From the NCBI GenBank assembly GCA_963726745.1, contig CAVSDR010000003.1, forward strand, positions 1,116,078-1,180,077: DNA of 64,000 nucleotides, written 5' to 3'. The notes under the pieces are model-generated. The model was given only the letters and a program-made list of their open reading frames with translations, ran no database searches and had not been told where the DNA came from. This document shows, piece after piece, positions 1 through 64,000 of this stretch. The DNA comes from an uncultured Verrucomicrobiae bacterium (lineage in GTDB: Bacteria > Verrucomicrobiota > Verrucomicrobiia > Chthoniobacterales > UBA10450). Numbering within the stretch: position 1 is the stretch's first letter; every line of letters begins with the position of its first letter. The translations under genes were made by a program, and so were the position numbers.

Positions 1-2
1 GG

Positions 3-848
3 GTGGTCGCGCTCACGGATGACGGCCATTGCGTGCAGAATAACGAGCTTATGCGCCGCGCGGTGGAGTATGCCCGCATGGTCGGCCTGCCGCTGCTGGA
101 TCATTGCCAGGATTACCAACTCGTCGGCGATGGGGTGGTGCATGAAGGCTATTGGAGCACGCTCCTGGGCCTGCCTGGCTGGCCGGCGGCAGGCGAGGAA
201 ATGATCGTCGCGCGCAACATCTTGCTGGCTGAACTCTGCGATCATCAGATCCATTGCCAGCACATCAGCGCCGCGGGAAGCGTGCGATTATTGCGCGAAG
301 CGCGCGCCCGCGGGGTCAAGATCAGCGGCGAAGTTTGCCCGCACCATCTGGCGTTGACTGACGAAGCGATCCAGAACTTCGACACGAATTACAAAATGAA
401 TCCGCCGCTGCGGACGCGCGCGGACATCGAGGCGCTGCTCGCGGGTTTGGCCGATGGCACGCTCGACATCCTCGCGAGCGACCATGCGCCGCACGCGAAA
501 TTTGAAAAGGAGCGCGAGTTCGACCAGGCGCCCTTCGGCATTCTCGGCCTGGAGACGGAGCTGGGGCTTTTCCTCGACTTGCTGGTGCACAAAACCAGGA
601 CGCTCGAGCTGCCGCAAGTGATCGCCATGTTGACGGCTAATCCGGCGCGCCTTTTGAAATTAGCCAGCGGGACGTTAAGCCCCGGCGCGGTCGCCGATGT
701 GACCCTGATCGATCCCGAGCTCGAGTGGACCGTGGACGCCGGGGAATCAGCCAGCCTCTCGTGCAACACGCCTTTCCACGGCTGGCAGCTCAAGGGCCGC
801 GCGGTGCGCACGATCGTCGCCGGGAAGACGGTCTGGGAATTGCCCTAG
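3..848 (+). CDS. pyrC: Dihydroorotase (type I), 5'-truncated by window edge
   Basis: Motifs DHCQD, HCQHIS, EVCPHHL, KMNPPLR, ASDHAPH, APFGILGLET, NPARLL, TPFHGWQLKG. Confidence 0.93.
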   Translation: MVALTDDGHCVQNNELMRRAVEYARMVGLPLLDHCQDYQLVGDGVVHEGYWSTLLGLPGWPAAGEEMIVARNILLAELCDHQIHCQHISAAGSVRLLREARARGVKISGEVCPHHLALTDEAIQNFDTNYKMNPPLRTRADIEALLAGLADGTLDILASDHAPHAKFEKEREFDQAPFGILGLETELGLFLDLLVHKTRTLELPQVIAMLTANPARLLKLASGTLSPGAVADVTLIDPELEWTVDAGESASLSCNTPFHGWQLKGRAVRTIVAGKTVWELP

Positions 849-870
849 GCCGCGCGTGACCTTCGCGGGC

Positions 871-900
871 AAAAAAAAGCGCGACCATCGCTGGTCGCGC
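871..900 (-). terminator. Intrinsic terminator of sRNA copy 1
   Basis: Minus strand GCGCGACCA-GCGA-TGGTCGCGC-TTTTTTTT. Confidence 0.88.
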
Positions 901-950
901 TGCGGAAGCTAAGGAGATGTTAGTTTTAGTTGGTGACTCCCAGTTCGCAG
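871..950 (-). ncRNA. Candidate sigma54-dependent small RNA, copy 1 (~80 nt)
   Basis: Lies between a -24/-12 promoter (961-976) and a 9-bp GC stem with GCGA loop plus U8; near-identical second copy at 2602-2682; no start codon/ORF inside the predicted transcript. Confidence 0.75.
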
Positions 951-960
951 GTTCTTCTTT

Positions 961-976
961 AGCAATGGCGGTGCCA
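961..976 (-). promoter_or_regulatory. Sigma54 (RpoN) -24/-12 promoter
   Basis: Minus strand TGGCAC-CGCCA-TTGCT, exact match to TGGCAC-N5-TTGC(W). Confidence 0.82.
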
Positions 977-1040
977 CGGCCGCGGCTGCGGGAATCTTTT
1001 TCGATAAAACTGTCAACGCCCTCAGCTTCGATTCCTTGGT

Positions 1041-1220
1041 ATGGACTCAAGCAATAAAGACAAAGCCGAAGGCAAGTTCGACCAGGCCGCCGGCGCGGTG
1101 AAGCAGAAGGCCGGTGAGCTGACCGGCAACAAGGAGCTCGAAGCCAAAGGCGCCGCGCAGAATGTGGCCGGCCACGTCGAGGAGAAGACGGGCGACGTGA
1201 AGAAAGTCTTCGGCAAATAA
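1041..1220 (+). CDS. CsbD/YjbJ-family stress protein, 59 aa (below ORF-track cutoff)
   Basis: Manual translation MDSSNKDKAEGKFDQAAGAVKQKAGELTGNKELEAKGAAQNVAGHVEEKTGDVKKVFGK; typical CsbD pattern. Confidence 0.88.
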   Translation: MDSSNKDKAEGKFDQAAGAVKQKAGELTGNKELEAKGAAQNVAGHVEEKTGDVKKVFGK

Positions 1221-1232
1221 CCGATAAAATAA

Positions 1233-1266
1233 GAAGCGCTGCGTCCCATCCGGAACGCAGCGCTTC
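1233..1266. terminator. Hairpin between convergent genes
   Basis: GAAGCGCTGCGT...ACGCAGCGCTTC, 12-bp inverted repeat. Confidence 0.7.
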
Positions 1267-1291
1267 GCTTCTCTAGCAGCGGAGCGTGGGT

Positions 1292-2536
1292 CTACTCCTC
1301 GCCGCCGTCGTCGTCGCTTCCACCGTCATCGCCGCCGTCGTCACCGCCATCATCATCCCCACCCTCGTCGTCACTGCCGCCATCATCGTCGTCTTCGCCG
1401 TCTCCGTCGAAGTCCTGGCCGTCATCGTCCGAATCGTCCTCCATGCTCTCCTCGTCCGCGCTGTCGTCTGATTCCACGGATTCATCGCTGTCCTCTTCGA
1501 CCGCCACTTCTTCCTGCTCTTCCGCGCTCATTTCGAAGGATTCGGTCTCGGCAAAGCTTTCCTCCGCTTCCATTTCCTCGGTGCTGATCTCCTCGGAGAT
1601 TTCGATGTCCTCGCTTACTTCGAGTTCCACCGCGGTTTCCGTTTCGCTCCACTCATAGCTTTCCTCGGTGGTGAACTCGGTGGAAGTCGACTCCCACTCG
1701 CTGGTGTAAGTGGAAACTTCGATCCACTCGCTGCGGTCGGCGCTGTTGACGTAATAATCGTAGCCGTAAAGCATGCCCTCGATCTCATCGATGAGGTAAA
1801 GCGTGGAAGTAAGTGCCGCCACGGTGAAGGGCGCGTCCACGATCCGACGCGCATCGTGCTTCATTTTCTTGATGCCCTTCAGCAGCGCCTTGTCCTTGCC
1901 CGCTTTCTTTTCCATCTGGTCGAGCTTCGCGATCAGCGCCTTTTGCTGCGCCTTCAGCTTCTCAAACTCGGCTTTTTCCTTGGCGCTTAACTCGCCGCCT
2001 TTTTTCCGGCGCGCTGCTTCCTTCGAGTAATCCGTCCGCAGGACGGCGAGCGCGTGGCCCATCTTCTTGCTCGCCTCGACCACCTTCTTGTTCTTCGAAT
2101 CGGTCAGCTCCCAGGCAATGGCCATTTGCTTGTCCGCGGTGCGCGCGTCGCTGATCCCGAGGAAGAAATCGTTGCTCTTTGCCTCGAGGCCTTTTTGCGC
2201 GCGATCAATCGCCTTGGAAACCTTTTGCACCGACTTCCAGAACGGCTTGTTCTTCGCCGTTTTCGGATCGAGCCCCTGGTCGGCGCGGGCTTCTTTGATC
2301 ATAAGAGCCAGCGCTTTGTTCGCCTTGGTCAGGAGTTCCCTGGCATTCGCTTTCTTGCCGCTGAGCTTCTTCTCCTTCTTCCCTTTCTTGTGCGTCTTTT
2401 TCGCTTCGCCGCTCTTGGCTTTCGCTTCGGCGGCCGCGCCGTGGGCGGTTAGGATAAGGCTGCGTTCCATTCCGAACCCGATGAGCACGGAGCACAGGGC
2501 GAGTCGGACCAATAAATTCGATTTTCGTTTGAGCAT
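1292..2536 (-). CDS. Exported protein with Lys-rich helical N-half and very acidic C-terminal tail
   Basis: Probable start MLKRKSNLLVRLALCSVLIG (signal-like); K/A-rich middle; last ~130 aa dominated by E/D/S/G. Confidence 0.8.
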   Translation of the reverse strand: MLKRKSNLLVRLALCSVLIGFGMERSLILTAHGAAAEAKAKSGEAKKTHKKGKKEKKLSGKKANARELLTKANKALALMIKEARADQGLDPKTAKNKPFWKSVQKVSKAIDRAQKGLEAKSNDFFLGISDARTADKQMAIAWELTDSKNKKVVEASKKMGHALAVLRTDYSKEAARRKKGGELSAKEKAEFEKLKAQQKALIAKLDQMEKKAGKDKALLKGIKKMKHDARRIVDAPFTVAALTSTLYLIDEIEGMLYGYDYYVNSADRSEWIEVSTYTSEWESTSTEFTTEESYEWSETETAVELEVSEDIEISEEISTEEMEAEESFAETESFEMSAEEQEEVAVEEDSDESVESDDSADEESMEDDSDDDGQDFDGDGEDDDDGGSDDEGGDDDGGDDGGDDGGSDDDGGEE

Positions 2537-2601
2537 GCGCGGCCCACCGTAGCAGACGGGACGCGGTTTACTGCATAATTCGCCGGGCGATGCTCCCGGG
2601 C

Positions 2602-2682
2602 AAAAAATAAGCGCGACCATCACTGGTCGCGCTGCGGAAGCTAAGGAGATAAGTTAGATAGTTGGTGACTCCCAGTTCGCAG
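2602..2682 (-). ncRNA. Candidate sigma54-dependent small RNA, copy 2
   Basis: Paralogue of 871-950 (offset 1732); same stem arms, terminator loop GTGA, tail TTATTTTTT. Confidence 0.72.
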
Positions 2683-2692
2683 CTCTTCTTAT

Positions 2693-2708
2693 AGCAGCCA
2701 CGGTGCCA
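2693..2708 (-). promoter_or_regulatory. Sigma54 -24/-12 promoter, copy 2
   Basis: Minus strand TGGCAC-CGTGG-CTGCT; GG and GC conserved at correct spacing while spacer differs from copy 1. Confidence 0.75.
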
Positions 2709-2732
2709 CGGCTTCCGAACCGCGAGAAAAAA

Positions 2733-4592
2733 CTACGTCTTGCCGGCAAAACTTTCCCACTCGGCGGTCACGCGTTCGAGTTCGGCCGCCACCCCGAGAA
2801 GCTCGCGGTTTAACTCCATCGCGTTTCCTCCGGCGTCGTAGGTTTCCGGCTTTTCCAACTGGGCGGTTAGTTCTTTCTGCCGGCCCTCCAGGGAAAGGAT
2901 ATGCATCTCGAGCTCGCGCGCTTTTTGTTCGTGCTCGCGCCTGGCTTTCGCTTCGGCCTTGCGCTGCTCGGCCTCGGCCCGGCGCAGTTGTTTCACTTCG
3001 CGCAGGCTCAGGTTTTCCGTCGAAGCGCTCGCCGCGGGTGCTTTCGGCGCGGTCGTCGGTTGCGCATTGCTCAAGGTCGTTCCGCTGGTCAGCGCGGCGC
3101 GCGCGGAAGTGGCGCGGGATTTATCGAGGTAATAATCGTAGTCGCCCGCGTAGGGCGTGAGCTGGCCGGCGCTGATGTGCAGGACGCTCTTCGCGACGGC
3201 GCGGATGAAATAAACGTCGTGGCTGATGAAAATGAGCGTGCCTTCGTATTGCGCGAGCGCGCCGACGAGGGCGTCGATGCTGCCGATGTCGAGGTGCGTC
3301 GTCGGCTCGTCCATCAAGAGGAGGTTCGGCGGATCCAGCAGCAACTTCACCAGGGCGAGGCGCGTCTTTTCGCCGCCGCTGAGGACGGCGGTCGTTTTGA
3401 AAACGTCGTCTCCGCGGAAAAGGAAGGAGCCGAGGACGGTGCGCGCGGTTTGTTCCGAGACCGGGTTCGGCATGTCGCGCGCGGTGTCGAGCACGGTCAT
3501 CATCGGCTGCAGCATCTCCACGCGGTGCTGCGCGAAGTAGCCGATCTTGACGTTGTGCCCGGGCTCGCGCGTCCCGCTTTGCACCGGGAGAACGCCGGCG
3601 AGGAGCTTGAGCAAAGTCGATTTGCCGGCGCCATTCGGGCCGACGAGGACGGTGCGCTGTCCGCGTTCAGCCTCGAAGTCTAACGACTCGTAAACCACGT
3701 GCTCGCCGTAGGCGTGGCGCACGTTCTCGAGCTTGATCACGCGATGCCCGCTGCGCGGCGGCTGCGGGAAGTGAAAGTGAACCGTCTTCTCGCGCGAGAC
3801 CGGCGCCTCGATCTTCTCCATCCGGTCGATTTGCTTCAGTTTGCTTTGCGCCTGCGACGCTTTGCTTGCCTTCGCGCGGAACCGATCGGCGAAGGCCTGG
3901 AGCGATTGGATTTCCTTCTGCTGATTCTTGTAAGCAGCGGCGTGCTGCTCTTCGCGCGCGGCTTTCTGCTCGACGTAGCTGTCCCAGTTTCCGCGGTAAC
4001 GCGCGAGCCGCTTGTGCGCGATCTCGATGATCGAGCCGACGAGCTGGTTCAGGAACTCGCGATCGTGCGAGATCATGAGGATCGCGCCCGGATAGCTCTT
4101 CAAATATTCCTGAAACCAGACGAGCGACTCGAGGTCGAGGTGGTTGGTTGGTTCGTCGAGCAGCAACAAGTCCGGCTCCATCACGAGCAGCCGCGCGAGA
4201 TGCGCGCGCATGATCCAGCCGCCGCTCAGTTCGCGCGCAGGGCGGTCGAAATCGCTCTCGCGAAAGGCGAGCCCGCTCAGGATCCGTTTCGCTTTCGGCT
4301 CGGTCTCCCAGTCGCTGTGCTCGTCGTAGTCGCCGCAGGCGAGCTTGAGCACGGTTTCCTCGCCGACGCTCGCGGTCTCCTGCGGGAGGAAGCCGAGCGT
4401 GGCCGATTTCTCGATCGAGACCTTGCCCTCGTCCGGCGAGGCCTCGCCGAGGATGAGCGAGAAAAGGGTCGACTTCCCCGCGCCGTTCGGGCCGACGAGC
4501 CCGATGCGATCGCCGCGATTCACCTGCAACGACGCATCCTCAAAAAGGGTGCGCCCGGCGAAGGCTTTCGAGACTTGGGAAATGGTGAGCAT
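2733..4592 (-). CDS. ABC-F family ATP-binding protein (YheS/Uup-like)
   Basis: Two ABC domains (GPNGAGKST x2, LSGG, LLDEPTNHLD, MDEPTTHLD), no TM segments, C-terminal coiled coil. Confidence 0.93.
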   Translation of the reverse strand: MLTISQVSKAFAGRTLFEDASLQVNRGDRIGLVGPNGAGKSTLFSLILGEASPDEGKVSIEKSATLGFLPQETASVGEETVLKLACGDYDEHSDWETEPKAKRILSGLAFRESDFDRPARELSGGWIMRAHLARLLVMEPDLLLLDEPTNHLDLESLVWFQEYLKSYPGAILMISHDREFLNQLVGSIIEIAHKRLARYRGNWDSYVEQKAAREEQHAAAYKNQQKEIQSLQAFADRFRAKASKASQAQSKLKQIDRMEKIEAPVSREKTVHFHFPQPPRSGHRVIKLENVRHAYGEHVVYESLDFEAERGQRTVLVGPNGAGKSTLLKLLAGVLPVQSGTREPGHNVKIGYFAQHRVEMLQPMMTVLDTARDMPNPVSEQTARTVLGSFLFRGDDVFKTTAVLSGGEKTRLALVKLLLDPPNLLLMDEPTTHLDIGSIDALVGALAQYEGTLIFISHDVYFIRAVAKSVLHISAGQLTPYAGDYDYYLDKSRATSARAALTSGTTLSNAQPTTAPKAPAASASTENLSLREVKQLRRAEAEQRKAEAKARREHEQKARELEMHILSLEGRQKELTAQLEKPETYDAGGNAMELNRELLGVAAELERVTAEWESFAGKT

Positions 4593-4683
4593 TTTTGCGG
4601 GCGGGCAATGTCGCCAGCCACGCCCGTGGCGCAAGATTGCCGGCTGAAATTGCCGTCTCCCGGAAGCGGCCTTAAGGAAGCGA

Positions 4684-6804
4684 ATGACGCAACGCCTCTT
4701 CGCTTTCGCTCTCCTCTGTGTTGGCGCCGCTTTCGGGAAGGAGCCGGCGAAACCCTTTGATTATCCCAAGCCGCCAACAAGCGAGCAGACCGATGACTAC
4801 CACGGCACGAAAGTGGCCGATCCGTACCGTCCGTTGGAGAACGCTGACTCGCCGGAGACGCGCGCCTGGATCGAGGCGGAAAACAAGGTGACTGAGGGTT
4901 ACCTCAGCCAGGTGCCCGAGCGTGCGAAAATCAAGGAACGCCTGACCGCGCTCTGGAACTACGAAAAATTTGGCGTCCCGACGCGTGAAGGCGATCGCTA
5001 TTTCTTCTCGAAGAACAGCGGCCTGCAAAACCAGAGCGTGCTTTATGTCGCGCCGAAGCTCCCGGCGACCGACGCGCGCGAGTTGCTCGACCCGAACACG
5101 CTCGCGAAGGACGGCACGATGGCGCTCACCGGCACCGACGTGACTGAGGACGGCAAGCTGATGGCCTACGGCCTGGCCGATGCGGGATCGGATTGGCAGA
5201 AGTGGAAAGTGCGCGACGTCGAGACCGGGAAGGATCTGCCGGATCAGATCGAGTGGGTGAAATTTTCCAGCGCTTCGTGGAAGCCAGATGGCTCGGGATT
5301 TTTCTACAGCCGCTACGACGAGCCGAAGGGCGAGGAATTGAAGGCGGCCAACTTCAATCACAAGCTCTACTTCCACAAAATGGGCACGCCGCAGAGCGAG
5401 GACGTGCTCGTCTACGAGCGGCCGGATCACAAGGACTGGCTCTTCCAGGGGCGCGTGACGGATGACGGCGCGTATCTGATCATCCACGTCGCGCGCGGGA
5501 CGGAATCGAAGAATCGCGTCTTCTATAAGGACCTGCGCGACCCGGAGGCGAAAGTGGTCGAGCTCCTGCCGAAGGAAGACGCGAAGTATGATTTCGTCGG
5601 CAACGACGGCGGCGTCTTCTGGTTCAACACCAACCTCGACGCGCCGCGCGGCCGGATCATCGCGATCGACACCGCCAAGCCGGACGCGATCAAGGAGCTG
5701 GTCCCGCAGACCGAGAACAAGCTCGAGAGCGTCTCGCTCGTGGCCGACAAGTTCGTCGCCAACTACCTGAAGGACGCGCATGCACTCGTTAGTCTGTATG
5801 ACTTGAACGGGAAGCCGTCGGGCGAGATCGCGCTCCCGGGGCTGGGCGCGGCCGATGGTTTCACCGGCAAGCGCAAGGACAGCGAGACCTTCTATCGCTA
5901 CGTCAGCTTCATCGCGCCGCCGACGATCTATCGCTACGACTTCAAGACTGGGAAAAGCGAGGCGCTCTTCAAGCCGAAGGTCGATTTCAATTCCGACGAC
6001 TACGTCACCGAACAGATCTTCTACAAGAGCAAGGACGGCACGAAGGTGCCGATGTTCATCACGCACAAGAAAGGCGTGAAGCCGGACGGCAATAACCCCA
6101 CGCTGCTCTACGGCTACGGTGGCTTCGACATCTCGGTCGTGCCGGAATTCCGTCCGGCGGTCGCAGCCTGGCTACAAGCGGGCGGCGTTTACGCTTCTGC
6201 GACTTTGCGCGGCGGCGGCGAGTACGGCGAAGCCTGGCATCTCGCGGGCACGAAGTTAACCAAGCAAAACGTCTTCGACGATTTCATCGCCGCCGGTGAA
6301 TGGCTGATCGCGAACAAGTGGACCTCGACGCCGAAGCTCGCGATCAACGGCCGGAGCAACGGCGGCCTGCTCGTGGGCGCCGCGCTCACGCAACGTCCCG
6401 ATCTCTGGGGCGCGGCATTGCCATATGTCGGCGTGCTCGATATGCTCCGCTTCCAGAAGTTCACCATCGGCTGGGCCTGGGCGTCGGATTACGGCTCGTC
6501 GGATAATCCGGAGGAGTTTGAGGCGATCTACAAATACTCGCCGCTGCACAACGTGAAGCCGGGGACGAAATATCCGCCGACCTTGATCGTGACCGCGGAT
6601 CACGACGACCGCGTTTTCCCGGGCCACAGCTTCAAGTTCGCCGCCGCCCTGCAAGCCGCGCAGGCCGGCGACGCGCCCATCTTGATCCGCATCGAGACGC
6701 GCGCGGGTCATGGCGCCGGCAAACCGACTTCGAAAGTGATCGAGGATTACGTCGACCAGTTCACCTTCCTGGTGAAGGCACTCGAGATGAAGCTCGCGTT
6801 CTAA
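4684..6804 (+). CDS. Prolyl oligopeptidase (S9A), exported
   Basis: Signal peptide; DPYRPLE, YGYGGF, GRSNGG (catalytic Ser), DHDDRV, AGHGAGK. Confidence 0.95.
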   Translation: MTQRLFAFALLCVGAAFGKEPAKPFDYPKPPTSEQTDDYHGTKVADPYRPLENADSPETRAWIEAENKVTEGYLSQVPERAKIKERLTALWNYEKFGVPTREGDRYFFSKNSGLQNQSVLYVAPKLPATDARELLDPNTLAKDGTMALTGTDVTEDGKLMAYGLADAGSDWQKWKVRDVETGKDLPDQIEWVKFSSASWKPDGSGFFYSRYDEPKGEELKAANFNHKLYFHKMGTPQSEDVLVYERPDHKDWLFQGRVTDDGAYLIIHVARGTESKNRVFYKDLRDPEAKVVELLPKEDAKYDFVGNDGGVFWFNTNLDAPRGRIIAIDTAKPDAIKELVPQTENKLESVSLVADKFVANYLKDAHALVSLYDLNGKPSGEIALPGLGAADGFTGKRKDSETFYRYVSFIAPPTIYRYDFKTGKSEALFKPKVDFNSDDYVTEQIFYKSKDGTKVPMFITHKKGVKPDGNNPTLLYGYGGFDISVVPEFRPAVAAWLQAGGVYASATLRGGGEYGEAWHLAGTKLTKQNVFDDFIAAGEWLIANKWTSTPKLAINGRSNGGLLVGAALTQRPDLWGAALPYVGVLDMLRFQKFTIGWAWASDYGSSDNPEEFEAIYKYSPLHNVKPGTKYPPTLIVTADHDDRVFPGHSFKFAAALQAAQAGDAPILIRIETRAGHGAGKPTSKVIEDYVDQFTFLVKALEMKLAF

Positions 6805-6809
6805 GCGCC

Positions 6810-7310
6810 ATGCAAAAAGTCCACCTGAGCGAAGTCCCCGAGGACGAACGCCGTTCGCCCGGAGGAGAATTTCACAAGTTCTGCAAAGACATCTCGGTCG
6901 CGCTCGGGCGCGAGCCGAAGTCATCCGATCTCGAGAAGCGGCACCCGTTCGACCTCGCGATGGTCCGGTTGCCGGAAGGCAAATCGTATTGCCCATATCA
7001 TGCGGAGAGCGCGCAGTGGGAACTCTACGTGATCGTGAGCGGCAAGGGGCGCATCCGCGATGCCAGCGGCACGCATGAGGTCAGCGAAGGTGACATCTTT
7101 CTCTTCAAGCCCGGCGAAGCGCACAAAATCTCCGCCGCGGCCGATGGCGCGCTGGTCTATTACGTGATCGCCGACAACCCGGTCGGCGACTCCTGTTATT
7201 ACCCGGACAGCGGGAAGTTCATGGTCCGGAAGGAAGGCGAAGAGGTGGTCGTGGTGAAAGGCAAAGAAGCCGATTACTACGACGGCGAAGAGCGCCCGGC
7301 GCAAAAATAG
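6810..7310 (+). CDS. Cupin domain protein
   Basis: PYHAESAQWELYVIVSGKG and GDIFLFKPGEAH cupin motifs, YYPDSGK. Confidence 0.85.
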   Translation: MQKVHLSEVPEDERRSPGGEFHKFCKDISVALGREPKSSDLEKRHPFDLAMVRLPEGKSYCPYHAESAQWELYVIVSGKGRIRDASGTHEVSEGDIFLFKPGEAHKISAAADGALVYYVIADNPVGDSCYYPDSGKFMVRKEGEEVVVVKGKEADYYDGEERPAQK

Positions 7311-7352
7311 CCGGCAACTTCAGCGCTGCGGAATTCGCGCTCTCCCGTCTGG

Positions 7353-7369
7353 GGTAACAGCGGCGTTAC
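7353..7369 (+). promoter_or_regulatory. Putative operator GGTAACAGCGGCGTTAC (GTNAC-N6-GTNAC)
   Basis: 16/17 identical to the reverse complement of 13051-13067; both lie upstream of genes in the same relative orientation. Confidence 0.6.
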
Positions 7370-7437
7370 GTCTCCCGTGTGGAGGACGCCCGCGCACTGG
7401 GGCAGAGTCGTTCGATCAAGGAACTGAAGCGAAAACT

Positions 7438-8679
7438 ATGAAACACTTATTCAACCTATTGGGCGTCATCGTCCTCCTGGCCCTCACGGCCACGGGGACC
7501 CGTGCGGGCGAAAGCCGGCGCGGTTTTTACGAAGGGGATCTCGCGGGCAACGGCAAGATCGTCTTCTTCGTGCAGGCAAACGAGAGCCTCTCCGTTTATG
7601 CCTTCGACAAGGCCGGGCAGCAGGTGAGCTACGCGGGCGGACCGATCGCCAGCAACGGCACCTTTAGCCTGACGACAAACAGCAATCAGCCGATCGCCGG
7701 CACGGTCTCGCGGGACACGATCAGCGCGACCTTCCTGGGCCAAAACATCACCGCGCAGCGCACGAAGGTGTTCGGCAAAGGCGAGCATTTCTCCGGGCGC
7801 TTCACCACGACGGCGCGGAGCGACAGCGGCGCCTCGCTGGATTTGAAGATTGTGATCGATGCGCAAGGAAACATCTTCCTCGTGACGAAACAGGGCTCCA
7901 CCGTTTTGGGTGGCTTTGGAACGATCACGCCGACGGCCTCGCCGAGCCCAAGCCCGAGTGCGACGCCTTCGGCCACGCCGAGGCCCAGCGCGACCCCAAC
8001 ACCAACGGCTTCGCCCACCCCGACCGCCACGCCATCACCATCGCCAAGGCATGGCGACGACGATGACGAAGGCGACGACCGCGGCGGCGGCCGTCACGGC
8101 TCCGAGGATCGCGACGATGCGGAGGATCGCTTCGAAGATGCGAGCCAGCCGACCTTTAACGCCACCTTCTCGGTCACGTTGGTGACCGGCCAGTTGGTCA
8201 CCGGCAATCTCACCTTCAGCCATGGGCTGCTCATGGGTGACCTGACGTTGAACGGCGTGATTTACCGCTTCCGCGCGCCGCAGCAGTCGTCGGCCAATCG
8301 GCTGGCTAATATCGCCACGCGCGGTTTTGTGAACACCGGCCAGGGCCAGCTGATCAGCGGGTTCATTATTCGCGGCGGGCCGAAGCTGGTCATCGTGCGC
8401 GCGATCGGGCCATCGCTGGCGGCCAAGGGCGTGAGCCCGGCGCTGGCCGACCCCGTGTTGCAGCTCTTCAACGACGGCACGCTCGTGCGCGAAAATGACG
8501 ACTGGCAAAGCGCGTCGAACGCGGACGACGTGATCACCAGTGGCGTGGCGCCGGAGAACGCGAAGGAAGCGGCGATCATGATCCGGCTGGAGCCGGGCGC
8601 TTACACCACCGTGGTCCGGGGCGCGAATGACGGCACCGGCATTGCCTTGGTGGAAGTCTACGAAGTCGCCCGCGACTAA
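7438..8679 (+). CDS. Secreted protein with Pro/Thr/Ser linker, acidic insert and C-terminal NIATRG-type domain
   Basis: Signal peptide; SPSPSATP repeats; HGDDDDEGDD; RLANIATRG...GFIIRG...VRAIGPSL...DPVLQL...NDDW...GIALVEVYE. Confidence 0.85.
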   Translation: MKHLFNLLGVIVLLALTATGTRAGESRRGFYEGDLAGNGKIVFFVQANESLSVYAFDKAGQQVSYAGGPIASNGTFSLTTNSNQPIAGTVSRDTISATFLGQNITAQRTKVFGKGEHFSGRFTTTARSDSGASLDLKIVIDAQGNIFLVTKQGSTVLGGFGTITPTASPSPSPSATPSATPRPSATPTPTASPTPTATPSPSPRHGDDDDEGDDRGGGRHGSEDRDDAEDRFEDASQPTFNATFSVTLVTGQLVTGNLTFSHGLLMGDLTLNGVIYRFRAPQQSSANRLANIATRGFVNTGQGQLISGFIIRGGPKLVIVRAIGPSLAAKGVSPALADPVLQLFNDGTLVRENDDWQSASNADDVITSGVAPENAKEAAIMIRLEPGAYTTVVRGANDGTGIALVEVYEVARD

Positions 8680-8702
8680 CGACCGCTTCACCGTCTAATC
8701 AA

Positions 8703-8740
8703 GGGAGCCCTCGCACGCTGGTGCGGGGGCTCTTTTTTTT
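8703..8740 (+). terminator. Intrinsic terminator
   Basis: GAGCCCTCGCAC...GTGCGGGGGCTC followed by T run. Confidence 0.85.
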
Positions 8741-8746
8741 AGCCGG

Positions 8747-9406
8747 CTACTTCTGGATGGTGTAACCGACGTGCCGCACGGTTTCGATCAGGGGCGGCGT
8801 GCCGAGCTTGCGCCGCAGCCGGCCGATGAAGACTTCCACCAGCTTGGTGTCGTATTCGTGTTCTCGTTCCCAGACGCGTTCGCACAATTCCGTGCGGGTA
8901 AAGACGCGCCCCGGCTCGCGCAGGAGGACTTTGAGCAGAGCGAGCTCGCGGCTGGAAAGCTCGATCGGCCGTCCGGCGCGCCGCACTTTTTGGTCGGCGA
9001 GATCGAGCTGGAGATCGCCCGCCTGCAGCACCAGCGCCGGTTCCTCCGCGTAGCGCCGGCTGAGCGCATGGACGCGCGCGATCAGTTCCTGCATCGCGAA
9101 CGGCTTCGCCAGGTAATCGTCGGCGCCGAGCTGCAGCCCGGTGAGCCGGTCGTTTAATTCGCTGCGCGCGGTGAGCATGAGCACGCGGCTGCGGTTTCCG
9201 CCGGCCCGCAGGCGGCGGAGGATTTCAAAGCCATCCGTTCCTGGCAGGCCTACATCGAGCACGATGAGATCGAAGGTTTCCCGGCCCGCCGCCGCCAACG
9301 CCGCTTCGCCTTCGTGCACCACCACCGGGTCATGTCCCGCTTCGGTCAACGCAGAGGCCACATGGCGCGTCAGCCGCACTTCATCATCGATCACCAGGAT
9401 GCGCAT
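8747..9406 (-). CDS. OmpR/PhoB-family response regulator
   Basis: MRILVIDDE, LDVGLPGTDG, MLTAR, GADDYLAKPF, winged helix VEVFIGRLRRKL...TVRHVGY. Confidence 0.93.
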   Translation of the reverse strand: MRILVIDDEVRLTRHVASALTEAGHDPVVVHEGEAALAAAGRETFDLIVLDVGLPGTDGFEILRRLRAGGNRSRVLMLTARSELNDRLTGLQLGADDYLAKPFAMQELIARVHALSRRYAEEPALVLQAGDLQLDLADQKVRRAGRPIELSSRELALLKVLLREPGRVFTRTELCERVWEREHEYDTKLVEVFIGRLRRKLGTPPLIETVRHVGYTIQK

Positions 9407-9414
9407 TTGGCTGG

Positions 9415-10605
9415 TTAAAAACGAACCGTGAGCTGGGTGGCGAAGACGTGTTGGTCCCGGTGCCCGTCGTCCCGCTGGAAATAGTATTCGGCTTTGAGCT
9501 GCACATGGGTCGTGAAGCGGTAGGTGAGCGCGGTCTCGACGCGGTCGGTTTCGCCAGCCCAGGCTTTCATGGTGCCCGGGAGGTCGCCGAAGAATTGCTG
9601 GTTCCAACGAACCGCGCCGAAGAGTTGCGGGAGGAATTTGTATTTTGCCTCGAGAAAATAGCCGACCGTCTCGGCGGTGCCGAGTCGCGGCACATCGAAG
9701 CGCGTCTCGTGCACTTCTGCCCAGAGTTGGAGGTGATGCCAGGCGAAGCTCACATCCTGCGCGAGGTGATCTTGCCGGTAATCGCCGAGGCCGCGCCCCG
9801 CAGGAAAGCTGGTGCGCGCGGACGTCGAAAAGTAGCTCCCGTCGCTCGCGGAAAAGCCGAGATTCCACATCGCATTTGGCCGGAAACCGAGACGCGCGCT
9901 CACGGTGGGATGCTCGAAGCCGCGCTGCGTCGCGTCCCACACTTCCGGGCGGGACGAGAGGCTGGCGTTTTTTAATTCAGCGGCGTATTCGAAGCGCCCG
10001 AGCCGCCCGGCGACGGAAATGCCGGAGGCATAGCTCGGCCCCCAGATCACCGGGATATACTCGGCTTTTTCGTCGTGCAATTCGCCCCGGAACGGCAGCG
10101 CCGGGGCCTCATGATCTTCCAGCGGGAGGGCGCGTTCGTAGATCAGCGGCGCAGAGATGAAGGGATTGTCCCAGGCCAGGTGACGCTCAACCCAGCGGGC
10201 GACGACGGTGGCGAACTTACCGGCCTGCAGGCTCAACCGCCCGTCGCTCCACGGCGTGATCCGGAGCGCGTATTCATCCAGCCGGAGCTGCGCTCCCTCC
10301 TCGCGCGGATCGAAGTGCCGGTCCACCCGCGCCTGCGCAAAGAAATAGAGCGGCGCGCCCACTTGCGCGTCGAAAAAGAGAGTCAGCCGCGGATTGACGA
10401 AGCGATTTCCCCGCACGTCCAGCAGGCCGGGCGCGGCTCCGTCAAAGGCGTAATACTCCAGCTCCAGCGTGCCGCTCGCGCGGGCGCGGATTTGATCGTG
10501 AAAAGCGCTGAGCGTGAGCGCCTGGTCGAGCTGCTCGAGAATTTCCTGCCCAGGCAGCAGTCTCGTCGTGCCGAGGAAAAGCAGGACGAGCAGGCAGCGC
10601 TTCAT
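9415..10605 (-). CDS. Outer-membrane beta-barrel (porin-like) protein
   Basis: Signal peptide, amphipathic aromatic strands, SLQAGKF, C-terminal QLTVRF BAM-type signal. Confidence 0.72.
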   Translation of the reverse strand: MKRCLLVLLFLGTTRLLPGQEILEQLDQALTLSAFHDQIRARASGTLELEYYAFDGAAPGLLDVRGNRFVNPRLTLFFDAQVGAPLYFFAQARVDRHFDPREEGAQLRLDEYALRITPWSDGRLSLQAGKFATVVARWVERHLAWDNPFISAPLIYERALPLEDHEAPALPFRGELHDEKAEYIPVIWGPSYASGISVAGRLGRFEYAAELKNASLSSRPEVWDATQRGFEHPTVSARLGFRPNAMWNLGFSASDGSYFSTSARTSFPAGRGLGDYRQDHLAQDVSFAWHHLQLWAEVHETRFDVPRLGTAETVGYFLEAKYKFLPQLFGAVRWNQQFFGDLPGTMKAWAGETDRVETALTYRFTTHVQLKAEYYFQRDDGHRDQHVFATQLTVRF

Positions 10606-12353
10606 CCGACTTCAGAAAGCGCCCGCTCCTTCGCCGGGCGGGACGCGGCCCGAAAACGTACTTCAAATTCCGTCGCCTCTTCGTCCGAGCGGGTGAGGCA
10701 GAGGTCGCCTCCCTGGAGCCGCGCGAGTTCGCGCGCGAGGTTAAGGCCCAATCCGTGGCCCGGGACGTTTTCGCCCACCACCCCGCGGTGAAACCGCTCG
10801 AAGATGTGCGGCTGGGCCGCGCGCGGAATCGGCTTGCCGGTGTTCTCCACCCCGAGGATGACGAACTCGCCCTCGTCCCGCGCCCAGACGCAGATGTGGC
10901 CATCTTGCTGGTTATATTTGCGCGCGTTTTCCAGCAGGTTTTGCACGATCAGGGTGATGTAGCGTTTTTCCCCGGCGACGTGCAATCCCGGAGGGAAATC
11001 GGTCTCTAGTTTTACGTGCAATTCGTCCGGGACCGCGCCCAGGTCGTCGATCCATTCCTCGAGCAGCTGCGAGAGATTGACCGGCTCGAATTGAATCCGG
11101 AGCTGCCCCGCATCCATCCGCGAGAGGAGAAGTAAATCGTCGACCACGCTGGTGATGCGATAGGTCTGGTGGAGCAAGGCGGAGAGTTCGTGGTAGAGGT
11201 CGGGCGGAAGATCGTCGCGCGCGAGCAGCTCATCGATGCCAGCCCGCAAGACGGTCACCGGCGTCTTCAATTGATGCGAAGCATCCGCGGAGAAACGCGC
11301 GGTGCGCTGGAGTTCTTCGCTGGTCGCTTCGAGGGCGGCCTCGGCCTCGCGCCGGCGGGTCCGTTCCTCGCGCGAAGCGACCGCCAGCGTCTCGACCGGT
11401 TTGGCCAGGCGCCCGGCGAGGAAGTGGCTGGCTAAAAGTCCCACGAGCAGGAGCCCGCCGCCGGCCCAGAGCACATGCCGGCGCAGTTGACGCTGGCGGG
11501 CGAGGGCATCGTGCAGCGGATAGAGTGCAACTTCATAGGCCGCCGGGAAGATCGAGCCGGGGTTGAGCTGTTTGAAGAAGATGAGGTGCGGTTCGCCAGC
11601 AATCGCCAAGCGAAAGCTGCCGCTGCTCGTTTTCGCCTGGGATTCCAGAGCGCGCAGCAAGGCAGGGCTGGCCTCGGGCGCCAGCCGCGGGAGGTCGAGT
11701 TTTCCTTCCGCCCAGATGCCGCTCGCGAGGCGGGCGCGTTCTTCACTCAGCGTTTCGGGGCGAAACCCGAGCACGATCGCGGAAATAACTTCGCCGCTCT
11801 CGCTCGAGAAAATCGGCACCGCCAGGATCTCCTCGGCCTCGCTGCGGTCCCCCGCGCTTTCGCGCAGGAGATAACCGCTTTGCGGTTCGGCAGGCAGCGG
11901 CTGCACTGCAATCCGGGCGGCTTCCCCCGGAGCCAGCTGCCCGACCTCGGCTCCCGGGGGCGGCGGCAGGACCGCGCCGGCGCGATCGAGGAAACGGTAA
12001 AAGCGAGCATGCAGGGAGCCGTTGGCGGTTGAAATCAGATCGCGCAGTTCGTCGCGCGCGCTCGGGTAAAGCAGATCGAGCGCGTTATCCTCCAGCGCCG
12101 CGTGAATCCGCGGCCGCTGGGTCAGCCGCCGGCAACGTTCCACCAGCGCCGCTTGCCGCACCTCGCGCACGCCATGAAGCGTGGCCAACTCGTTTCGGAA
12201 ATCCTGCTCGAGATCGCGCGCCGCTTCCACCGCCACTTTGCGGTCCGCGAGGAACAGTCCCAGCGCGGTCAGCGCCGCCACCACCAGCATCATCGCCAGG
12301 AGAAAGCGGACCCGGAAAGGCCGCGGGCGCGGCGCGGGCGACGCGGGTTTCAC
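10602..12353 (-). CDS. Membrane sensor histidine kinase
   Basis: Two TM segments, large periplasmic domain, FSADASHQLKTP H-box, NLLENARKY, IFERFHRG, GHGLGL. Confidence 0.92.
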   Translation of the reverse strand: MKPASPAPRPRPFRVRFLLAMMLVVAALTALGLFLADRKVAVEAARDLEQDFRNELATLHGVREVRQAALVERCRRLTQRPRIHAALEDNALDLLYPSARDELRDLISTANGSLHARFYRFLDRAGAVLPPPPGAEVGQLAPGEAARIAVQPLPAEPQSGYLLRESAGDRSEAEEILAVPIFSSESGEVISAIVLGFRPETLSEERARLASGIWAEGKLDLPRLAPEASPALLRALESQAKTSSGSFRLAIAGEPHLIFFKQLNPGSIFPAAYEVALYPLHDALARQRQLRRHVLWAGGGLLLVGLLASHFLAGRLAKPVETLAVASREERTRRREAEAALEATSEELQRTARFSADASHQLKTPVTVLRAGIDELLARDDLPPDLYHELSALLHQTYRITSVVDDLLLLSRMDAGQLRIQFEPVNLSQLLEEWIDDLGAVPDELHVKLETDFPPGLHVAGEKRYITLIVQNLLENARKYNQQDGHICVWARDEGEFVILGVENTGKPIPRAAQPHIFERFHRGVVGENVPGHGLGLNLARELARLQGGDLCLTRSDEEATEFEVRFRAASRPAKERALSEVG

Positions 12354-12991
12354 CGGAAATCGACGCGCTGATTCGCGCCATCGTGAAGTTCCACTGCGAG
12401 GGCGCGGGTTGTCTTGCTGTCCACCCAGGCCTTGAGCGTGTAGCGGCCCGCCGGCAGCCCGGTTAGCCGAAAATTTCCCTGCGTGTCGGTGGTGGTGAAA
12501 TGGTTTGTCGGGAGGACAAGGACCAGGCCGCGCATGTGCTCGTGGATGTCGCAGCGTAGAGTGATCAAGCCGGGCTGATCGAAGAGCACGGAAGGAAACG
12601 GGCGTTCATCGGGCCGGTAGCGGCCGAGATCGAAACGCTTCGCCGGCGAGTAGGAGAAGATGTTGTGGTAGGTGTCGTCTTCGTTGGGAAATTCCACCGT
12701 CGTCCCGACCGCGATCGGGAGCAGCGCCGGACGGAAAGCCATCTCCTTCTGCACCACCTGGGCTCGAGACGGCGTGGTCTTTTCCGAGGGAGCGCCTTCG
12801 AGATAGACCACGGCGACCGGAGGATTGGTCGCCAAGACGCCGCCCTTTGTGACCACTTCGTAGCGCTGCGTGAGCAGCGGCGCGCTGCGCGCCTTCGGCA
12901 AATCCACGTGGCCTTCCACGGTCGCCTGCGCGTGGCCGAGACGGGCGCAAAGAAGGCAGAGCACGAAAGCAAGGCAGACCCGGAGCCACAT
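12350..12991 (-). CDS. Periplasmic cupredoxin-like / carboxypeptidase-regulatory-like protein
   Basis: Signal peptide; GTTVEFPNEDDTYHNIFS and CDIHEHM (type-1 Cu-like H, C, H, M); TDTQGNFRLTGLPAGRYTLKAW. Confidence 0.75.
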   Translation of the reverse strand: MWLRVCLAFVLCLLCARLGHAQATVEGHVDLPKARSAPLLTQRYEVVTKGGVLATNPPVAVVYLEGAPSEKTTPSRAQVVQKEMAFRPALLPIAVGTTVEFPNEDDTYHNIFSYSPAKRFDLGRYRPDERPFPSVLFDQPGLITLRCDIHEHMRGLVLVLPTNHFTTTDTQGNFRLTGLPAGRYTLKAWVDSKTTRALAVELHDGANQRVDFR

Positions 12992-13050
12992 CGCCGCCGA
13001 TCGTAGCAGTTCCAGGCGGGCGCGAAAAGCGCCCAGCTACACCTCCAAGA

Positions 13051-13067
13051 GTAACGCCGCTGTCACC
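13051..13067 (-). promoter_or_regulatory. Putative operator GGTGACAGCGGCGTTAC
   Basis: Matches 7353-7369; about 45 bp upstream of a TACGAT -10 box (13000-13005) of the minus-strand operon. Confidence 0.6.
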
Positions 13068-13137
13068 TGCGCAGACGACTTGTTAGGGGACGAAGGAGAA
13101 CACTTGCAGGCGCGCAGGTCTTGATGGTTGTTCCTTC

Positions 13138-14286
13138 GTGTTCTCGAAAGACCACGTTTTCACGTTAGGCATCGAGGAGGAGTTTGCGATCGTCGATCCG
13201 CAAACGCGCGAGCTCCGGTCGCACATCCAGGAGATCCTCGAGGGCGGCAAGCTCACCTTGAAGGAGCAGATCAAGCCGGAGATGCACCAGAGCGTGGTCG
13301 AGCTGGGCACGGAGATCTGCCAGTCGGTGGTCGATGCGCGCGCGCATGTGATCGAACTCCGGAGCCACCTCGCCCGGCTCGCGGGCAAGGGCGGGATGAA
13401 AATCGCCAGCGCCGGGACGCATCCTTTTTCGCACTGGGGTGACCAGCTGATCACCGAGGGCGAGCGCTACAAGGAAATCGTGAAGGACATGCAGCAGGTG
13501 GCGCGGGCCAACCTGATCTTCGGTCTGCACGTGCACGTGGGAATCCCGAGCCGCGAAATGGCGATCCACGTGATGAACCAGGCGCGCTATTTTCTCCCGC
13601 ACATCTACGCGCTTTCGACCAACTCGCCCTTCTGGGTGGGGCGCAATACCGGCTTCAAAGGTTACCGGCTAAAAGTCTTCGAACGCTTCCCGCGCACCGG
13701 CATTCCCGACGCCTTCGAAGGCCTGAGCGAATACGACGATTACCTCAAGCTCCTCATCCGCACGAACTGCATCGATAACGCCAAAAAGATCTGGTGGGAC
13801 ATCCGATTGCATCCGTTCTTCGACACGCTCGAGGTGCGGGTATGCGATGCGCAGACGCGGGTGGACGACACTCTCGCGCTCGCGGCTTTGATCCAGGCGG
13901 TGATCGTGCGGCTGCACAAGCTCCAGCGCGAAAACCTTTCCTTCCGAATCTACCGCCGGCGCTTGATCGATGAGAACCGCTGGCGCGCCTCGCGCTACGG
14001 ATTAGACGGCAAGTTGATCGATTTCGGCCGCGAACAAGAGACGGACACGCGCACATTGATCCATGAGATTCTCGACTTCGTCTCGAGCGAGATCGAGGAA
14101 CTCGGGATCCAGCGCGAGATCGAGCACATCGAGCGGATCATGCGCGAAGGGACCGGCTCCGACCGCCAGCTCGATGTCTGGGCGAAGACGCGGGACATGC
14201 GCGAGGTGGTGGATTTGATCGTGCGCGAGACCTACGACGGCCTGCGCCTGGACGAGCCAACAGTCTTCGAAAACGCCGGAAGCTAG
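13138..14286 (+). CDS. YbdK-family carboxylate-amine ligase (GCS2)
   Basis: FTLGIEEEF, KPEMHQSVVE, AGTHPF, IFGLHVHVG, NSPFW, FPRTG, WWDIRLHP, LEVRVCD. Confidence 0.92.
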   Translation: MFSKDHVFTLGIEEEFAIVDPQTRELRSHIQEILEGGKLTLKEQIKPEMHQSVVELGTEICQSVVDARAHVIELRSHLARLAGKGGMKIASAGTHPFSHWGDQLITEGERYKEIVKDMQQVARANLIFGLHVHVGIPSREMAIHVMNQARYFLPHIYALSTNSPFWVGRNTGFKGYRLKVFERFPRTGIPDAFEGLSEYDDYLKLLIRTNCIDNAKKIWWDIRLHPFFDTLEVRVCDAQTRVDDTLALAALIQAVIVRLHKLQRENLSFRIYRRRLIDENRWRASRYGLDGKLIDFGREQETDTRTLIHEILDFVSSEIEELGIQREIEHIERIMREGTGSDRQLDVWAKTRDMREVVDLIVRETYDGLRLDEPTVFENAGS

Positions 14287-14334
14287 GGCAATTGCCCCGC
14301 AGCCTTTCCCGCGTAAAGGTTAGCGTTCGCCGAA

Positions 14335-15356
14335 ATGTCCGACCGACTCTCCATTGCCACGATCGATGCCGAGCTTGCGCCTGGTGCGCGTAATGCCATC
14401 CGCGACTGCCTGCGCCTGAAACCGGAGGAGCGGATCACGATCATCACCGACGAAGCGACGATCGAGATCGCCGCGGCGCTCCAGGCGGAAGTGGAGGAGG
14501 TCGGCTCGGAGTGTGCCGTCTTTGTCCTGGAGAATTACGCCACGCGCCCGCTCACCGGGATGCCGCAGCCGATTCTCGACGATCTCGCCAAGTCGCAGGT
14601 AAGCATTTTTGCTTCGCAAACGCAGACGGGCGAACTCGGCTCGCGCATTCAGATGACCGCGGTGGTGAATCAGCATGGCATCCGCCACGGCCACATGGTG
14701 AACATCAACCGCGAGATCATGCTCCACGGGATGCGCGCGGATTTCATCGCGGTGGATAAATTGAGCCAGCGCCTCGTGGAAAAGGCGCGCATGGCGCAAG
14801 TCGCGTGCGTTGCTGGACGCCGCACGGCACGGAATTCACGGCCGAGCTTTCGCCGAAACTGAAGTGGCTCAAAACCAGCGGCATCATCACGCGCGAAAAG
14901 TGGGGTAACCTGCCCGGCGGCGAGATTTTCACCTCGCCCTTCAACACTCACGGCACCTTCGTGGTCGACGGCGTGGTCGGCGATTACCTCTGCCAAAAGT
15001 ATGGCGACATCCAGGCGACGCCGCTGACGATCGAAGTGCGCGACAACCGCATCCACTCGTTAGCCTGCGAGAACCAGGAGCTGCTCGAGGAGTTCCGCGC
15101 CTACACCAGCACCGATGAGAATAGCAATCGCGTGGGCGAATTTGCCATCGGCACCAACATCGCCTGCACCCGCATCATCGGGCACATCTTGCAGGATGAA
15201 AAAATTCCCGGGATCCACATCGCCTTCGGTCACCCGTATGCCGAGCACACCGGCCAGGACTGGATCTCGAAAACACACATCGACTGCGTCGGCCGCGACT
15301 TCGACATCTGGTTCGACGAGGAGAAGGTGATGGAGCACGGGCAGTTCCTCATTTAG
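14335..15356 (+). CDS. M29/aminopeptidase T-like metallopeptidase (apparent frameshift near 14800)
   Basis: ORFs 14335-14862 and 14805-15356 join; NLPGGEIF, GEFAIGTN, LQDEKIPGIHIAFG, HID. Confidence 0.85.
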
Positions 15357-15367
15357 ACAGCGCTTTC

Positions 15368-16552
15368 ATGCACTCAGACCTGCGCGCTCGTTTCAACGCT
15401 GACTTCACGGCGGAGCGTTATGAAGAGCTGGTGCTCATGGCGAACGAGGCTGAGCGCTGGCCGGTCGACTTCCGCATCGCCGAGTCGCCGATTTTTTTAA
15501 CCGACGACTTCACCGCGGAGGTGAGCGCGGCGGCCGAGGAATTGGTTGCGCAAACCCGCACGCCGGAGTTCGCCCGCCACGCGGCCGACTCGATCCCGCC
15601 GGGGCTCGAGGTGCCGGGCGAAACGCCGCACCCGACCTTCATTCAGGTCGATTTCGCGATCTGCGAAGTGGACGGCAAACTCACGCCGCGCCTGATCGAA
15701 CTCCAAGGTTTCCCCAGCCTTTACGGTTTCCAGATCCTCCTGCTCCACAGCATGCGGCACGCGTATCCCGCGATCCCGGAGGATTGGGTGCCGTTCTTCA
15801 ATTGCGACGAGCACGGCTACCGCGAACTGCTCGAGCGCGTGATCGTGGGCGATTGCGACCCGGAGAACGTCGTCCTGCTCGAGATCGAGCCCGAGAAACA
15901 GAACACGCGAATCGATTTCGTCTGCACCGAGACGCTCCTCGGGATTGAACCGGTCTGCCTCACGGAAGTGCGGCGCCGCGGGCGCGAGCTCTTCTACGAA
16001 CGCGATGGTCGCGAGATCAAGATCGAGCGAATCTACAACCGGGTGATCTTCGATGAACTCCTGCGCCGGCCGGACTTAAACCTCGGCTTCAGCTTCCAGC
16101 ACGAGATCGACGCGCAATGGATCGGCCACCCGAATTGGTTCTTCCGGATCAGTAAGCACTCGCTCCCGTTCCTCAAGACCGCGCACACGTCGCGCGCTTA
16201 TTTTGCCGACGAGTTCCCGGCCGGCGAGTCGCTGGCTGATTTCGTCCTCAAGCCGCTCTACTCCTTCGCCGGGCTCGGGGTCGACCTCGAGCCGAACGAG
16301 AAAACTCTTGCCGCGCTCGAGGATCCGCACACCTGGATTCTGCAGGAGAAGGTGAACTACGCCGACTTCATCCCCACGCCGGACGGCAGCCGCTCAAAGG
16401 CCGAGATTCGGATGATGTTCGTCTGGCCCAATGGCGGGGAGCCGCTTCTGGTCAACAATCTCGTGCGCATGAGCCAGGGCGCGATGATGGGGGTGAAGTT
16501 CAACAGGAACAAAACCTGGGTCGGCTCGAGCATCGCGCTCCACCGCGGCTAA
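15368..16552 (+). CDS. ATP-grasp-like (circularly permuted / glutathione-synthetase-like) protein
   Basis: QVDFAI, PRLIELQGFPS, IERIYNRVIFDE, FVLKPLYSFAGLGV, WILQEKV, EIRMM. Confidence 0.68.
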   Translation: MHSDLRARFNADFTAERYEELVLMANEAERWPVDFRIAESPIFLTDDFTAEVSAAAEELVAQTRTPEFARHAADSIPPGLEVPGETPHPTFIQVDFAICEVDGKLTPRLIELQGFPSLYGFQILLLHSMRHAYPAIPEDWVPFFNCDEHGYRELLERVIVGDCDPENVVLLEIEPEKQNTRIDFVCTETLLGIEPVCLTEVRRRGRELFYERDGREIKIERIYNRVIFDELLRRPDLNLGFSFQHEIDAQWIGHPNWFFRISKHSLPFLKTAHTSRAYFADEFPAGESLADFVLKPLYSFAGLGVDLEPNEKTLAALEDPHTWILQEKVNYADFIPTPDGSRSKAEIRMMFVWPNGGEPLLVNNLVRMSQGAMMGVKFNRNKTWVGSSIALHRG

Positions 16553-16582
16553 GCGGCCGCGCGCCGTTTTCCAAAGCGCTGC

Positions 16583-17056
16583 CTAACGCATCCGCGCCAC
16601 GCGGATATTGCCGCCGCCGAGGATATACATGCGATGGCCGTAGCCGGCTTTCACGATCACCACCGGCGGCGAATCAGTCGGCGGGAACGAAGCGGTAGAC
16701 GATTGCGATTGCGCCCAGACCTGACCGTTCTCGAGCTGGAAACGGGTGTGCCCGTTGTAGCCTTTGAATGGCCCCACGATGCGGCTCTCGATCACCTGCG
16801 GCTGCGAAGCGATCTTGTTGTCTTTGACCGCGCCTTCGACCGCCAGCTTGGCGGCTTCCTGGTTGGTCGATTGCGTGTAGGAGCGGATGAATTCATTCAG
16901 CCGCGCGCGCTCTTCCGGCGTGAGCTTGGTTAAGCCCGCGGCTTCAAACGCCTTGGTCGACATCGCCTTTTCCACGCCAGGAAAATCGGGGTTCTGCGCC
17001 TGCACCGAGCCGAGGACGAAGGCGGAAGCGCAGAGGAAAGCGAGGCAGGTCTTCAT
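16583..17056 (-). CDS. Secreted hypothetical protein
   Basis: Signal peptide; AAGLTKLTPEE...L and FQLENGQVW motifs. Confidence 0.75.
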   Translation of the reverse strand: MKTCLAFLCASAFVLGSVQAQNPDFPGVEKAMSTKAFEAAGLTKLTPEERARLNEFIRSYTQSTNQEAAKLAVEGAVKDNKIASQPQVIESRIVGPFKGYNGHTRFQLENGQVWAQSQSSTASFPPTDSPPVVIVKAGYGHRMYILGGGNIRVARMR

Positions 17057-17088
17057 GGCTGTGGAATAGAGGCGCCGCGCCCGGAATG

Positions 17089-18270
17089 TCAAAGCAACTC
17101 CTCGTTAGTCTCGGCAAAGGCGTTGACCGCAAACTCGAGATCGGCCCGCGAATGGGCCGCGCTCACCTGCGTGCGCACGCGCGCCGTGCCATGCGGCACC
17201 ACCGGGTAAAAGAAGCCGATCACGTAGACGCCTTTCTCGAGCATGCGTGCGGCGAACTTCTGCGACTTGGTCGCATCGCCGAGCATGATCGGGACGATCG
17301 GATGCGTCCCGGGCTTGATCGTTAGGCCGCGCTCGGTCAGGGCGGCACGGAAGAATTTCGTGTTCTCCTCGAGCTTGTCGCGCAGTTCAGTCGATTTCTC
17401 GAGCAACTCCAACCCGGCGAGTGTCGCGGCCACGATCGGCGGCGCGACGCTGTTCGAGAAAAGATACGGGCGCGAGCGTTGCCGGAGAAGTTCCACGATC
17501 GATTTCCGCGCGCTGGTGAAGCCACCGCTGGCACCGCCGAGCGCTTTCCCAAGCGTGCCGGTGATGATGTCGATCTCGCCCATGACGCCGCGGTATTCAT
17601 GGGTCCCGCGGCCGCCTTTACCGAGGAAGCCGGTCGCGTGGCAATCGTCGATCATGACCAGCGCATCGTATTTCTTTGCCAGGGCCACGATCGCTTCCAG
17701 ATCGGCGATCGTGCCGTCCATCGAGAAGCAACCGTCAGTCGCGATCAAGCGCGTGCGCGCGCCCTTCGTCTCCGCGAGCTTCGCCTCCAGGTCGGCCATG
17801 TCGTTGTGCTTGTAGCGCGCGCGTTGCGCTTTGCAGAGGCGAATGCCGTCGATGATCGAGGCGTGGTTCAGCTCGTCGGAAATCACCGCGTCCTCTGCGC
17901 CGAGCAGCGTTTCGAAGAGGCCGCCGTTGGCGTCGAATGCGCTCGGATAAAGGATCGTGTCCTCCATCCCGAGAAAATTAGTCAGCGCGCTCTCCAGCTC
18001 CTTGTGCAGATCCTGCGTGCCGCAAATGAAGCGCACGCTCGCCATTCCCAGGCCATGGGTATCGAGTGCTTTCTTGGCCGCGGCGATCAGCGCAGGGTGA
18101 TCGGCCAGGCCGAGATAGTTGTTCGCACAGAAGTTCAAGACCTCGCGGCCGTCGCCCACCTTGATGTGCGCATCCTGCGGCGAAGTGATGATGCGCTCGG
18201 TCTTGTAGAGGCCTTGTTGGCGGATTTCCTCGAGCGTGGAAGCGAGTTGCTGGTCGAAGGCGGCGCGCAT
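17089..18270 (-). CDS. kbl: 2-amino-3-ketobutyrate CoA ligase
   Basis: [53 protein letters not shown]. Confidence 0.96.
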
Positions 18271-18367
18271 GGCGCAAAGCTGGCGTCATCGCACGGCGGA
18301 TGCAAAGCGGCGCAAAAGATTCTTGCCTCTGCTTGTGAATAACTGGTAACAACTCGGCCGATCCGAT

Positions 18368-19057
18368 TTGAAATTCTCCACTCCGAATCTCCTCACCCTC
18401 GCCGCCTTGAGCGCTTGCTGCGCGCTCCTGCTCTCCTCCTGCGAGACCACCGGAACCCGCGTCTCCAGTCGACCTTTGCCGGCCTACGAGCCGCCGATTG
18501 CGAAGAGTGATTTTCAAAACGTCCGCACGACTGCCTACACGCACACCGAGTCGGATCATCGGCAATACAGCAATCGCAACGCGCTCGGCGGCGTGCTCGG
18601 TGCCGCCAGCGCGCCGATCCAGCGGGTTGAGTCCGGCCGTTCGCTCGAGGCTTACCTTGCGCCTCGCAAGCGGACCGTCACGCATTACGTCAAGACCCGG
18701 CGCGGCCGCAAGAAAGTGGTCAAGACCGAATACGTGCGCCCGGCGATCGGAAGCGCCGCCGCCGATTGGTCGCGCTGGCCCGCGGGGACTTACTTCCGTG
18801 TGCTCTCCACCGGACAAATCTACAAGGTTGACGACTACGGCTGGGCGCTGAGCGGCCGGAATACGATCGATCTCTACATGGCCACGACCCGCGACATGAA
18901 TCGGTGGGGCGTGCGTCAGGAACCGATCCAGGTGTTGAAGTGGGGCGACCGCGCCTCCAGTCTCGCGCTCCTTACTCCGCGCCAGCACTACAAGCATATC
19001 CAGCGCATGGTGCTCCAGCTGCAAGGCCAGGATGAGCAAGCCGCGGCGCTTCGTTAG
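18368..19057 (+). CDS. 3D-domain (MltA/RlpA-like) lipoprotein
   Basis: Lipobox LLSSC; TTAYT, AAADW..PAGT, VDDYG, IDLYM. Confidence 0.75.
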   Translation: MKFSTPNLLTLAALSACCALLLSSCETTGTRVSSRPLPAYEPPIAKSDFQNVRTTAYTHTESDHRQYSNRNALGGVLGAASAPIQRVESGRSLEAYLAPRKRTVTHYVKTRRGRKKVVKTEYVRPAIGSAAADWSRWPAGTYFRVLSTGQIYKVDDYGWALSGRNTIDLYMATTRDMNRWGVRQEPIQVLKWGDRASSLALLTPRQHYKHIQRMVLQLQGQDEQAAALR

Positions 19058-19548
19058 TCGGCCGCACTTTTTTCCCGCCCACTGGACGGCGGCGATCGCA
19101 AAGGCTTTGCGAGCGACACATTCAGCGGTTCGTCCCGGTATTCCCCGAAACCAGCAATTCGCTTATAGCCGAGACGTTCATACAGCCGCAGCGCGGCCGG
19201 CTGGCGCAGGCCGGTCGAGAGCCAGATCTCGTTGAATCCGCGCTCGGCGGCGAGCTCTTCGATGCGTTCCATCAGGGCCCGCGCGATCCCGCGACCGCGT
19301 GCCGGGGCGCGGACAAACATCCGTTTCACCTCCGCGATTTCACTCGTTAGGCGAAGGAGCGCGACACAGCCGACAGCTTCGCCCTGGACGCGCGCGAGGA
19401 GGAAAGCCACCGGCTGGAAGTCGCTGGCTAATTTTGGCGTGGTCGGCGTTTCGTTGCCGTAGAGCTCATCGAGTTCCCGCCAGAGTTCCGCGAGCAGCGC
19501 GCTGCTTTCCGCGGAGTCGCTGCTGGCCGGCTCGACGGTGAAACTCAA
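19054..19548 (-). CDS. GNAT-family acetyltransferase
   Basis: [38 protein letters not shown]; probable TTG start overlapping tdh stop. Confidence 0.88.
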
Positions 19549-20576
19549 GCCGCCGTCCAATCGAGCACGATCTTGCCGGATTGCCCGCTCTTCATCAGCT
19601 CCACGCCCTCGACCACGTCGGTGTAGGGCATGTGGTGAGTGATCACCGGCGAGATATCGAGTCCGCTCTGGAGCAGCGCGGTCATTTTATACCAGGTCTC
19701 AAACATTTCGCGGCCGTAGATCCCCTTGATCGTCAGGCCATGGAAGACCACCAGGTTCCAATCGATCGCCGCGTGGCCTGGCATGATCCCGAGCATGGCG
19801 ATGCGGCCGCCATTGACCATCACGTCGAGCATGTCGGTAAACGCCTTCGGATTGCCGGACATCTCAAGGCCGACGTCGAAGCCCTCCCGCATCCCGAGGT
19901 CTTTCATCGCGTCGGCTAATTTCGTTTCGCGCACGTCGAGCGCGAGCGTTGCCCCCATCTTGCGCGCAATTTCCAGGCGATAAGGATTCACATCCGTGAT
20001 CACCACCTTGCGCGCGCCCGCCATTTTGCAGATCGGCACCGCCATGCAGCCGATCGGGCCGGCGCCGGTGATGAGCACGTCTTCGCCCACGAGATCGAAA
20101 GAGAGCGCGGTGTGCACCGCGTTGCCCAGCGGGTCGGAGCAGGAAAGGACATCGAGCGGGATGTTTGAGTCGCAGCGCCAGATGTTCTTGTAAGGCACCG
20201 AGACATATTTCGCGAAGCCACCCGGCCGTTGCACGCCGATGCCGATGGTGTTCGGGCAAAGGTGACGCCGGCCCGCGAGACAATTGCGGCAATGCCCGCA
20301 AACGATGTGGCCTTCGGTCGTGACCAGTTCACCTTCGGAAAAATCCTTCACCGCGCTCCCGACCTGGTCGATCACGCCGACGTACTCGTGGCCGATGACC
20401 AACGGCGTCGGCACCGTCTTCTCGGCCCACGCGTCCCAGTTGTAGATGTGGACGTCAGTTCCGCAGATCGAGGCGTTCTGCACGCGAATGCGCACGTCGT
20501 TTGGCCCGACTTCGGGCACCGGGACTTCCTGCAACTCGAGCCCCGGACCGGAGCGCGCCTTGACCACCGCTGGCAT
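19545..20576 (-). CDS. tdh: L-threonine 3-dehydrogenase
   Basis: [42 protein letters not shown]. Confidence 0.96.
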
Positions 20577-20674
20577 TGTTTGGCTCACGCTGGGGAAATT
20601 AGACAGCGAGATGACGAGCGCCACCAAGTTCCTCACGCTTGCGTTCGCCACGCTCTTTCCGGATGGTGCTCGCC

Positions 20675-21589
20675 ATGCCTGATGCCGTCGACCGCTCTCA
20701 GCCAAAAGCGGTCCCGGCAAAGCTGACTTTCGTCTTTCGCTTCACCAGCACGGTCGCGCTTTGGTCGGTCGCGCTGCTGATTATTTTCTCCGGTTACGAG
20801 TACGCTTTCTTCGGGCTGATCGCCGCCTTCGGGCTGCTCACGCTCTGGGAGTTCTACGGCATGCTCGATCACAAAGGGCTGCCTAATTTCAAGATCACCG
20901 CAATGATCTGCGGGGCGATCATGCTCACGGGAAGTTTCTACTACTTCTCGACCATCGGCCCGGCGCATTCCTACGACTTCGAGGTCGCCTGTTTGCTCGG
21001 TTTTTTGCTCACGGTTTTTTGCCGGCAAATGTTCACCAGCCTGCGCGACGACGCGCCCCTGCGGACGATGGCTTACACGCTCTTTGGCCTGCTTTACGTG
21101 CTCTGGCTTTACAACTTCATCACCAAGATCGTCTACGTGGTCCCGCGCTCGCCCACCGGTGCGGTCCAGGGTCAGTTCTACGTGCTCTATCTGATCGCGA
21201 TCACGAAATTCAGCGACATGGGGGCTTACCTCACCGGGAGTGTGATCGGGAAACACATGATGGTGCCGCACATCAGCCCGAAGAAAACCTGGGAAGGTTT
21301 TGCCGGCGCGCTCTTCTTTTCGCTGCTTGCGAGCTGGGGTTTGCTCTGGTTGATGCCGCATCATTTGGCGGCGCTCAACTGGACGCATGCGACCGTGCTC
21401 GGGCTGCTCCTCGGCTTTGCCGCGGTCGTGGGTGACCTCGCAGAGTCGATCGTGAAGCGCAGCACCGGGGTAAAGGATTCGGGCAATTTTCTCCCGGGCA
21501 TCGGTGGTGCGCTCGACCTGATCGACAGCCTGCTGTTTACCGCGCCGTTGCTCTTCTTTTACCTGCGCCTGGTCATCCGCGTTTCATGA
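20675..21589 (+). CDS. cdsA: Phosphatidate cytidylyltransferase
   Basis: [40 protein letters not shown]. Confidence 0.93.
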
Positions 21590-22747
21590 AGCGGAAGCGC
21601 GTCGTCGTCCTGGGCGCGACCGGCTCCATCGGTGAAAGTGCGCGCAAAGTCGCGCGCGACATCCCGGAGCGGATGGAGATCGTCGGCCTGGCGGCCAACA
21701 GCAGCGCGGCGAAGCTGGCCGAGCAGGCGAACGAATTGCGCCCGGAAGCGGTCTGCATTGTCGACAAATCGAAGGTCGCGGAGCTGCGCGAGAAATTAGC
21801 CTACACGCCGCAAATCTTCGTGGGCGACGAAGGGCTTTGCGAAATCGCGCAGCTCGCAAGCGCGGAGATGGTCCTGGTGGCCGTCGTCGGCACTGGCGGC
21901 CTGCGCCCGGCGCTGGCGGCGATCGAGGCCGGGAAAGATCTCGCGGTCGCGAGCAAGGAAATCCTCGTCATGGCCGGCGAGATCGTGATGCGCGCGGCCG
22001 CGGCCAGGGGCGTGCGGATTTTGCCGGTCGATAGCGAGCACAATGCGATCTTCCAGTGCCTCGCGGGAAAGCACGCCACGGCGGAAGTGAGCCGGCTGAT
22101 CCTGACTGCCAGCGGCGGACCCTTCCGCAAAACGCCCGCGAGCGAGTTTGCCAGCGATCACGGTCGAACAAGCCCTGAAGCACCCGACCTGGAACATGGG
22201 CCCGAAGATCACGATCGACTCCGCGACGCTCTTCAACAAAGGCCTGGAGATGATCGAGGCGCGCTGGCTTTTTGACGTCGAGATGGCGCGGGTGGACGTG
22301 ATCGTGCACCCGCAAAGCATCGTCCACTCGATGGTGGAATTTACCGACGGCTCGGTCCTCGCGCAGCTGAGCCACTCGGACATGTGCTTCCCGATCCAAT
22401 ACGCGGTCACCTGGCCGGAGCGCGTCCCGAATTCCCTCCGGCCGCTCGATTTCGGGCAATTGCGCGCGCTCGAATTCGAGACGCCACGCTACGATGATTT
22501 CCCCGCGCTCACGCTCGCGCGCCGCGCGGGCGAAGTCGGCGGCACCTTGCCTGCTGTATTGAACGCTGCCAATGAAGTCGCCGTCTCCGCTTTCCTTGAA
22601 AAGCGCATCTCTTTCCCCGGGATCTGGGAGGTCGTGGGCCAGGTGATGGAGCGGCACGCTTCCATTGCAGAGGCCGACCTCGATGCGATATTGGCCGCCG
22701 ATCAATGGGCCCGCGCGGAAGCCGCCGCGCTCACCCGGGCGAAATAA
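21586..22747 (+). CDS. dxr: DXP reductoisomerase (apparent frameshift near 22153)
   Basis: LGATGSIG, LPVDSEH, TASGGPF, then HPTWNMGPKITIDSAT, HPQSIVHS, NAANE in another frame. Confidence 0.93.
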
Positions 22748-22762
22748 CGCCGCCGTTCACGC

Positions 22763-24176
22763 ATGATACCGCAAGCACTCCGTTTTCTCTTCATCCTCCT
22801 CGAGGTCATCGTCCTCTTTAACCTGCTCATCATCGTGCATGAGCTCGGGCATTTCCTCGCGGCGAAATGGCGCGGGCTGGTGATCGAGAAGTTCGGTGTC
22901 TGGTTCGGCAAGCCGATCTGGAAAAAGGAAGTCAACGGAATCACCTACTCGCTCGGCTCGATTCCTTTCGGCGGCTTTGTCGCCCTGCCGCAGCTCGCGC
23001 CGATGGACATCATCGAGGGCGAAGTGGATGTCGATCGCGCCACGCTCCCGCGCGTTTCCGCGCTCGACAAAATCATCGTCGCCTTTGCCGGGCCGCTTTT
23101 TAGTCTGCTCCTCGCGCTCACTTTTGCCTGCATCGTCTGGGCGGTCGGCCACCCGGTGAACGAGTCCGACATGACGACCACGGTCGGCTATGTGCAGGCC
23201 GATTCGCCCGCGGCCAAGGCCGGCATGCAAGCGGGCGACCGGATCGTGGCGGTCGATGGCTCGCCCGTGCGGCGTTTCAGCGGGATGAACCACAGCGTCG
23301 TCTGGGCAGTGGTGCGCAGCGAAGGCGCGACCATCCCGATCACCGCGGAAAGAGACGGCAAGATGTTGAGCTTCGACGTGGAGCCGTTCCGCTCGGAGAC
23401 GCGCGGCTGGCGGCGGAAAAGCGTGCGCCAGATTCTCGTGCTCCCGGCGCAGACGCCGATCGTGGAGGAAGTGCAGCCGGGAACACGCCGCGGCAGCGGC
23501 GGGCTTGAAGGCCGGCGACGTGATCCATGGCTTCAACGGGACGCCGATTTTCCACCCGGTCGCGCTCGCGGATTACATCGAGAAACACCCGACCGATCTG
23601 CTCAAGCTAGAGGTCACGCGCGGCGGCCAGAACATGGAAGTTGCAGTCCAGCCGACGATCCTTGCCGGCGAGAAAACCGCGCGCATCGGCATTCGCTGGG
23701 ACAGTGCCGGCCGCACCTCGATCTCGCATCCGAACCCGATCGAGCAGGTCTACAACAGCGTCACGAGCACATTGAACACGATTGGCGCGGTCGCTTCGCC
23801 GAAATCAGACGTCAAGCTGCAGCATCTCAGCGGACCGGTCGGCATCGGGCGGATCTACTATCTCCTCTTCCAGAGCGAATACGGCTGGCAGCTCGCGCTT
23901 TGGTTTAGCGTGATCCTGAACGTAAACCTCGCGATCCTGAACATGCTGCCTATTCCGGTCCTCGATGGCGGCCACATCGTGCTGGCTATTATCGAATCAA
24001 TCCGCCGCAAGCCGGTGAACATTCGCCTGCTCGAGATCATCCAGACCGGCTGTGCGGTTTTGATCATCGGCTACATGGTCTACGTCACTTTCTTCGATCT
24101 GCAGGACCTGCCGTTCATCCGCTCGAAGCTCGACAAGATGGAAGCGCCCGCGCAGAAAGCGGAGATGGAGCCGTAA
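22763..24176 (+). CDS. rseP: RIP metalloprotease with PDZ domains (apparent frameshift near 23485)
   Basis: HELGH, PFGGFV, AGP, PDZ repeats, SGPVGI, NMLPIPVLDGG. Confidence 0.92.
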
Positions 24177-24190
24177 GGCGGGCGTCTACA

Positions 24191-24219
24191 TTGCCGAGGC
24201 GAAGCGAAATGGTTATCTT
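24191..24219 (+). promoter_or_regulatory. Sigma70-type promoter, near-leaderless
   Basis: TTGCCG-17 bp-TATCTT, then 8 nt to ATG 24228. Confidence 0.6.
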
Positions 24220-24227
24220 GCGGGGCG

Positions 24228-24464
24228 ATGGACCCCAACCAGTTACGAGAGCTTTATTCCGCGGCGCCGTTTCGTCCGTTTGAGATCCTCCTCACGAATG
24301 GCGCGCGCGTGCTCGTGGATCATCCCGAATTCATGTCGTTTACGCGGGACTATCGCACCGTGCACGTCTCTGATGTCGATGGGACCGGGAAACGCATCGA
24401 CGTGAAATTGATCATCGCATTGAACGAGCTGAAAAACGGTTCGCGGCCGCGCAAGCGCAAGTGA
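24228..24464 (+). CDS. Small hypothetical protein (78 aa)
   Basis: PFRPFEILLTNG...VDHPE; own promoter; stop overlaps ispG start (GTGA). Confidence 0.8.
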   Translation: MDPNQLRELYSAAPFRPFEILLTNGARVLVDHPEFMSFTRDYRTVHVSDVDGTGKRIDVKLIIALNELKNGSRPRKRK

Positions 24465-26249
24465 GCTACTGCGCCGATCCTTTCCGACCCCAGCGCCGCG
24501 TCGACCCGCGAGGTCATGGTCGGCGGCGTGGGCGTGGGCGGGGCGAATCCGATCCGCGTCCAGTCGATGATCACCTGCGACACGATGGACACGGAGGCGT
24601 CGATCGCGCAGTCCCTCGAGCTGGCGAATGTCGGCTGCGAGATCGTGCGCATCACCGCGCCGACGGTGAAGGATGCCGCCAATTTGCAGCACATTGTGCG
24701 CGGCCTGCGCGAGCGCGGCTGCCAGGTGCCGATCGTGGCCGACATCCATTTCAAGCCCGAGGCCGCGATGGAAGCGGCCAAGTGGGTCGATAAAGTCCGG
24801 ATCAACCCGGGGAACTACGCCGACTCAAAAAAGTTCAAGATTCTCGAATACAGCGACGAGCAATACGCCGCCGAGCTGGAGCGCATCCGCGAGCGCTTCT
24901 CGCCGTTGGTGCGCTTGTGCCAGGAGCGCGGGATCGCCATGCGCATCGGGACGAATCACGGTTCGCTCAGCGACCGGATCATGAATCGCTACGGTGACAC
25001 TCCACTCGGCATGGTGGAGAGCGCGCTCGAGTTTGCCCGGATCGCGCGCGAGCTCGATTACCACGCTTTCGTTTTCTCGATGAAGTCGAGCAACCCGAAG
25101 GTAATGATCAACGCCTATCGGCTGCTGGTCGCGCGGCTGAACGCCGAGGGGCCGGACTGGAACTACCCGATTCATCTCGGCGTGACCGAGGCCGGCGAAG
25201 GCGAGGACGCGCGGATCAAGAGCGCGATCGGGATTGGCTCGCTGCTTTCCGATGGAATCGGAGACACGGTGCGCGTGTCGCTGACCGAGGACAGTGTGCA
25301 CGAAATCCCGGTGGCGCAGGCGCTGGTCGCATTGATGGGCAAAACTCCCAAGGCCGAGGGCCCGACCTTCGACCTCCCCACGTCCTACGATCCATTTTCG
25401 TATGCGCGCCGGGCGTCGGACCGGGTCACGCTTGCTGGCATCGTTGGCGAGGTCTCGTTAGGCGGCGAAGAGCCGGGACGCGTGGCGGTGCGGCAGGCGA
25501 ACTTCGAGAAAGTCGCGCACAAGGTCGAGCGCATGGGCGATTACAAGCCGGAGTTCGTCTACGAAAGCTCCGGCGTGGCCGAGATTGATCCGCGCGACGA
25601 CGAGGCGGTCGGCAAATTAAACAGCGAGATGACGCCGCGCCTGGTCACGGTGCGCGACAGCGTCGACCTGCCGGTGATCACTGCCTTCCGCCTGCTCGCG
25701 GCGAAGGTGCATCCGCGGCATCCGGTGCTGCTTAAGGATGTACTCCAGCCGCCGGGCGCGCCGGAGTTTCTCCAGAACCTGCTGGTCGCGGCGACGCACA
25801 TCGGCGCGCTCTTGTGCGATGGAATCGGCGATGCCGTCCTCGTGCAGGGCGAGGAAGCACCCGGCCAGGCATTGCGCCTGAGCTATAACATCCTCCAAGC
25901 GGCGCGCTCGCGGATTTTCAAAACCGATTACGTCGCCTGTCCGTCGTGTGGAAGAACGCTGTTCAATCTCCAGACCACGACCGCGCGAATCAAAGAAGCG
26001 ACTGCGCATCTCAAAGGCGTCACCATCGCGGTCATGGGCTGCATCGTGAACGGTCCGGGCGAAATGGCGGACGCGGACTTCGGCTACGTCGGCGGCGCGC
26101 CTGGGAAGATCAATCTCTACGTCGGCAAGACCGCGGTGAAGTTCAACATCCCGGAAGCGGAAGCGGTCGATCGTTTGCAAGACCTCATCCGTGAGCACGG
26201 GAAGTGGGTCGATCCTGCGCCGCGGGCGCACGAGCCGGCGATCGCCTAG
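24461..26249 (+). CDS. ispG: HMBPP synthase, long form (apparent frameshift near 24500)
   Basis: IRVQSM, VADIHF, RINPGN, RIGTNHGS, HLGVTEAG, CPSCGR, VMGCIVNGPGE. Confidence 0.95.
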
Positions 26250-26944
26250 TCGCGGACTTTGTAATTGAGCTGCCGCGAGAGCAGCCAGCGCACGCCGAAC
26301 ATGTCGACCGTGGCGCGCACCGCGCGGTTGCCCAGGCCGTATTTGCTCACGCCGAACTGGCGCGGGCGATGGTTCACCGGGATCTCGACTAACGAGTAGC
26401 CGCCGCCTTTGACCAGCGCGGGAATGAAGCGGTGCATGCCCTTGAAAGGCACGAGCGTGCGGATGCACTCGCGCCGCATCGCCTTGAGCGAGCAACCGGT
26501 GTCACGCACACCGTCCTTGGTGAAACGGCTGCGCACGAAATTAGCCACCCGGCTGGTGATCCGCTTCACGGTCGTGTCCTTGCGCTTCGCGCGGTAGCCG
26601 CAGACGAGATCGGCCCCGCGCTCGAGCTCGGCGAGGAGGCGCGGGATGTCCGCGGGATCATTTTGCAGATCGCCATCGAGCAAGACCGCGACTTCGCCAC
26701 GGGCAGCGTGCAGGCCGGCATACATGGCCGCGCTTTGGCCGGCGTTCTGCGCGAAGGGCAGCACGCGCACCCGCGGGTCGGGCCGGATTTTTTCGATGGT
26801 CGCGTCGCGGCTTCCGTCATCTACGAAGACGATCTCGTAGTCTAAATTAGCCAGCGCTTTCTCCAGCTCCGCCTGGAGGATGGCGACGTTTTCTTCTTCG
26901 TTGAAAAGCGGGACGACGACCGAGACCGCAGGGGCAGCACTCAT
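26246..26944 (-). CDS. GT2 polyprenol-phosphate glycosyltransferase (ArnC/Dpm1-like)
   Basis: SVVVPLFNE, VDDGS, DGDLQNDP, RDTGC, HRFIP, HRPR..GVSKY. Confidence 0.9.
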   Translation of the reverse strand: MSAAPAVSVVVPLFNEEENVAILQAELEKALANLDYEIVFVDDGSRDATIEKIRPDPRVRVLPFAQNAGQSAAMYAGLHAARGEVAVLLDGDLQNDPADIPRLLAELERGADLVCGYRAKRKDTTVKRITSRVANFVRSRFTKDGVRDTGCSLKAMRRECIRTLVPFKGMHRFIPALVKGGGYSLVEIPVNHRPRQFGVSKYGLGNRAVRATVDMFGVRWLLSRQLNYKVRD

Positions 26945-28512
26945 AACGGCAGCGGATGATAGTTCTTGCAGATGAACACCTGCAGCGTGCGCACCAGGCG
27001 GCCGTAGCGCCGGACCTCGATCACGCGGTATGGCTCGGTCGAGGCAAAGGCGCGGGTGATATTGCGCGGGGCGTTCTTGAGGTTGTTCTGAATGTAGAGC
27101 GCACTGCGGCCCTCAAACGGGTTCACGCCCGCTTCCTCGGTGTAGACGTCGCCGTTCCCCATCTCCGTGCGGGTGTTCGCAGGCACGAAACCATCGTAGC
27201 GCGGCCAAAAGGAGAACTGATTCATGATGTCCTGCGTCTCGACGATGTAGACCGGCGGATGCTCCGGGCCTTCGACGCGTTTCTCTTTCAAGTAGAAGGA
27301 TAACTCCGAAGCGCGCGCGCGTTCGTCGGCGATCAGGAAAACCTTTTCGCCGAGCTGCGTTTCCACTTCGCCGCGGAGCTGCTCGACCGCGGCCGCGCTC
27401 GCGCCCCAACTGCGCATCTTATCGGCGGGATCGCGCCGCGGATGGAAACCGAAGCTGTGCAGGAGATCGGTATTAAGCGCGAGCGCGCTCAGGAAAAGCG
27501 CGAGCAGGAAGGCCGCGGCGGCCCACGGGACCAGGCGCGGGCGGGATTCCAAACGCTCGCGCCAGTAGGAAGCTGCGAGCACGCCGAGGCTCAGGAAAGC
27601 GAGGCAATCCCAGTTCGCGTTCGAGGCGTGGTTGAGCGAGATGACCGCGTAGACCAGGAAAACCGGGAGCCCAAACCAAAGCAGGAAGATGCCCTTGAAG
27701 GTTTGCTGGGTGCGCTTCCAATTCGCCAGCACCGCCCAAACGAGCCCGAGGAAAAGCAGCGGCGAATAGACGGCAAAATGCATTCCGAGAAAGGAAATGA
27801 ACTCGCCGAAATGCAGGCCGAAGGGGCGATTGAGCGCACCGCGATTGCGCAGATGGCCGACCGTGGCCCAGGTGCGGTTCGAGTTCCAAACAATCGGCGG
27901 AATGGTGCACAGGACGAAGACCACCAGGAGCGAGTAGAGCCCGGGCCGGGCGAATTCCTTTCGCAACCGCGGGACGAGCGCGAGCACCGCGGCGACTGAG
28001 AGCAGCTGGAGCGCGTTGGTGTATTTGCAGAGGAAGCCGAGGCCCATGAGGAGCCCGGCAAAGGGCCACCACCACGAGAAGGCCGGGCTTTTCTCGAGCG
28101 CGATCCAGAAGGCAAACATGGCCGCGGTCCAGCAGAAAATAGACAGCGGATCGGTCGTGATCACGAACGAGCCGATGTTGAAAATCGGCGCGACATTGAG
28201 CGCGAGCACCACCCAGAAACCGGTCACGTCGCTGAAGAGCCGGCGCGTGAAATAATAGAGCAGCAAGCTCGTGCCCATGCCCACGATCGGACTCCAGAAA
28301 CGCACGCCGAATTCCGTCGGCCCCCAAAGCGCCACACTCGACCAGATGGCGTAAGCCACGCCCGGGCCCTTGCTGAAGTAGGCCGGTGCCAGCCGCTCGC
28401 TCCACATCCAATAGTGCGCCTCGTCGAACGAAAGATCGGTCGTGCCAATGAGCGCCAGCCGGATGCCGGTGAGCGCGAGCAGGAAAAGCCAGACAGCGCG
28501 GGTCGTGCTCAT
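26941..28512 (-). CDS. GT-C glycosyltransferase (ArnT/PMT_2-like)
   Basis: DEAHYWMWS, YFSKGP, TTDP, LGFLCKY, many TM segments. Confidence 0.85.
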   Translation of the reverse strand: MSTTRAVWLFLLALTGIRLALIGTTDLSFDEAHYWMWSERLAPAYFSKGPGVAYAIWSSVALWGPTEFGVRFWSPIVGMGTSLLLYYFTRRLFSDVTGFWVVLALNVAPIFNIGSFVITTDPLSIFCWTAAMFAFWIALEKSPAFSWWWPFAGLLMGLGFLCKYTNALQLLSVAAVLALVPRLRKEFARPGLYSLLVVFVLCTIPPIVWNSNRTWATVGHLRNRGALNRPFGLHFGEFISFLGMHFAVYSPLLFLGLVWAVLANWKRTQQTFKGIFLLWFGLPVFLVYAVISLNHASNANWDCLAFLSLGVLAASYWRERLESRPRLVPWAAAAFLLALFLSALALNTDLLHSFGFHPRRDPADKMRSWGASAAAVEQLRGEVETQLGEKVFLIADERARASELSFYLKEKRVEGPEHPPVYIVETQDIMNQFSFWPRYDGFVPANTRTEMGNGDVYTEEAGVNPFEGRSALYIQNNLKNAPRNITRAFASTEPYRVIEVRRYGRLVRTLQVFICKNYHPLPL

Positions 28513-29165
28513 GCGGTCGCGGGAATTCCGAGCAGGCGCGGGTGGCGCGCGAAAAGTTGCGGGAGCCAACGTGGTCCGGCCAGGCGCCAAAGCGCTTCCC
28601 ACAGGCCGAGCGCGAGCAAGGTGAAGCCGCCGGCAAAAAAGATCGTCGCCAACACATCACTGGGCCAGTGCGCCCCGAGGTAAACGCGCGAGTAACCGAC
28701 CGCGATGGCGAAGAACCAATAGAGCCAGCCCCAGCGCCGGAAAAAGAGCGAGAGGCAGGTGGCGATGATCGTGTTGTCGGTCATGTGGCCGGAAGGGAAC
28801 GACGGGCCGCTTTGCGTCCGCTCGCGCACGCCGGAGAAACGAATCGTCGGCCGCTTGAAGAGCGTGAGAAATTTAGGCGACACTTTCTCCAGCTGGACCA
28901 TGCGCACGGTCTGCGCCTGCTTCGGCCGCTTCCGGCCGATGGCTGATTTGAGCGCCGGGACCACAAAGCTGTCGGAGACGATCAAGGTCAGCCCGAGGCA
29001 AACCAGAAAGGCGCGACCCTTGAATCCGCCGCGGAGCAGCGCATAGAGACCGAGCACGATGAGGAGCGGTTTCCAGATTTCGACGTCGCTGATCCCGGCC
29101 ATGAAGAGATCGAGCGCAGGACTCGTCCATCGTTCGTTGATAAGATGAAAAACAGCCTGGTCCAT
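28509..29165 (-). CDS. PAP2-family phosphatase
   Basis: KSAIGRKRP, SFPSGH, SRVYLGAHWPSD. Confidence 0.92.
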   Translation of the reverse strand: MDQAVFHLINERWTSPALDLFMAGISDVEIWKPLLIVLGLYALLRGGFKGRAFLVCLGLTLIVSDSFVVPALKSAIGRKRPKQAQTVRMVQLEKVSPKFLTLFKRPTIRFSGVRERTQSGPSFPSGHMTDNTIIATCLSLFFRRWGWLYWFFAIAVGYSRVYLGAHWPSDVLATIFFAGGFTLLALGLWEALWRLAGPRWLPQLFARHPRLLGIPATA

Positions 29166-29216
29166 CGCGCCGAAAAAGCCCTTCGGGAAGGGGCGCCACG
29201 ATACAAGCCTCGCCCG

Positions 29217-29897
29217 GTGAGACAAGCGATTAAGGTCTGCGCGGCGGCCGGACTTTGCCTCAGCGCGAGCGTGCTTCACCTCCTGGCTGCGCCTTCCGCG
29301 GGGGAGATCCTGGCCATGGCTCGCGCCAGTGCGGGCCAGCAGGAGATCGACCTCGCAGGGCAACTGCGCGAGGAAGGCCGCGTGGTCCCGTTCCGTTTGG
29401 TGCAATCCGGCGGCGTAATCCGTTACCGCTTCACCAATCCCGACGAGGCGCTTCAACTGCGCCTCGGCGAAAGCGATTCCAACCTCGAGAACATCAGCCG
29501 CGACGGAGTCGACAAGATCAGCGGCCCGGAGTTTAGCCAGCGCGTTCGCGGGACCGCGATCACCTTCGAGGATCTCGCGCTCAAGTTCATCTACTGGCCG
29601 GGCGGAAAGGTTCTGGGCGAGGATTACATCAACACCCGGCGCGTTTGGAAGCTCGAGCTCCGGCCGCCGGGCGATCGATCGCAATACTCGAAAGTTTATC
29701 TCTGGGCGGAGCAGGAGAGCGGCGCGCTCATGCGCATGGAAGGCTACGATTGGAACGGGCAGCTCGTCCGCCGCTTCGAGGTCGTCTCCGCGCAGAAGAT
29801 CGAGGGGCGCTGGTTCCTCAAGCAAATGCGCCTGGAGCAGGTCGATCCCGCGACCGGCAAGGTGACCGCGCGGACCTATCTCGAGATCAAAAAGTAG
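29217..29897 (+). CDS. LolA-like outer-membrane lipoprotein-sorting domain protein
   Basis: Signal-like N-terminus (start uncertain); GTAITFEDL, YSKVYLW, YDWNGQL, QKIEGRW. Confidence 0.65.
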   Translation: MRQAIKVCAAAGLCLSASVLHLLAAPSAGEILAMARASAGQQEIDLAGQLREEGRVVPFRLVQSGGVIRYRFTNPDEALQLRLGESDSNLENISRDGVDKISGPEFSQRVRGTAITFEDLALKFIYWPGGKVLGEDYINTRRVWKLELRPPGDRSQYSKVYLWAEQESGALMRMEGYDWNGQLVRRFEVVSAQKIEGRWFLKQMRLEQVDPATGKVTARTYLEIKK

Positions 29898-29946
29898 CCG
29901 CGGCGGCATTGGAAAACCCGCCTTTGCGGTGTAAAGAGAACGCTCG

Positions 29947-31686
29947 ATGAAACGCACTCTCTCGCTCGTTTTCCTGGTCGCTTTTCTCGGTGCGCCGCTC
30001 GCGCCCGCGCTCACGGTCAAGCCGAACGCCGCTCCGGTCGTCAGCGCCGCGCTCACCGATTACCAGCAATATGTCCAGACCACGCGGGTGATCGACCTGA
30101 ACAGTTTCTTCCGCGACCCCGATGCCACCGCGGCGGTCAACGTGAACACCGTCGCCGGAGCGATGAACTTCACCCTCGATGGCGCGGCCGCGCCGCAGAC
30201 GGTGGCCAATTTCCTGAGCTACGTGAATGGCGGCCGCTATTACCAGGCCGATCCAAACGCCGGCGGCGCGATCGCTTCGCTCATGTTCCACCGTTCGGTC
30301 GCGGGCTTCGTGATTCAAGCCGGCGGCTTCATCGCGACTGCGGCCTCGAACGGCACCGACCTGGTGCCGACCGCGGTGCTCACGCTCGCGCCGGTGCCGA
30401 ACGAGCCGCTGATCTCGAACACGCGCGGGACGATCGCGATGGCCAAGCTCGGGGGCGATCCGAACAGCGCCACCAGCCAGTGGTTCATCAATCTCGCGGA
30501 TAACTCCGCCAACCTGGACAACCAAAATGGCGGCTTCACCGCCTTCGGTCACGTGGCCGCTGGCGGCATGGCTGTGGCCGATGCAATCGCGGCCTTCCCG
30601 CGCTTCAATTTTGGCGGCGCTTTCACCGACCTGCCGGTGCGCAATTACACGCAAACGGACTACAACACGGGCAAAAACGTCAAGGTCGCGAACGCGATCA
30701 CCATCCCGTCGATCACCCAGATCTCGCCGCTTAATTTTGCCGCCTCGAGCAACAACCCGGGCGCGATCACCGCCACCGCCAGCGGCGCGAACTTGCTCGT
30801 GACCGCTTTCACTCTCGGCTCCGCCACGATCACCGTGACCGCGACCGACCTCGATGGCCTCTCGGTTTCGCAGAGCTTCGTCGTCACCGCGATCGCCGCG
30901 CCTGCGCGCCTGCGGAACATCGCCACGCGGGCGAATTTCCCCACGGGCAGCGAAGTCCTCGCGGGTGGCTTCATCGTGCGCGGCGGGACCTCGAAGAAGC
31001 TCGTGGTGCGCGCGATCAGCACCAGCCTGGGCGTGGCCAATGCGCTGCCCGATCCGACCCTCGAGCTGCTCAATGCCGGTGGCGCGGTCATCGCTTCGAA
31101 TAATAACTGGGGCGATTCGCCCGACCGGCAGCAACTGATCGACCTCGCGATCGCGCCCAGTGGCGCGACCGAGTCGGCGCTCATCGCCACCGTCCCGTCG
31201 CAGGACGCAAACATCACCACCTACACGGCGCGCGTGCGCAGCGCGAACGGTGCGCCGGGCGTGGCCTCGATCGAGATCTACGACATCGACAGCGCTCCCG
31301 GCTCGACCTTTCGCAACATCTCCACGCTCGGCCCAGTCGGGACCGATGCGAATGTCCTCATCGGCGGTTTCATCGTCCGCGGCGACGATTTCCGCCGCGT
31401 GATCATCCGTGGTCTTGGGCCTTCCTTGAGCGGCCGCGGCGTGAGCGGCGCGCTGACTGACCCGGCGATTAAGGTGGTCAATAACCAGGGCACAACCGTG
31501 GGGATGAACGATAACTGGCAGACCGATCCCGGAGCCGGCGAGATGCAGACCATCGGCCTCCAGCCGAGCGACCCGCGCGAAGCGGCGGTGATCATCAACG
31601 TCCCCTCCGGCGAATACACCGCCACCGTCGCCGGGGTGAGCAACACCACCGGCGTGGGCCAGGTGGAAGTGTTCGTGGTGCAGTAA
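29947..31686 (+). CDS. Secreted cyclophilin-type PPIase with Ig-like and tandem NIATR/NIST domains
   Basis: APQTVANFLSY, FHRSVAGFVIQAGG, NTRGTIAMAK, SATSQWFINL, FTAFG; RLRNIATR and FRNISTLG repeats. Confidence 0.88.
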   Translation: MKRTLSLVFLVAFLGAPLAPALTVKPNAAPVVSAALTDYQQYVQTTRVIDLNSFFRDPDATAAVNVNTVAGAMNFTLDGAAAPQTVANFLSYVNGGRYYQADPNAGGAIASLMFHRSVAGFVIQAGGFIATAASNGTDLVPTAVLTLAPVPNEPLISNTRGTIAMAKLGGDPNSATSQWFINLADNSANLDNQNGGFTAFGHVAAGGMAVADAIAAFPRFNFGGAFTDLPVRNYTQTDYNTGKNVKVANAITIPSITQISPLNFAASSNNPGAITATASGANLLVTAFTLGSATITVTATDLDGLSVSQSFVVTAIAAPARLRNIATRANFPTGSEVLAGGFIVRGGTSKKLVVRAISTSLGVANALPDPTLELLNAGGAVIASNNNWGDSPDRQQLIDLAIAPSGATESALIATVPSQDANITTYTARVRSANGAPGVASIEIYDIDSAPGSTFRNISTLGPVGTDANVLIGGFIVRGDDFRRVIIRGLGPSLSGRGVSGALTDPAIKVVNNQGTTVGMNDNWQTDPGAGEMQTIGLQPSDPREAAVIINVPSGEYTATVAGVSNTTGVGQVEVFVVQ

Positions 31687-31720
31687 ACGAGCCGCCAGCG
31701 AGAGTCGGCGAAAGTGCTGG

Positions 31721-32494
31721 CTAAGCCTCAGCCCGGTCGCTCGCCGCGTGCACGATTTGCGCAAAGCTGCGCGGGTCGAGCGCGGCCCCGCCCACGAGCG
31801 CACCGTCGATGTCCGGCTGCTGCATGAGCTCGCGGGCGTTATCCGGCTTCACGCTGCCGCCGTATTGAATGCGGATGCGCGCGGCCGTGGCGTCATCGGA
31901 GATTTCCGCGAGCGTCTGGCGCACGAAGGCATGCGCTTCCTGCGCCTGCGCGGTGCTTGCGACCTTGCCGGTGCCGATCGCCCAGACCGGCTCGTAGGCC
32001 ACCACGGTGTCGGCTAATTCTTTCGCGCTCAAGTCTGCCAGGCTCCCGCGGAGCTGGGTGCCGAGCACCTTCTCCACCTGGTTCGCCTCGCGCTGCTCGA
32101 GCGTCTCGCCAATGCAAAGGATCGGCCGCAGCCCGGCCTCGTGCGCCGCGCGCACCTTGCGGTTTACGATTTCATCCGTCTCGCCAAGTAACTGCCGGCG
32201 CTCGCTATGGCCGAGGACGACGTAGCGCACGAAAAGTTCGCGCAGCATCGCGGCGCTGATCTCGCCGGTAAACGCCCCGCCTTTTTCCCAAAACATGTTC
32301 TGCGCGCCGAGCTTCACGTTGCCCGTCTGGTGAATCGCTTCGCTCACCCGGCCGAGCGCGGTGAACGGCGGCACGAGCACGATCTCGACGTCGTTCGCTT
32401 CGCCGATCTCGCGCAGGAACGTCTCCACGAAATCCGCCGCTTCCTGCTGCGTCTTGTTCATCTTCCAGTTGGCCGCGACGATTTTCTTGCGCAT
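31721..32494 (-). CDS. tpiA: Triosephosphate isomerase
   Basis: ANWKMN, GHSERR, AYEPVWAIGTG, YGGSVKP. Confidence 0.97.
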   Translation of the reverse strand: MRKKIVAANWKMNKTQQEAADFVETFLREIGEANDVEIVLVPPFTALGRVSEAIHQTGNVKLGAQNMFWEKGGAFTGEISAAMLRELFVRYVVLGHSERRQLLGETDEIVNRKVRAAHEAGLRPILCIGETLEQREANQVEKVLGTQLRGSLADLSAKELADTVVAYEPVWAIGTGKVASTAQAQEAHAFVRQTLAEISDDATAARIRIQYGGSVKPDNARELMQQPDIDGALVGGAALDPRSFAQIVHAASDRAEA

Positions 32495-32498
32495 AAAA

Positions 32499-33711
32499 TT
32501 ATTTCCGGTCGGAGAGAGCCGCCACGCCGGGCAATTCCTTGCCCTCGATCAATTCCAGCGAGGCCCCGCCGCCGGTGGAAATAAACGTCATCTTGTCGGC
32601 TAACCCGGCCTGCTTGACCGCGGTCACGGAGTCGCCGCCGCCAATGATCGTGGTCGCGTCCGATTTAGCCAGCGCCTCGGCGATCGCGATCGTGCCGTCG
32701 GCAAAATCGGGAATCTCGAAGACGCCCACGGGCCCGTTCCAGAGAATCGTCTTCGCCTTCCTGATCTCGTCTTCGTAAAGCGCGATCGTCGCGTGGCCGA
32801 TGTCGACCGCCTGCCAGCCGTCGCTGATCCCGTGGCCTTCGGTCACCTTGCCGGTGTTGCGCTTGTTCGCGCCGGCCTTGAATTCATCGGTCTCGAGTGC
32901 GTCGACCGGCAGGAGAAACTTCACGCCTTTCTTCTTCGCGTGCTCCAGAAGTTCGCGCGCGAGATCGAGCTTGTCCGCTTCCACTTTGCTCGCGCCCACA
33001 GGGATGCCCTGCGCTTTCCAGAAGGTGTTCGCCATCGCGCCGCCGATCAAAATCGTGTCGGCTTTTTCCATCAGCGCTTTGATCACGCCGATCTTATCCG
33101 AAACCTTCGAGCCGCCCATGATCACGACGAACGGCTTGGCCGGCTTTTCCAATTCGCCGCCGAGATATTTCAGCTCCTTCTCCATCAGGAAACCCATCGC
33201 GGATTGCCCGATGAACTGCGTGATTCCCGCCGTGCTGGCGTGCGCCCGATGGGCCGCGCCGAAAGCGTCGTTTACGTAGACGTCGCCTAAATTAGCCAGC
33301 GCTTCGGCGAACTGCCGGATCGTTCCCTTCCTCGCCCGCCTGGAAGCGGACATTCTCCAGGAGCGTCACGTCGCCCGGCTGCATGTGCGCGATGATTTCC
33401 TCCGGGATTTTGCCGACGGTTTCATGGGCAAACGCCACCGGGTGATCGATCAAGGTGTGCAGGTGATCGGCCACCGCGCGCAGGGAATACTTCTCGTTCG
33501 GCTGTCCCTTCGGCCGGCCGAAGTGCGCCATCAAAATCGTCTTCGCCCCGTGCTCGCGCAGATAATTGATCGTCGGCAGCGATTCACGGATCCGGGTGTC
33601 GTCCGTGATGTGGAAATGGTCGCCATGCGCTTCCACCGGGACATTGAAATCCACGCGCAGAAGGACGCGTTTCCCGTGCACGTCGAGGTCTTTCAGGGTG
33701 AGCTTTTTCAT
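32499..33711 (-). CDS. pgk: Phosphoglycerate kinase (apparent frameshift near 33320)
   Basis: RVDFNVP, HFGRP, LLENVRF; then [30 protein letters not shown]. Confidence 0.95.
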
Positions 33712-33780
33712 TGCAGTGAACTCCCGTGATCGTCCTCCAACTCGCGTTTTGGACAAAGCGCGAACCGGGTGACGACGAAA

Positions 33781-34782
33781 TTACTTCCCGAGCAACTCCA
33801 GCATCTGCACGCAGCGGTTGCTGTAGCCCCACTCGTTGTCGTACCAGCCGACGACCTTCACGAACTTCTCCCCGAGGGCGAGCGTGAGCCCGCTGTCGAA
33901 GATGCAGGAGTGCGGGTTGCCCACGATGTCCTGGAGGACGAGCGGCTCGTCGGAGTATTCCAGGATGCCTTTGAACTTCGCGGTGCCGGCGGCTTCCTTA
34001 AAGGCGGCGTTCACTTCCTCGGCGGTCGCTTTGTTCTTCAGGATGGCGGTGAAATCGGTCACGGAACCGTCCGGCGTCGGGACGCGGAAAGCGCCGCCGT
34101 TGAGCTTCCCTTTGAGCTCGGGAATGACTTCGCCGATGGCCTTGGCCGCGCCGGTGCTCGACGGGACGATGTTGACCGCGGCCGCGCGCGCGCGCCGGAG
34201 GTCTTCGTGCGGCAGGTCAAGGATGCGCTGGTCGTTCGTGTAGCTGTGGATCGTGCTCATGAAGCCGGCTTCGAGGCCGAACTTGTCGTTTAAAACTTTC
34301 GCCAGCGGCGCGAGGCAATTGGTCGTGCAGCTCGCGTTCGAGACTACGGTCATCTTCGCGGGGTCGTAGATCTCGTCGTTAATCCCGAGGCAAATGGTCG
34401 CGTCCGGATTTTTCGCCGGGGCGCTGATGAGCACGCGCTTCGCGCCGCCTTTGCTGATGTGCAGCTCGGCCTTGTCGCGGCTGGTGAAAAAGCCGGTCGA
34501 TTCCATGACCACGTCCACGCCGAGGCTCTTCCACGGGAGCGCCGCCGGGTCGCGCTCTTTCATGATCCGAATCTTGTGCCCGCGGACGATGATGTTCTCG
34601 GCGTCGTGCCCGATCTCGCCGTCAAATTTCCCGTGCACCGAGTCCCACTTCAGGAGATGCGCCAGGGTGGCGGTGTCAGTGAGATCGTTGATGCCTTTGA
34701 CGCGCTCGACTTCCTGCTGCGACATGGCTCGCAGAACGTTGCGCCCGATGCGGCCGAAGCCGTTGATTCCGTAGTTTGCCAT
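33781..34782 (-). CDS. gap: Glyceraldehyde-3-phosphate dehydrogenase
   Basis: GINGFGRIGR, SNASCTTNCL, WYDNEWGYS. Confidence 0.98.
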   Translation of the reverse strand: MANYGINGFGRIGRNVLRAMSQQEVERVKGINDLTDTATLAHLLKWDSVHGKFDGEIGHDAENIIVRGHKIRIMKERDPAALPWKSLGVDVVMESTGFFTSRDKAELHISKGGAKRVLISAPAKNPDATICLGINDEIYDPAKMTVVSNASCTTNCLAPLAKVLNDKFGLEAGFMSTIHSYTNDQRILDLPHEDLRRARAAAVNIVPSSTGAAKAIGEVIPELKGKLNGGAFRVPTPDGSVTDFTAILKNKATAEEVNAAFKEAAGTAKFKGILEYSDEPLVLQDIVGNPHSCIFDSGLTLALGEKFVKVVGWYDNEWGYSNRCVQMLELLGK

Positions 34783-34933
34783 AAAATAAATGCTCCGATG
34801 GGTTGCCCCGCGCCGGCGGGAATCCGCGGGCGGGAGATACCACTAGAACGCGCTAACGACTGAGGCAAACAGGGAATCGCGCAGCGGCTTTTTGAACAAG
34901 CACGCCCCCGCCGGCGTCGAAAAGCGCACCGCC

Positions 34934-35614
34934 ATGATCTCGCTGTCTAAAAATCTTGCGGCCGCCTTTTGTCTCGCGGCCGGCCTGCTCGGGCAATCCG
35001 CGGTCGCGGCGCGGCGCGAACCTTCCCCCGTGCGGACGATCCTGATGCTGGGCGACAGCCTGACCGACGGCTACGGCCTGACCCGCCGCGAGGCTTACCC
35101 GGCGCTGGTCGCCGAGAAGCTGCGCGCGGCTGGGGTGCGCGCGGAGGTGATCAACGCCGGCGTGAGCGGCGACACCACCGGCGGCGGGCTTGCGCGGCTC
35201 CCGCGTTACCTCGATCGGCCAATCGACGTGCTCGTGCTCGAGCTCGGAATTAACGACGCTTTCCGCGGCGTGCCGCTCGACCAGATGCGGGCGAACCTGC
35301 AGGCTATCATCGATCGCACCCGCGCGAAAAACCCGCGCGCTCGGGTGGTCATCGCCGGGATGCAGCTCCCGCTTTTCGGCGCCGATGGCTACGTGCGCGC
35401 CTTCGGCGAAATGTTCGGCGAGCTCGCGCAGAAAAACGACGCCATCCTCATCCCTTACCTGCTCGCGGGCGTCGGCGGCGACCCCCAGCTGAACCTTGGC
35501 GACCACATCCACCCGAACGCCGCCGGGCAGCGCGTGCTCGCGGAAACGGTCTGGCGCGCGCTCCAGCCCTTGCTCACAAAAGAGTCCGGGAGGGTCTCCG
35601 GCGGCGAATCCTAA
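34934..35614 (+). CDS. SGNH arylesterase (TesA-like)
   Basis: GDSLT, NAGVSGDT, LGINDA, DHIHPN. Confidence 0.9.
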   Translation: MISLSKNLAAAFCLAAGLLGQSAVAARREPSPVRTILMLGDSLTDGYGLTRREAYPALVAEKLRAAGVRAEVINAGVSGDTTGGGLARLPRYLDRPIDVLVLELGINDAFRGVPLDQMRANLQAIIDRTRAKNPRARVVIAGMQLPLFGADGYVRAFGEMFGELAQKNDAILIPYLLAGVGGDPQLNLGDHIHPNAAGQRVLAETVWRALQPLLTKESGRVSGGES

Positions 35615-35616
35615 GC

Positions 35617-35886
35617 ATGGACCCAGCAAACCCGCACAACCTGCACGACACCGCCGACCACGAAGTCCTGGAAACGATCCACATCGGGACGGATGGAAAC
35701 GATTGCGACGAATGCGTGCGCCAACTGCGGGAGCCGCTGATGAAGATCAACGGCGTGACCGAGGTAAAGGCCGACCCGAAAGCCGAGCGCGTCACCGTGA
35801 CCTTCGACGCCCGCAAAGCGCACGCGCCCGAGATTCACGACGCGATCCTGGCCAGCGGCTACCAGCCGGCGCCGACGACGACCTAG
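35617..35886 (+). CDS. Heavy-metal-associated (CopZ-like) protein
   Basis: CDEC motif, INGV, ASGY; His-containing N-terminal extension. Confidence 0.8.
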   Translation: MDPANPHNLHDTADHEVLETIHIGTDGNDCDECVRQLREPLMKINGVTEVKADPKAERVTVTFDARKAHAPEIHDAILASGYQPAPTTT

Positions 35887-36917
35887 ACCGCGGGCTGCTG
35901 CTGCGTCAGGCAGTGGAATGCACCGAGGCCCCAGATGAGCTCGCGGCAATCGATCGGAATGACGCGGCGTTTTGGGAAGGCGGCTTGCACGATTTCGGTC
36001 GCCGCGGCGTCGTTTGGATCGGCAAAAACAGGCAGCAGGATGGTCTTGTTCGCGAGGTAAAAGTTCGCGTAGCTCGCCGGCAGCGGCTGGCCGTCGCGGA
36101 TGATTTTCGCGGGCATCGGGAGCTCGACGATCTCCAGCGGTTTGCTGTCTAATTTCAGCGCGCGCAAGCGGGCAAGGTTTTCCTGCAAGGGGGCATAGTT
36201 CGAGTCATCACGGTTCGATTCCACCACCGTGAGCACAGTGCGTTCGCCGACGAAGCGGGTCAGGTCGTCGATGTGTCCATCGGTGTCGTCCCCTTCGATC
36301 CCGTCGCCTAACCAGAGGATCTCGCGCACGCCGAGGTAGTCGCGCATCCGCTGTTCGATCTCGGCTTTGCCTAACGAGGGATTGCGGTTGGGATTGAGCA
36401 GGCAAGCCTCGGAGGTGAGGAGCGCGCCGGCGCCGTTGAGCTCGATCGAGCCGCCCTCGAGAATCATCTTCGGATAGAAAACTGGCAGCCCGAGTTTCTC
36501 GGCCACGCGCGTGGGGACGACGTCATCGAGATCGTGCGGCGGATACTTTCCGCCCCAGGCATTGTAGTCCCAGTCGACCACTGCCAGCCGCGGCTCCTCG
36601 TCGCGGACGAGAAAAATGGGCCCATGGTCGCGACACCACGGCTCGTTTGTCGGGATCAGATGGTAGGTGATTCGCTCCGGCGCGACGCCGTCCAGCACCT
36701 TCCTCGCCTCGGCTTCGTGCGCGCCATTACACACATTGATGTTCACCGGTTCGGACTCGGCGATTGCCTCAACCATTTTGCGAAAGGTCGGCAGGACGCG
36801 GTCGTAAGCGTCGGGGAAACTGATGCCTTCGCGGCGCGGCCAGGAAAGCCAGGTGGCGCTGTGCGGTTCCCATTCCGCGGGCATGCGGTAGCCGAGAGAA
36901 GCGGGTGTGTCGGGCAT
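35883..36917 (-). CDS. aguA: Agmatine deiminase family protein
   Basis: MPAEWEPH, WCRDHGP, LEGGSI, DDTDGHID, ASYANF, GAFHCLTQQ. Confidence 0.92.
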   Translation of the reverse strand: MPDTPASLGYRMPAEWEPHSATWLSWPRREGISFPDAYDRVLPTFRKMVEAIAESEPVNINVCNGAHEAEARKVLDGVAPERITYHLIPTNEPWCRDHGPIFLVRDEEPRLAVVDWDYNAWGGKYPPHDLDDVVPTRVAEKLGLPVFYPKMILEGGSIELNGAGALLTSEACLLNPNRNPSLGKAEIEQRMRDYLGVREILWLGDGIEGDDTDGHIDDLTRFVGERTVLTVVESNRDDSNYAPLQENLARLRALKLDSKPLEIVELPMPAKIIRDGQPLPASYANFYLANKTILLPVFADPNDAAATEIVQAAFPKRRVIPIDCRELIWGLGAFHCLTQQQPAV

Positions 36918-36959
36918 CCGGCAATTAACCGCAGTGGCGCGGAGAACGCAGAGCTTTTC

Positions 36960-39346
36960 TCAAAGCGCGGCCCGCCGCTGTTGCGCCGCGAGGAGCGGCG
37001 GGAACTCGAGCAGCGCGGGCGAAGTGCTTTTGTCGACGTAATGCTGGGCCGCGGCTTTCAATTCGTGCCAGCGATTCCACTCGAATTCCGGCGCGTGCAC
37101 GATGTGGCGCAGGAGGCTGCGCCATTCCATGAGCGCGCGCTCGATGTCGCCCGTGCGCAGGGCTTCACTCGTTAGGCGGCTTTTCGCGGTGAGGTTTTCC
37201 GTGACCTCGCGGATCACTTCCGAAGCGCCCGAGCCGTAATGCGCCGGCACGCCCATCTCGAGGTAGCCGGGATAGTCAGCGCGTTGGTAGACCCGCTGGC
37301 TGAGGATTCCGAGGCGCCCGCCCATGGGCGCATCTTCCCCGGCGAACCGCGGCCCGCCGCGGATGTTTGCCAGGTCGAAGATGAGATCGTCGATCGGGTA
37401 ACTCACGTCCTCGAGCGCGGCCGCGATCGCGAGGCCTTCGCCACCTTGAAAGAAGGAAAAGATCACGCCGCGGCGCGTGGGTTGGCCGTCGTGCTCCACC
37501 AAACCCAGCCGGCGCCAGGCCCAGGCGGGCGAATGGGTGATCTCGCTGGCTAAATCGTGCTCCCGCTGGTCGCACTCGCGGCAAACCAGCGGCATCGCCT
37601 CGCGCTCCGGCGGATCGAGCAGCGCGCGGCCTAACGAATCCAAAATAGCCGGCATCTTCACCGCGGAGAAATCGATCCGCGCGCTGATCGTGCGATTGCG
37701 GGTGACGATTTCGTCCACCGTGCCGCCGGTCTCTCGCACGACCACTTGCACCGCCGCGACCGCGAAATCGCAGTCCGGCAGCGAGGCAAGGCCTTGTTTC
37801 CGGAGCCACTTCACCGGGAGAACGACATCATTCTCGCCCAGCGTGGCCAACGGGATTTCCCGGCCGTAGATCCCGCGCTCGCGCAGCCGGCAGAGGTTGC
37901 CGAAGCCGCGGCCGTCGAGCAGGCGCGGGAGCGAAAGCGCCGGGACCCAGCGGTCGCCCTCGCGGCAGAGAATGTCGCCTAACGAGATTTCGCGCGACTC
38001 GCCTTTCGGTTCCCATTCGCCGGCGGAGTTGAGCATTTCCGTGATCGGCCGCCGGACAAAGCGCGCCCGCTCCGCATCGACCCAGAGGCCGCACGGCCGC
38101 GCGCCCACGGCTAACGAGTGCTCCACCCCCAGCGGCACCTTCTGCGGGCTGAAAAGCGAGTGCGTCAGCTCGACCGCGGCGGCAAAGGGCGCCTCGCGGT
38201 CGCGCATCACGCTGATCAAGCTGGGCCAATCCATTTGCGCGGCGCGTTTCAGTTGCCGCGGACGCGCATCGCTCAGCCGCGGGATGTCCGGGAGCAGGAG
38301 CACGTAACCGGTTTCGTCGAGCCCGCGGCGGCCGGCGCGGCCGAACATTTGCAGGAGTTCATCCGGCTGCACGTGCCGCTCGAAGTTGCCGGCTAAATAA
38401 CGCGTGCCGGTGATGAGCACCGAGCGCATGGAGAAATTGATCCCGGCCGCGAGCCCCATGGTCGCGACCACGGCGTTGAGCTGGCCGTTTTTCGCCAGCG
38501 GCTCGATCAAGCCCGCGCGCACGGCGTAGCTCAGCCCGCTGTGATGATAGGCCACGCGGCTACGGAGCAATTTTGCCAGCCGTTTCCCGGCGAGCGCTTC
38601 CTGCGCCGGCGAAAGGACGAGCGGATCGCGCACGGTCAGCGCGGAGGCGAGGGCTTGCGCCATCTCTTCGGCGGCGTTGCGGCGCGGGGCAAAGACGAGC
38701 ACCGGCGCGAGGTCGGCGCGGAGCGCGCGGCCGATCATGCGCGGCCAAAAGCTGCGCGAGTTCACAAATTGCGAATCGGACAGGTTCTGCAGGTTCACTT
38801 CCTCGAGCGGGACCGGCCGCTCCGCGTGCGAGATGAGGACCGCGTCGCGGCCGATGCGCCGCAGCCAGGCGACGACATCCTGCGGGATTCCCCACGCTGC
38901 CGCTGAGGAGCAGGAGTTGCGTCTCGCGAGGCGCGAGGGCGAGCGCGAGCTCGTAATGCACCCCGCGCACCGGGTCGCCGAGCATCTGGTATTCATCGAC
39001 CACGAGGAGCTGCGGGCCATCGCGCCGGAGGAAGCGGGTGCGCTGCGTCTCGAGCGTGGCCACGACCACCTTGGCGTGCGTGTTCAAGGCGAGGTCGCCG
39101 GTGGCAATGCCGACATCCCAGCCGCGCGCGCGCCACTCGGCGAGCTTGTCGTTAGCCAGCGCGCTCGTCGGGCACGGTGAAAATAGCCTGCCCTTTGAGC
39201 GACGGATAAAGCAGCTCGAAGATGTAGGTCTTGCCCGAGCCGGTGGGCGCCTGCACGACCACGTCGCGGCCTTCGCGAAGGGCGCGCACCGCTTCCTGTT
39301 GCCACAGGTCCGGGACGACTAAATGGATCTCGAGCCCGGCCGACAT
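36960..39346 (-). CDS. DEAD/DEAH-box SF2 helicase, Ski2/HelY-like (apparent frameshifts near 39165 and 38885)
   Basis: APTGSGKT, TVPT-RALAND, VVDEYQ, HHSGL, LAAGIN, QMFGRAGRRG spread over three frames. Confidence 0.85.
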
Positions 39347-39447
39347 GCGCGACGGTCGCGGCGGAGATTGCGCCCATCAACCAAACAACGCGCCGCGCGG
39401 CATTTCCCCGCTGGCGTTCGTGCGGAGTGCCCTTATCGTCCCATCCC

Positions 39448-40956
39448 ATGATTCAAAGTCCCCCGACGCTGGTGCCGCGCTGCGTCGTCGGCATCGAGGG
39501 CCTGGATGATATTCTCGGCGGCGGCGTCCCGAGCAATCGCCTCTACTTGATCGAAGGGAAACCGGGCACGGGCAAGACCACGCTGGCGCTGCAATTCCTG
39601 CTCGAAGGGGTGAAGAACGGCCAGGAAGGCCTCTACATCACGCTCTCGGAAACCCGCGAGGAACTCGAGGAAGTGGCCTACTCGCACGGGTGGGATTTGA
39701 CCAAGATCAACGTGCTCGAGCTCTCCGCGATCGAGGCGCAGCTCTCGGCTTCCGCGCAGAACACGCTCTTCCATTCCTCGGAGGTCGAGCTCACGCAGAC
39801 GACCCAGCTTTTTCTCGACGAGATCAACCGCGTGCAGCCCGCGCGCGTGGTCCTGGATTCGCTCTCGGAATTGCGCCTGCTCGCGCAATCGGCCCTGCGC
39901 TATCGGCGCGAGGTCCTGGCGTTGAAGCAATTTCTCATTGGGCGCGCCTGCACCACGCTCCTGCTGGACGATGGCACCGGCGAAGCGAGCGACCCGCAAG
40001 TGCAGAGCCTGGCGCATGGCGTGATCACGCTCGAGCAACTTGCGCCCGATTATGGCAGCGACCGGCGCCGGCTGCGGGTGGTGAAAATTCGCGGAAGCAA
40101 GTATCGCGGTGGCTTCCACGATTTCGTGATCCAGACGGGTGGCATCGCGGTTTTCCCGCGCTTGATCGCGGCGGAACATCTGCGCGACTTCGAACACACG
40201 AATGTCTCCAGCGGCATTCCCGGCCTCGACTCGCTCCTCGGCGGCGGACTCACCCGCGGGACGAGCACGCTTTTCATCGGCCCGGCGGGTTCGGGGAAAT
40301 CCACCATCGGTTTGCAGTTCATGCTCGAGGCGGCGCGGCGCGGGGAGAAGTCGGCCCTTTATACTTTTGACGAGACGGTCGCGACGGTAATGATGCGCGC
40401 GGACAAGCTCGGGCTGCAGCTCGAGAAAGCGGTGCGCCAGGGGATGATCCAGATCCACCAAATCGATCCGGCGGACAAATCGCCGGGCGAATTTGCCTTC
40501 GATATCCGCAAGGCGGTGGAGCGGGACGGCGTCCGCTTTGTCCAGATCGACAGCCTCAACGGCTACCTCCATTCGATGGTCGAGGAGCATTCGCTCGCGC
40601 TGCAATTGCACGAGCTTTTCACTTACCTGAACCAACAAGGCGTCGTCTCCATGATGATGGTCGCGCCGCACGGCATGCTCGGGCAAATGCATGCGCCGAT
40701 CGACGTGACCTACCTGGCCGACACCGTCCTGGCGCTGCGTTTTTACGAAGCCGAGGGCGCAGTCCACAAGGCCATCTCGGTGATCAAAAAGCGCACCGGC
40801 CAGCACGAGCAAACCATCCGTGAGCTGGTGATGGAATATCGCCATCTCATCATCGGCCGGGCGCTCTCAGACTTCCGCGGGATCTTCACCGGGGTGCCGC
40901 AGCCCGAGCGTCCTCCGCGGAAAACGGCCGTGCTGAGCGAAGATGAAGTCGGCTGA
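39448..40956 (+). CDS. KaiC-like double-domain ATPase
   Basis: Two RecA-like domains (GKPGTGKT, GPAGSGKS), VVKIRGS, TYLADTV, VIKKRTG. Confidence 0.9.
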   Translation: MIQSPPTLVPRCVVGIEGLDDILGGGVPSNRLYLIEGKPGTGKTTLALQFLLEGVKNGQEGLYITLSETREELEEVAYSHGWDLTKINVLELSAIEAQLSASAQNTLFHSSEVELTQTTQLFLDEINRVQPARVVLDSLSELRLLAQSALRYRREVLALKQFLIGRACTTLLLDDGTGEASDPQVQSLAHGVITLEQLAPDYGSDRRRLRVVKIRGSKYRGGFHDFVIQTGGIAVFPRLIAAEHLRDFEHTNVSSGIPGLDSLLGGGLTRGTSTLFIGPAGSGKSTIGLQFMLEAARRGEKSALYTFDETVATVMMRADKLGLQLEKAVRQGMIQIHQIDPADKSPGEFAFDIRKAVERDGVRFVQIDSLNGYLHSMVEEHSLALQLHELFTYLNQQGVVSMMMVAPHGMLGQMHAPIDVTYLADTVLALRFYEAEGAVHKAISVIKKRTGQHEQTIRELVMEYRHLIIGRALSDFRGIFTGVPQPERPPRKTAVLSEDEVG

Positions 40957-43286
40957 AAACGCAGGCGCGCCGGTGCTCATTCTCGCTCCCGTGGGGCGGG
41001 ACGCCGAGCTGGCCGCGAGCGTCCTGCGGAAGGCCGGCTACGAAGTCGAAATCTGCCGGAGCCTGCGCGAGCTCGCCGAGCGCGTGGGGGAAAATGCCGG
41101 CGCCATCTTGCTGGCTAAAGAAGCGCTGGTGCAGGCCGACCTGCCGGGCTTCCGCGAAAAACTCGCGCAGCAGCCGCCCTGGTCCGATCTGCCGATTGTT
41201 CTGCTGACGCATACCGGCTCGGTGAGCGATGCCAGCCAGCGCGCCCTCCAGCTTCTGGGACCGGATGTGAACGTGACTTTGATCGAGCGCCCGATGCGCG
41301 GAAACACGCTCATGAGCGTGATCCGCGTGGCCCTGCGCGCGCGCCGCCGGCAGTACGAAGTGCGCGACTTGATCGAGCAACGCGAGACCGTGCTGGCTTC
41401 GATCAGCGACGCCTTCTCGGCGATCGATCACGACTGGCGCTACACTTACGTGAACGAACGCGTGGCCGAGCTCGCCGGGCGCCCGCGCGAGGAGATGGTC
41501 GGGCGCGATCATCTGGGAGATTTTCCCAGACGCGGTCGGCACGGAATTTTACCACATGGCGCAGAGCGCGATGAAACTGCGCAAGCCGGTGCAGGCGGAG
41601 TTTTTTCACCCGCCGTGGCAGCGCTGGCTCGACACCCGCATTTACCCCACGAAAGGCGGGATCGTGATCTTCCGCGCGGACGTGAGCGCGCGCAAAGCGC
41701 AGGAACTGATCGCGGCGCAGACCTCGGAGAAGTTGAAGGAAAGCGAAGATCGCCTGCGTCTCGCGACCGAAGCGGCGGCCATCGGGACGTTCGATTATTA
41801 CCCGCAAACCGGCGAGCTGAAGCTCTCGGAGCGGGCGAAGGATTTGCTCGGACTCACGCCAGAGGACGACTCGAGCTACGCCAATTACCTCGCGGCGTTC
41901 CACCCGGACGATCGGCACATTCCGCCGGAGACGGTCGCGCGCGTGCTTCAGCCGGGCGCGCACGATCATTACGAGATCGAGTATCGCGTCCTTCCACCGC
42001 GCACCGGCGAAGAGCGCTGGCTGGTGGAGCGCGGCCGGGTGGTCCTGGACCACGCCGGGCAGGCGACGCGCTTCATCGGCACTTTCCTCGACGTGACCGA
42101 GCGGAAGCACTCCGAGATCGCGCTGCAAAAAGCGAAGCAGGAAGCGGAAGCGGCCAATCGCGCGAAGGACCAATTCCTCGCGATGCTCTCGCATGAGCTG
42201 CGCACGCCGCTGACCCCGGTCTTGATGACGATCGCCTCGCTTCGCCGGCAAAGCGATTTGCCGGAAGGCCTGCGGCAGGACCTGGAGATTCTCCAGCGCA
42301 ATGTGGAGCTGGAAGCACTCCTGATCGACGACTTGTTAGACCTGACCCGGATCGCGCACGGGAAGCTCGAGCTGCAGGGCGACGCGGTCGACGTGCACGC
42401 CTCGCTCGATCATGCGCTCGCCATTTCCGCGGGCGAGATCGGCGAGAAACAACTGGTCGTTAGCCGACATTATGACGCGCGCGAGCACCACAGCTGGGCG
42501 GATGCCGCCCGCCTGCAGCAGGTCTTTTGGAACCTGGTTAAGAACGCGGCCAAGTTCACCCCGCTGGGCGGCACCCTCGAGCTGCGCACGCGCAATGATG
42601 CGGAGCACAACATCGTCGTGCAGGTGGTCGACAGCGGCATCGGCATCGCCCCGGACTTGATGCCGCGGATCTTTGACGCCTTCGAGCAGGGTGGGCGCAC
42701 AGTCACGAGCAAGTTCGGCGGGCTCGGCCTGGGCCTGGCGATTTCCAAGCGCGTAGTCGACCTGCTCGGCGGCACGATCGCGGTCGAAAGCGCCGGCCGC
42801 GGGGAGGGCGCGACGTTTACGGTTACTTTGAAAGCGATGGAGACGTCGCTGCTCGACCAGACCACGGTGCTCCCGGTGGAGGCGCGGGTGAGTGCAAGCA
42901 CGGCGCTCCTCCTGGTGGAGGATCACGAGGACACTGCGCGCGTGCTCCGGCGGATCCTGGAGAATGCCGGCTATTCCGTGCGGCATGCCGACAGCCTGGC
43001 GGCGGCGCGCGAGCTGGCCGCGGAGCAGACGTTCGATCTCGTGATCAGCGACCTCGGGTTGCCGGATGGAAGCGGCACGGAATTAATGCGGCACCTGCGC
43101 GCGACCTACGGTCTCACCGGGATCGCGCTGAGCGGCTTTGGGACCGACGACGATTTGGCGGCAAGCTCGGCTGCCGGGTTTGCCGAGCACCTGACGAAAC
43201 CGGTGGATTGGCCGCAACTGCGAGGCGCGATCGATCGCCTGCTTGCGGCCCGCGCGCAAAAGGGCGATTTGGAAGCGACCGCATGA
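40943..43286 (+). CDS. Cytoplasmic hybrid histidine kinase (pseudo-REC, PAS-PAS, HisKA, HATPase, REC; apparent frameshift near 41506)
   Basis: YTYVNER PAS, FHPDD PAS, LSHELRTPL, NAAKFT, GGLGLGL, LVEDH...SDLGLPDG...KP. Confidence 0.9.
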
Positions 43287-43654
43287 AATTCTTCGCCTCA
43301 CTCCCACCACCGCCGCGGCCGCCCCGTCGCCCACCGGCCCCGCCGCGCCTGCGCCGCCGGCCGGCCGGGCTGCGTTCTCACCCGGCGGACATCGTCCGCC
43401 TGGCACCGACGCTCGTGGGTCAATGGAGCGAGCCAGGCAGCGCGGACTCGATGGAGTTTCTCGCGAACGGGATGTTGTTTGAGCGCCTGGCCACGGGCGA
43501 GGTGATCCAGGGCTCCTACGAATTGAAGGGCGCGCGGCTGCGGATCGAACTCGACGGGATGGAGGAAGCGCTGCGCTTCACCGTTGGCCTAACGAGGGAA
43601 GAGCTGGAGTTGACCGACCCGGAAGGGCAGGCCACGCGTTATCGCCGTTTGTAA
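43283..43654 (+). CDS. Hypothetical protein with Pro/Arg-rich N-terminus
   Basis: ATGA overlap with kinase stop; LVGQW...MEFLANG...GSY beta-rich domain. Confidence 0.6.
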   Translation: MKFFASLPPPPRPPRRPPAPPRLRRRPAGLRSHPADIVRLAPTLVGQWSEPGSADSMEFLANGMLFERLATGEVIQGSYELKGARLRIELDGMEEALRFTVGLTREELELTDPEGQATRYRRL

Positions 43655-43655
43655 G

Positions 43656-44042
43656 ATGAAAAACTTCACGCTCGTTTTCCTGGCGCTCCTTTTAGGCAGC
43701 GCTTTCCTGCTCCCGGCCGCGGAGGAAGAAGCGCCGCCATACATCGGAAATTGGTCGAACGGCCGCGGCGAGACGCTCAAGATTACCCGGCGCACGATCC
43801 AGTTTGCCGAGAACGACCCGGTGCCCTACCGCGACATCACCCGCGCGACCGATGGCAGCGCCTTCGAATTGCAGATCACCGCGCGCGGCGAGGTGAACGC
43901 GTTTGCCGGCAAATTCCTCGGCCTGGCCTGCGGGGAGGATTCCATGGAAATGGTCGGCTATCGCTCGCACGGCGATTACCTGGAGGAAAAGAATCCGCAG
44001 GAGCGGGTGCGCTGGGAAAAAGACGCAGGGGAAGATGAGTGA
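43656..44042 (+). CDS. Secreted hypothetical protein
   Basis: Signal peptide, YIGNWS motif, operonic spacing. Confidence 0.7.
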   Translation: MKNFTLVFLALLLGSAFLLPAAEEEAPPYIGNWSNGRGETLKITRRTIQFAENDPVPYRDITRATDGSAFELQITARGEVNAFAGKFLGLACGEDSMEMVGYRSHGDYLEEKNPQERVRWEKDAGEDE

Positions 44043-44099
44043 TTTCCCGGGAAGGTTCCTGATTGACAGTTTGTTACCAAAACCCTTAGTCACGTGCGC

Positions 44100-44423
44100 A
44101 TGAAACGATTGCTGCTCGCCGCTCCCGCCTTTTTCGCCACCACCGCGCTTTTCGCCCAGGAGACCGTATCCGAGGCGACGCCCTCCGATGCCGCCGGCGC
44201 GGCCGGGGCCTTGATCGGTGGCACCTGCGGCTGCGTGGTCATGCTGGTGAGCCTCGCGATCTGGATTTTCCTGGTGGTCTACGTGTATCGCGACGCGAAG
44301 AAGCGCGGGATGGATAACGCCATCTTGCTGACTATTCTCACGGCCTTCACTGGGTTGCTCGGCTTCATCATCTATCTCTTGATGCGTCCCAAAAATCCGC
44401 CGACCTCGGGCACGAGCGTCTAA
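44100..44423 (+). CDS. Small membrane protein
   Basis: Signal peptide; YVYRDAKKRGM...GFIIYLLMRP two-TM motif; TTGACA upstream at 44063. Confidence 0.75.
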   Translation: MKRLLLAAPAFFATTALFAQETVSEATPSDAAGAAGALIGGTCGCVVMLVSLAIWIFLVVYVYRDAKKRGMDNAILLTILTAFTGLLGFIIYLLMRPKNPPTSGTSV

Positions 44424-44430
44424 CGCGCGG

Positions 44431-44790
44431 GTGAACGCTTCCACGACCGCGGCGGCTCGAACGGGCCGTCGCGGTTGGATTCTCGGGATCGCCGCGGTGG
44501 CTTTGGCTGCCGCGGCGATTTTCGATTGGAGCCGCCCCCCCGCGCAGCAGGCCTCGCGGGTCCTCTTCGAGCGCGGCGTGGTCGCGTCCTATCGGAAGTT
44601 CGTCCGGCCGGTGACTGCGCGCTTCGTGCATTGCCGGTTTTACCCGACCTGCTCGGAATACGCGGTCCAGGCGGTGGGGCGGTTTGGTTTCCCGAAAGGC
44701 GCCTGGCTGAGCGTGCGCCGCCTCGCGCGCTGCACCCCATGGAGGGCGCCGGGAACCTACGACCCGGTGCCGCCGCTTCGCACTCGTTAG
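44431..44790 (+). CDS. yidD: Membrane protein insertion efficiency factor YidD-like
   Basis: CRFYPTCSEY, RRLARCTPW..GTYDPVP. Confidence 0.85.
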   Translation: MNASTTAAARTGRRGWILGIAAVALAAAAIFDWSRPPAQQASRVLFERGVVASYRKFVRPVTARFVHCRFYPTCSEYAVQAVGRFGFPKGAWLSVRRLARCTPWRAPGTYDPVPPLRTR

Positions 44791-45236
44791 GCGGCGTAAC
44801 CGCCGGAGATGTAACGCTCGAGCTGCTCGAGCGCGGCGCCTTGCACGGAAATGACGTGCTTCACCAGATCGCCGATGGAGATCACGCCGCAGATGTCGCC
44901 CGCGCGCACCACCGGCAGATGGCGGATGCGCTTCTCGGTCATGAAGCGCAGGCAATCGTCGACCGACTGTTTCGGGTCCACCGTGGTCAGCTGCGAGGTC
45001 ATGATCTCCTTGACCTTGGTGTCGCGGGAACGCTTCCCGTGCAGCATGATTTTGCGGGTGTAATCCCGTTCCGAAATAATTCCCACGAGTTCGCCGTGCT
45101 CGACTACAAGGAGCGCCCCGACGTTCTTCTCGGCCATCAAAGCCACCGCGTCGTAGACCGTGGCATCGGGGTCGATCGAGATCACTTCGCCGCGCTTCTG
45201 ATTCAGGATTGAGTCGATGTTGCCGGTTACGTTCAT
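44787..45236 (-). CDS. CBS domain protein
   Basis: NVGALLV, GIISERDY, RIRHLPV, ISIGDLVK. Confidence 0.92.
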   Translation of the reverse strand: MNVTGNIDSILNQKRGEVISIDPDATVYDAVALMAEKNVGALLVVEHGELVGIISERDYTRKIMLHGKRSRDTKVKEIMTSQLTTVDPKQSVDDCLRFMTEKRIRHLPVVRAGDICGVISIGDLVKHVISVQGAALEQLERYISGGYAA

Positions 45237-45313
45237 GAGTGCCTTTCCCTTTGCCTGGTGAGGGATGAGCCTAGCGCCCGGTTTCCCGGCGGCGCAAGCG
45301 TTCTCTCTCCCGG

Positions 45314-45490
45314 CTAGCGCTGGCAAAAGGCAAATTCGCACTGCTGCGCGCGCACCGGCGCGGCCGGCGCGGCCAGCGAAAGGCGAAGGGCGCGCAGCAT
45401 GCGCAGCCCGCGCTCGATGCGATCGGGGCGGACGGAGTAGGGGACGGGGAGGAGCGTGCGACGGCGGGAGCGAGTGGAATAAGTTTTCAT
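45314..45490 (-). CDS. Small Arg-rich ORF (58 aa) divergent from WYL regulator
   Basis: MKTYSTRSRRR...QQCEFAFCQR; ATG 23 bp from the palindromic operator. Confidence 0.45.
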   Translation of the reverse strand: MKTYSTRSRRRTLLPVPYSVRPDRIERGLRMLRALRLSLAAPAAPVRAQQCEFAFCQR

Positions 45491-45513
45491 GCGCGCCATC
45501 TTGTGCGAGAGCA

Positions 45514-45532
45514 TCGGACATTAGCTGTCTGA
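45514..45532. promoter_or_regulatory. Putative WYL-regulator operator
   Basis: TCGGACA-TTAGC-TGTCTGA inverted repeat (1 mismatch) between divergent starts. Confidence 0.6.
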
Positions 45533-45557
45533 GGCTGAAGATTTTTGCGATTATTTT

Positions 45558-46568
45558 ATGCCCTCCCCAAATCAACATTCCCGCCCGCCGCTCGAGCGGA
45601 TGATGCGCATCCACAGCCAGCTGAAGGCGGATGACTTTCCGAATTGCCGGAAAATAGCCGACGAGCTGGAGGTCTCGAGCAAGACGATCCTGCGCGACAT
45701 CGATTTCATGCGCGACCGGCTGGGTTTGCCGATCGAATACGAGCCGAAGCGCTTCGGCTATCACTACACCGAGGAGGTGACGAGCTTTCCGAGCATCGAG
45801 GTTTCCGAGGGCGAAGTGGCGGCGCTTTTCGTCGCGCAAAAAGCGCTCGCGCAATATCGCGGGACGCCTTTCGAGCGGCCGCTGCGCTCGGCTTTCCGGA
45901 AAATAGCCGACAGCCTGCGCGAGCGCGTTTCGTTTTCCTGGGACGACATGGAGGAGGCGATCTCGTTCCACAGCGCGGGCGCGAGCGTGGCCGACCTGGA
46001 GTTATTCGAGGCGGTCAGCCGCGCGGTCCTGCAATCGGTCGAGCTGGAGTTCGAATACCGGAAACTCCAGGGGAAAGACTACGAGGCGCGCCGGGTGCGG
46101 CCCTACCACATCGCCTGTCTGGAGAATCAATGGTATGTCTTCGCGGAAGATCTCGAGCGCAAAGACCTGCGCACCTTCGCGCTCCCGCGGATGCGTGCGG
46201 TGCGCCCGACGAGGACGAAATTCCGCCGGCCGGCGGACTTCTCGATCAGCAAAGTTTTAAGCGGCAGCTTCGGGGTCTTCGAGGGAGGGAAGAAGCACCG
46301 GATCAAGCTGCAGTTCGACGCTTTTGCCGCGCGCCTGGTAAGCGAGCGCACCTGGCATCAATCGCAGAAGTTTCGCGCGTGCGCCGACGGCGGCGCGCTT
46401 GTGGAAATGGAACTCGGCGGGCTGGAGGAGATCGAGCGCTGGATCCTGAGCTGGGGAGAGCACGTGACCGTGCTCGCGCCGGCGGAATTGCGCGATCGGG
46501 TCCTGCGACAGGCCGAGGCGGTGACCGCGCTTTACCGGCCGCGGGAAGCGGCCGGCAAAAGTCGCTGA
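45558..46568 (+). CDS. HTH-WYL-WCX transcriptional regulator (YafY/PafBC/DriD-like)
   Basis: IADELEVSSKTILRDIDFM HTH; RRVRPYHI..ENQWYV..DLRTFALPRM; WILSWGEHVTVLAPAELR. Confidence 0.93.
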   Translation: MPSPNQHSRPPLERMMRIHSQLKADDFPNCRKIADELEVSSKTILRDIDFMRDRLGLPIEYEPKRFGYHYTEEVTSFPSIEVSEGEVAALFVAQKALAQYRGTPFERPLRSAFRKIADSLRERVSFSWDDMEEAISFHSAGASVADLELFEAVSRAVLQSVELEFEYRKLQGKDYEARRVRPYHIACLENQWYVFAEDLERKDLRTFALPRMRAVRPTRTKFRRPADFSISKVLSGSFGVFEGGKKHRIKLQFDAFAARLVSERTWHQSQKFRACADGGALVEMELGGLEEIERWILSWGEHVTVLAPAELRDRVLRQAEAVTALYRPREAAGKSR

Positions 46569-46611
46569 CTGTTTTCCCGGCGGGAACGCGCTTCTGTCTA
46601 GGAGGACGGAA

Positions 46612-46728
46612 GTGTCGATGGATCGAAGCGAGAACAAGCGAATTCTGCCGCGTCCGCTTTGGAGCTTGCTGGCTCTTTTGTTGGTCGCGCTCGGCTTGGC
46701 TTGGATGATCCGGCTGGCCTTTGCGTAA
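46612..46728 (+). CDS. Small single-TM peptide (36-38 aa), not in ORF track
   Basis: AGGAGG at 46600-46605, GTG 46612 or ATG 46618; MDRSENKRILPRPLWSLLALLLVALGLAWMIRLAFA. Confidence 0.5.
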   Translation: MSMDRSENKRILPRPLWSLLALLLVALGLAWMIRLAFA

Positions 46729-46766
46729 GCCTTCACGTGGCCAGGCCAGCCCGGCGTGCTCGGCGG

Positions 46767-48134
46767 CTACCGACGGGTGGTCGCGGCGAACTTCTGCTCG
46801 ATCAAATCGTGCAGCTGGCCGCTAAGGATCGGATGGTCGAGTCGCTGCACCACTTCATCGAGGAAGCCGGCCACGAGCAGATGCTGCGCGACTTTTTTCG
46901 GAATGCCGCGCGCCAGGAGGTAGAAAAGCTCGTCCTCATCGATCTGGCCGGAAGTCGCCCCGTGGCTGCACTTCACGTTGTCGGCTAAAATTTCCAACCC
47001 TGGCATCGAGTTCGCCTCGGCGTCGTCACTCAGGAGAAGATTGCGCACCGTCTGGTAGGCATCGGTGAAATGCGCTGCCGGCTCTACCCGAATGAGTCCG
47101 CCGAAAGTGGTGCGCGCGCTGTCGCTCAAGGAATTCTTGTAGAGCAGATCGCTCGTGGTGTGGGGCGAAGCGTGATCCTGCAAAGTGCGCGCATCAAATT
47201 CCTGCGCGCCATGCGCGACCGCGACTGCGAGCAGGTCGCTCCGCGCGCCCTCACCAATCAGTCGGCTAAAACTCTCGAAGCGCGAGTAGGCGCCGCCGAG
47301 GTTGAGATTGAGGCTCATCGCGGTCGCGTCGCGCTCCGCGGTGGTGGCGTTCATCTGGATGGAGACCACGCTTTCGTCCCACTCCTGCACGCAGACGTAT
47401 TTCACCTGCGCGCCGCGCCCAACCACGAGATCGTTGACCCCGCAGGAGAAACCGCGTCGGCCCCTTTGCGCGGAGCGGAAATGCTCCACCACCGTGACCT
47501 TCGCCATCTCGTCGGCGATTAAAAGCGTGTGCGGAAAGACGCTCGCGTTCTCTCCATTCAGCCAATGAAAAATCTCGATCGGCAATTCCACTTCCACGCC
47601 GCGCGGGACGTAAACGAAAGTGCCGGCACGGACAAAAGCCTCGTGCAGCGCGGCAAACTTGGCCGAGCCCAGCGGGGTCGGTTGCGCCATGAAGTGCTGC
47701 CGGAAAAGTTGCTCGTGCTCGGCCAGTCCGCGCTCGAGCGACTTCAAAATCACGCCCTGCTTTTGCAGTGCTTCCGGGAGAGGATTTTCCTGGAGGAGGA
47801 AGTTGTCGGCAAAAATTAGTCGGCCGGATGTGGGCGAAAGCGACACGGAACGCTCAAGCAGTTGCTGGCGCTCGGCCGCCAAAGGCGCGCCAGCGAGCAC
47901 GTAGGGCGCAAGGTCGAGCGCGTTCACGTTCGAAAAACGCCAGGGCTGATCCTTCCGCGCCGGCATCGGCAAGGAAGCGAAGCGGGTCCAGGCCTCGTCC
48001 TGCCGGCTGCGGAACCAGGCCGGCAGATCATTCGTTAGGCCATCGGGCTGGCCGGAAAGAATCGCCGGCGCGGAAGATTCCTGCGGGGATGCGATCTCGG
48101 TCACTTCGTCAAGCACAGCGGTCTCGTGGCTCAT
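46767..48134 (-). CDS. sufD: Fe-S cluster assembly protein SufD
   Basis: WRFSN, SDLLYK, NLLLSDDAEANSMPGLEI, VKCSHGATSG, FYLLARGI. Confidence 0.93.
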   Translation of the reverse strand: MSHETAVLDEVTEIASPQESSAPAILSGQPDGLTNDLPAWFRSRQDEAWTRFASLPMPARKDQPWRFSNVNALDLAPYVLAGAPLAAERQQLLERSVSLSPTSGRLIFADNFLLQENPLPEALQKQGVILKSLERGLAEHEQLFRQHFMAQPTPLGSAKFAALHEAFVRAGTFVYVPRGVEVELPIEIFHWLNGENASVFPHTLLIADEMAKVTVVEHFRSAQRGRRGFSCGVNDLVVGRGAQVKYVCVQEWDESVVSIQMNATTAERDATAMSLNLNLGGAYSRFESFSRLIGEGARSDLLAVAVAHGAQEFDARTLQDHASPHTTSDLLYKNSLSDSARTTFGGLIRVEPAAHFTDAYQTVRNLLLSDDAEANSMPGLEILADNVKCSHGATSGQIDEDELFYLLARGIPKKVAQHLLVAGFLDEVVQRLDHPILSGQLHDLIEQKFAATTRR

Positions 48135-48171
48135 TGTCGACAACAGAAGGTAAACGGTGGCCGCGCCGGCG

Positions 48172-49582
48172 CTAGCCGACCGAACCTTCCATCTCCAGTT
48201 CGATCAGGCGCTTGAGTTCCACGCTGTATTCCATCGGGAACTGGCGCACGAGATCGTTCACAAAACCGTTCACGCTCAAGCTCATCGCCTGCGCTTCCGA
48301 GAGGCCGCGCTGTTGCATGTAAAAGATCTGCTCGGCCGAAACCTGCGAAACGCTGGCTTCATGTTGCACGCTATTGCCGGTGCCGCGGACGGTGATCGCC
48401 GGGTAGGTGTCGGTGCGCGAGTTCGAGTTGATCAGGAGCGCGTCGCACTCGGTGTTGTTCTTGCAGTTCTTGAGATGCTTCGGCACGTGCACCAGGCCGC
48501 GATAGGTCGCGCGGCCGGTGCCGATCGAGATCGACTTCGAGATGATGTTGCTGGTGGTTTCGTCGGCCGCGTGGACCATCTTCGCGCCGGTGTCCTGGTG
48601 CTGGCCGTTGCTCGCCAAAGCGATGGATAAAACTTCGCCGCGCGCCTTGCGGCCTTTCAGGACGACGCCGGGATACTTCATCGTCAGGCGGCTGCCGATG
48701 TTGCAATCGATCCACTTCACTTCCGCTTCCTCGTGCGCGATCGCGCGCTTGGTCACGAGGTTGAAGACATTAGCCGACCAGTTCTGCACGGTGATGTATT
48801 GGATCTTCGCGCCCTTGAGCGCGACCAATTCCACAACCGCGCTGTGCAGCGTGGCGGTGTTGAACTTCGGCGCGGTGCAGCCTTCCATGTAGGTCAGCTC
48901 CGCGCCTTCATCGACGATGATGAGGGTGCGCTCGAACTGCCCGAAATTCTCCGCGTTGATCCGGAAGTAAGCCTGCAGCGGGTGCTTCACCTTCACGCCC
49001 GGCGGGACGTAGATGAACGAGCCACCGCTGAAGACCGCGCTGTTGAGCGCGCTGAATTTGTTGTCGCCGGTCGGGATGACTTTGCCGAACCACTTCCGGA
49101 AAATCTCCGGGTGATTCTTCAAGCCCTCGGTCGAGCCGACAAAGATCACGCCCTGCTCGCCGACCGCAGCCTTGATGTTGGAGTAAACCGCTTCGCTGTC
49201 GAACTGCGCTTCCACGCCGGCGAGAAATTTGCGTTCCTGCTCCGGGAATGCCGAGGCGCTCGAAGGTGCGTTTGACGTCATCGGGCACATCTTCCCAGCT
49301 GCGTTTCGCCTGCGTGCCGCTGCTCAGGTAGTAGCGGATGTTTTCGAAGACGATTGCCTCGAGATCCTTGCTCGCCCAATGCGTCGGCATGGGTTTGCTC
49401 AGGAAAGTTTTCAGCGCGTTCAGGCGGAATTCGCGCACCCATTCCGGGTCTTCCTTGATGTTGGAGATGTAGTGGATCGTGTCTTCCGTCAGGCCGGTGC
49501 CCGCGTCGTGCAGATGGGTTTCCGGATAGGCGAAATTGCCGGCGTTCCGTTCGATCTCGAGAGCTGTGACTTCGTTCGACAT
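48172..49582 (-). CDS. sufB: Fe-S cluster assembly protein SufB (apparent frameshift near 49243)
   Basis: [48 protein letters not shown]. Confidence 0.95.
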
Positions 49583-49593
49583 ATAGATTCCCT

Positions 49594-50358
49594 TCAGACT
49601 GCGGCGGGCTCCGCGAGAACTTCGCGCACCCAGTCGTAACCTTTCTCTTCCAATTCCAACGCCAGGTCCTTCCCGCCACTGCGGACGATCTGACCTTTCA
49701 CCATCACGTGCACGTGATCCGGCACGATGTAATCGAGCAGCCGCTGGTAGTGCGTGATCAAGAGGACGCCAAGGTCCTTTCCGCGGAGCGAATTCACCCC
49801 GTGAGCCACGATCTTGAGCGCGTCGATGTCGAGCCCGCTGTCGGTCTCGTCGAGCACCGCATATTTAGGCTGCAACATGGCGAGCTGGAGAATTTCGTTC
49901 CGCTTCTTCTCGCCGCCGGAGAAGCCTTCGTTGACTGAGCGCGAGGTGAACGAGCGATCCATCTCCAGCAGGTCCATCTGCTTGTAGAGCTCGGCGTAGT
50001 AGTCGGTCGCCTCGAGTTCTTCGCCTTCCGGGAGACGCGCCTGGACGGCGGCGCGGAGGAAATTGGCAATGGTCACGCCTGGAATTTCGCTCGGGTATTG
50101 GAAAGCGAGGAAGATGCCTTTGCGCGCGCGCTCATCCGGCTCGAGACCCATAATGTCCTCGCCATCCATGGTCACGGTGCCGCCGGTGACGGTGTAATCG
50201 GGATGGCCCGCGAGGATTTTCGCGAGAGTGCTTTTGCCGGAGCCGTTCGGTCCCATGATCGCGTGCACTTCACCCTTCGGCACGGTCAGGCTCAAGCCGC
50301 GGAGAATCTCCTGCTCGCCGATGGTGGCGCGTAAATTATTGATCGCTAATTCGTTCAT
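49594..50358 (-). CDS. sufC: Fe-S cluster assembly ATPase SufC
   Basis: [39 protein letters not shown]. Confidence 0.96.
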
Positions 50359-50472
50359 TTTGCGGAGGGACAAGGTAGCGCGGTCTGGCCGTTTTGCTAA
50401 CGGCGAATCGCCTTCTGTCCTTCCGCGCGACTTGGCCGCCCGGATGCTCCGGGCATCGCTCCCGGGGGAGAA

Positions 50473-52428
50473 TTAGCCAGCCATTTGGCCAGGATGAAGC
50501 CCGACCGCCGCCCCGTCTCCCACCTCAATGGCGCCACGCACCGCAAAGATCTCCAAAGGCGCGTTGTGCCCGCTCACCATCGCCGGGGGCAGCGGCGTGA
50601 CCTCGAACTCCTCCTGCACCAAGCCGCGCACGCTTCGGCTGATGATCAGATCCGCGCCCGCTTTCTTGGTCAATTCCTGGAGCTTCCAGGTCACGTTGAC
50701 CACGTCACCGATAACGGTGAACTCCATGCGCTCAGCCGAGCCGATGTTCCCCACGACCACGTCGCCCTGGTTGATCGCCAGGCCGATCCGCAGTTCCGGC
50801 AAGCCGCGGGTGCGCCAGGCCGCGTTCAGGCGCACCAGTTCCGCGCGCATTTCCAGGGCGGCGCGGACGGCGCTGCTGGCGTCTTCCTGCGTCCCCTCCG
50901 TGCGCACGTTGCCCCATACGGCCATGAGCGCGTCGCCAATAAATTTATCCAGCGTGCCGCCGTGGCGGAAGACAATCGCGACCATCGCGGTGAGGTATTC
51001 GTTTAGCTGCGAGACCAGCGCATGCGGATCGGTCTGCGCGCCCAAGGCGGTGTAGCCGCGGATGTCGGAGAAGAGCACCGCGACCGGTTTGATCACGCCG
51101 CCTAACGACTCCTGGAAACTGGCAGGCTGGTCGAGCAGTTCGCGGACAACGTTGCGCGAGACGTATTTCTCCAGCGTCCGCCGGACTCGCTTCCGCTCCA
51201 GCCGTTCGCGGGTGAAATCCGCCAGGGTGCCGAGGAGCACAGTCCCGTTGAGCTCGAGCAGGCCGGGAAGACACGGAACCGAGAGATTGAGGTGGTTGTA
51301 GGCTTGCAGCGCCAGCCACACGAGCGCGCCATTGGCACCGAGAAGCGCAAGCAGCCGCAGCCAGGGCGAACCGACCCCGAGCGTAAGCACGACCGCGAGC
51401 AGACCCGCCAGCAAGACCACGCCGAGGACGCCGGGCGCAGGCAGTTCGCGGATGAATTCGCCCTGGAGGGCGGCGTTCATCGCATTGAGGTGGATTTCCG
51501 GCCCGGGCATCGAACCGAAAGGCGTCCGGTGTTCGTCGTGCTGCCAGTTTCCCTCGGCGCCGATGAGCACGATCTTGTCCCGGAAGAACTCGCCGTTTTT
51601 GTAATTCCGCTGCCAGTATTCCGGGACGAAAATCTCAAAGACCGAGCGCGGTGGAAAACCAGCTCGGGCCGATCCCGCATAGCGGAAAGTCTGGTCGCCC
51701 AGCCCGGCCGGGACAGCCTCGGGATAGCCGGCCTTCTCCAACGCGCGTCCCGCGAGCGAGAGAAATTGCTCCGAGGTCGCGTCGGGCGAAAGACCTTGGA
51801 TTTGTTCAAAGGTCACGCGGTAGTTGGCGCGGCGGACGACGTCGTCCGCATCCGGCCAGAAATTCGTGAACGCCACCCGCGCGTCCATGGGCGTGGTTTG
51901 GGGGACGAGCGAATCGGGAGGCCGGGTGTGGGCCGCGCCCACGCGCGCCAATCCGCTCCACGACGGGTCCACGAAGTTGCTGCCAATAATCACGTGGTCG
52001 CGGTAGCGCTCGAGCGCCAGGCGAAAGGGCTCGTCGCCATCAGTCGGCGTGGGAAAAGTGAGATCGAACGCCACCACCTTGGCCCCGGCTTTGACCAGGC
52101 GCTCGACGATCAAGGCATAGGTCTCGCGCGGCCAGGGAAACCGATGCGTCATCGCCTTGAATGCGCGCGCTTCGATCGAGGTTTGGTCATGCAACTCGTA
52201 GAGCTGCTCGGCGTCGGTTTCCTCCTCCAGGCCGACCGAGTCGGAATCAATCGCGAGGAAAACCAGATGCTCATCGGGTAAGGCGGTGCGGCCAAGGCGC
52301 GCGATCGCATCCGCCGAGAGATGGTGCAGCCGCTGATAGATCAACGGCTGAAAGCGATCCAGGAGGCAGAGCAGGCCAAAAATCGCCACCGCCAAGGCGA
52401 AAGGCGTGGCCGCGCGTCGTGGAAGCAT
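50473..52428 (-). CDS. CHASE2-domain class III adenylate cyclase
   Basis: FPWPR, GAKVVAFD, DADDVVRR, DKIVLIG, TPFGSMPGPEIH, 3 TM; FSDIRGYT, DKFIGD, GNIGS, FTVIGDVVN. Confidence 0.92.
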   Translation of the reverse strand: MLPRRAATPFALAVAIFGLLCLLDRFQPLIYQRLHHLSADAIARLGRTALPDEHLVFLAIDSDSVGLEEETDAEQLYELHDQTSIEARAFKAMTHRFPWPRETYALIVERLVKAGAKVVAFDLTFPTPTDGDEPFRLALERYRDHVIIGSNFVDPSWSGLARVGAAHTRPPDSLVPQTTPMDARVAFTNFWPDADDVVRRANYRVTFEQIQGLSPDATSEQFLSLAGRALEKAGYPEAVPAGLGDQTFRYAGSARAGFPPRSVFEIFVPEYWQRNYKNGEFFRDKIVLIGAEGNWQHDEHRTPFGSMPGPEIHLNAMNAALQGEFIRELPAPGVLGVVLLAGLLAVVLTLGVGSPWLRLLALLGANGALVWLALQAYNHLNLSVPCLPGLLELNGTVLLGTLADFTRERLERKRVRRTLEKYVSRNVVRELLDQPASFQESLGGVIKPVAVLFSDIRGYTALGAQTDPHALVSQLNEYLTAMVAIVFRHGGTLDKFIGDALMAVWGNVRTEGTQEDASSAVRAALEMRAELVRLNAAWRTRGLPELRIGLAINQGDVVVGNIGSAERMEFTVIGDVVNVTWKLQELTKKAGADLIISRSVRGLVQEEFEVTPLPPAMVSGHNAPLEIFAVRGAIEVGDGAAVGLHPGQMAG

Positions 52429-52504
52429 GCACCTCGAGCAAGCCAATCACGTGCCTGCCGAAGATGAATCCACGTAGCGGCATGAGCGTTGCTAAGACCC
52501 AATC

Positions 52505-53450
52505 GTGACTTTCCCCCGATTCACATCGGTCTTTTGCCTACTCGCCCTGATGCCTGGCCTCGCGCTGGGACAGTCGGTAGTGAATAGCGCCCTGCAGCAG
52601 TCGCTCGCCGTCGATCGCGCGTCGTCGGCTCCGGTCGCCCCGGCAGTCACCTCCGATGGCGCGGCCCTTCCCGTCGCTGAAAGTGCAGACCCCGATGATT
52701 CCAGCTTCGGGCAGCAGCAGATCCTGAAGTCCCAGCCCCGCCAGTATGCTTTCACCGTCAGCGGCGACAGCTCCCTCTTCTATACCAGCAATGCCGCGCT
52801 GACCCGGTCTGGTGAAATTGCCGACTATTTCCTGGTGGCGAATTTCGCCGCCGGCTGGGACCGGGCGGTCACCAGACAGCTTGCCCTGCAGGCAGGACTG
52901 CGTGGTTCCATTTTTCGTTACCGATCCACCAGCGCGCTCGACTTCCAAAGCCTCGGGGCCGGGGTGGGGCATCGCCTGGACGCCCGATTGGGCGCGCGGC
53001 TCCCTGCTTTCCGCCCGCTACGATTTCTCGGAGCTGATCGATCGGCACGGGGGCGAACTTCTGCAGGATCACCAACTGTTCCTGGGCGCGCAACGCGGGA
53101 TCTCCCTCGGTCGCGCGCAAGCGTTGACCTTCGGCCTGACAAGCTCGGCGGGGATCACCCACCCGGCCACGTCGCAACGAGTGCAGTTGAATTTGATGGC
53201 GGCCTACCATGTCCAGCTCGCGCGCGCCTTTGATGCGGATCTGAGCTACCGGGTGGGCGGCTCGTTCTACTCCCAAGCGGACCGGGACGACCTGAATCAA
53301 TTCCTCAACTTGAGCTTGAGCTATCGGCTTCGCTCCTTTGCCGTTCTCAGCGCCTTCTGCTCGGCCGGCAAAAATCTCTCGAGCGCCGAAGTTTTTGACT
53401 ACGAAGTCCTCACCGCGGGTTTGGGGCTAAGCCTCACCGTCCGATTCTAG
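52505..53450 (+). CDS. Outer-membrane beta-barrel protein (apparent frameshift in G run near 52965)
   Basis: Signal peptide, YTSNA, alternating amphipathic strands, C-terminal LSLTVRF. Confidence 0.72.
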
Positions 53451-53516
53451 TTTTTATAACATCAGGACCGTCACGGCCCACACCCTGCTCTCTTTTAGGG
53501 GAATTCCTTACCCTCC

Positions 53517-56500
53517 ATGAAAAAAGCCTTACTCTTCGCCGCCGCATTCGTTCTTCTCAGCCGGCCCGGTGCCGAGGCCGGGCCTTTGACGGAAGCGCGA
53601 GTGACCAAGATCATCAACGATGTTCGGCTGGTCGACCCGGCGACCGGTGCGCGCGCCGCTGCGGTTAACGACCTGATTAAAGAGGACCTCGGTTTGCGCA
53701 CTGGCTTGAAAAGCCGCTCCGAGTTGCTCTTCCAGGACGAGACGCTCACCCGCATCGGGCCCGAGACCTTCTTCAGTTTCCGCCCCGGCACCCGCGACCT
53801 CACGTTGCAACAAGGCACCATGCTCTTGCAGGTGCCGAAAGGTTTGGGCGGGGCCAAGATTCACACCGCGGCCGTGACTGCCTCGATCACCGGGACCACG
53901 ATCATGATCGAGTATCTCCCGAAGCAGCACATCAAGGTGCTGGTGCTCGAGGGAAGCCTGCGGCTTTCGGTCAATGGCCGGGTCGGTGATTCGCTCCTGC
54001 TTTTACCCGGCAAGATGGTCATCATGGCGCCGGATGCGAAGCGCATCCCGGAGCCGGTATCGGTGAACCTGGCCCTCTTGGTGAAGACCTCGTCGCTGGT
54101 GAACTTTGCCCAGGAAGGGGAGACCGCGCAGCCGCTGCCGAGCCTGCCTTTGATCGAACGCGAAATCGCGGAGCAGGGGAAACAGAAAGGCCGCACGGAG
54201 TTGCTCGAGACCAATCTCGTCATCGCCGGCCACGGGACCAAGGTCACGATGGTAGGCGACACCACGGTCGAGCAGATCGCGCCCGCCAACGAGATCTTGC
54301 TGGCTAAAGCTGAGCCCACGCCGACGCCCGCGCCTCTTCCTTCTGCGACTCCGCGCCCGATCTCGACACCTACGCCACACTCACTCCCACTCCGCAAAGC
54401 ACACCAACACCAACCGCGACCCCGTTGACTTCGCCGACGCCAAGCCCTGCGCCGACCGTCACACCCACCGCCACCCCGGCACCTACCGCCACGCCCACGC
54501 CAGCGCCCACTGCCACGCCAATAGCGACAGTCACCCCAACGCCGCTCCCCTCCGCGACGCCGATCGTGACTCCCACCCCGGCGCCAACGGCGACGCCGAG
54601 CGCCACCGCCACCCCGCTGCCGACCGCGACGCCGCTCCCCACCGCCACTCCCGCGCCCACGGCGACCCCGATTCCTACTGCGACTCCGCTGCCCACGGCC
54701 ACGCCAGTGCCGACCGCGACGCCAGTGCCGACTGCGACGCCAGTGCCGACTGCGACGCCAGTCTGCCCACGGCTACGCCGCTCCCGACGGCTACGCCCAC
54801 AGCCACGCCGTTGCCTACGGCCACGCCGACGGCTACTCCCACGGCCACTCCTGTTCCCACGCCGGCACCGACAGCTTTCCCGGGCGCAAGTCCGACGCCG
54901 AATCCTGCACCGACGCCGAACCTGAATCCGGCGCCGGCCGGCACTCCTCCGCTCATCTCAAGTGGCGGGCCTTACATCCTCAAGTCCTCCACCGTGATCG
55001 ACACCTCACGCGTGGCGCCGGCGATCACCACCGATGCCGTCACGGACGCCGGATCCTTTTTCCGGAGCGTGGCTGCGAACGGTTCGCCCTCGGCCTTTCT
55101 CTTCGGCGCGACCTCGGCGTTCGATAACCAGGTCAACTTCGACAACCAGTTTGCCAGCGACTTCTCGAACACGGGCGTCTATCGATTCTCCGCGCTGCAG
55201 ATCGAGGGCAATCCCACCTTCGTTACCCGCGACGGGGCGAATCGCATTGGCTTGATCGCGCAAACAGACATCACCTCGTCGTCCCTGGGCGGAAACGTCA
55301 ACCTGAGCGGTCTCGACAGTCTTTTCCTGGGGACCGTGAGCGGCTCCATTTCCTTAAGCGACCGCTTCAGCTTCACCAAGGCCGACGGTAGCGCCTTCAA
55401 GCTGATCCAGCTCTATGCGCGTAACGGCAGCGTGAACTTCGGCTCCTCGATGAACCTCAAGGATGCGAACCTCAGTCTCTACGCGCAGCAGAACGTCACC
55501 ATTGATTCCACCGCCAGCATTTTGGCCAACTCCGCCATCCTTACCGGGCTGGGCGCGACCACGATTAATGGCTCGCTTTCCGCGCATTTCGCACAGGTCT
55601 ATGCAGGCACCAACCTGGTTGTAAACGGCAGCATCGCGGCCGAGACGATCTACGGCTTTGGCGGCACCGGCACGATCAGCGGTTCATTTAGTGGACGAGA
55701 TGTTTCCCTGCAGACAGGCGGCGACTTAACCCTGACCAGCGCCGGGTCCCTTAGCTCGGCCGACAAACTCACCGTCGTCACTGGCGGCGCGCTCAATCTC
55801 GCCGGCTCCACCACGGACCTCGAGGATGCCAGCAGCTCAAGCAAAACCTACACGCTCCAGGCCGGGACCGACCTGAACTTAAGCGGCGTGCTCACCGCTT
55901 CCTACACGCTCAACGCCAGCGGCCGCACGGCGAACCTAAGCAATCTCGTCACCGGGAAAACAGTTAACTTCACCCTTACGGACGACTTCAACATGGTTAA
56001 CCCCGGGAAGATCAACAGCAACGACCTCACGATCACCACAGGCGGCGCGATCAACCTCGGCGCGGTCAATAACACCAGCGGGATCGTCCTCAAATCAGGC
56101 GGCAACATCAAACTCCCGAGCGGCGCGATCGCCTTCAACGGCCCCGTGACCACGAAAAACCTGACCGCCATCGGCACCACCTTGACCGCAAAGGCACCGG
56201 TTACCGGTCAGCAATTAACCCTGAACGCCTCGGTCGACTTTATCTCCGCCGTCGGCGGTAATCTGACGGGCACAGGACCAGGCAGCAGCCTTTTGATCAC
56301 CGCGGCTAATTTGGTCACCTTGAGTGGCCTAACGACCGGAAACAACATCACGGTTACCTCCGGCACAGGTGGCAACGCCGGCGTCCTGGCGATCAACGGC
56401 GCCATCCAGGCGCAATCGAGCCTGACCGCAAACGCGCCCGCAACGACCCTGAACGCGGTCGTGAGCGGCAAGGACGCGAGCTTTAATTCCGGCACCGTTT

Positions 56501-59217
56501 TCGCCATGACCGGCGTCGGCGGCTTCAACCTCACGGGCGACGCCACGATCGCCGCCTCCAGGACCCTGACTCTCGACGGCCCCATCACCACGCTGGGTAA
56601 TCTGACCTTGAACGGCCTCGCCACGATCAACGCCAACAGCAGCATCAGCAGCCAGGATGTCACCGTGGCCGGAACCAACGTCACCTTCGCCGGCGGGATT
56701 TCTGCGAAGCATTTTACGGTCAATAACCAGGGCGACTTGCTCCTCAGCGGCACGGGCTCCCTCACGGCGAGCGATGTGGTCAGCTTGACCGCGAGGAATG
56801 GGGTGACGCTCAATGGCGCGTCCTCCGGAAAATCTTTCCTCATCTCCGCCGGAAAAGACCTAACGACCAACGCGGTCATGCAAACGCCCGGCAGCTTTGT
56901 CGCGACGACCAGGAACGCTTACATCAATCAGTCGCTCAACGCCGACAATGCCACCTTCAATGTCGTGACCGATTTCGAGCTTAGCCCAACCGGGGCGATA
57001 ACCACTGGTCACGACATCAACATTACCTCCAGCGGACGGGACATTACGCTGAGCGCCGCCACCAACTCGGGGAAGCTGAATCTCACCGCGCTCAAGGGGA
57101 ACGTGACCATGGATGGAAACGCGCAAGCGCAGGCGATGACGATCACGGGCAAGAAGGCCTTCATCGGCGGCAGTCTCAACTCCACCGGCGATTTGAACTT
57201 TGCGATGTCGCAAGACTTCATCCTTAAGACCCCTGGTAGCCTAACGACCAATGGCAACATCATCATCGCCGGCCAGGGCATCACCCTGGGCGGGAGCAGC
57301 ACCGGCAACACCTATAAGCTGACCGGCACGAAAGACCTGACCGTGGATGGCACCGTGGGCGCGCAGGATTTTCAAGCCACCGCGGCTTCCGCGATCTTTA
57401 ACTCCACTCTCCTAAGCGCGAAAAACATCGCGCTGACGCTGAATGGAGATTTAACCACTGGGGCGAGCAGCAACCTTTCCGCAGCGTCCGGCTTTACCGG
57501 CACCGCGACTGGCTCCGCCTACCTTTCGGGCGCTTTGACGGCGCCGACGATTGCGCTCACGGCAACCAAAGACCTCTTCGTCAACAACGGCTCGCGTCTC
57601 CAAGCTTCGCGCTCGCTCAACCTTAGCGGCGCCACCGCGACCATCGCCGGCATCGTGAATTCACCCACGGTGTCCATCACTGGAACCAACGGGATCACCT
57701 TTGACGCCGCGACGGGTTATCTCTCGGCCGACAATGTGACGTTAAATTCCCCCACGGGAATTTTGACCCTGGCCTCGGCGACGAATGGCACTGGCGGTGT
57801 CGATGCCGCCCGCCTGCAGTCGCTCAACGCCACTGCGGACAGCGTCATTCTCCTGAGCAGCTTCGCCCTCGCGCCGAGTTCATCGAATCTCACCATCGGG
57901 TCGGGCGGCGTGACCGCGACCGGCTTCGACGTTTCAGGATTCGACAAGATTACCCTTAACAGCAGCAGCTACCTCGGGCGCGATCTCTCGGTCAATACCC
58001 TCACCTTTAACGTCAAAGGCGATCTCATCCTCACCGGCAATCTCTACGCCGCGCAAAAAGCGACCACGTCGGGTGGCGTAGTCATCGTCGACGGAATGGT
58101 CGGTGGCGGCGATATCCTCGCCACCAAGATCACCGCTGGTGGAAGCAGTGCCGCCAGCCTGACTGCGACCAGTCTCCTGACCTTGGGCGCAGAGGGGATT
58201 GTTTCCGGGAGCACCGTGGGCACCAAGTCGATCAACGCTCCTTCGATCAAGTGGGGCACGGGTGGAGTCGCACTCGGTGGCGCCGCCGGCACGGCCGCCC
58301 TCGCGCCCGGCGCTGCTTCCAGCCTCGACGTGACGACCAGCGCCCTCGCCATCGGGGCGAACAACACCGACCTGAAGAGCGTGGAGCTCTCCGGCGGCGA
58401 TGCCGATCCGACGCGCAATGATGCCGGCGGCAACGGCGGCAGCTTCAGCGTGACCACGACCGGCGCGATCACGGTCGACGCCCCGATCACGGCGACCACC
58501 GGATTAAACAGCAAGAGCGGCACCAGCGGCGGCAATGGCGGCAACGTCAATTTGACCGCAAACGGAGCCGTGACCGTCAATTCCAAGATCGAAACTTCCT
58601 CCAATGATGGCGGCCGCCGCGCCAGCGCCAAAGGCGGCAAGATCACCCTCACGAGCAAGGCCACGACCAACAGCGGAATCACCGTCGGGAGCAGCGCCCA
58701 GTTGCTCGCGCTCTTGAGCAACGCCGCTCCGGGGCCCGGCGGGACGATCAAGTTCAGTTCCTCCGGCGGCGACATCAACATGAGCGGCACGGCCAAGGCG
58801 GACCGGGGCACGATCGACATCCAGAACAGCGGCAAGCTCGGAAAGGTGAACCTCACCAACAGCACCCTCAGCGCGGATGTGGTCAAAGCGGGCGCGCTCG
58901 GGTCGAACGGCACCCTGACGGTCAATGGCGGCACGCTCTCCGCTGATTCCGCGCTCAAGCTCTACGCAGGTGGAAGCAGCGGCACGATCCTCTTTGCCGG
59001 CAATGTGACCTTGAACGGAAACAGTGTGAAGACGATCGCGGCCAACACGGTCACGATCGCCAATGGCAAGGTGGTCACGATCGGCGGACCGCTGCCGGCA
59101 AACGTGTTCACGAATACGCCAAATTATACCGGCTTCGGCGGGAATAATTCCACCAGCGGAACCTTCGCTGGCACCGGTGCTGCTACCAAACCGTTGCTTC
59201 TCGCACCCGGTTATTAA
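53517..59217 (+). CDS. Large secreted FecR-domain / Pro-Thr linker / beta-helix-like protein (~1900 aa if joined; frameshifts near 54380-54420 and 54765)
   Basis: Signal peptide; RTGLKSRSELLFQDETLTRIG...TASITGT FecR-like domain; TATP repeats; G/T/S/A/N-rich passenger; ends APGY; same architecture as intact paralogue at 59852. Confidence 0.8.
54313..54935 (+). repeat. Degenerate 18-nt tandem repeat encoding PTATP(L/V/A/I)
   Basis: e.g. consecutive CCGAC(C/T)GCGACGCCAGTG units around 54710-54762. Confidence 0.85.
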
Positions 59218-59237
59218 CCAGCACTTTCACCAAACTC

Positions 59238-59741
59238 ATGCCCGAGACCGCCGCGATTCATTCCCTCGAAAACTTCCGCCTCTTCTCGAATAATCGCCTC
59301 TTCGAAGGCATCGCGGGCGACGTCCTGGTGGATCTGCGCGACGAGCTCCAGTTCTCCGAGATGGAGGCGGGGGAAATCGTTTTCCGCGAGGCGGAACCAG
59401 GCGATTCCCTTTACCTCATCGGCCGCGGTTCCGTGCGCATCTACAAGGAATCGCTCGGCGGCCAGCAGGAGACCTTGAGCGTGATCCAGGCAGGGAATTT
59501 CTTTGGCGAAATGTCGCTGCTCGATGGCCAGCCGCGCAGCGCCACCGCGGTGACCTCGGAGTGGACTTTGCTCGCCCGGGTGGACAGTTCCACTTTCCAG
59601 CACATTCTCGAACTCGCGCCCAACCGGCTGCATTTGAATTTCCTCCGCTCCGTCTCCGAGCGGTTGCGCAGCGTTAACACCCAGCTCATGGCCGAAGTCA
59701 TGCGGGCCGAGAGCCTGGCCGCGCGCATCGGGTCGCGTTAG
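59238..59741 (+). CDS. Stand-alone cyclic-nucleotide-binding domain protein
   Basis: GEIVFREAEPGDSLYLI, GNFFGEMSLLDGQPRSATA, SERLR. Confidence 0.9.
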   Translation: MPETAAIHSLENFRLFSNNRLFEGIAGDVLVDLRDELQFSEMEAGEIVFREAEPGDSLYLIGRGSVRIYKESLGGQQETLSVIQAGNFFGEMSLLDGQPRSATAVTSEWTLLARVDSSTFQHILELAPNRLHLNFLRSVSERLRSVNTQLMAEVMRAESLAARIGSR

Positions 59742-59851
59742 CACTCGTTAGGCGAGGCCTCGCTGATTTTTTCCGGGGCTTTCTGATAATTTCCAGACTG
59801 GCGGGCCTGCCGCTTGCTCTCTCCGAGAGCAGGGAATTGCTCACCACAATC

Positions 59852-62023
59852 ATGGACAAACGTTTCTTCTTCACTGCCGCCCTGCTCACGGGACTCTTCG
59901 CTGGCGCGAGCCAGGCCGGTCCGCTCACCCGCGCCAAGGTCACCAAGATCGTCAACGACGTCCGCGTGGTCGATCCCGCGGTTGGCGGCCATCCCGCCAC
60001 GCTGGCGGAATCGATCCACGACGATCTGCGCTTGAAGACCGGCGTGAAGTCCCGCTCCGAGCTGCTTTTTGAGGATGACACCCTCACGCGCATCGGGCCG
60101 GAGAGCTTCTTCAGTTTTCGCCCCGGCACCCGCGACCTCGAACTCCAGCAAGGCACTTTGCTTCTCCAGGTGCCGAAAGGCCTCGGCGGCGCCCGCATTC
60201 GCACCGCTGCAGTCACGGCCTCGATCACCGGCACCACCATCATGATGGAAAACGTCCCCGGCCGGCCGCTCAAGGTGCTTGTGCTCGAGGGCAGCCTGCG
60301 CCTGGCGATGAACGATCGCGCGGCTGACGCGGTCACGTTGACTGCCGGCAAGATGGTCACCGTGCCGGTGGGCGCGACCAAGATGCCCGCGCCCGTCTCG
60401 GTGAATCTGGCGCGCGTCATGGAGACGTCGGCCTTGGTCAACATGGATCCTGCCGGCCAGCCGCTGCCGAGCGCAAATTTGATCGCGAGCGAAATCAGCG
60501 CGCAGAGCCAACGAGAGGATTCCCTGGAAGGGAAAGTGGAACTCGCCGGCGACCAGATGTTCGACGCGCTCGCAAAGAAAAACTCCGTGAGCACGAGCGT
60601 GCCTGATCCCGTGGCCGCGACCCCTACGCCAGGACCCGCAGTCACCCCGGCCGCCACGCCCACACCGACATCGACTCCAACCCCAGGCAGCACCCCGACT
60701 CCCGGCCCGGTGACTACGCCGACTCCAACGCCGGCAACCACCGCCACGCCCGCGCCCACTGCGGCACCGACGCCCAGCGCAAGCCCCGTGGTGATCGCCA
60801 ACGTGCGCGACCTCACGATTAACTCGCCCCTCGTCGGCCCCAGCTTTCGTCTTTTGGCCGGAAAGGATCTCGAGGTGAATGCCTCCATTACCGCAAGCAT
60901 GCTCTCCTTCGCCGCGGGCGGAAACGCGACCATCGATGGACTCGTTAGGGCGAAGGATCTTTCCGGGGTTGTAGGCAATTCCCTGGAAGTGAATCGCTCG
61001 CTCGACGTGGACAACATCACCCTCACCCTGGGCGAAAGGCTGAAGCTTTCCGTGCCCTTGGTCGCGCCCGCGGCAGCCGGCACCGTCTCCGCCGCCCCGG
61101 CCGATGGTCGCAGCCTCTCGCTTTCGCTCGACTCGTTAGACCTCAACACCGTCGGTTCCGGCAAGCTCGCCCCGGTGACGCTCAACGGCGGCGACGCTGC
61201 AGCCGCCAGTCAATTTGCCGGCGGTTCCGGCGGCTCCTTGACCATCGGTGCGGTCGACGCGCCTACGAAGGGAGGCATCACTTTCTCGGCGCCGCTCCAT
61301 GTCACCACCGGCGCAAACGGTCACGACGTCGCCTTCGGCGGCCAGGGTGGCCATGTCGCTGTCTATTCGAAGGACAAGATCGCGGTCAAATCGACCATCC
61401 AGGTTTCGAGTTCCACTGCGGGCCGCGCCAGTGCTCGCGGCGGCGACATTCTCCTCGACAGCCGGCGCACCAAGGATGTCGCGATCGAGATCGGCACCTC
61501 CAGCCAGCTCCTCGCCTTGCTCGACGCTGCCGCTCCCGGGCCAGGCGGCTCCGTGACCATCGTCGCCGCCGGCGGCAGCATTAAAATGAACGGCACCGCG
61601 CGCGCCGACCGCGGGAAGGTGGAGCTGCGCAACGAGGGCAACAAAGGCGAAATCACGCTCTCGAAGGCCGATCTCCGCGGCGACGTGGTCAAGCTTGGCG
61701 TCCTCGGGAATGACGGCACCCTCACCATCGGCGGAGGCACGATCGACGCGAACTCGGTGATCAAACTCTACGCCGCCGGAAGCAACGGCAGCGTCGTCTT
61801 CAACGACAACGTCACCCTGAGCGGGAACAGCGTGAAGACGATTGCCGGCAACACCGTCACGATCAACAACGGCAAAGTCGTCACCGTCACCGGTCCCGCG
61901 CCTGCGAGCGTCTTCACCAATAAGCCAAACTACAGCGGCTCCGGCGGCAATGGCACCACCACCGGCACCTTCGGCGGCGCCGGAGCGACTACCCACGCCT
62001 TCACCGCCGCGCCCGGCTACTAG
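59852..62023 (+). CDS. Secreted FecR-domain / Pro-Thr linker / beta-helix-like protein, short paralogue
   Basis: Very similar FecR-like N-domain and C-terminal ~280 aa to 53517-59217; ends APGY. Confidence 0.88.
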   Translation: MDKRFFFTAALLTGLFAGASQAGPLTRAKVTKIVNDVRVVDPAVGGHPATLAESIHDDLRLKTGVKSRSELLFEDDTLTRIGPESFFSFRPGTRDLELQQGTLLLQVPKGLGGARIRTAAVTASITGTTIMMENVPGRPLKVLVLEGSLRLAMNDRAADAVTLTAGKMVTVPVGATKMPAPVSVNLARVMETSALVNMDPAGQPLPSANLIASEISAQSQREDSLEGKVELAGDQMFDALAKKNSVSTSVPDPVAATPTPGPAVTPAATPTPTSTPTPGSTPTPGPVTTPTPTPATTATPAPTAAPTPSASPVVIANVRDLTINSPLVGPSFRLLAGKDLEVNASITASMLSFAAGGNATIDGLVRAKDLSGVVGNSLEVNRSLDVDNITLTLGERLKLSVPLVAPAAAGTVSAAPADGRSLSLSLDSLDLNTVGSGKLAPVTLNGGDAAAASQFAGGSGGSLTIGAVDAPTKGGITFSAPLHVTTGANGHDVAFGGQGGHVAVYSKDKIAVKSTIQVSSSTAGRASARGGDILLDSRRTKDVAIEIGTSSQLLALLDAAAPGPGGSVTIVAAGGSIKMNGTARADRGKVELRNEGNKGEITLSKADLRGDVVKLGVLGNDGTLTIGGGTIDANSVIKLYAAGSNGSVVFNDNVTLSGNSVKTIAGNTVTINNGKVVTVTGPAPASVFTNKPNYSGSGGNGTTTGTFGGAGATTHAFTAAPGY

Positions 62024-62041
62024 CATTCGCAGGAGCACACC

Positions 62042-62755
62042 ATGGAGCCGACCGATACCCCCGCTGCCCACACCGCGCAGCCCGCGATTGCCAGCGAGCT
62101 GAATAATCTTTTGCAGATCATCGCTGGCACCAGCTCGCTCATCGAAAACATCTGGGAAGGCAAGCCGGGTGCGGCCCGCTATTTCGAGATGTTGCGCGAG
62201 AGCATCGCCCGCGCGGCCGACGTCACCACCGACCTGATGGCGCTGTCTAGTTCCGTCCATTCCGTCGGCACCAAGATCGTCCTCCACCCCGCCTGGGCCC
62301 GTCGCCAGGAGGAAAAGGCCGCCCAGCCCCCTTCCGTGGCGAAGCAGCGAATCATGCTCGTGGACGACGAGAAAATGCTGCTCGTGGTCAACGGCGAGAT
62401 CCTCCGCGAGGCCGGTTACGAAGTCGTGACGGCACAGTCCGGCTTCGAGTGTCTTGATCTCTTCCGCGCCGGCGGCGCCCGGTTCGATCTCGTCTTGCTC
62501 GACTTGAACATGCCGCTGATGGACGGCGAAGAAACCTTCCATCGCCTGCGCGAGCTGAAGCCGGACCTGCGCGTCATGCTTTGCACCGGCTACGTCCACC
62601 AGGAACGGCTCACCCATATGATGGACGCCGGCCTTTCCGGCTTCATGCAAAAGCCCCTCGGCTCGCAGCAGTATCTCGAGCGCATCCGCGACGTCCTCGC
62701 GCGCAACATCTTTACCTACGGTTGCGCTGCGGCGCGCAGCCTCACCGCGGTTTAG
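62042..62755 (+). CDS. Response regulator with degenerate HisKA-like N-terminus
   Basis: IASELNNLLQIIAG; IMLVDDE, LLDLNMPLMDG, CTGY, QKP. Confidence 0.88.
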   Translation: MEPTDTPAAHTAQPAIASELNNLLQIIAGTSSLIENIWEGKPGAARYFEMLRESIARAADVTTDLMALSSSVHSVGTKIVLHPAWARRQEEKAAQPPSVAKQRIMLVDDEKMLLVVNGEILREAGYEVVTAQSGFECLDLFRAGGARFDLVLLDLNMPLMDGEETFHRLRELKPDLRVMLCTGYVHQERLTHMMDAGLSGFMQKPLGSQQYLERIRDVLARNIFTYGCAAARSLTAV

Positions 62756-62766
62756 CCGGCATTCTC

Positions 62767-63903
62767 ATGCTCAACGCGCTGCCTAACGACTGCTTCGATG
62801 CCTTTGCGGCCAACCGGCTCTTTGAAGGCATCCGCCCGGAGCTGCTCGCCCCGGTCGCGCACGAGCTTCATGTCGTCCGCCTGAATGAGGGCGAAGTCAT
62901 TTTTCGCGAAGGCGATCCCGGCGATTCACTTTATCTCGTCGGCCAGGGCTCGGTGCAAATCTCAAAGCGCGGCCGCGGCGGCAACCAGGAAACGCTCGCC
63001 TTCATTCAATCCGGCAATTTCTTCGGCGAAATGGCGCTGCTCGATGGCCAACCGCGCTCCGCCATGGCCACCGCCGTCGGCTCGACCATTCTCGGCACGG
63101 TCACCGAGGAAACTTTCCAGCATATTCTCGAGCTCGCGCCCAATCGCTTGCACATGAATTTCCTCCGCTCGGTCTCCGAGCGGCTTCGCCAGGTGAACTC
63201 GCACTTCATCACTGAGGTCATGCGCTCCGAGCGGCTCAGCCTCGTCGGCTCGATGGCAAACTCGATCATCCACGACCTGAAGAATCCGATCTGCATCGTC
63301 CGTTGCTGCGCCGATCTCATCGCCAGCCAGACCACCGATCCGCGGATGCACGACCTCACTTCCATGCTCGGCAAAGCGGTCGACGGGATGACCTCGATGA
63401 CCCAGGAACTGCTCGACTACGCCCGCGGTTCCACCTCCCTGCACAAGGAACGCGTCTCCCTCTGGCGCCTGATGGACGAACTGAATCAGCAAGCGCTGCA
63501 GCTATTGCCCGGGCAAAACATCCAGTTCGTGAAGCACCTGCGTTACGACGGCGATCTCGAGATCGACCTTGCCCGCTTCACGCGCGTGCTCTGCAATCTG
63601 ATCAAAAACGCCCGCGAAGCCATGCCCGGCGGCGGCATTCTCAATCTCGCCACCGAATTGCGCGACGGGCAGGTAAGCCTCACTCTCTCCGACACCGGCT
63701 GCGGCATTCCCGCAGACATCCTGCCGAAACTCTTCGAGCCTTTCGTGACCCACGGAAAGTCACATGGCACCGGCCTCGGCATGGCCATCGCAAAATCCAT
63801 CGTCGAAGCGCATGATGGCACCATCGCCGTCCGCAGCACTGTCGGCACCGGCACCACCGTCGAGATCCGCCTGCCCGCCGCCGCGGCTCCGGTCAGCGCC
63901 TAG
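62767..63903 (+). CDS. cNMP-binding-domain histidine kinase (soluble)
   Basis: FFGEMALLDGQPRSA, IIHDLKNP, NLIKNAREA, DTGCGI, FEPFVT, GTGLG. Confidence 0.93.
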   Translation: MLNALPNDCFDAFAANRLFEGIRPELLAPVAHELHVVRLNEGEVIFREGDPGDSLYLVGQGSVQISKRGRGGNQETLAFIQSGNFFGEMALLDGQPRSAMATAVGSTILGTVTEETFQHILELAPNRLHMNFLRSVSERLRQVNSHFITEVMRSERLSLVGSMANSIIHDLKNPICIVRCCADLIASQTTDPRMHDLTSMLGKAVDGMTSMTQELLDYARGSTSLHKERVSLWRLMDELNQQALQLLPGQNIQFVKHLRYDGDLEIDLARFTRVLCNLIKNAREAMPGGGILNLATELRDGQVSLTLSDTGCGIPADILPKLFEPFVTHGKSHGTGLGMAIAKSIVEAHDGTIAVRSTVGTGTTVEIRLPAAAAPVSA

Positions 63904-63910
63904 CGCGCGG

Positions 63911-63934
63911 CCGCAAATGCGGATTTGCGGTTTC
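63911..63934 (+). terminator. Possible terminator hairpin
   Basis: CCGCAAAT-GCGG-ATTTGCGG-TTT immediately after the kinase stop. Confidence 0.5.
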
Positions 63935-64000
63935 GCCCCGCGCCGTCGAAAATCCGAAATCCACCAGCGGAAATACCCCGTGGTGTAACGGTAACACAGC

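What the first reader, a model, noticed from the sequence alone, without database searches (positions are those of the whole stretch)
635..62789. Highly iterated motif TCGTTAGNC (core TTAGNC) embedded across the window: candidate uptake or chromosome-organising signal
Seen (counted by eye): 26 copies of TCGTTAGNC or its reverse complement GNCTAACGA, starting at 3678, 5786, 8674, 15057, 17102, 17319, 19051, 19344, 25455, 26387, 36369, 37169, 37629, 37977, 38109, 39149, 42457, 43587, 44784, 48032, 51100, 56327, 57239, 59745, 61133 and 62781 (14 plus, 12 minus). A zero-order estimate at an assumed ~64% GC gives only about 1-2. Roughly three quarters of all TTAG/CTAA tetramers I found (~79 of ~107) are TTAGNC/GNCTAA. 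Copies sit mostly inside genes in different frames (TCG-TTA-GNC, CTC-GTT-AGT, GGC-CTA-ACG, CCT-AAC-GAC, CGT-TAG stops), often using rare TTA/CTA codons, so this is not a single codon-pair effect. Established: frame-independent, non-polar iterated motifs include Neisseria DUS, Pasteurellaceae USS and cyanobacterial HIP1, whereas Chi and KOPS are strand-polarised. Inference: a lineage-specific DNA uptake sequence, nucleoid-protein site or methylation/repair-driven motif that I do not know to be described.
Basis: partly seen in the sequence, partly recalled or inferred. Interest (0 to 1): 0.85.

Follow-up and report, generated by a model that had tools for sequence, protein, structure and literature searches.

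The report
Hyperabundant self-marking DNA words, Chthoniobacterales
This soil bacterium has written two short DNA words thousands of times through its genes and spacers, much like the "self" tags that Neisseria and Haemophilus use to choose which DNA to take up, and its relatives carry these and a third word in different combinations.

Summary

Genome-wide, TCGTTAGGC (word A) occurs 1312 times in 3.4 Mb, about 67-fold over a third-order Markov expectation. It uses every stop-free reading frame and is denser between genes. It shows no replication polarity and survives codon and dicodon nulls.

Word A is hyperabundant across one Chthoniobacterales family and nowhere else among 398 other genomes of the phylum. 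Word B (RAAWTTAGCCRRC-N4-TS, 958 core copies) is almost private to this species. A third word, C (TGTCGATCT), fills other genera of the family. All four combinations of A and C occur.

B sites arose by all 12 substitution types. Vsr is not found here, and C5 and Dam methylases do not track the words, so a simple repair or methylation origin is disfavoured. A polar Chi/KOPS role is rejected.

Best reading (about 0.4): uptake-sequence-like or HIP1-like self-recognition words, each with its own unidentified reader. Function is untested and no ComP-type receptor was found.

My literature searches found no description. Earlier notes of this scan report similar words in other Verrucomicrobiota genomes.

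The parts
3678..3686 (-). word A variant TCGTTAGAC
   Evidence: in ABC-F ATPase gene, sense frame 0
5786..5794 (+). word A variant TCGTTAGTC
   Evidence: prolyl oligopeptidase gene, sense frame 1; G013 and G024 have TCGTTAGGC here
8674..8682 (-). word A variant TCGTTAGTC
   Evidence: overlaps gene end
15057..15065 (+). word A variant TCGTTAGCC
   Evidence: sense frame 0
17102..17110 (+). word A variant TCGTTAGTC
   Evidence: aminotransferase gene, antisense frame 2
17319..17327 (+). word A TCGTTAGGC
   Evidence: antisense frame 1; also exact in G015, one-off in 4 relatives (G013, G024, G078, G154), two-off in G148
19051..19059 (+). word A variant TCGTTAGTC
   Evidence: supplies the TAG stop of gene 18368-19057
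19344..19352 (+). word A TCGTTAGGC
   Evidence: GNAT gene, antisense frame 1
25455..25463 (+). word A TCGTTAGGC
   Evidence: ispG (GcpE) gene, sense frame 0
26387..26395 (-). word A variant TCGTTAGTC
   Evidence: glycosyltransferase gene, sense frame 0
36369..36377 (-). word A TCGTTAGGC
   Evidence: agmatine/peptidyl-arginine deiminase gene; conserved in G013
37169..37177 (+). word A TCGTTAGGC
   Evidence: helicase-like gene, antisense frame 1; exact in 4 of 5 aligned relatives
37629..37637 (-). word A TCGTTAGGC
   Evidence: exact in 3 of 5 aligned relatives
37977..37985 (-). word A TCGTTAGGC
   Evidence: exact in 4 of 5 aligned relatives
38109..38117 (-). word A variant TCGTTAGCC
   Evidence: 4 of 5 aligned relatives have TCGTTAGGC here
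39149..39157 (+). word A variant TCGTTAGCC followed by AGC, so it also fits the 3' half of word B
   Evidence: intergenic
42457..42465 (+). word A variant TCGTTAGCC
   Evidence: sensor kinase gene, sense frame 1; not in relatives
43587..43595 (-). word A TCGTTAGGC
   Evidence: intergenic
44784..44792 (+). word A TCGTTAGGC
   Evidence: supplies the stop of the yidD gene; also in G024
48032..48040 (+). word A TCGTTAGGC
   Evidence: sufBD gene, antisense frame 1; also in G013
51100..51108 (-). word A TCGTTAGGC
   Evidence: CHASE2-cyclase gene, sense frame 0
56327..56335 (-). word A TCGTTAGGC
   Evidence: 1468-aa gene, antisense frame 1
57239..57247 (-). word A TCGTTAGGC
   Evidence: 1468-aa gene, antisense frame 1
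59745..59753 (+). word A TCGTTAGGC
   Evidence: intergenic
61133..61141 (+). word A variant TCGTTAGAC
   Evidence: FecR-like gene, sense frame 0
62781..62789 (-). word A TCGTTAGGC
   Evidence: antisense frame 2; not in relatives
659..668 (+). word B core WTTAGNCRRC
8301..8310 (-). word B core
8738..8747 (+). word B core
11427..11436 (-). word B core
14001..14010 (+). word B core
15352..15361 (+). word B core
17977..17986 (+). word B core
19423..19432 (-). word B core
19911..19920 (-). word B core
20598..20607 (+). word B core
20878..20887 (-). word B core
26846..26855 (+). word B core
28872..28881 (+). word B core
29532..29541 (+). word B core
32009..32018 (-). word B core, in tpiA
   Evidence: all 5 relatives differ here
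32664..32673 (+). word B core, in pgk
   Evidence: relatives have TTTGC, TTGGC or TTCGC here
33282..33291 (-). word B core, in pgk
33291..33300 (+). word B core, in pgk, back to back with the previous one
34942..34951 (-). word B core
36144..36153 (-). word B core
37545..37554 (-). word B core
38388..38397 (-). word B core
   Evidence: 4 of 5 relatives read ACATGGC here, G024 ACAAAGC
41110..41119 (-). word B core
43691..43700 (+). word B core
46980..46989 (-). word B core, shared with G015
47261..47270 (-). word B core
47815..47824 (+). word B core
48769..48778 (+). word B core, shared with G015
50472..50481 (+). word B core
54299..54308 (-). word B core
62751..62760 (+). word B core

Best explanation
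The window samples a genome-wide system of hyperabundant, lineage-specific DNA words. Word A, (W-N-N-A-C)TCGTTAGGC, is about 15 informative bases long and is inherited across one Chthoniobacterales family. Word B, RAAWTTAGCCRRC-N4-TS, is about 19 bases long and arose recently in this species lineage. A third word, C (TGTCGATCT), replaces or accompanies A in other genera. Shown: each word is an asymmetric site read at the level of double-stranded DNA, and it is written into genes by ordinary base substitutions. Sites are kept far longer than the neighbouring bases and are missing from recently acquired DNA. Inferred: each word is bound by its own sequence-specific reader protein, and these readers can be gained and lost independently. 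The words most likely act as 'self' tags in DNA exchange. On this reading, word-bearing DNA is preferentially taken up (or preferentially survives and recombines) through the ComEC/DprA/secretin machinery, and that bias, together with homologous recombination, drives the words to high copy number, as proposed for DUS/USS and recently for HIP1.
For: Abundance: 1312 exact A sites against 19.7 expected under a third-order Markov model. There are 925 in CDS against about 22 after a synonymous shuffle. Of 731 Ser-Leu-Gly tripeptides, 421 (58%) are spelled TCG-TTA-GGC, although TTA makes up 0.3% of codons.
Read as DNA: all 4 stop-free frames are used, and 30% of sites are intergenic or at a gene edge against 16% non-coding DNA. 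The flank logos in coding and intergenic sets are the same for A and for B. There is no preference for the promoter or terminator side, or for orientation.
No replichore polarity: orientation walks are random on 4 contigs (P 0.18-0.83), while GC skew and gene orientation on contig C3 are structured.
Spacing: same-word pairs closer than 200 bp are about half of the Poisson expectation for A (0.054 against 0.115) and are also scarce for B (0.064 against 0.091). There is no A-B repulsion.
Lineage specificity: 24 of 24 same-genus genomes are enriched and 16 of 16 sister-family genomes are depleted. Counts within the family reach 4336. Among the 398 other genomes of the phylum searched, none exceeds about twice its control.
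Independent words: B is enriched only in G000, G015 and G046 among the 121 family genomes searched. C reaches 4941 copies in genus g42, which also carries A.
Maintenance: exact A sites are conserved in 15 of 36 aligned pairs against 11.9% for all 9-mers, at about 76% overall identity.
Deserts: the longest gaps are a low-GC polysaccharide cluster and genes for surface proteins.
Proteome imprint, as reported for USS: SLG is 1.58-fold and PNE 2.37-fold over expectation.
Machinery: ComEC, DprA and 3 secretin matches are present.
Precedent: HIP1 is now proposed as an uptake watermark (PMC13756078, abstract and section 14).
Against: No function was tested, and no cultured or transformable member is known to me.
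No ComP_DUS-type receptor was found; matches are sub-threshold pilin hits only, and they also occur in a genome with no word.
The ComEA-like match in G000 is weak (29.3 bits).
ComEC, DprA and secretins are equally present in genomes without any word (G063 and the outgroup G027), so they do not explain who carries a word.
Two unrelated words at about 1000 or more copies each in one genome, with no mutual repulsion, is not the pattern described for DUS or USS, where one dialect dominates (my recall of PMC3630211; only its abstract start was seen).
There are no inverted-pair terminators: 2 of 495 +/- neighbour pairs lie within 30 bp.
One-off variants at the six critical positions are depleted (332 observed against about 541 zero-order expected, my sum over). 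That suggests sharper enforcement than a weak uptake bias.
Confidence: 0.4

Rival explanations
1. The words are binding sites of sequence-specific chromosomal proteins (nucleoid organisation, condensin loading, or repair and strand discrimination). Direct selection in cis keeps them at a density of about one per 1-2 kb. This is the kind of role proposed for HIP1 by Xu, Lawrence and Durand.
For: The density is even and the sites avoid each other at short range. Sites are conserved above background. Critical one-off variants are depleted, as expected under purifying selection on each site. There is no link to transcription signals. For HIP1, conservation was read as selection for a role in chromosome structure (PMC5861425, abstract).
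Against: Words A, B and C are gained and lost in a mosaic between genera and even between species, which is fast for a core architectural system. Genomes with no word exist in the same family (G063 and most of genus g22). Selection per site would have to be very weak, yet it would have had to build about 1000 B sites in a single species lineage. No candidate protein was identified.
Confidence: 0.2
2. The words are by-products of biased repair or gene conversion. A sequence-specific nuclease or mismatch-correcting enzyme converts near-cognate sequences into the word, so the word spreads without serving the cell.
For: Near-cognates at critical positions are depleted. Enforcement of the exact word is very sharp. 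The mosaic of independently gained and lost specificities resembles the way mobile nuclease or modification genes behave.
Against: Vsr was not found in G000, which is 94.7% complete. C5 methylase occurs in only 33 of 121 family genomes and is missing from many word-rich ones, such as G078, G154 and G066. Dam-type methylase occurs in 23 of 121 and does not track word C. The 18 B sites that could be polarised arose through all 12 substitution types spread over all 10 positions, usually 2-5 changes per site; a single mismatch-correction reaction would not do that. TTGTTAGGC, the product of deaminating the CpG cytosine, is enriched 8.7-fold rather than depleted.
Confidence: 0.13
3. The words are targets of orphan or restriction-linked N6/N4 methyltransferases and act as epigenetic self marks. 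This is HIP1-like, and their abundance would be tied to a methylation-dependent step such as protecting incoming DNA.
For: HIP1 is read by two methylases and raises transformation in a methylation-dependent way (PMC13756078, abstract and section 14). Several specificities per genome that turn over quickly are typical of methylase specificities.
Against: The two methylase families I tested (PF00145, PF02086) do not track the words. The words are asymmetric and 15-19 bp long, unlike usual methylase targets (recalled, not tested). Restriction targets are normally avoided rather than enriched (recalled). Other methylase families and methylation itself were not tested.
Confidence: 0.12
4. The words are polar recombination or segregation signals of the Chi or KOPS type.
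For: They are short, over-represented, lineage-specific words, and Chi sequences also differ between lineages (recalled).
Against: Orientation is random along all four large contigs (P 0.18-0.83), while GC skew and gene orientation do show structure on C3. The strand split is 868 + to 887 -. RecC was not found in the 4 family genomes searched; AddAB was not tested. The 67-fold enrichment far exceeds that of Chi in E. coli (recalled).
Confidence: 0.02
5. The motif is a codon-pair or peptide-motif effect, or a chance or assembly artefact.
For: Sense frame 0 (Ser-Leu-Gly) is the largest single class, with 421 of 1312 sites.
Against: All four stop-free frames and intergenic DNA carry the word with the same flank logo. 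The shuffle nulls fail to reproduce it. Every one of the 24 same-genus genomes searched, and most of the 120 other family genomes, show an excess over the reversed-word control.
Confidence: 0.01

Closest known systems
USS of Pasteurellaceae and DUS of Neisseriaceae (DNA uptake enhancing sequences)
   Same: Both are non-palindromic words with a 9-12-base core and weaker flanks, present in thousands of copies (here 0.4-1.7 per kb). They lie on both strands equally, in all usable reading frames and more densely between genes. They are scarce in recently acquired DNA, leave an imprint on tripeptide usage, and are lineage-specific with variant words in related lineages. ComEC, DprA and secretin genes are present.
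   Different: This is a different phylum (Verrucomicrobiota, Chthoniobacterales). The sequences are unrelated. No ComP_DUS receptor was found. There are no inverted-pair terminators. Two or three unrelated words coexist at high copy number in one genome and assort independently among genera. Preferential uptake is untested.
HIP1 (GCGATCGC) of cyanobacteria
   Same: The fold enrichment is comparable: 15- to 300-fold for HIP1 by the abstract of PMC5861425, 67-fold here. Sites are conserved beyond background between genomes. There is no role at the gene level. The function has long been unknown and is now argued to lie in DNA exchange (PMC13756078).
   Different: HIP1 is a palindrome read by known methylases and is nearly phylum-wide. 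The words here are asymmetric and limited to a family or a species, and the C5 and Dam methylase families do not track them. Word C shares the letters CGATC with HIP1, which may be coincidence.
Chi and KOPS/AIMS (polar chromosome words)
   Same: They are short, over-represented, lineage-specific oligomers inside genes.
   Different: Those are strand-polarised relative to replication. These words are not.
NTS/SRM repeats read by Ssn nucleases (PMC11893778)
   Same: [quoted passage not shown]
   Different: By sections 6-7 of that paper, NTS/SRM are hairpin-forming elements of about 30 bp that cluster around genes. The words here have no dyad symmetry (logos), lie inside genes and are spread evenly.

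Membership tests
DNA uptake enhancing sequences (DUS/USS) | Short non-palindromic word in hundreds to thousands of copies, far above composition-based expectation | tested here: met
   There are 1312 copies against 19.7 expected (third-order Markov) and 59 for the reversed word. The excess survives the codon and dicodon nulls.
DNA uptake enhancing sequences (DUS/USS) | Both orientations equal, no replication polarity, present in coding DNA in every usable frame and enriched between genes | tested here: met
DNA uptake enhancing sequences (DUS/USS) | Restricted to one lineage, with variant words (dialects or types) in related lineages | tested here: met
   The variants here are unrelated words rather than one- or two-base dialects.
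DNA uptake enhancing sequences (DUS/USS) | Under-represented in recently acquired DNA | tested here: met
   The longest gaps are low-GC regions. A 25-kb polysaccharide cluster holds no site (P x n = 0.0006), and surface-protein genes are also poor in sites. Only the 5 longest gaps were annotated.
DNA uptake enhancing sequences (DUS/USS) | Competent cells preferentially take up DNA that carries the word | not testable with these tools
   This needs uptake or transformation assays.
DNA uptake enhancing sequences (DUS/USS) | Competence machinery encoded (ComEC, DprA, type IV pilus secretin, ComEA) | tested here: inconclusive
   ComEC, DprA and 3 secretin matches are present. The ComEA-like HHH_3 match is only 29.3 bits over part of the model. 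The same genes are present in genomes without any word.
Neisseriaceae DUS specifically | ComP minor pilin receptor (Pfam ComP_DUS) | tested here: not met
   The best match in G000 scores 21.9 bits against a cut-off of 27.3. Similar weak pilin hits occur in the word-less genome G063.
Neisseriaceae DUS specifically | Frequent inverted pairs that form terminators | tested here: not met
   Only 2 of 495 +/- neighbour pairs lie within 30 bp, against 9.3 expected by chance. Convergent spacers show no excess.
HIP1-type highly iterated palindromes | Palindromic octamer | tested here: not met
   Words A, B and C are all asymmetric.
HIP1-type highly iterated palindromes | Cognate orphan methylases that co-occur with the word | tested here: not met
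   PF00145 is found in 33 of 121 and PF02086 in 23 of 121 family genomes, and neither tracks A or C. Other methylase families were not tested.
Chi / KOPS / AIMS | Strand polarity that switches at the origin and terminus | tested here: not met
VSP-repair-driven word bias (Dcm/Vsr type) | A Vsr endonuclease with a C5 methylase, and a single T-to-C type bias | tested here: not met
   No Vsr match was found in G000. New sites arose through all 12 substitution types. The deamination product TTGTTAGGC is enriched rather than depleted.
Ssn-related motifs (NTS/SRM) | Hairpin-forming repeat of about 30 bp clustered beside genes | tested here: not met
   The logos show no dyad symmetry. The spread is even, with no clusters of more than 5 sites per kb. 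The ssnA gene itself was not searched for.

The most novel reading that the evidence does not exclude
One Chthoniobacterales family, whose word-carrying genomes include records titled Candidatus Udaeobacter, runs a modular DNA self-recognition system. It has several unrelated genome-wide words (A, B, C and probably more). Each would be read by a separate reader that can be gained and lost, and each would be driven to thousands of copies. If so, sequence-selective DNA exchange, by natural transformation or by an as yet unknown route, is common in this uncultured soil lineage and can switch its 'password' within the divergence of a genus. This would be the first such system outside Proteobacteria and Cyanobacteria and the first with several passwords in one genome.
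Probability: 0.35. Interest if true: 0.9.

Novelty: new variant of a known kind. Interest (0 to 1): 0.8.

Why it matters
Hyperabundant non-polar DNA words are known from only three lineages: Neisseriaceae, Pasteurellaceae and cyanobacteria. In each they have been a key to how bacteria tell their own DNA from foreign DNA.

Here the same signature appears in uncultured soil Verrucomicrobiota (Chthoniobacterales). It comes with something those systems lack: three unrelated words that assort independently among genera, and one word (B) caught at an early, species-level stage.

That natural presence/absence matrix makes the open question directly testable by phylogenetic profiling over the hundreds of available genomes: what reads such words, and what drives them to thousands of copies?

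The words would also be practical markers. They could help in binning these genomes, in spotting foreign DNA within them, and in designing DNA for genetic access to lineages that have not yet been transformed.

Tried and rejected
1. The first k-mer script timed out. I reran it with numpy.
2. In one search I took over-represented 9-mers in 50-100 kb samples of G063, G002, G027 and G030 for further "dialects". One search showed they are 7-bp tandem arrays (G063, G002, G027) or local repeat clusters (G030). I rejected them. Only word C of G073 is a dispersed word.
3. The five-genome hint that C5 methylase presence matches word presence did not hold at family scale. The same was true for Dam.
4. 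ComP_DUS gave only sub-threshold matches to generic pilins. A regex for prepilin leaders found 4 such proteins in my crude gene calls, and none was followed further.
5. A scan of viral contigs with a 14-mer that holds word A gave 91 stretches. Of the 80 fetched, 67 held only the seed match and none had host-like density over 10 kb or more. This is too weak to say whether phages of these hosts carry the word.
6. For sequencing runs, only two soil runs of one study held small shares of the stretch (0.13 and 0.06). Laying three runs gave short contigs from many related organisms and no usable variants at word sites.
The look-up by place among relatives found nothing.
8. I looked for local clusters of words that might flank a reader gene, as NTS flanks ssnA. 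There were none above 5 per kb.

Full report
**Observation.** The count is exact. TCGTTAGNC occurs 26 times in the window at the listed coordinates, 14 on + and 12 on -. Dinucleotide-preserving shuffles give a mean of 1.01 and a maximum of 5. TTAGNC occurs 80 times against 36.6 expected. The window holds 109 TTAG/CTAA tetramers, so 73% of them are TTAGNC. The window is G000:C3:1116078-1180077 of a 3.41-Mb, 7-contig assembly with 63.7% G+C. It carries ordinary housekeeping genes: gap, pgk, tpiA, sufBD, ispG, an ABC-F ATPase, sensor kinases and others.

**Genome-wide enrichment and null models.** TCGTTAGNC occurs 1755 times, 868 on + and 887 on -.
- The dominant form, TCGTTAGGC, which I call word A, occurs 1312 times. 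The third-order Markov expectation is 19.7, the zero-order expectation is 24.3, and the reversed word occurs 59 times. It heads every unbiased list of over-represented 8- to 10-mers.
- I called genes crudely with a codon-usage scorer of my own: 2656 genes, 84% coding. All statements about reading frames rest on these calls.
- A occupies all four frames that do not create a stop codon: sense 0 (421), sense 1 (86), antisense 1 (218), antisense 2 (200). A further 248 sites are intergenic and 139 overlap gene ends, where the word often supplies the TAG or TAA stop. That makes 30% outside genes, against 16% non-coding DNA.
- Shuffling synonymous codons within each gene leaves about 22 copies in CDS, against 925 observed.
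- The dicodon expectation for TCG-TTA-GGC is 141 against 421 observed, and that null is itself inflated by the word.
- Of 731 Ser-Leu-Gly tripeptides, 421 (58%) are spelled with the word, although TTA makes up 0.3% of codons.
- The proteome bears the imprint. SLG is 1.58-fold and PNE 2.37-fold over amino-acid expectation, while their reversals are not comparably raised (GLS 0.88, ENP 1.29).

**Anatomy of word A.** The flanks carry the same information in the 248 intergenic and the 940 coding sites: W at -5, A (rarely C) at -2, C at -1, and purines after the word. So the site is an asymmetric element of about 15 bp, read as DNA. Single changes are tolerated at position 2 (TTG, 121 copies), position 8 (any base, 80-240 copies) and position 9 (G or T). 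One-off variants at the other six positions sum to 332 against about 541 expected, which is a depletion (the sum is mine).

**A second word.** TTAG sites not preceded by TCG or TTG form another family. Its consensus is RAAWTTAGCCRRC-R-M-N-H-T-S.
- The T that lies 14 bases from the first W is present in 91% of intergenic and 82% of coding sites.
- The core WTTAGCCRRC occurs 958 times. It uses four of the six reading frames, and 29% of sites are non-coding or at a gene edge.
- The window holds 31 copies of the looser core WTTAGNCRRC.

**Distribution along the chromosome.**
- Density is even, at about 25 per 50 kb.
- Orientation walks of A and B cannot be told from permutations on the four large contigs (P 0.18-0.83). 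GC skew (P 0.018) and gene orientation (P < 0.0005) on C3 do show structure.
- In spacers there is no preference for divergent, convergent or tandem contexts, or for orientation.
- Same-word neighbours closer than 200 bp are under-represented: A 0.054 against 0.115 expected, and B 0.064 against 0.091. A and B do not repel each other.
- There are no inverted-pair terminators.
- The longest word-free stretches are a 25-kb polysaccharide-synthesis cluster with 58% G+C, and genes for secreted or giant surface proteins.

**Phylogenetic distribution of A.**
- All 24 same-genus genomes are enriched, with 138-2412 copies, at least 2.4 times the reversed control. All 16 genomes from 16 sister families of the order are below their control, with 1-19 copies.
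- Across 120 further genomes of the family (36 genera), counts run from 13 to 4336. The maximum is G089, at 1.35 per kb. There is little or no excess in genera g22, g39, g49 and g29.
- Of 398 genomes from the rest of the phylum (at least 85% complete), none exceeds about twice its control; the maximum is 134 against 66.
- A 14-mer that holds the word was scanned over species genomes.

**Words B and C.**
- B is enriched only in G000 (958 against a control of 76), G015 (254 against 102) and G046 (190 against 72) among the 121 genomes.
- G073 (genus g49) lacks A and B, but a 282-kb sample holds 98 dispersed, two-stranded copies of TTGTCGATCTTG, which I call word C.
- C is hyperabundant in g42 (2894-4941 copies), g21 (2807), g25, g30, g38, g32, g50, g27, g46, g47, g49, g29 and g23. 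It sits at a baseline of 40-110 copies elsewhere, including G000 with 60. The reversed word is a poor control here because it contains CTAG.
- All four combinations occur: A only (g41, g19), A with C (g42), C only (g49), and neither (G063 of g39, most of g22).
- Figures for G001, G008, G042, G046 and G053 come from unpublished genomes. Only the statement that B is enriched in G046, and the listing of g29 (represented here only by G053) among the genera without A and with C, depend on them.

**History of sites.** Same-genus genomes align to the window at about 76% identity.
- Exact A sites are identical in 15 of 36 aligned site-genome pairs (42%), against 11.9% for all 9-mers. B sites are identical in 4 of 87 pairs (4.6%), against 9.8% for all 10-mers. 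So A sites are maintained and B sites are new.
- Many A sites are shared by G013, G024, G078 and G154 but are missing in G000, G015 and G148, so turnover continues.
- For 18 B sites with at least 3 aligned relatives, the derived changes include all 12 substitution types at all 10 positions, usually 2-5 per site. The words replace existing codons base by base; they are not inserted.

**Genes.**
- ComEC, DprA and secretins are present in G000, and equally in G089, G073, the word-less G063 and the outgroup G027.
- ComP_DUS gives only sub-threshold pilin matches.
- The ComEA-like match in G000 is weak.
- Vsr was not found in G000, G063 or G027.
- C5 methylase is found in 33 of 121 and Dam-type methylase in 23 of 121 family genomes. 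Many word-rich genomes lack them.
- RecC was not found in the 4 family genomes searched.

**Interpretation.** The following are shown.
- The words are DNA-level, asymmetric and non-polar.
- They are hyperabundant, maintained and lineage-specific.
- They are written in by substitution and are scarce in foreign-looking DNA.
- They come as at least three independent specificities.

That is the signature of DUS/USS, and in part of HIP1. It excludes explanations by codon usage, peptide motifs, promoters, terminators, Chi/KOPS and simple VSP or deamination.

The following are inferred. Each word has its own protein reader that can be gained and lost. The most economical force able to raise about 1000 sites in one species lineage is a drive or selection tied to DNA exchange (confidence 0.4). 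Against a plain uptake-sequence reading stand several facts: two words coexist without cross-repulsion, no known receptor family is present, there are no terminator pairs, and the competence genes are uninformative. The rivals are direct selection for a chromosomal binding protein (0.2), function-free biased conversion (0.13) and an untested methylation mark (0.12).

**Literature.**
- The exact word and its complement occur in 130 papers. The 20 listed are unrelated by their titles.
- "DNA uptake sequence" together with Verrucomicrobia gave 3 papers, none on this subject by title and abstract start.
- Three broader searches listed only work on Neisseriaceae, Pasteurellaceae and cyanobacteria, or unrelated work.
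- I read the abstract and outline of PMC5861425, the abstract and sections 6-7 of PMC11893778, and the abstract and section 14 of PMC13756078. Other papers named here were seen only as search listings.
- Earlier AI notes of this scan report similar hyperabundant words in other Verrucomicrobiota genomes. One of them (e1-2962804, a soil 9-mer) may be word A, but its letters were not shown, so I could not check.

Noticed in passing
window 33292-33365 (- strand), pgk: Phosphoglycerate kinase is split into two overlapping open frames (33292-33780 and 32499-33365) by a one-base frame change just upstream of the conserved ...[11 protein letters not shown]... stretch. This is either an indel error of the assembly or a real frameshift. 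In my crude gene calls, dxr (22148-22744) and an M29 peptidase (14335-15356) also look truncated or split.
   Followed up: partly
L018 12730-12800, L021 4617-4631 (G063); L027 13776-13847 and 17614-17635 (G002); L037 61-194 (G027): Related Verrucomicrobiota genomes carry arrays of 7-bp tandem repeats (units GTGAACG, GTAGGAA and ATGACTG). They resemble contingency-locus microsatellites. I first mistook them for dispersed words.
   Followed up: partly
G000:C7:60030-85007 (outside the window; L157, L158): A 25-kb cluster with 58% G+C holds DegT aminotransferase, epimerase, C-methyltransferase, glycosyltransferase, Wzy and ABC-transporter genes and not a single copy of word A. It is probably a horizontally exchanged polysaccharide locus.
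   Followed up: partly
L053 15399-15729, L056 13089-13430 (G030, sister family): There are local clusters of GTCTTTGCGTGAG-like repeats on both strands within a few hundred bases. They could be arrays of operator sites or a small repeat element.
   Followed up: no
window 33282-33300: Two word-B cores sit back to back on opposite strands inside pgk (GCTGGCTAATTTAGGCGAC). Together they form a near-palindrome that encodes Leu-Ala-Asn-Leu-Gly-Asp.
   Followed up: no
Genome-contig scan, L260-L322: Twelve of the 80 listed chance-level hits of the 14-mer lie in Gemmatimonadaceae, Gemmatimonadales or Gemmatimonadota genomes. This is probably because the group is G+C-rich and has many species in the collection.
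   Followed up: no
G000:C6:823700-827700 (L160 4326-8345): A 4-kb stretch with no called gene lies inside a 15-kb gap in word A, next to the RNase PH gene. It may be an rRNA operon.
   Followed up: no

Follow-up and report, generated by a model that had tools for sequence, protein, structure and literature searches.

What is the short element that occurs twice, on the minus strand, in the window (the whole 64-kb stretch of DNA analysed here) of an uncultured bacterium of the Chthoniobacterales, and what could it do in the cell? The initial annotation proposed a pair of stand-alone sibling small RNAs (sRNAs) driven by sigma54, of a family that it did not recognise. Chthoniobacterales are abundant soil bacteria, and the element offers a concrete, conserved regulatory-RNA candidate for this order.

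Layout of the Two Copies

Both elements were found where the annotation had placed them, with 102 of 116 aligned positions identical (blastn E 2.9e-33). Their 100-nt flanks are unlike, with ungapped identity at 15 and 31 positions. Each copy contains TGGCAC (976-971 in copy 1, 2708-2703 in copy 2), TGCT (964-961 and 2696-2693), a 10-base spacer, and a body that begins at 950 and 2682, respectively. A 9-bp GC stem, or 10 bp with the closing A-U, lies at 900-879 and 2632-2611. Its loops are GCGA and GUGA, both of the GNRA type, and U tracts occupy 878-871 and 2610-2602. As described initially, the copies differ only in the promoter spacer, the -11..-1 stretch, the P1 loop, one base of the terminator loop, and the tail. 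The reported offset of 1732 holds at the promoter but is 1731 at the tail because of one extra base there. A third copy elsewhere in the genome, the P1 stem-loop, and a csbD-like gene between the copies had been missed. The features are as follows:

3..848, plus strand: 3' part of an amidohydrolase/dihydroorotase-like gene, convergent with copy 1 (context)
871..950, minus strand: copy 1, predicted sRNA of ~80 nt (107.7 bits; 77 bits with a promoter-free model)
871..901, minus strand: copy 1, intrinsic terminator, a GNRA-capped stem plus U8 (sequence, covariation)
902..948, minus strand: copy 1, bulged stem P1 with arms 948-937 and 916-902 (MFE, centroid, homologue pair counts)
917..936, minus strand: copy 1, loop of 20 nt, G-free and A/C-rich (opening energy ~0; composition)
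961..976, minus strand: copy 1, sigma54 -24/-12 box TGGCAC-N5-TTGCT (sequence and matrix score)
1041..1220, plus strand: csbD-like gene (Pfam CsbD, E 4e-15; context)
1292..2536, minus strand: gene for a 414-aa protein whose tail is rich in D/E, located between csbD and copy 2 (context)
2602..2682, minus strand: copy 2, predicted sRNA (108.7 bits)
2680-2634, 2668-2649, and 2633-2602, minus strand: copy 2, P1, loop, and terminator
2693..2708, minus strand: copy 2, sigma54 -24/-12 box TGGCAC-N5-CTGCT, 25 nt behind the ABC-F stop
2733..4592, minus strand: ABC-F ATPase gene, the usual upstream neighbour (context)

Sigma54 promoters keep a canonical spacing between the box and +1, from which transcription would start at 950 in copy 1 and at 2682 in copy 2. 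Both predicted sites lie near the onset of sequence conservation. The predicted transcripts fold far better than shuffled sequences (z -3.66 for copy 1 and -3.22 for copy 2), first into the bulged P1 with its 20-nt loop and then into the terminator. Scored with a matrix derived from the family's own sequences, the box of copy 1 comes second among 46 sites genome-wide.

In order of position, the amidohydrolase/DHOase-like gene is followed by copy 1, the csbD-like gene, the gene for the 414-aa protein, copy 2, and the ABC-F gene. Copy 2 occupies the genus-typical place, behind the ABC-F gene (upstream of the element in 18 of 26 homologous loci) and facing csbD, the usual convergent neighbour in the genus (17 of 26). 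Judging from this arrangement, copy 1 is probably the duplicate. In a rough tree of 79 rows and few columns, copies 1 and 2 are sister rows (97/84 support) and copy 3 falls into an older clade; the sequences thus point to a recent duplication inside a larger family. A functional link between the element and csbD was considered and rejected, as csbD looks by eye to be leaderless with a non-sigma54 promoter, no sigma54 box was seen in the csbD upstream regions, and the association appears to be synteny only. The 414-aa protein has no Pfam match, and its best atlas match (0.76) belongs to a cluster without a name; its gene adjoins the element in three other loci, in varying order.

Distribution and Novelty of the Family

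The third, diverged copy lies on another contig (G000:C2:245179-245296; nhmmer E 1.7e-8), with the same promoter and layout. A promoter-free model returned exactly three strong matches in the genome (58-77 bits, the next at 20 bits), and all three sit behind a sigma54 box, which argues against a REP or MITE repeat.

In all, the family comprises about 159 distinct sequences, mainly from Chthoniobacterales. Model R1 was built from 29 sequences (alignment A2), with the degenerate blastn match L021 excluded. With this model, members were found in 26 of 34 genomes of the genus, including 9 of 11 high-quality ones; copy number ranges from 1 to 4, and 11 of the 26 positive genomes carry 2-4 copies. 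Rows from genomes G001, G008, G030, and G035 are included in A2, R1, and the loop statistics, but not in the structural alignment A5; these genomes also enter the genus, neighbour (26 loci), and pilC locus counts. At the level of the order, 22 of 151 genomes gave a match, and 16 of these are members by score and sequence: the host genome itself, 10 of 15 in its own family, 4 of 16 in a second family, and 1 of 7 in a third. The other six are terminator-only matches of 26-33 bits. A deeper sample of the second family yielded 14 of 61. In the phylum and class samples outside the own family, only matches of 25-38 bits were obtained, and a sigma54 box was present upstream in 0 of the 21 weak class-level matches examined (of 23). 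Members beyond the order were therefore rejected, the matches being read as plain terminators.

Scanning all GTDB species genomes with a sequence pattern yielded 95 loci. Among the 80 of these that were listed, 62 are full members, one is cut off, and 17 are non-members. The member records are titled Chthoniobacterales, Chthoniobacter, Spartobacteria, or Verrucomicrobia, together with one MAG titled Prosthecobacter; later additions brought one more Prosthecobacter and one Acidobacteria title. These exceptions may be due to binning or labels. No cultured-strain title occurs among the members listed, including the 80 of 95 pattern loci, and viral contigs gave a single pattern match, a non-member.

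The non-recognition of the family in the initial annotation agrees with Rfam, where cmscan of positions 1-6000 and eight homologous loci found no family at gathering score. Among the best-ranked literature matches on the lineage (the top 12-20 of 287-7485), drawn largely from open-access papers, no such sRNA was found. The same motif may possibly stand, without a name, in supplements of large RNA-motif screens. Apparently, then, this is a real sRNA family that has not been described before.

Secondary Structure and Independence from Neighbouring Genes

The modelled anatomy of a member is a sigma54 box, a bulged P1 that closes a G-poor A/C loop of ~20-30 nt, and an intrinsic terminator. It was assessed on A5, a MAFFT alignment of 75 rows, left from 78 non-redundant ones after removal of L076, L028, and L052, the last of which folds poorly. 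In A5, 88.9% of cells pair, compared with 34-47% in slid controls. The main P1 helix is 81.7% paired. Two-sided changes occur in 16 of 20 pairs and affect both stems, including 8 of the 10 pairs that make up the main P1 helix, and none of 500 shuffles attained these values. Many P1 changes are single rows, and kin are not independent. On A2, RNAalifold found no more than the terminator and a spurious hairpin in the promoter; it missed P1 because the bulges of that stem shift the register. P1 pairs were consequently counted on a hand-set structure, which introduces a bias in favour of P1. In single-sequence folding, 69 of 77 members form P1 with 6 or more expected bp, and the loop is 75% unpaired.

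The element could, in principle, be a riboswitch or the leader of a gene, a reading against which the initial annotation argued from copy 1. That copy indeed has no same-strand gene downstream and runs into the stop of the convergent amidohydrolase/DHOase-like gene (3..848). The argument extends to the family: in 29 of 37 loci, the next downstream gene called by a simple gene caller is encoded on the other strand, and outside the main locus the neighbours are unrelated and vary widely, which speaks against a leader or riboswitch. It carries its own terminator, has no fixed downstream gene, and shows no conserved ORF, with loop indels of any length.

It is highly improbable that the element yields no functional RNA and is instead a promoter-terminator cassette, a neighbour's 3' UTR or leader, or a mobile repeat. 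Upstream genes are co-oriented with the element in 21 of 37 loci, and many copies lie 13-66 nt behind a same-strand stop, so the upstream mRNA may use this terminator as well; that no conserved enhancer was found in the upstream regions (see below) would fit such a reading too. Against it, promoter, body, and terminator stay coupled across unrelated neighbours, P1 covaries, genomes hold 1-4 copies, and the downstream gene is mostly opposite. These elements are thus very probably stand-alone sRNAs of ~80-95 nt, each made by sigma54 RNA polymerase and stopped at its own terminator. The sibling-sRNA proposal of the initial annotation has in this way withstood comparison with Rfam, the search for rpoN, and the repeat analysis.

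The Predicted Sigma54 Promoter and Other Sigma54 Boxes

GG-N10-GC is kept in 100 of 103 members with a varying spacer, a count that is partly circular because the model and the pattern contained the promoter. Two non-circular checks gave the same picture. Of the 26 homologues in A2 that blastn recruited, 23 have GG-N10-GC, and when only promoter and terminator were specified, with a free middle of 62-92 nt, 40 of 42 matches contained family bodies. The genome (94.7% complete) encodes rpoN and six enhancer-binding proteins, five with a REC-AAA-HTH architecture and one without REC. In 56 upstream regions, neither a conserved enhancer dyad nor a conserved word was found.

Sigma54 boxes also lie ahead of two prepilins, a PilC/T2SSF gene, and an fn3 protein and, with identities read from translations, of an Hsp20 and response regulators. 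The 24 full-length loci inspected all retain the pilC box. The family could connect riboregulation with the pili and surface proteins of a sigma54 regulon.

The A/C Loop and Leaders Without Shine-Dalgarno Motifs

The loop (917..936 in copy 1) is proposed to be the functional part of the RNA. Across 102 loops cut by regular expression, a few of them mis-cut, the composition is 41% A, 28% C, 24% U, and 7% G, compared with 31% G in intergenic DNA, and AUG occurs in 2 of the 102 versus 15.9 in shuffles. The first two bases (CA) are kept, and the remainder varies in sequence and length even between syntenic orthologues. Within subfamilies, the loop is fairly conserved.

The host makes almost no use of Shine-Dalgarno (SD) motifs. 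They occur before starts at the level of chance (289 vs. 268 shuffled, n = 2351; 29 vs. 24.7, n = 252), and the 16S rRNA keeps CCUCC all the same. This is in line with the Verrucomicrobia named as SD-scarce in the available part of PMC10783764. Searches of the genome (94.7% complete) revealed no Hfq, CsrA, ProQ, RapZ, or cold-shock proteins. With neither Hfq, CsrA, and ProQ nor SD-led initiation evident in this genome, anti-SD and Hfq models are inapplicable as such. KhpA, KhpB, and three RRM proteins are encoded. The RRM protein that was profiled occurs in 144 of 151 genomes of the order and the RNA in 16, so that co-occurrence is uninformative and gives no link.

Are the leaders of this host similar to the loop? 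The leaders of 22 genes with sigma54 boxes, some of whose starts are probably wrong, are more loop-like than 250 others (median -2.4 vs. -7.1 bits, p 0.0045); here, as elsewhere, p values are overstated because members are kin. The pilC leader ranks first genome-wide, and those of groEL, groES, atpA, pstS, and trxA (identities read from translations) also rank high. The motif (C/U)UAC(C/U)A occurs in 16 of 77 loops (4.6 shuffled) and in 16 of 1181 leaders, compared with 3 on the reverse strand and 4 of 1194 3' regions. By our own count, 21 of 24 pilC leaders contain the shorter word (C/U)UAC(C/U) that they share with loops; the pilC motif overlaps a TATAAT-like element and so may act at the DNA level. 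The shared motif is not tied to strict sigma54 boxes, with such a box in 1 of 16 motif leaders (p 0.10).

Favoured and Rival Mechanisms

We tentatively favour, by analogy, a protein decoy similar to CrcZ. An activator would fire sigma54, and the RNA would accumulate. P1 would present a G-free, AUG-free A/C loop that resembles SD-less 5' leaders, notably those of sigma54-driven surface genes such as pilC. The loop may bind a single-strand RNA-binding protein, with KhpA/KhpB, an RRM protein, and ribosomal S1 as candidates. That protein would be titrated off the leaders, which is the CrcZ-Hfq logic without Hfq; extra copies would give a higher dose. One open loop in a short RNA could then serve as bait for a protein that reads A/C-rich RNA in Verrucomicrobia, and the matter bears on how leaders without SD motifs are regulated.

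Several observations speak against a decoy. Selection for single-strandedness in a 64% GC genome also yields G-poor A/C sequence, so loop and leader may be alike without mimicry. One loop is a poor sponge next to the six sites in 407 nt given for CrcZ in the available text of PMC4063720. The top loop-like sites are not enriched at starts (2/38 vs. 29/400 random intergenic sites), the loop is fairly conserved within subfamilies, and a conserved enhancer did not emerge from the 56 upstream regions. In the accessible portions of the KhpA/KhpB papers (10.64898/2026.10.12.757534, PMC12408800), mainly backbone contacts are described and no matching A/C motif is given. A narrower variant, in which the sigma54-induced RNA is a start-codon-less mimic of SD-independent initiation regions and titrates the leader-reading machinery itself (S1/30S, KhpAB, or an RRM protein), is unlikely. 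If true, mRNAs with strong leaders, among them those for pili and surface proteins, would be re-ranked in translation, in a lineage where Hfq, CsrA, and ProQ are not evident.

Pairing is the commonest mode of action for short sRNAs with a terminator, and the loop is fully open and fairly conserved within subfamilies. A base-pairing trans-acting sRNA of the Qrr, FopS, or MmgR type, chaperoned by KhpAB or an RRM protein and with the loop or an opened P1 arm as the seed, is accordingly possible, though rather less than probable. Multicopy pairing families without Hfq exist, such as FopS (PMC11697453, as far as its available text goes), and weak Rfam matches to suhB/MmgR and Burkholderia sRNAs span a UCUCC stretch. 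The predictions do not favour this mode, however. The best targets reach only -9 to -12.5 kcal/mol, with few common to the copies, and when the loops were scored against start regions (windows of -70..+40 on rough gene starts), 23, 31, and 40 of their 40 shuffles did equally well. Pairing with mRNA starts was thus rejected as weak and shuffle-like. The loops of syntenic orthologues differ in length and sequence and are therefore unlike a pairing seed. Anti-SD action was rejected as well, given that SD use is near nil and that the anti-SD-like arm is paired inside P1, where it co-changes with its partner in copy 3.

The partner of the loop might also be another RNA. A sponge for a G/U-rich small RNA that targets C/A-rich leaders would require just such an open C/A complement, and loop variation could track that of the partner. 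Nevertheless, the longest perfect complements of the three loops (10-12 nt) lie in coding DNA and 16S rRNA, with no candidate sRNA gene among them, and the idea is improbable. Pairing with the 16S 5' domain during ribosome assembly or shutdown drew on the same complements: the longest genome-wide complement of copy 3 (12 nt) is in 16S, presumably in the helix-6 region, and copies 1 and 2 have 10 nt at what we take to be the helix-11 region. Among 762 rrn windows, these come first and third (33 thinned loops), and 24 of 28 loops beat their own shuffles at the first site. An antisense window, however, comes second; the family-wide longest match is 7.04 versus 7.00 shuffled; the second site does not vary across the genus, unlike the loops; and the excess is mostly one 6-bp match at sites chosen post hoc. 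As the covariation test (own 16S no better than that of other genomes, 28 genomes, p 0.48) and the family-wide test both failed, this pairing was rejected and can be regarded as extremely improbable.

Comparison with Known Systems

The initial annotation drew an analogy with Qrr and CrcZ. It stands as far as sigma54-dependent sibling sRNAs are concerned, but Hfq was not found here and a Qrr-like seed is not evident. The Qrr RNAs of Vibrio depend on Hfq and pair through an invariant seed. The present family shares with them a sigma54-type promoter, short length, several copies, and an intrinsic terminator. It differs in having no invariant single-stranded seed, a host in which Hfq was not found, and no Rfam match.

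GlmY differs from the family in fold and size. It is described, in the available parts of the sources, as a decoy sRNA of Enterobacteriaceae that is sigma54-controlled in some species; RapZ was not found in the present host, and no Rfam match links the two. Sponges such as CsrB and RsmY expose many GGA loops, unlike the single GGA here, which lies inside P1 of an RNA whose host has no detected CsrA.

The weak cmscan matches were suhB/MmgR (RF00519), ncS025 (RF02869), and Betaproteobacteria toxic sRNA (RF02278), at 18-25 bits against gathering scores of 41-50; RF00519 gave 21.3, 18.1, and 25.1 bits against its threshold of 41. These RNAs are of similar size and have a UCUCC-like stretch ahead of a GC terminator. 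The suhB/ncS025 matches arise from the anti-SD-like arm, which, unlike in suhB/MmgR, is locked in P1 in a host with almost no SD use. In the available text of 10.64898/2025.12.09.693200, SuhB blocks SD regions with Hfq; in the present host, SD use is near nil and Hfq was not found.

FopS of Bacteroides thetaiotaomicron is encoded in 14 copies behind sigma-ABfr promoters and has a 5' seed that is conserved and single-stranded (available part of PMC11697453). Within that description, the family resembles FopS/RbpB as a multicopy sRNA tied to surface systems in a host with RRM proteins, and differs by its closed P1, variable loop, sigma54 promoter, and 1-4 copies.

CrcZ has paralogues in some species. 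CrcZ of Pseudomonas aeruginosa is RpoN-dependent and Hfq-dependent, with six A-R-N stretches in 407 nt (available text of PMC4063720). In contrast to it, the present RNA has ~80 nt and one nearly G-free loop, in a host where Hfq was not found, and has no Rfam match. On the features tested, the family falls outside CrcZ, GlmY, Qrr, CsrB, and MmgR and is sigma54 sibling-like. With CrcZ, as far as that text describes it, it has in common an RpoN-type stand-alone RNA, an A-rich single strand that resembles initiation regions, and, as proposed here, a decoy logic.

Repeated duplication of the sRNA

In the genome of one relative (G002), two sRNA copies stand in tandem (L019:1332-1610) at the ABC-F locus, the usual position in the genus, and the other sRNA subfamily is present as two identical copies 1.8 kb apart (L072:2053-3943): duplication of the sRNA has arisen repeatedly and independently.

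Surroundings of the copies in the window

The following features lie between copies 1 and 2:

1041-1220, plus strand, csbD-like gene
1233-1266, strong 15-bp hairpin
1292-2536, minus strand, gene for a 414-aa protein

The csbD-like genes, here and at homologous loci, appear leaderless, and a recurring promoter-like word pair, not of the sigma54 type, directly precedes their ATG; it may mark a general-stress sigma factor of this bacterial group. The hairpin separates csbD from the 414-aa gene and is likely a terminator common to both. The 414-aa protein has a lysine-rich N-terminal part and a long D/E-rich tail; it has no Pfam match, and its atlas match (0.76) is an unnamed Verrucomicrobiota cluster. 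Its gene shifts position about the sRNA locus among relatives.

16S rRNA complements and RNA-binding proteins

The copy 3 loop has a perfect 12-nt complement in 16S rRNA (G000:C6:176936) and the loops of copies 1 and 2 a perfect 10-nt one (G000:C6:177103); no covariation between loops and these sites was found among relatives. No cold-shock-domain protein was found in the whole host genome (G000), and a glycine/arginine-rich RRM protein occurs in 144 of the 151 genomes of the order.

Other sigma54-linked sites

A sigma54 activator without a receiver domain adjoins an HlyD-like gene (G000:C3:477361-478428, minus; L285), and its HTH matches are only weak. Elsewhere, 2.7 kb without called genes (G000:C6:824622-827380; L287) carries a sigma54-like box with hairpins and patches rich in A/C behind it, and may hold overlooked AT-rich genes or another RNA. 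In the pilC promoter (G000:C3:68802, minus; loci L293-L315, L319), a near-palindrome spans the sigma54 -12 box, and a conserved (C/T)TACC, frequently overlapped by TATAAT, lies immediately past the start site; an operator or a second promoter is possible. A 17-nt leader stretch is near-identical between pilC and an fn3 gene (C7:30476).
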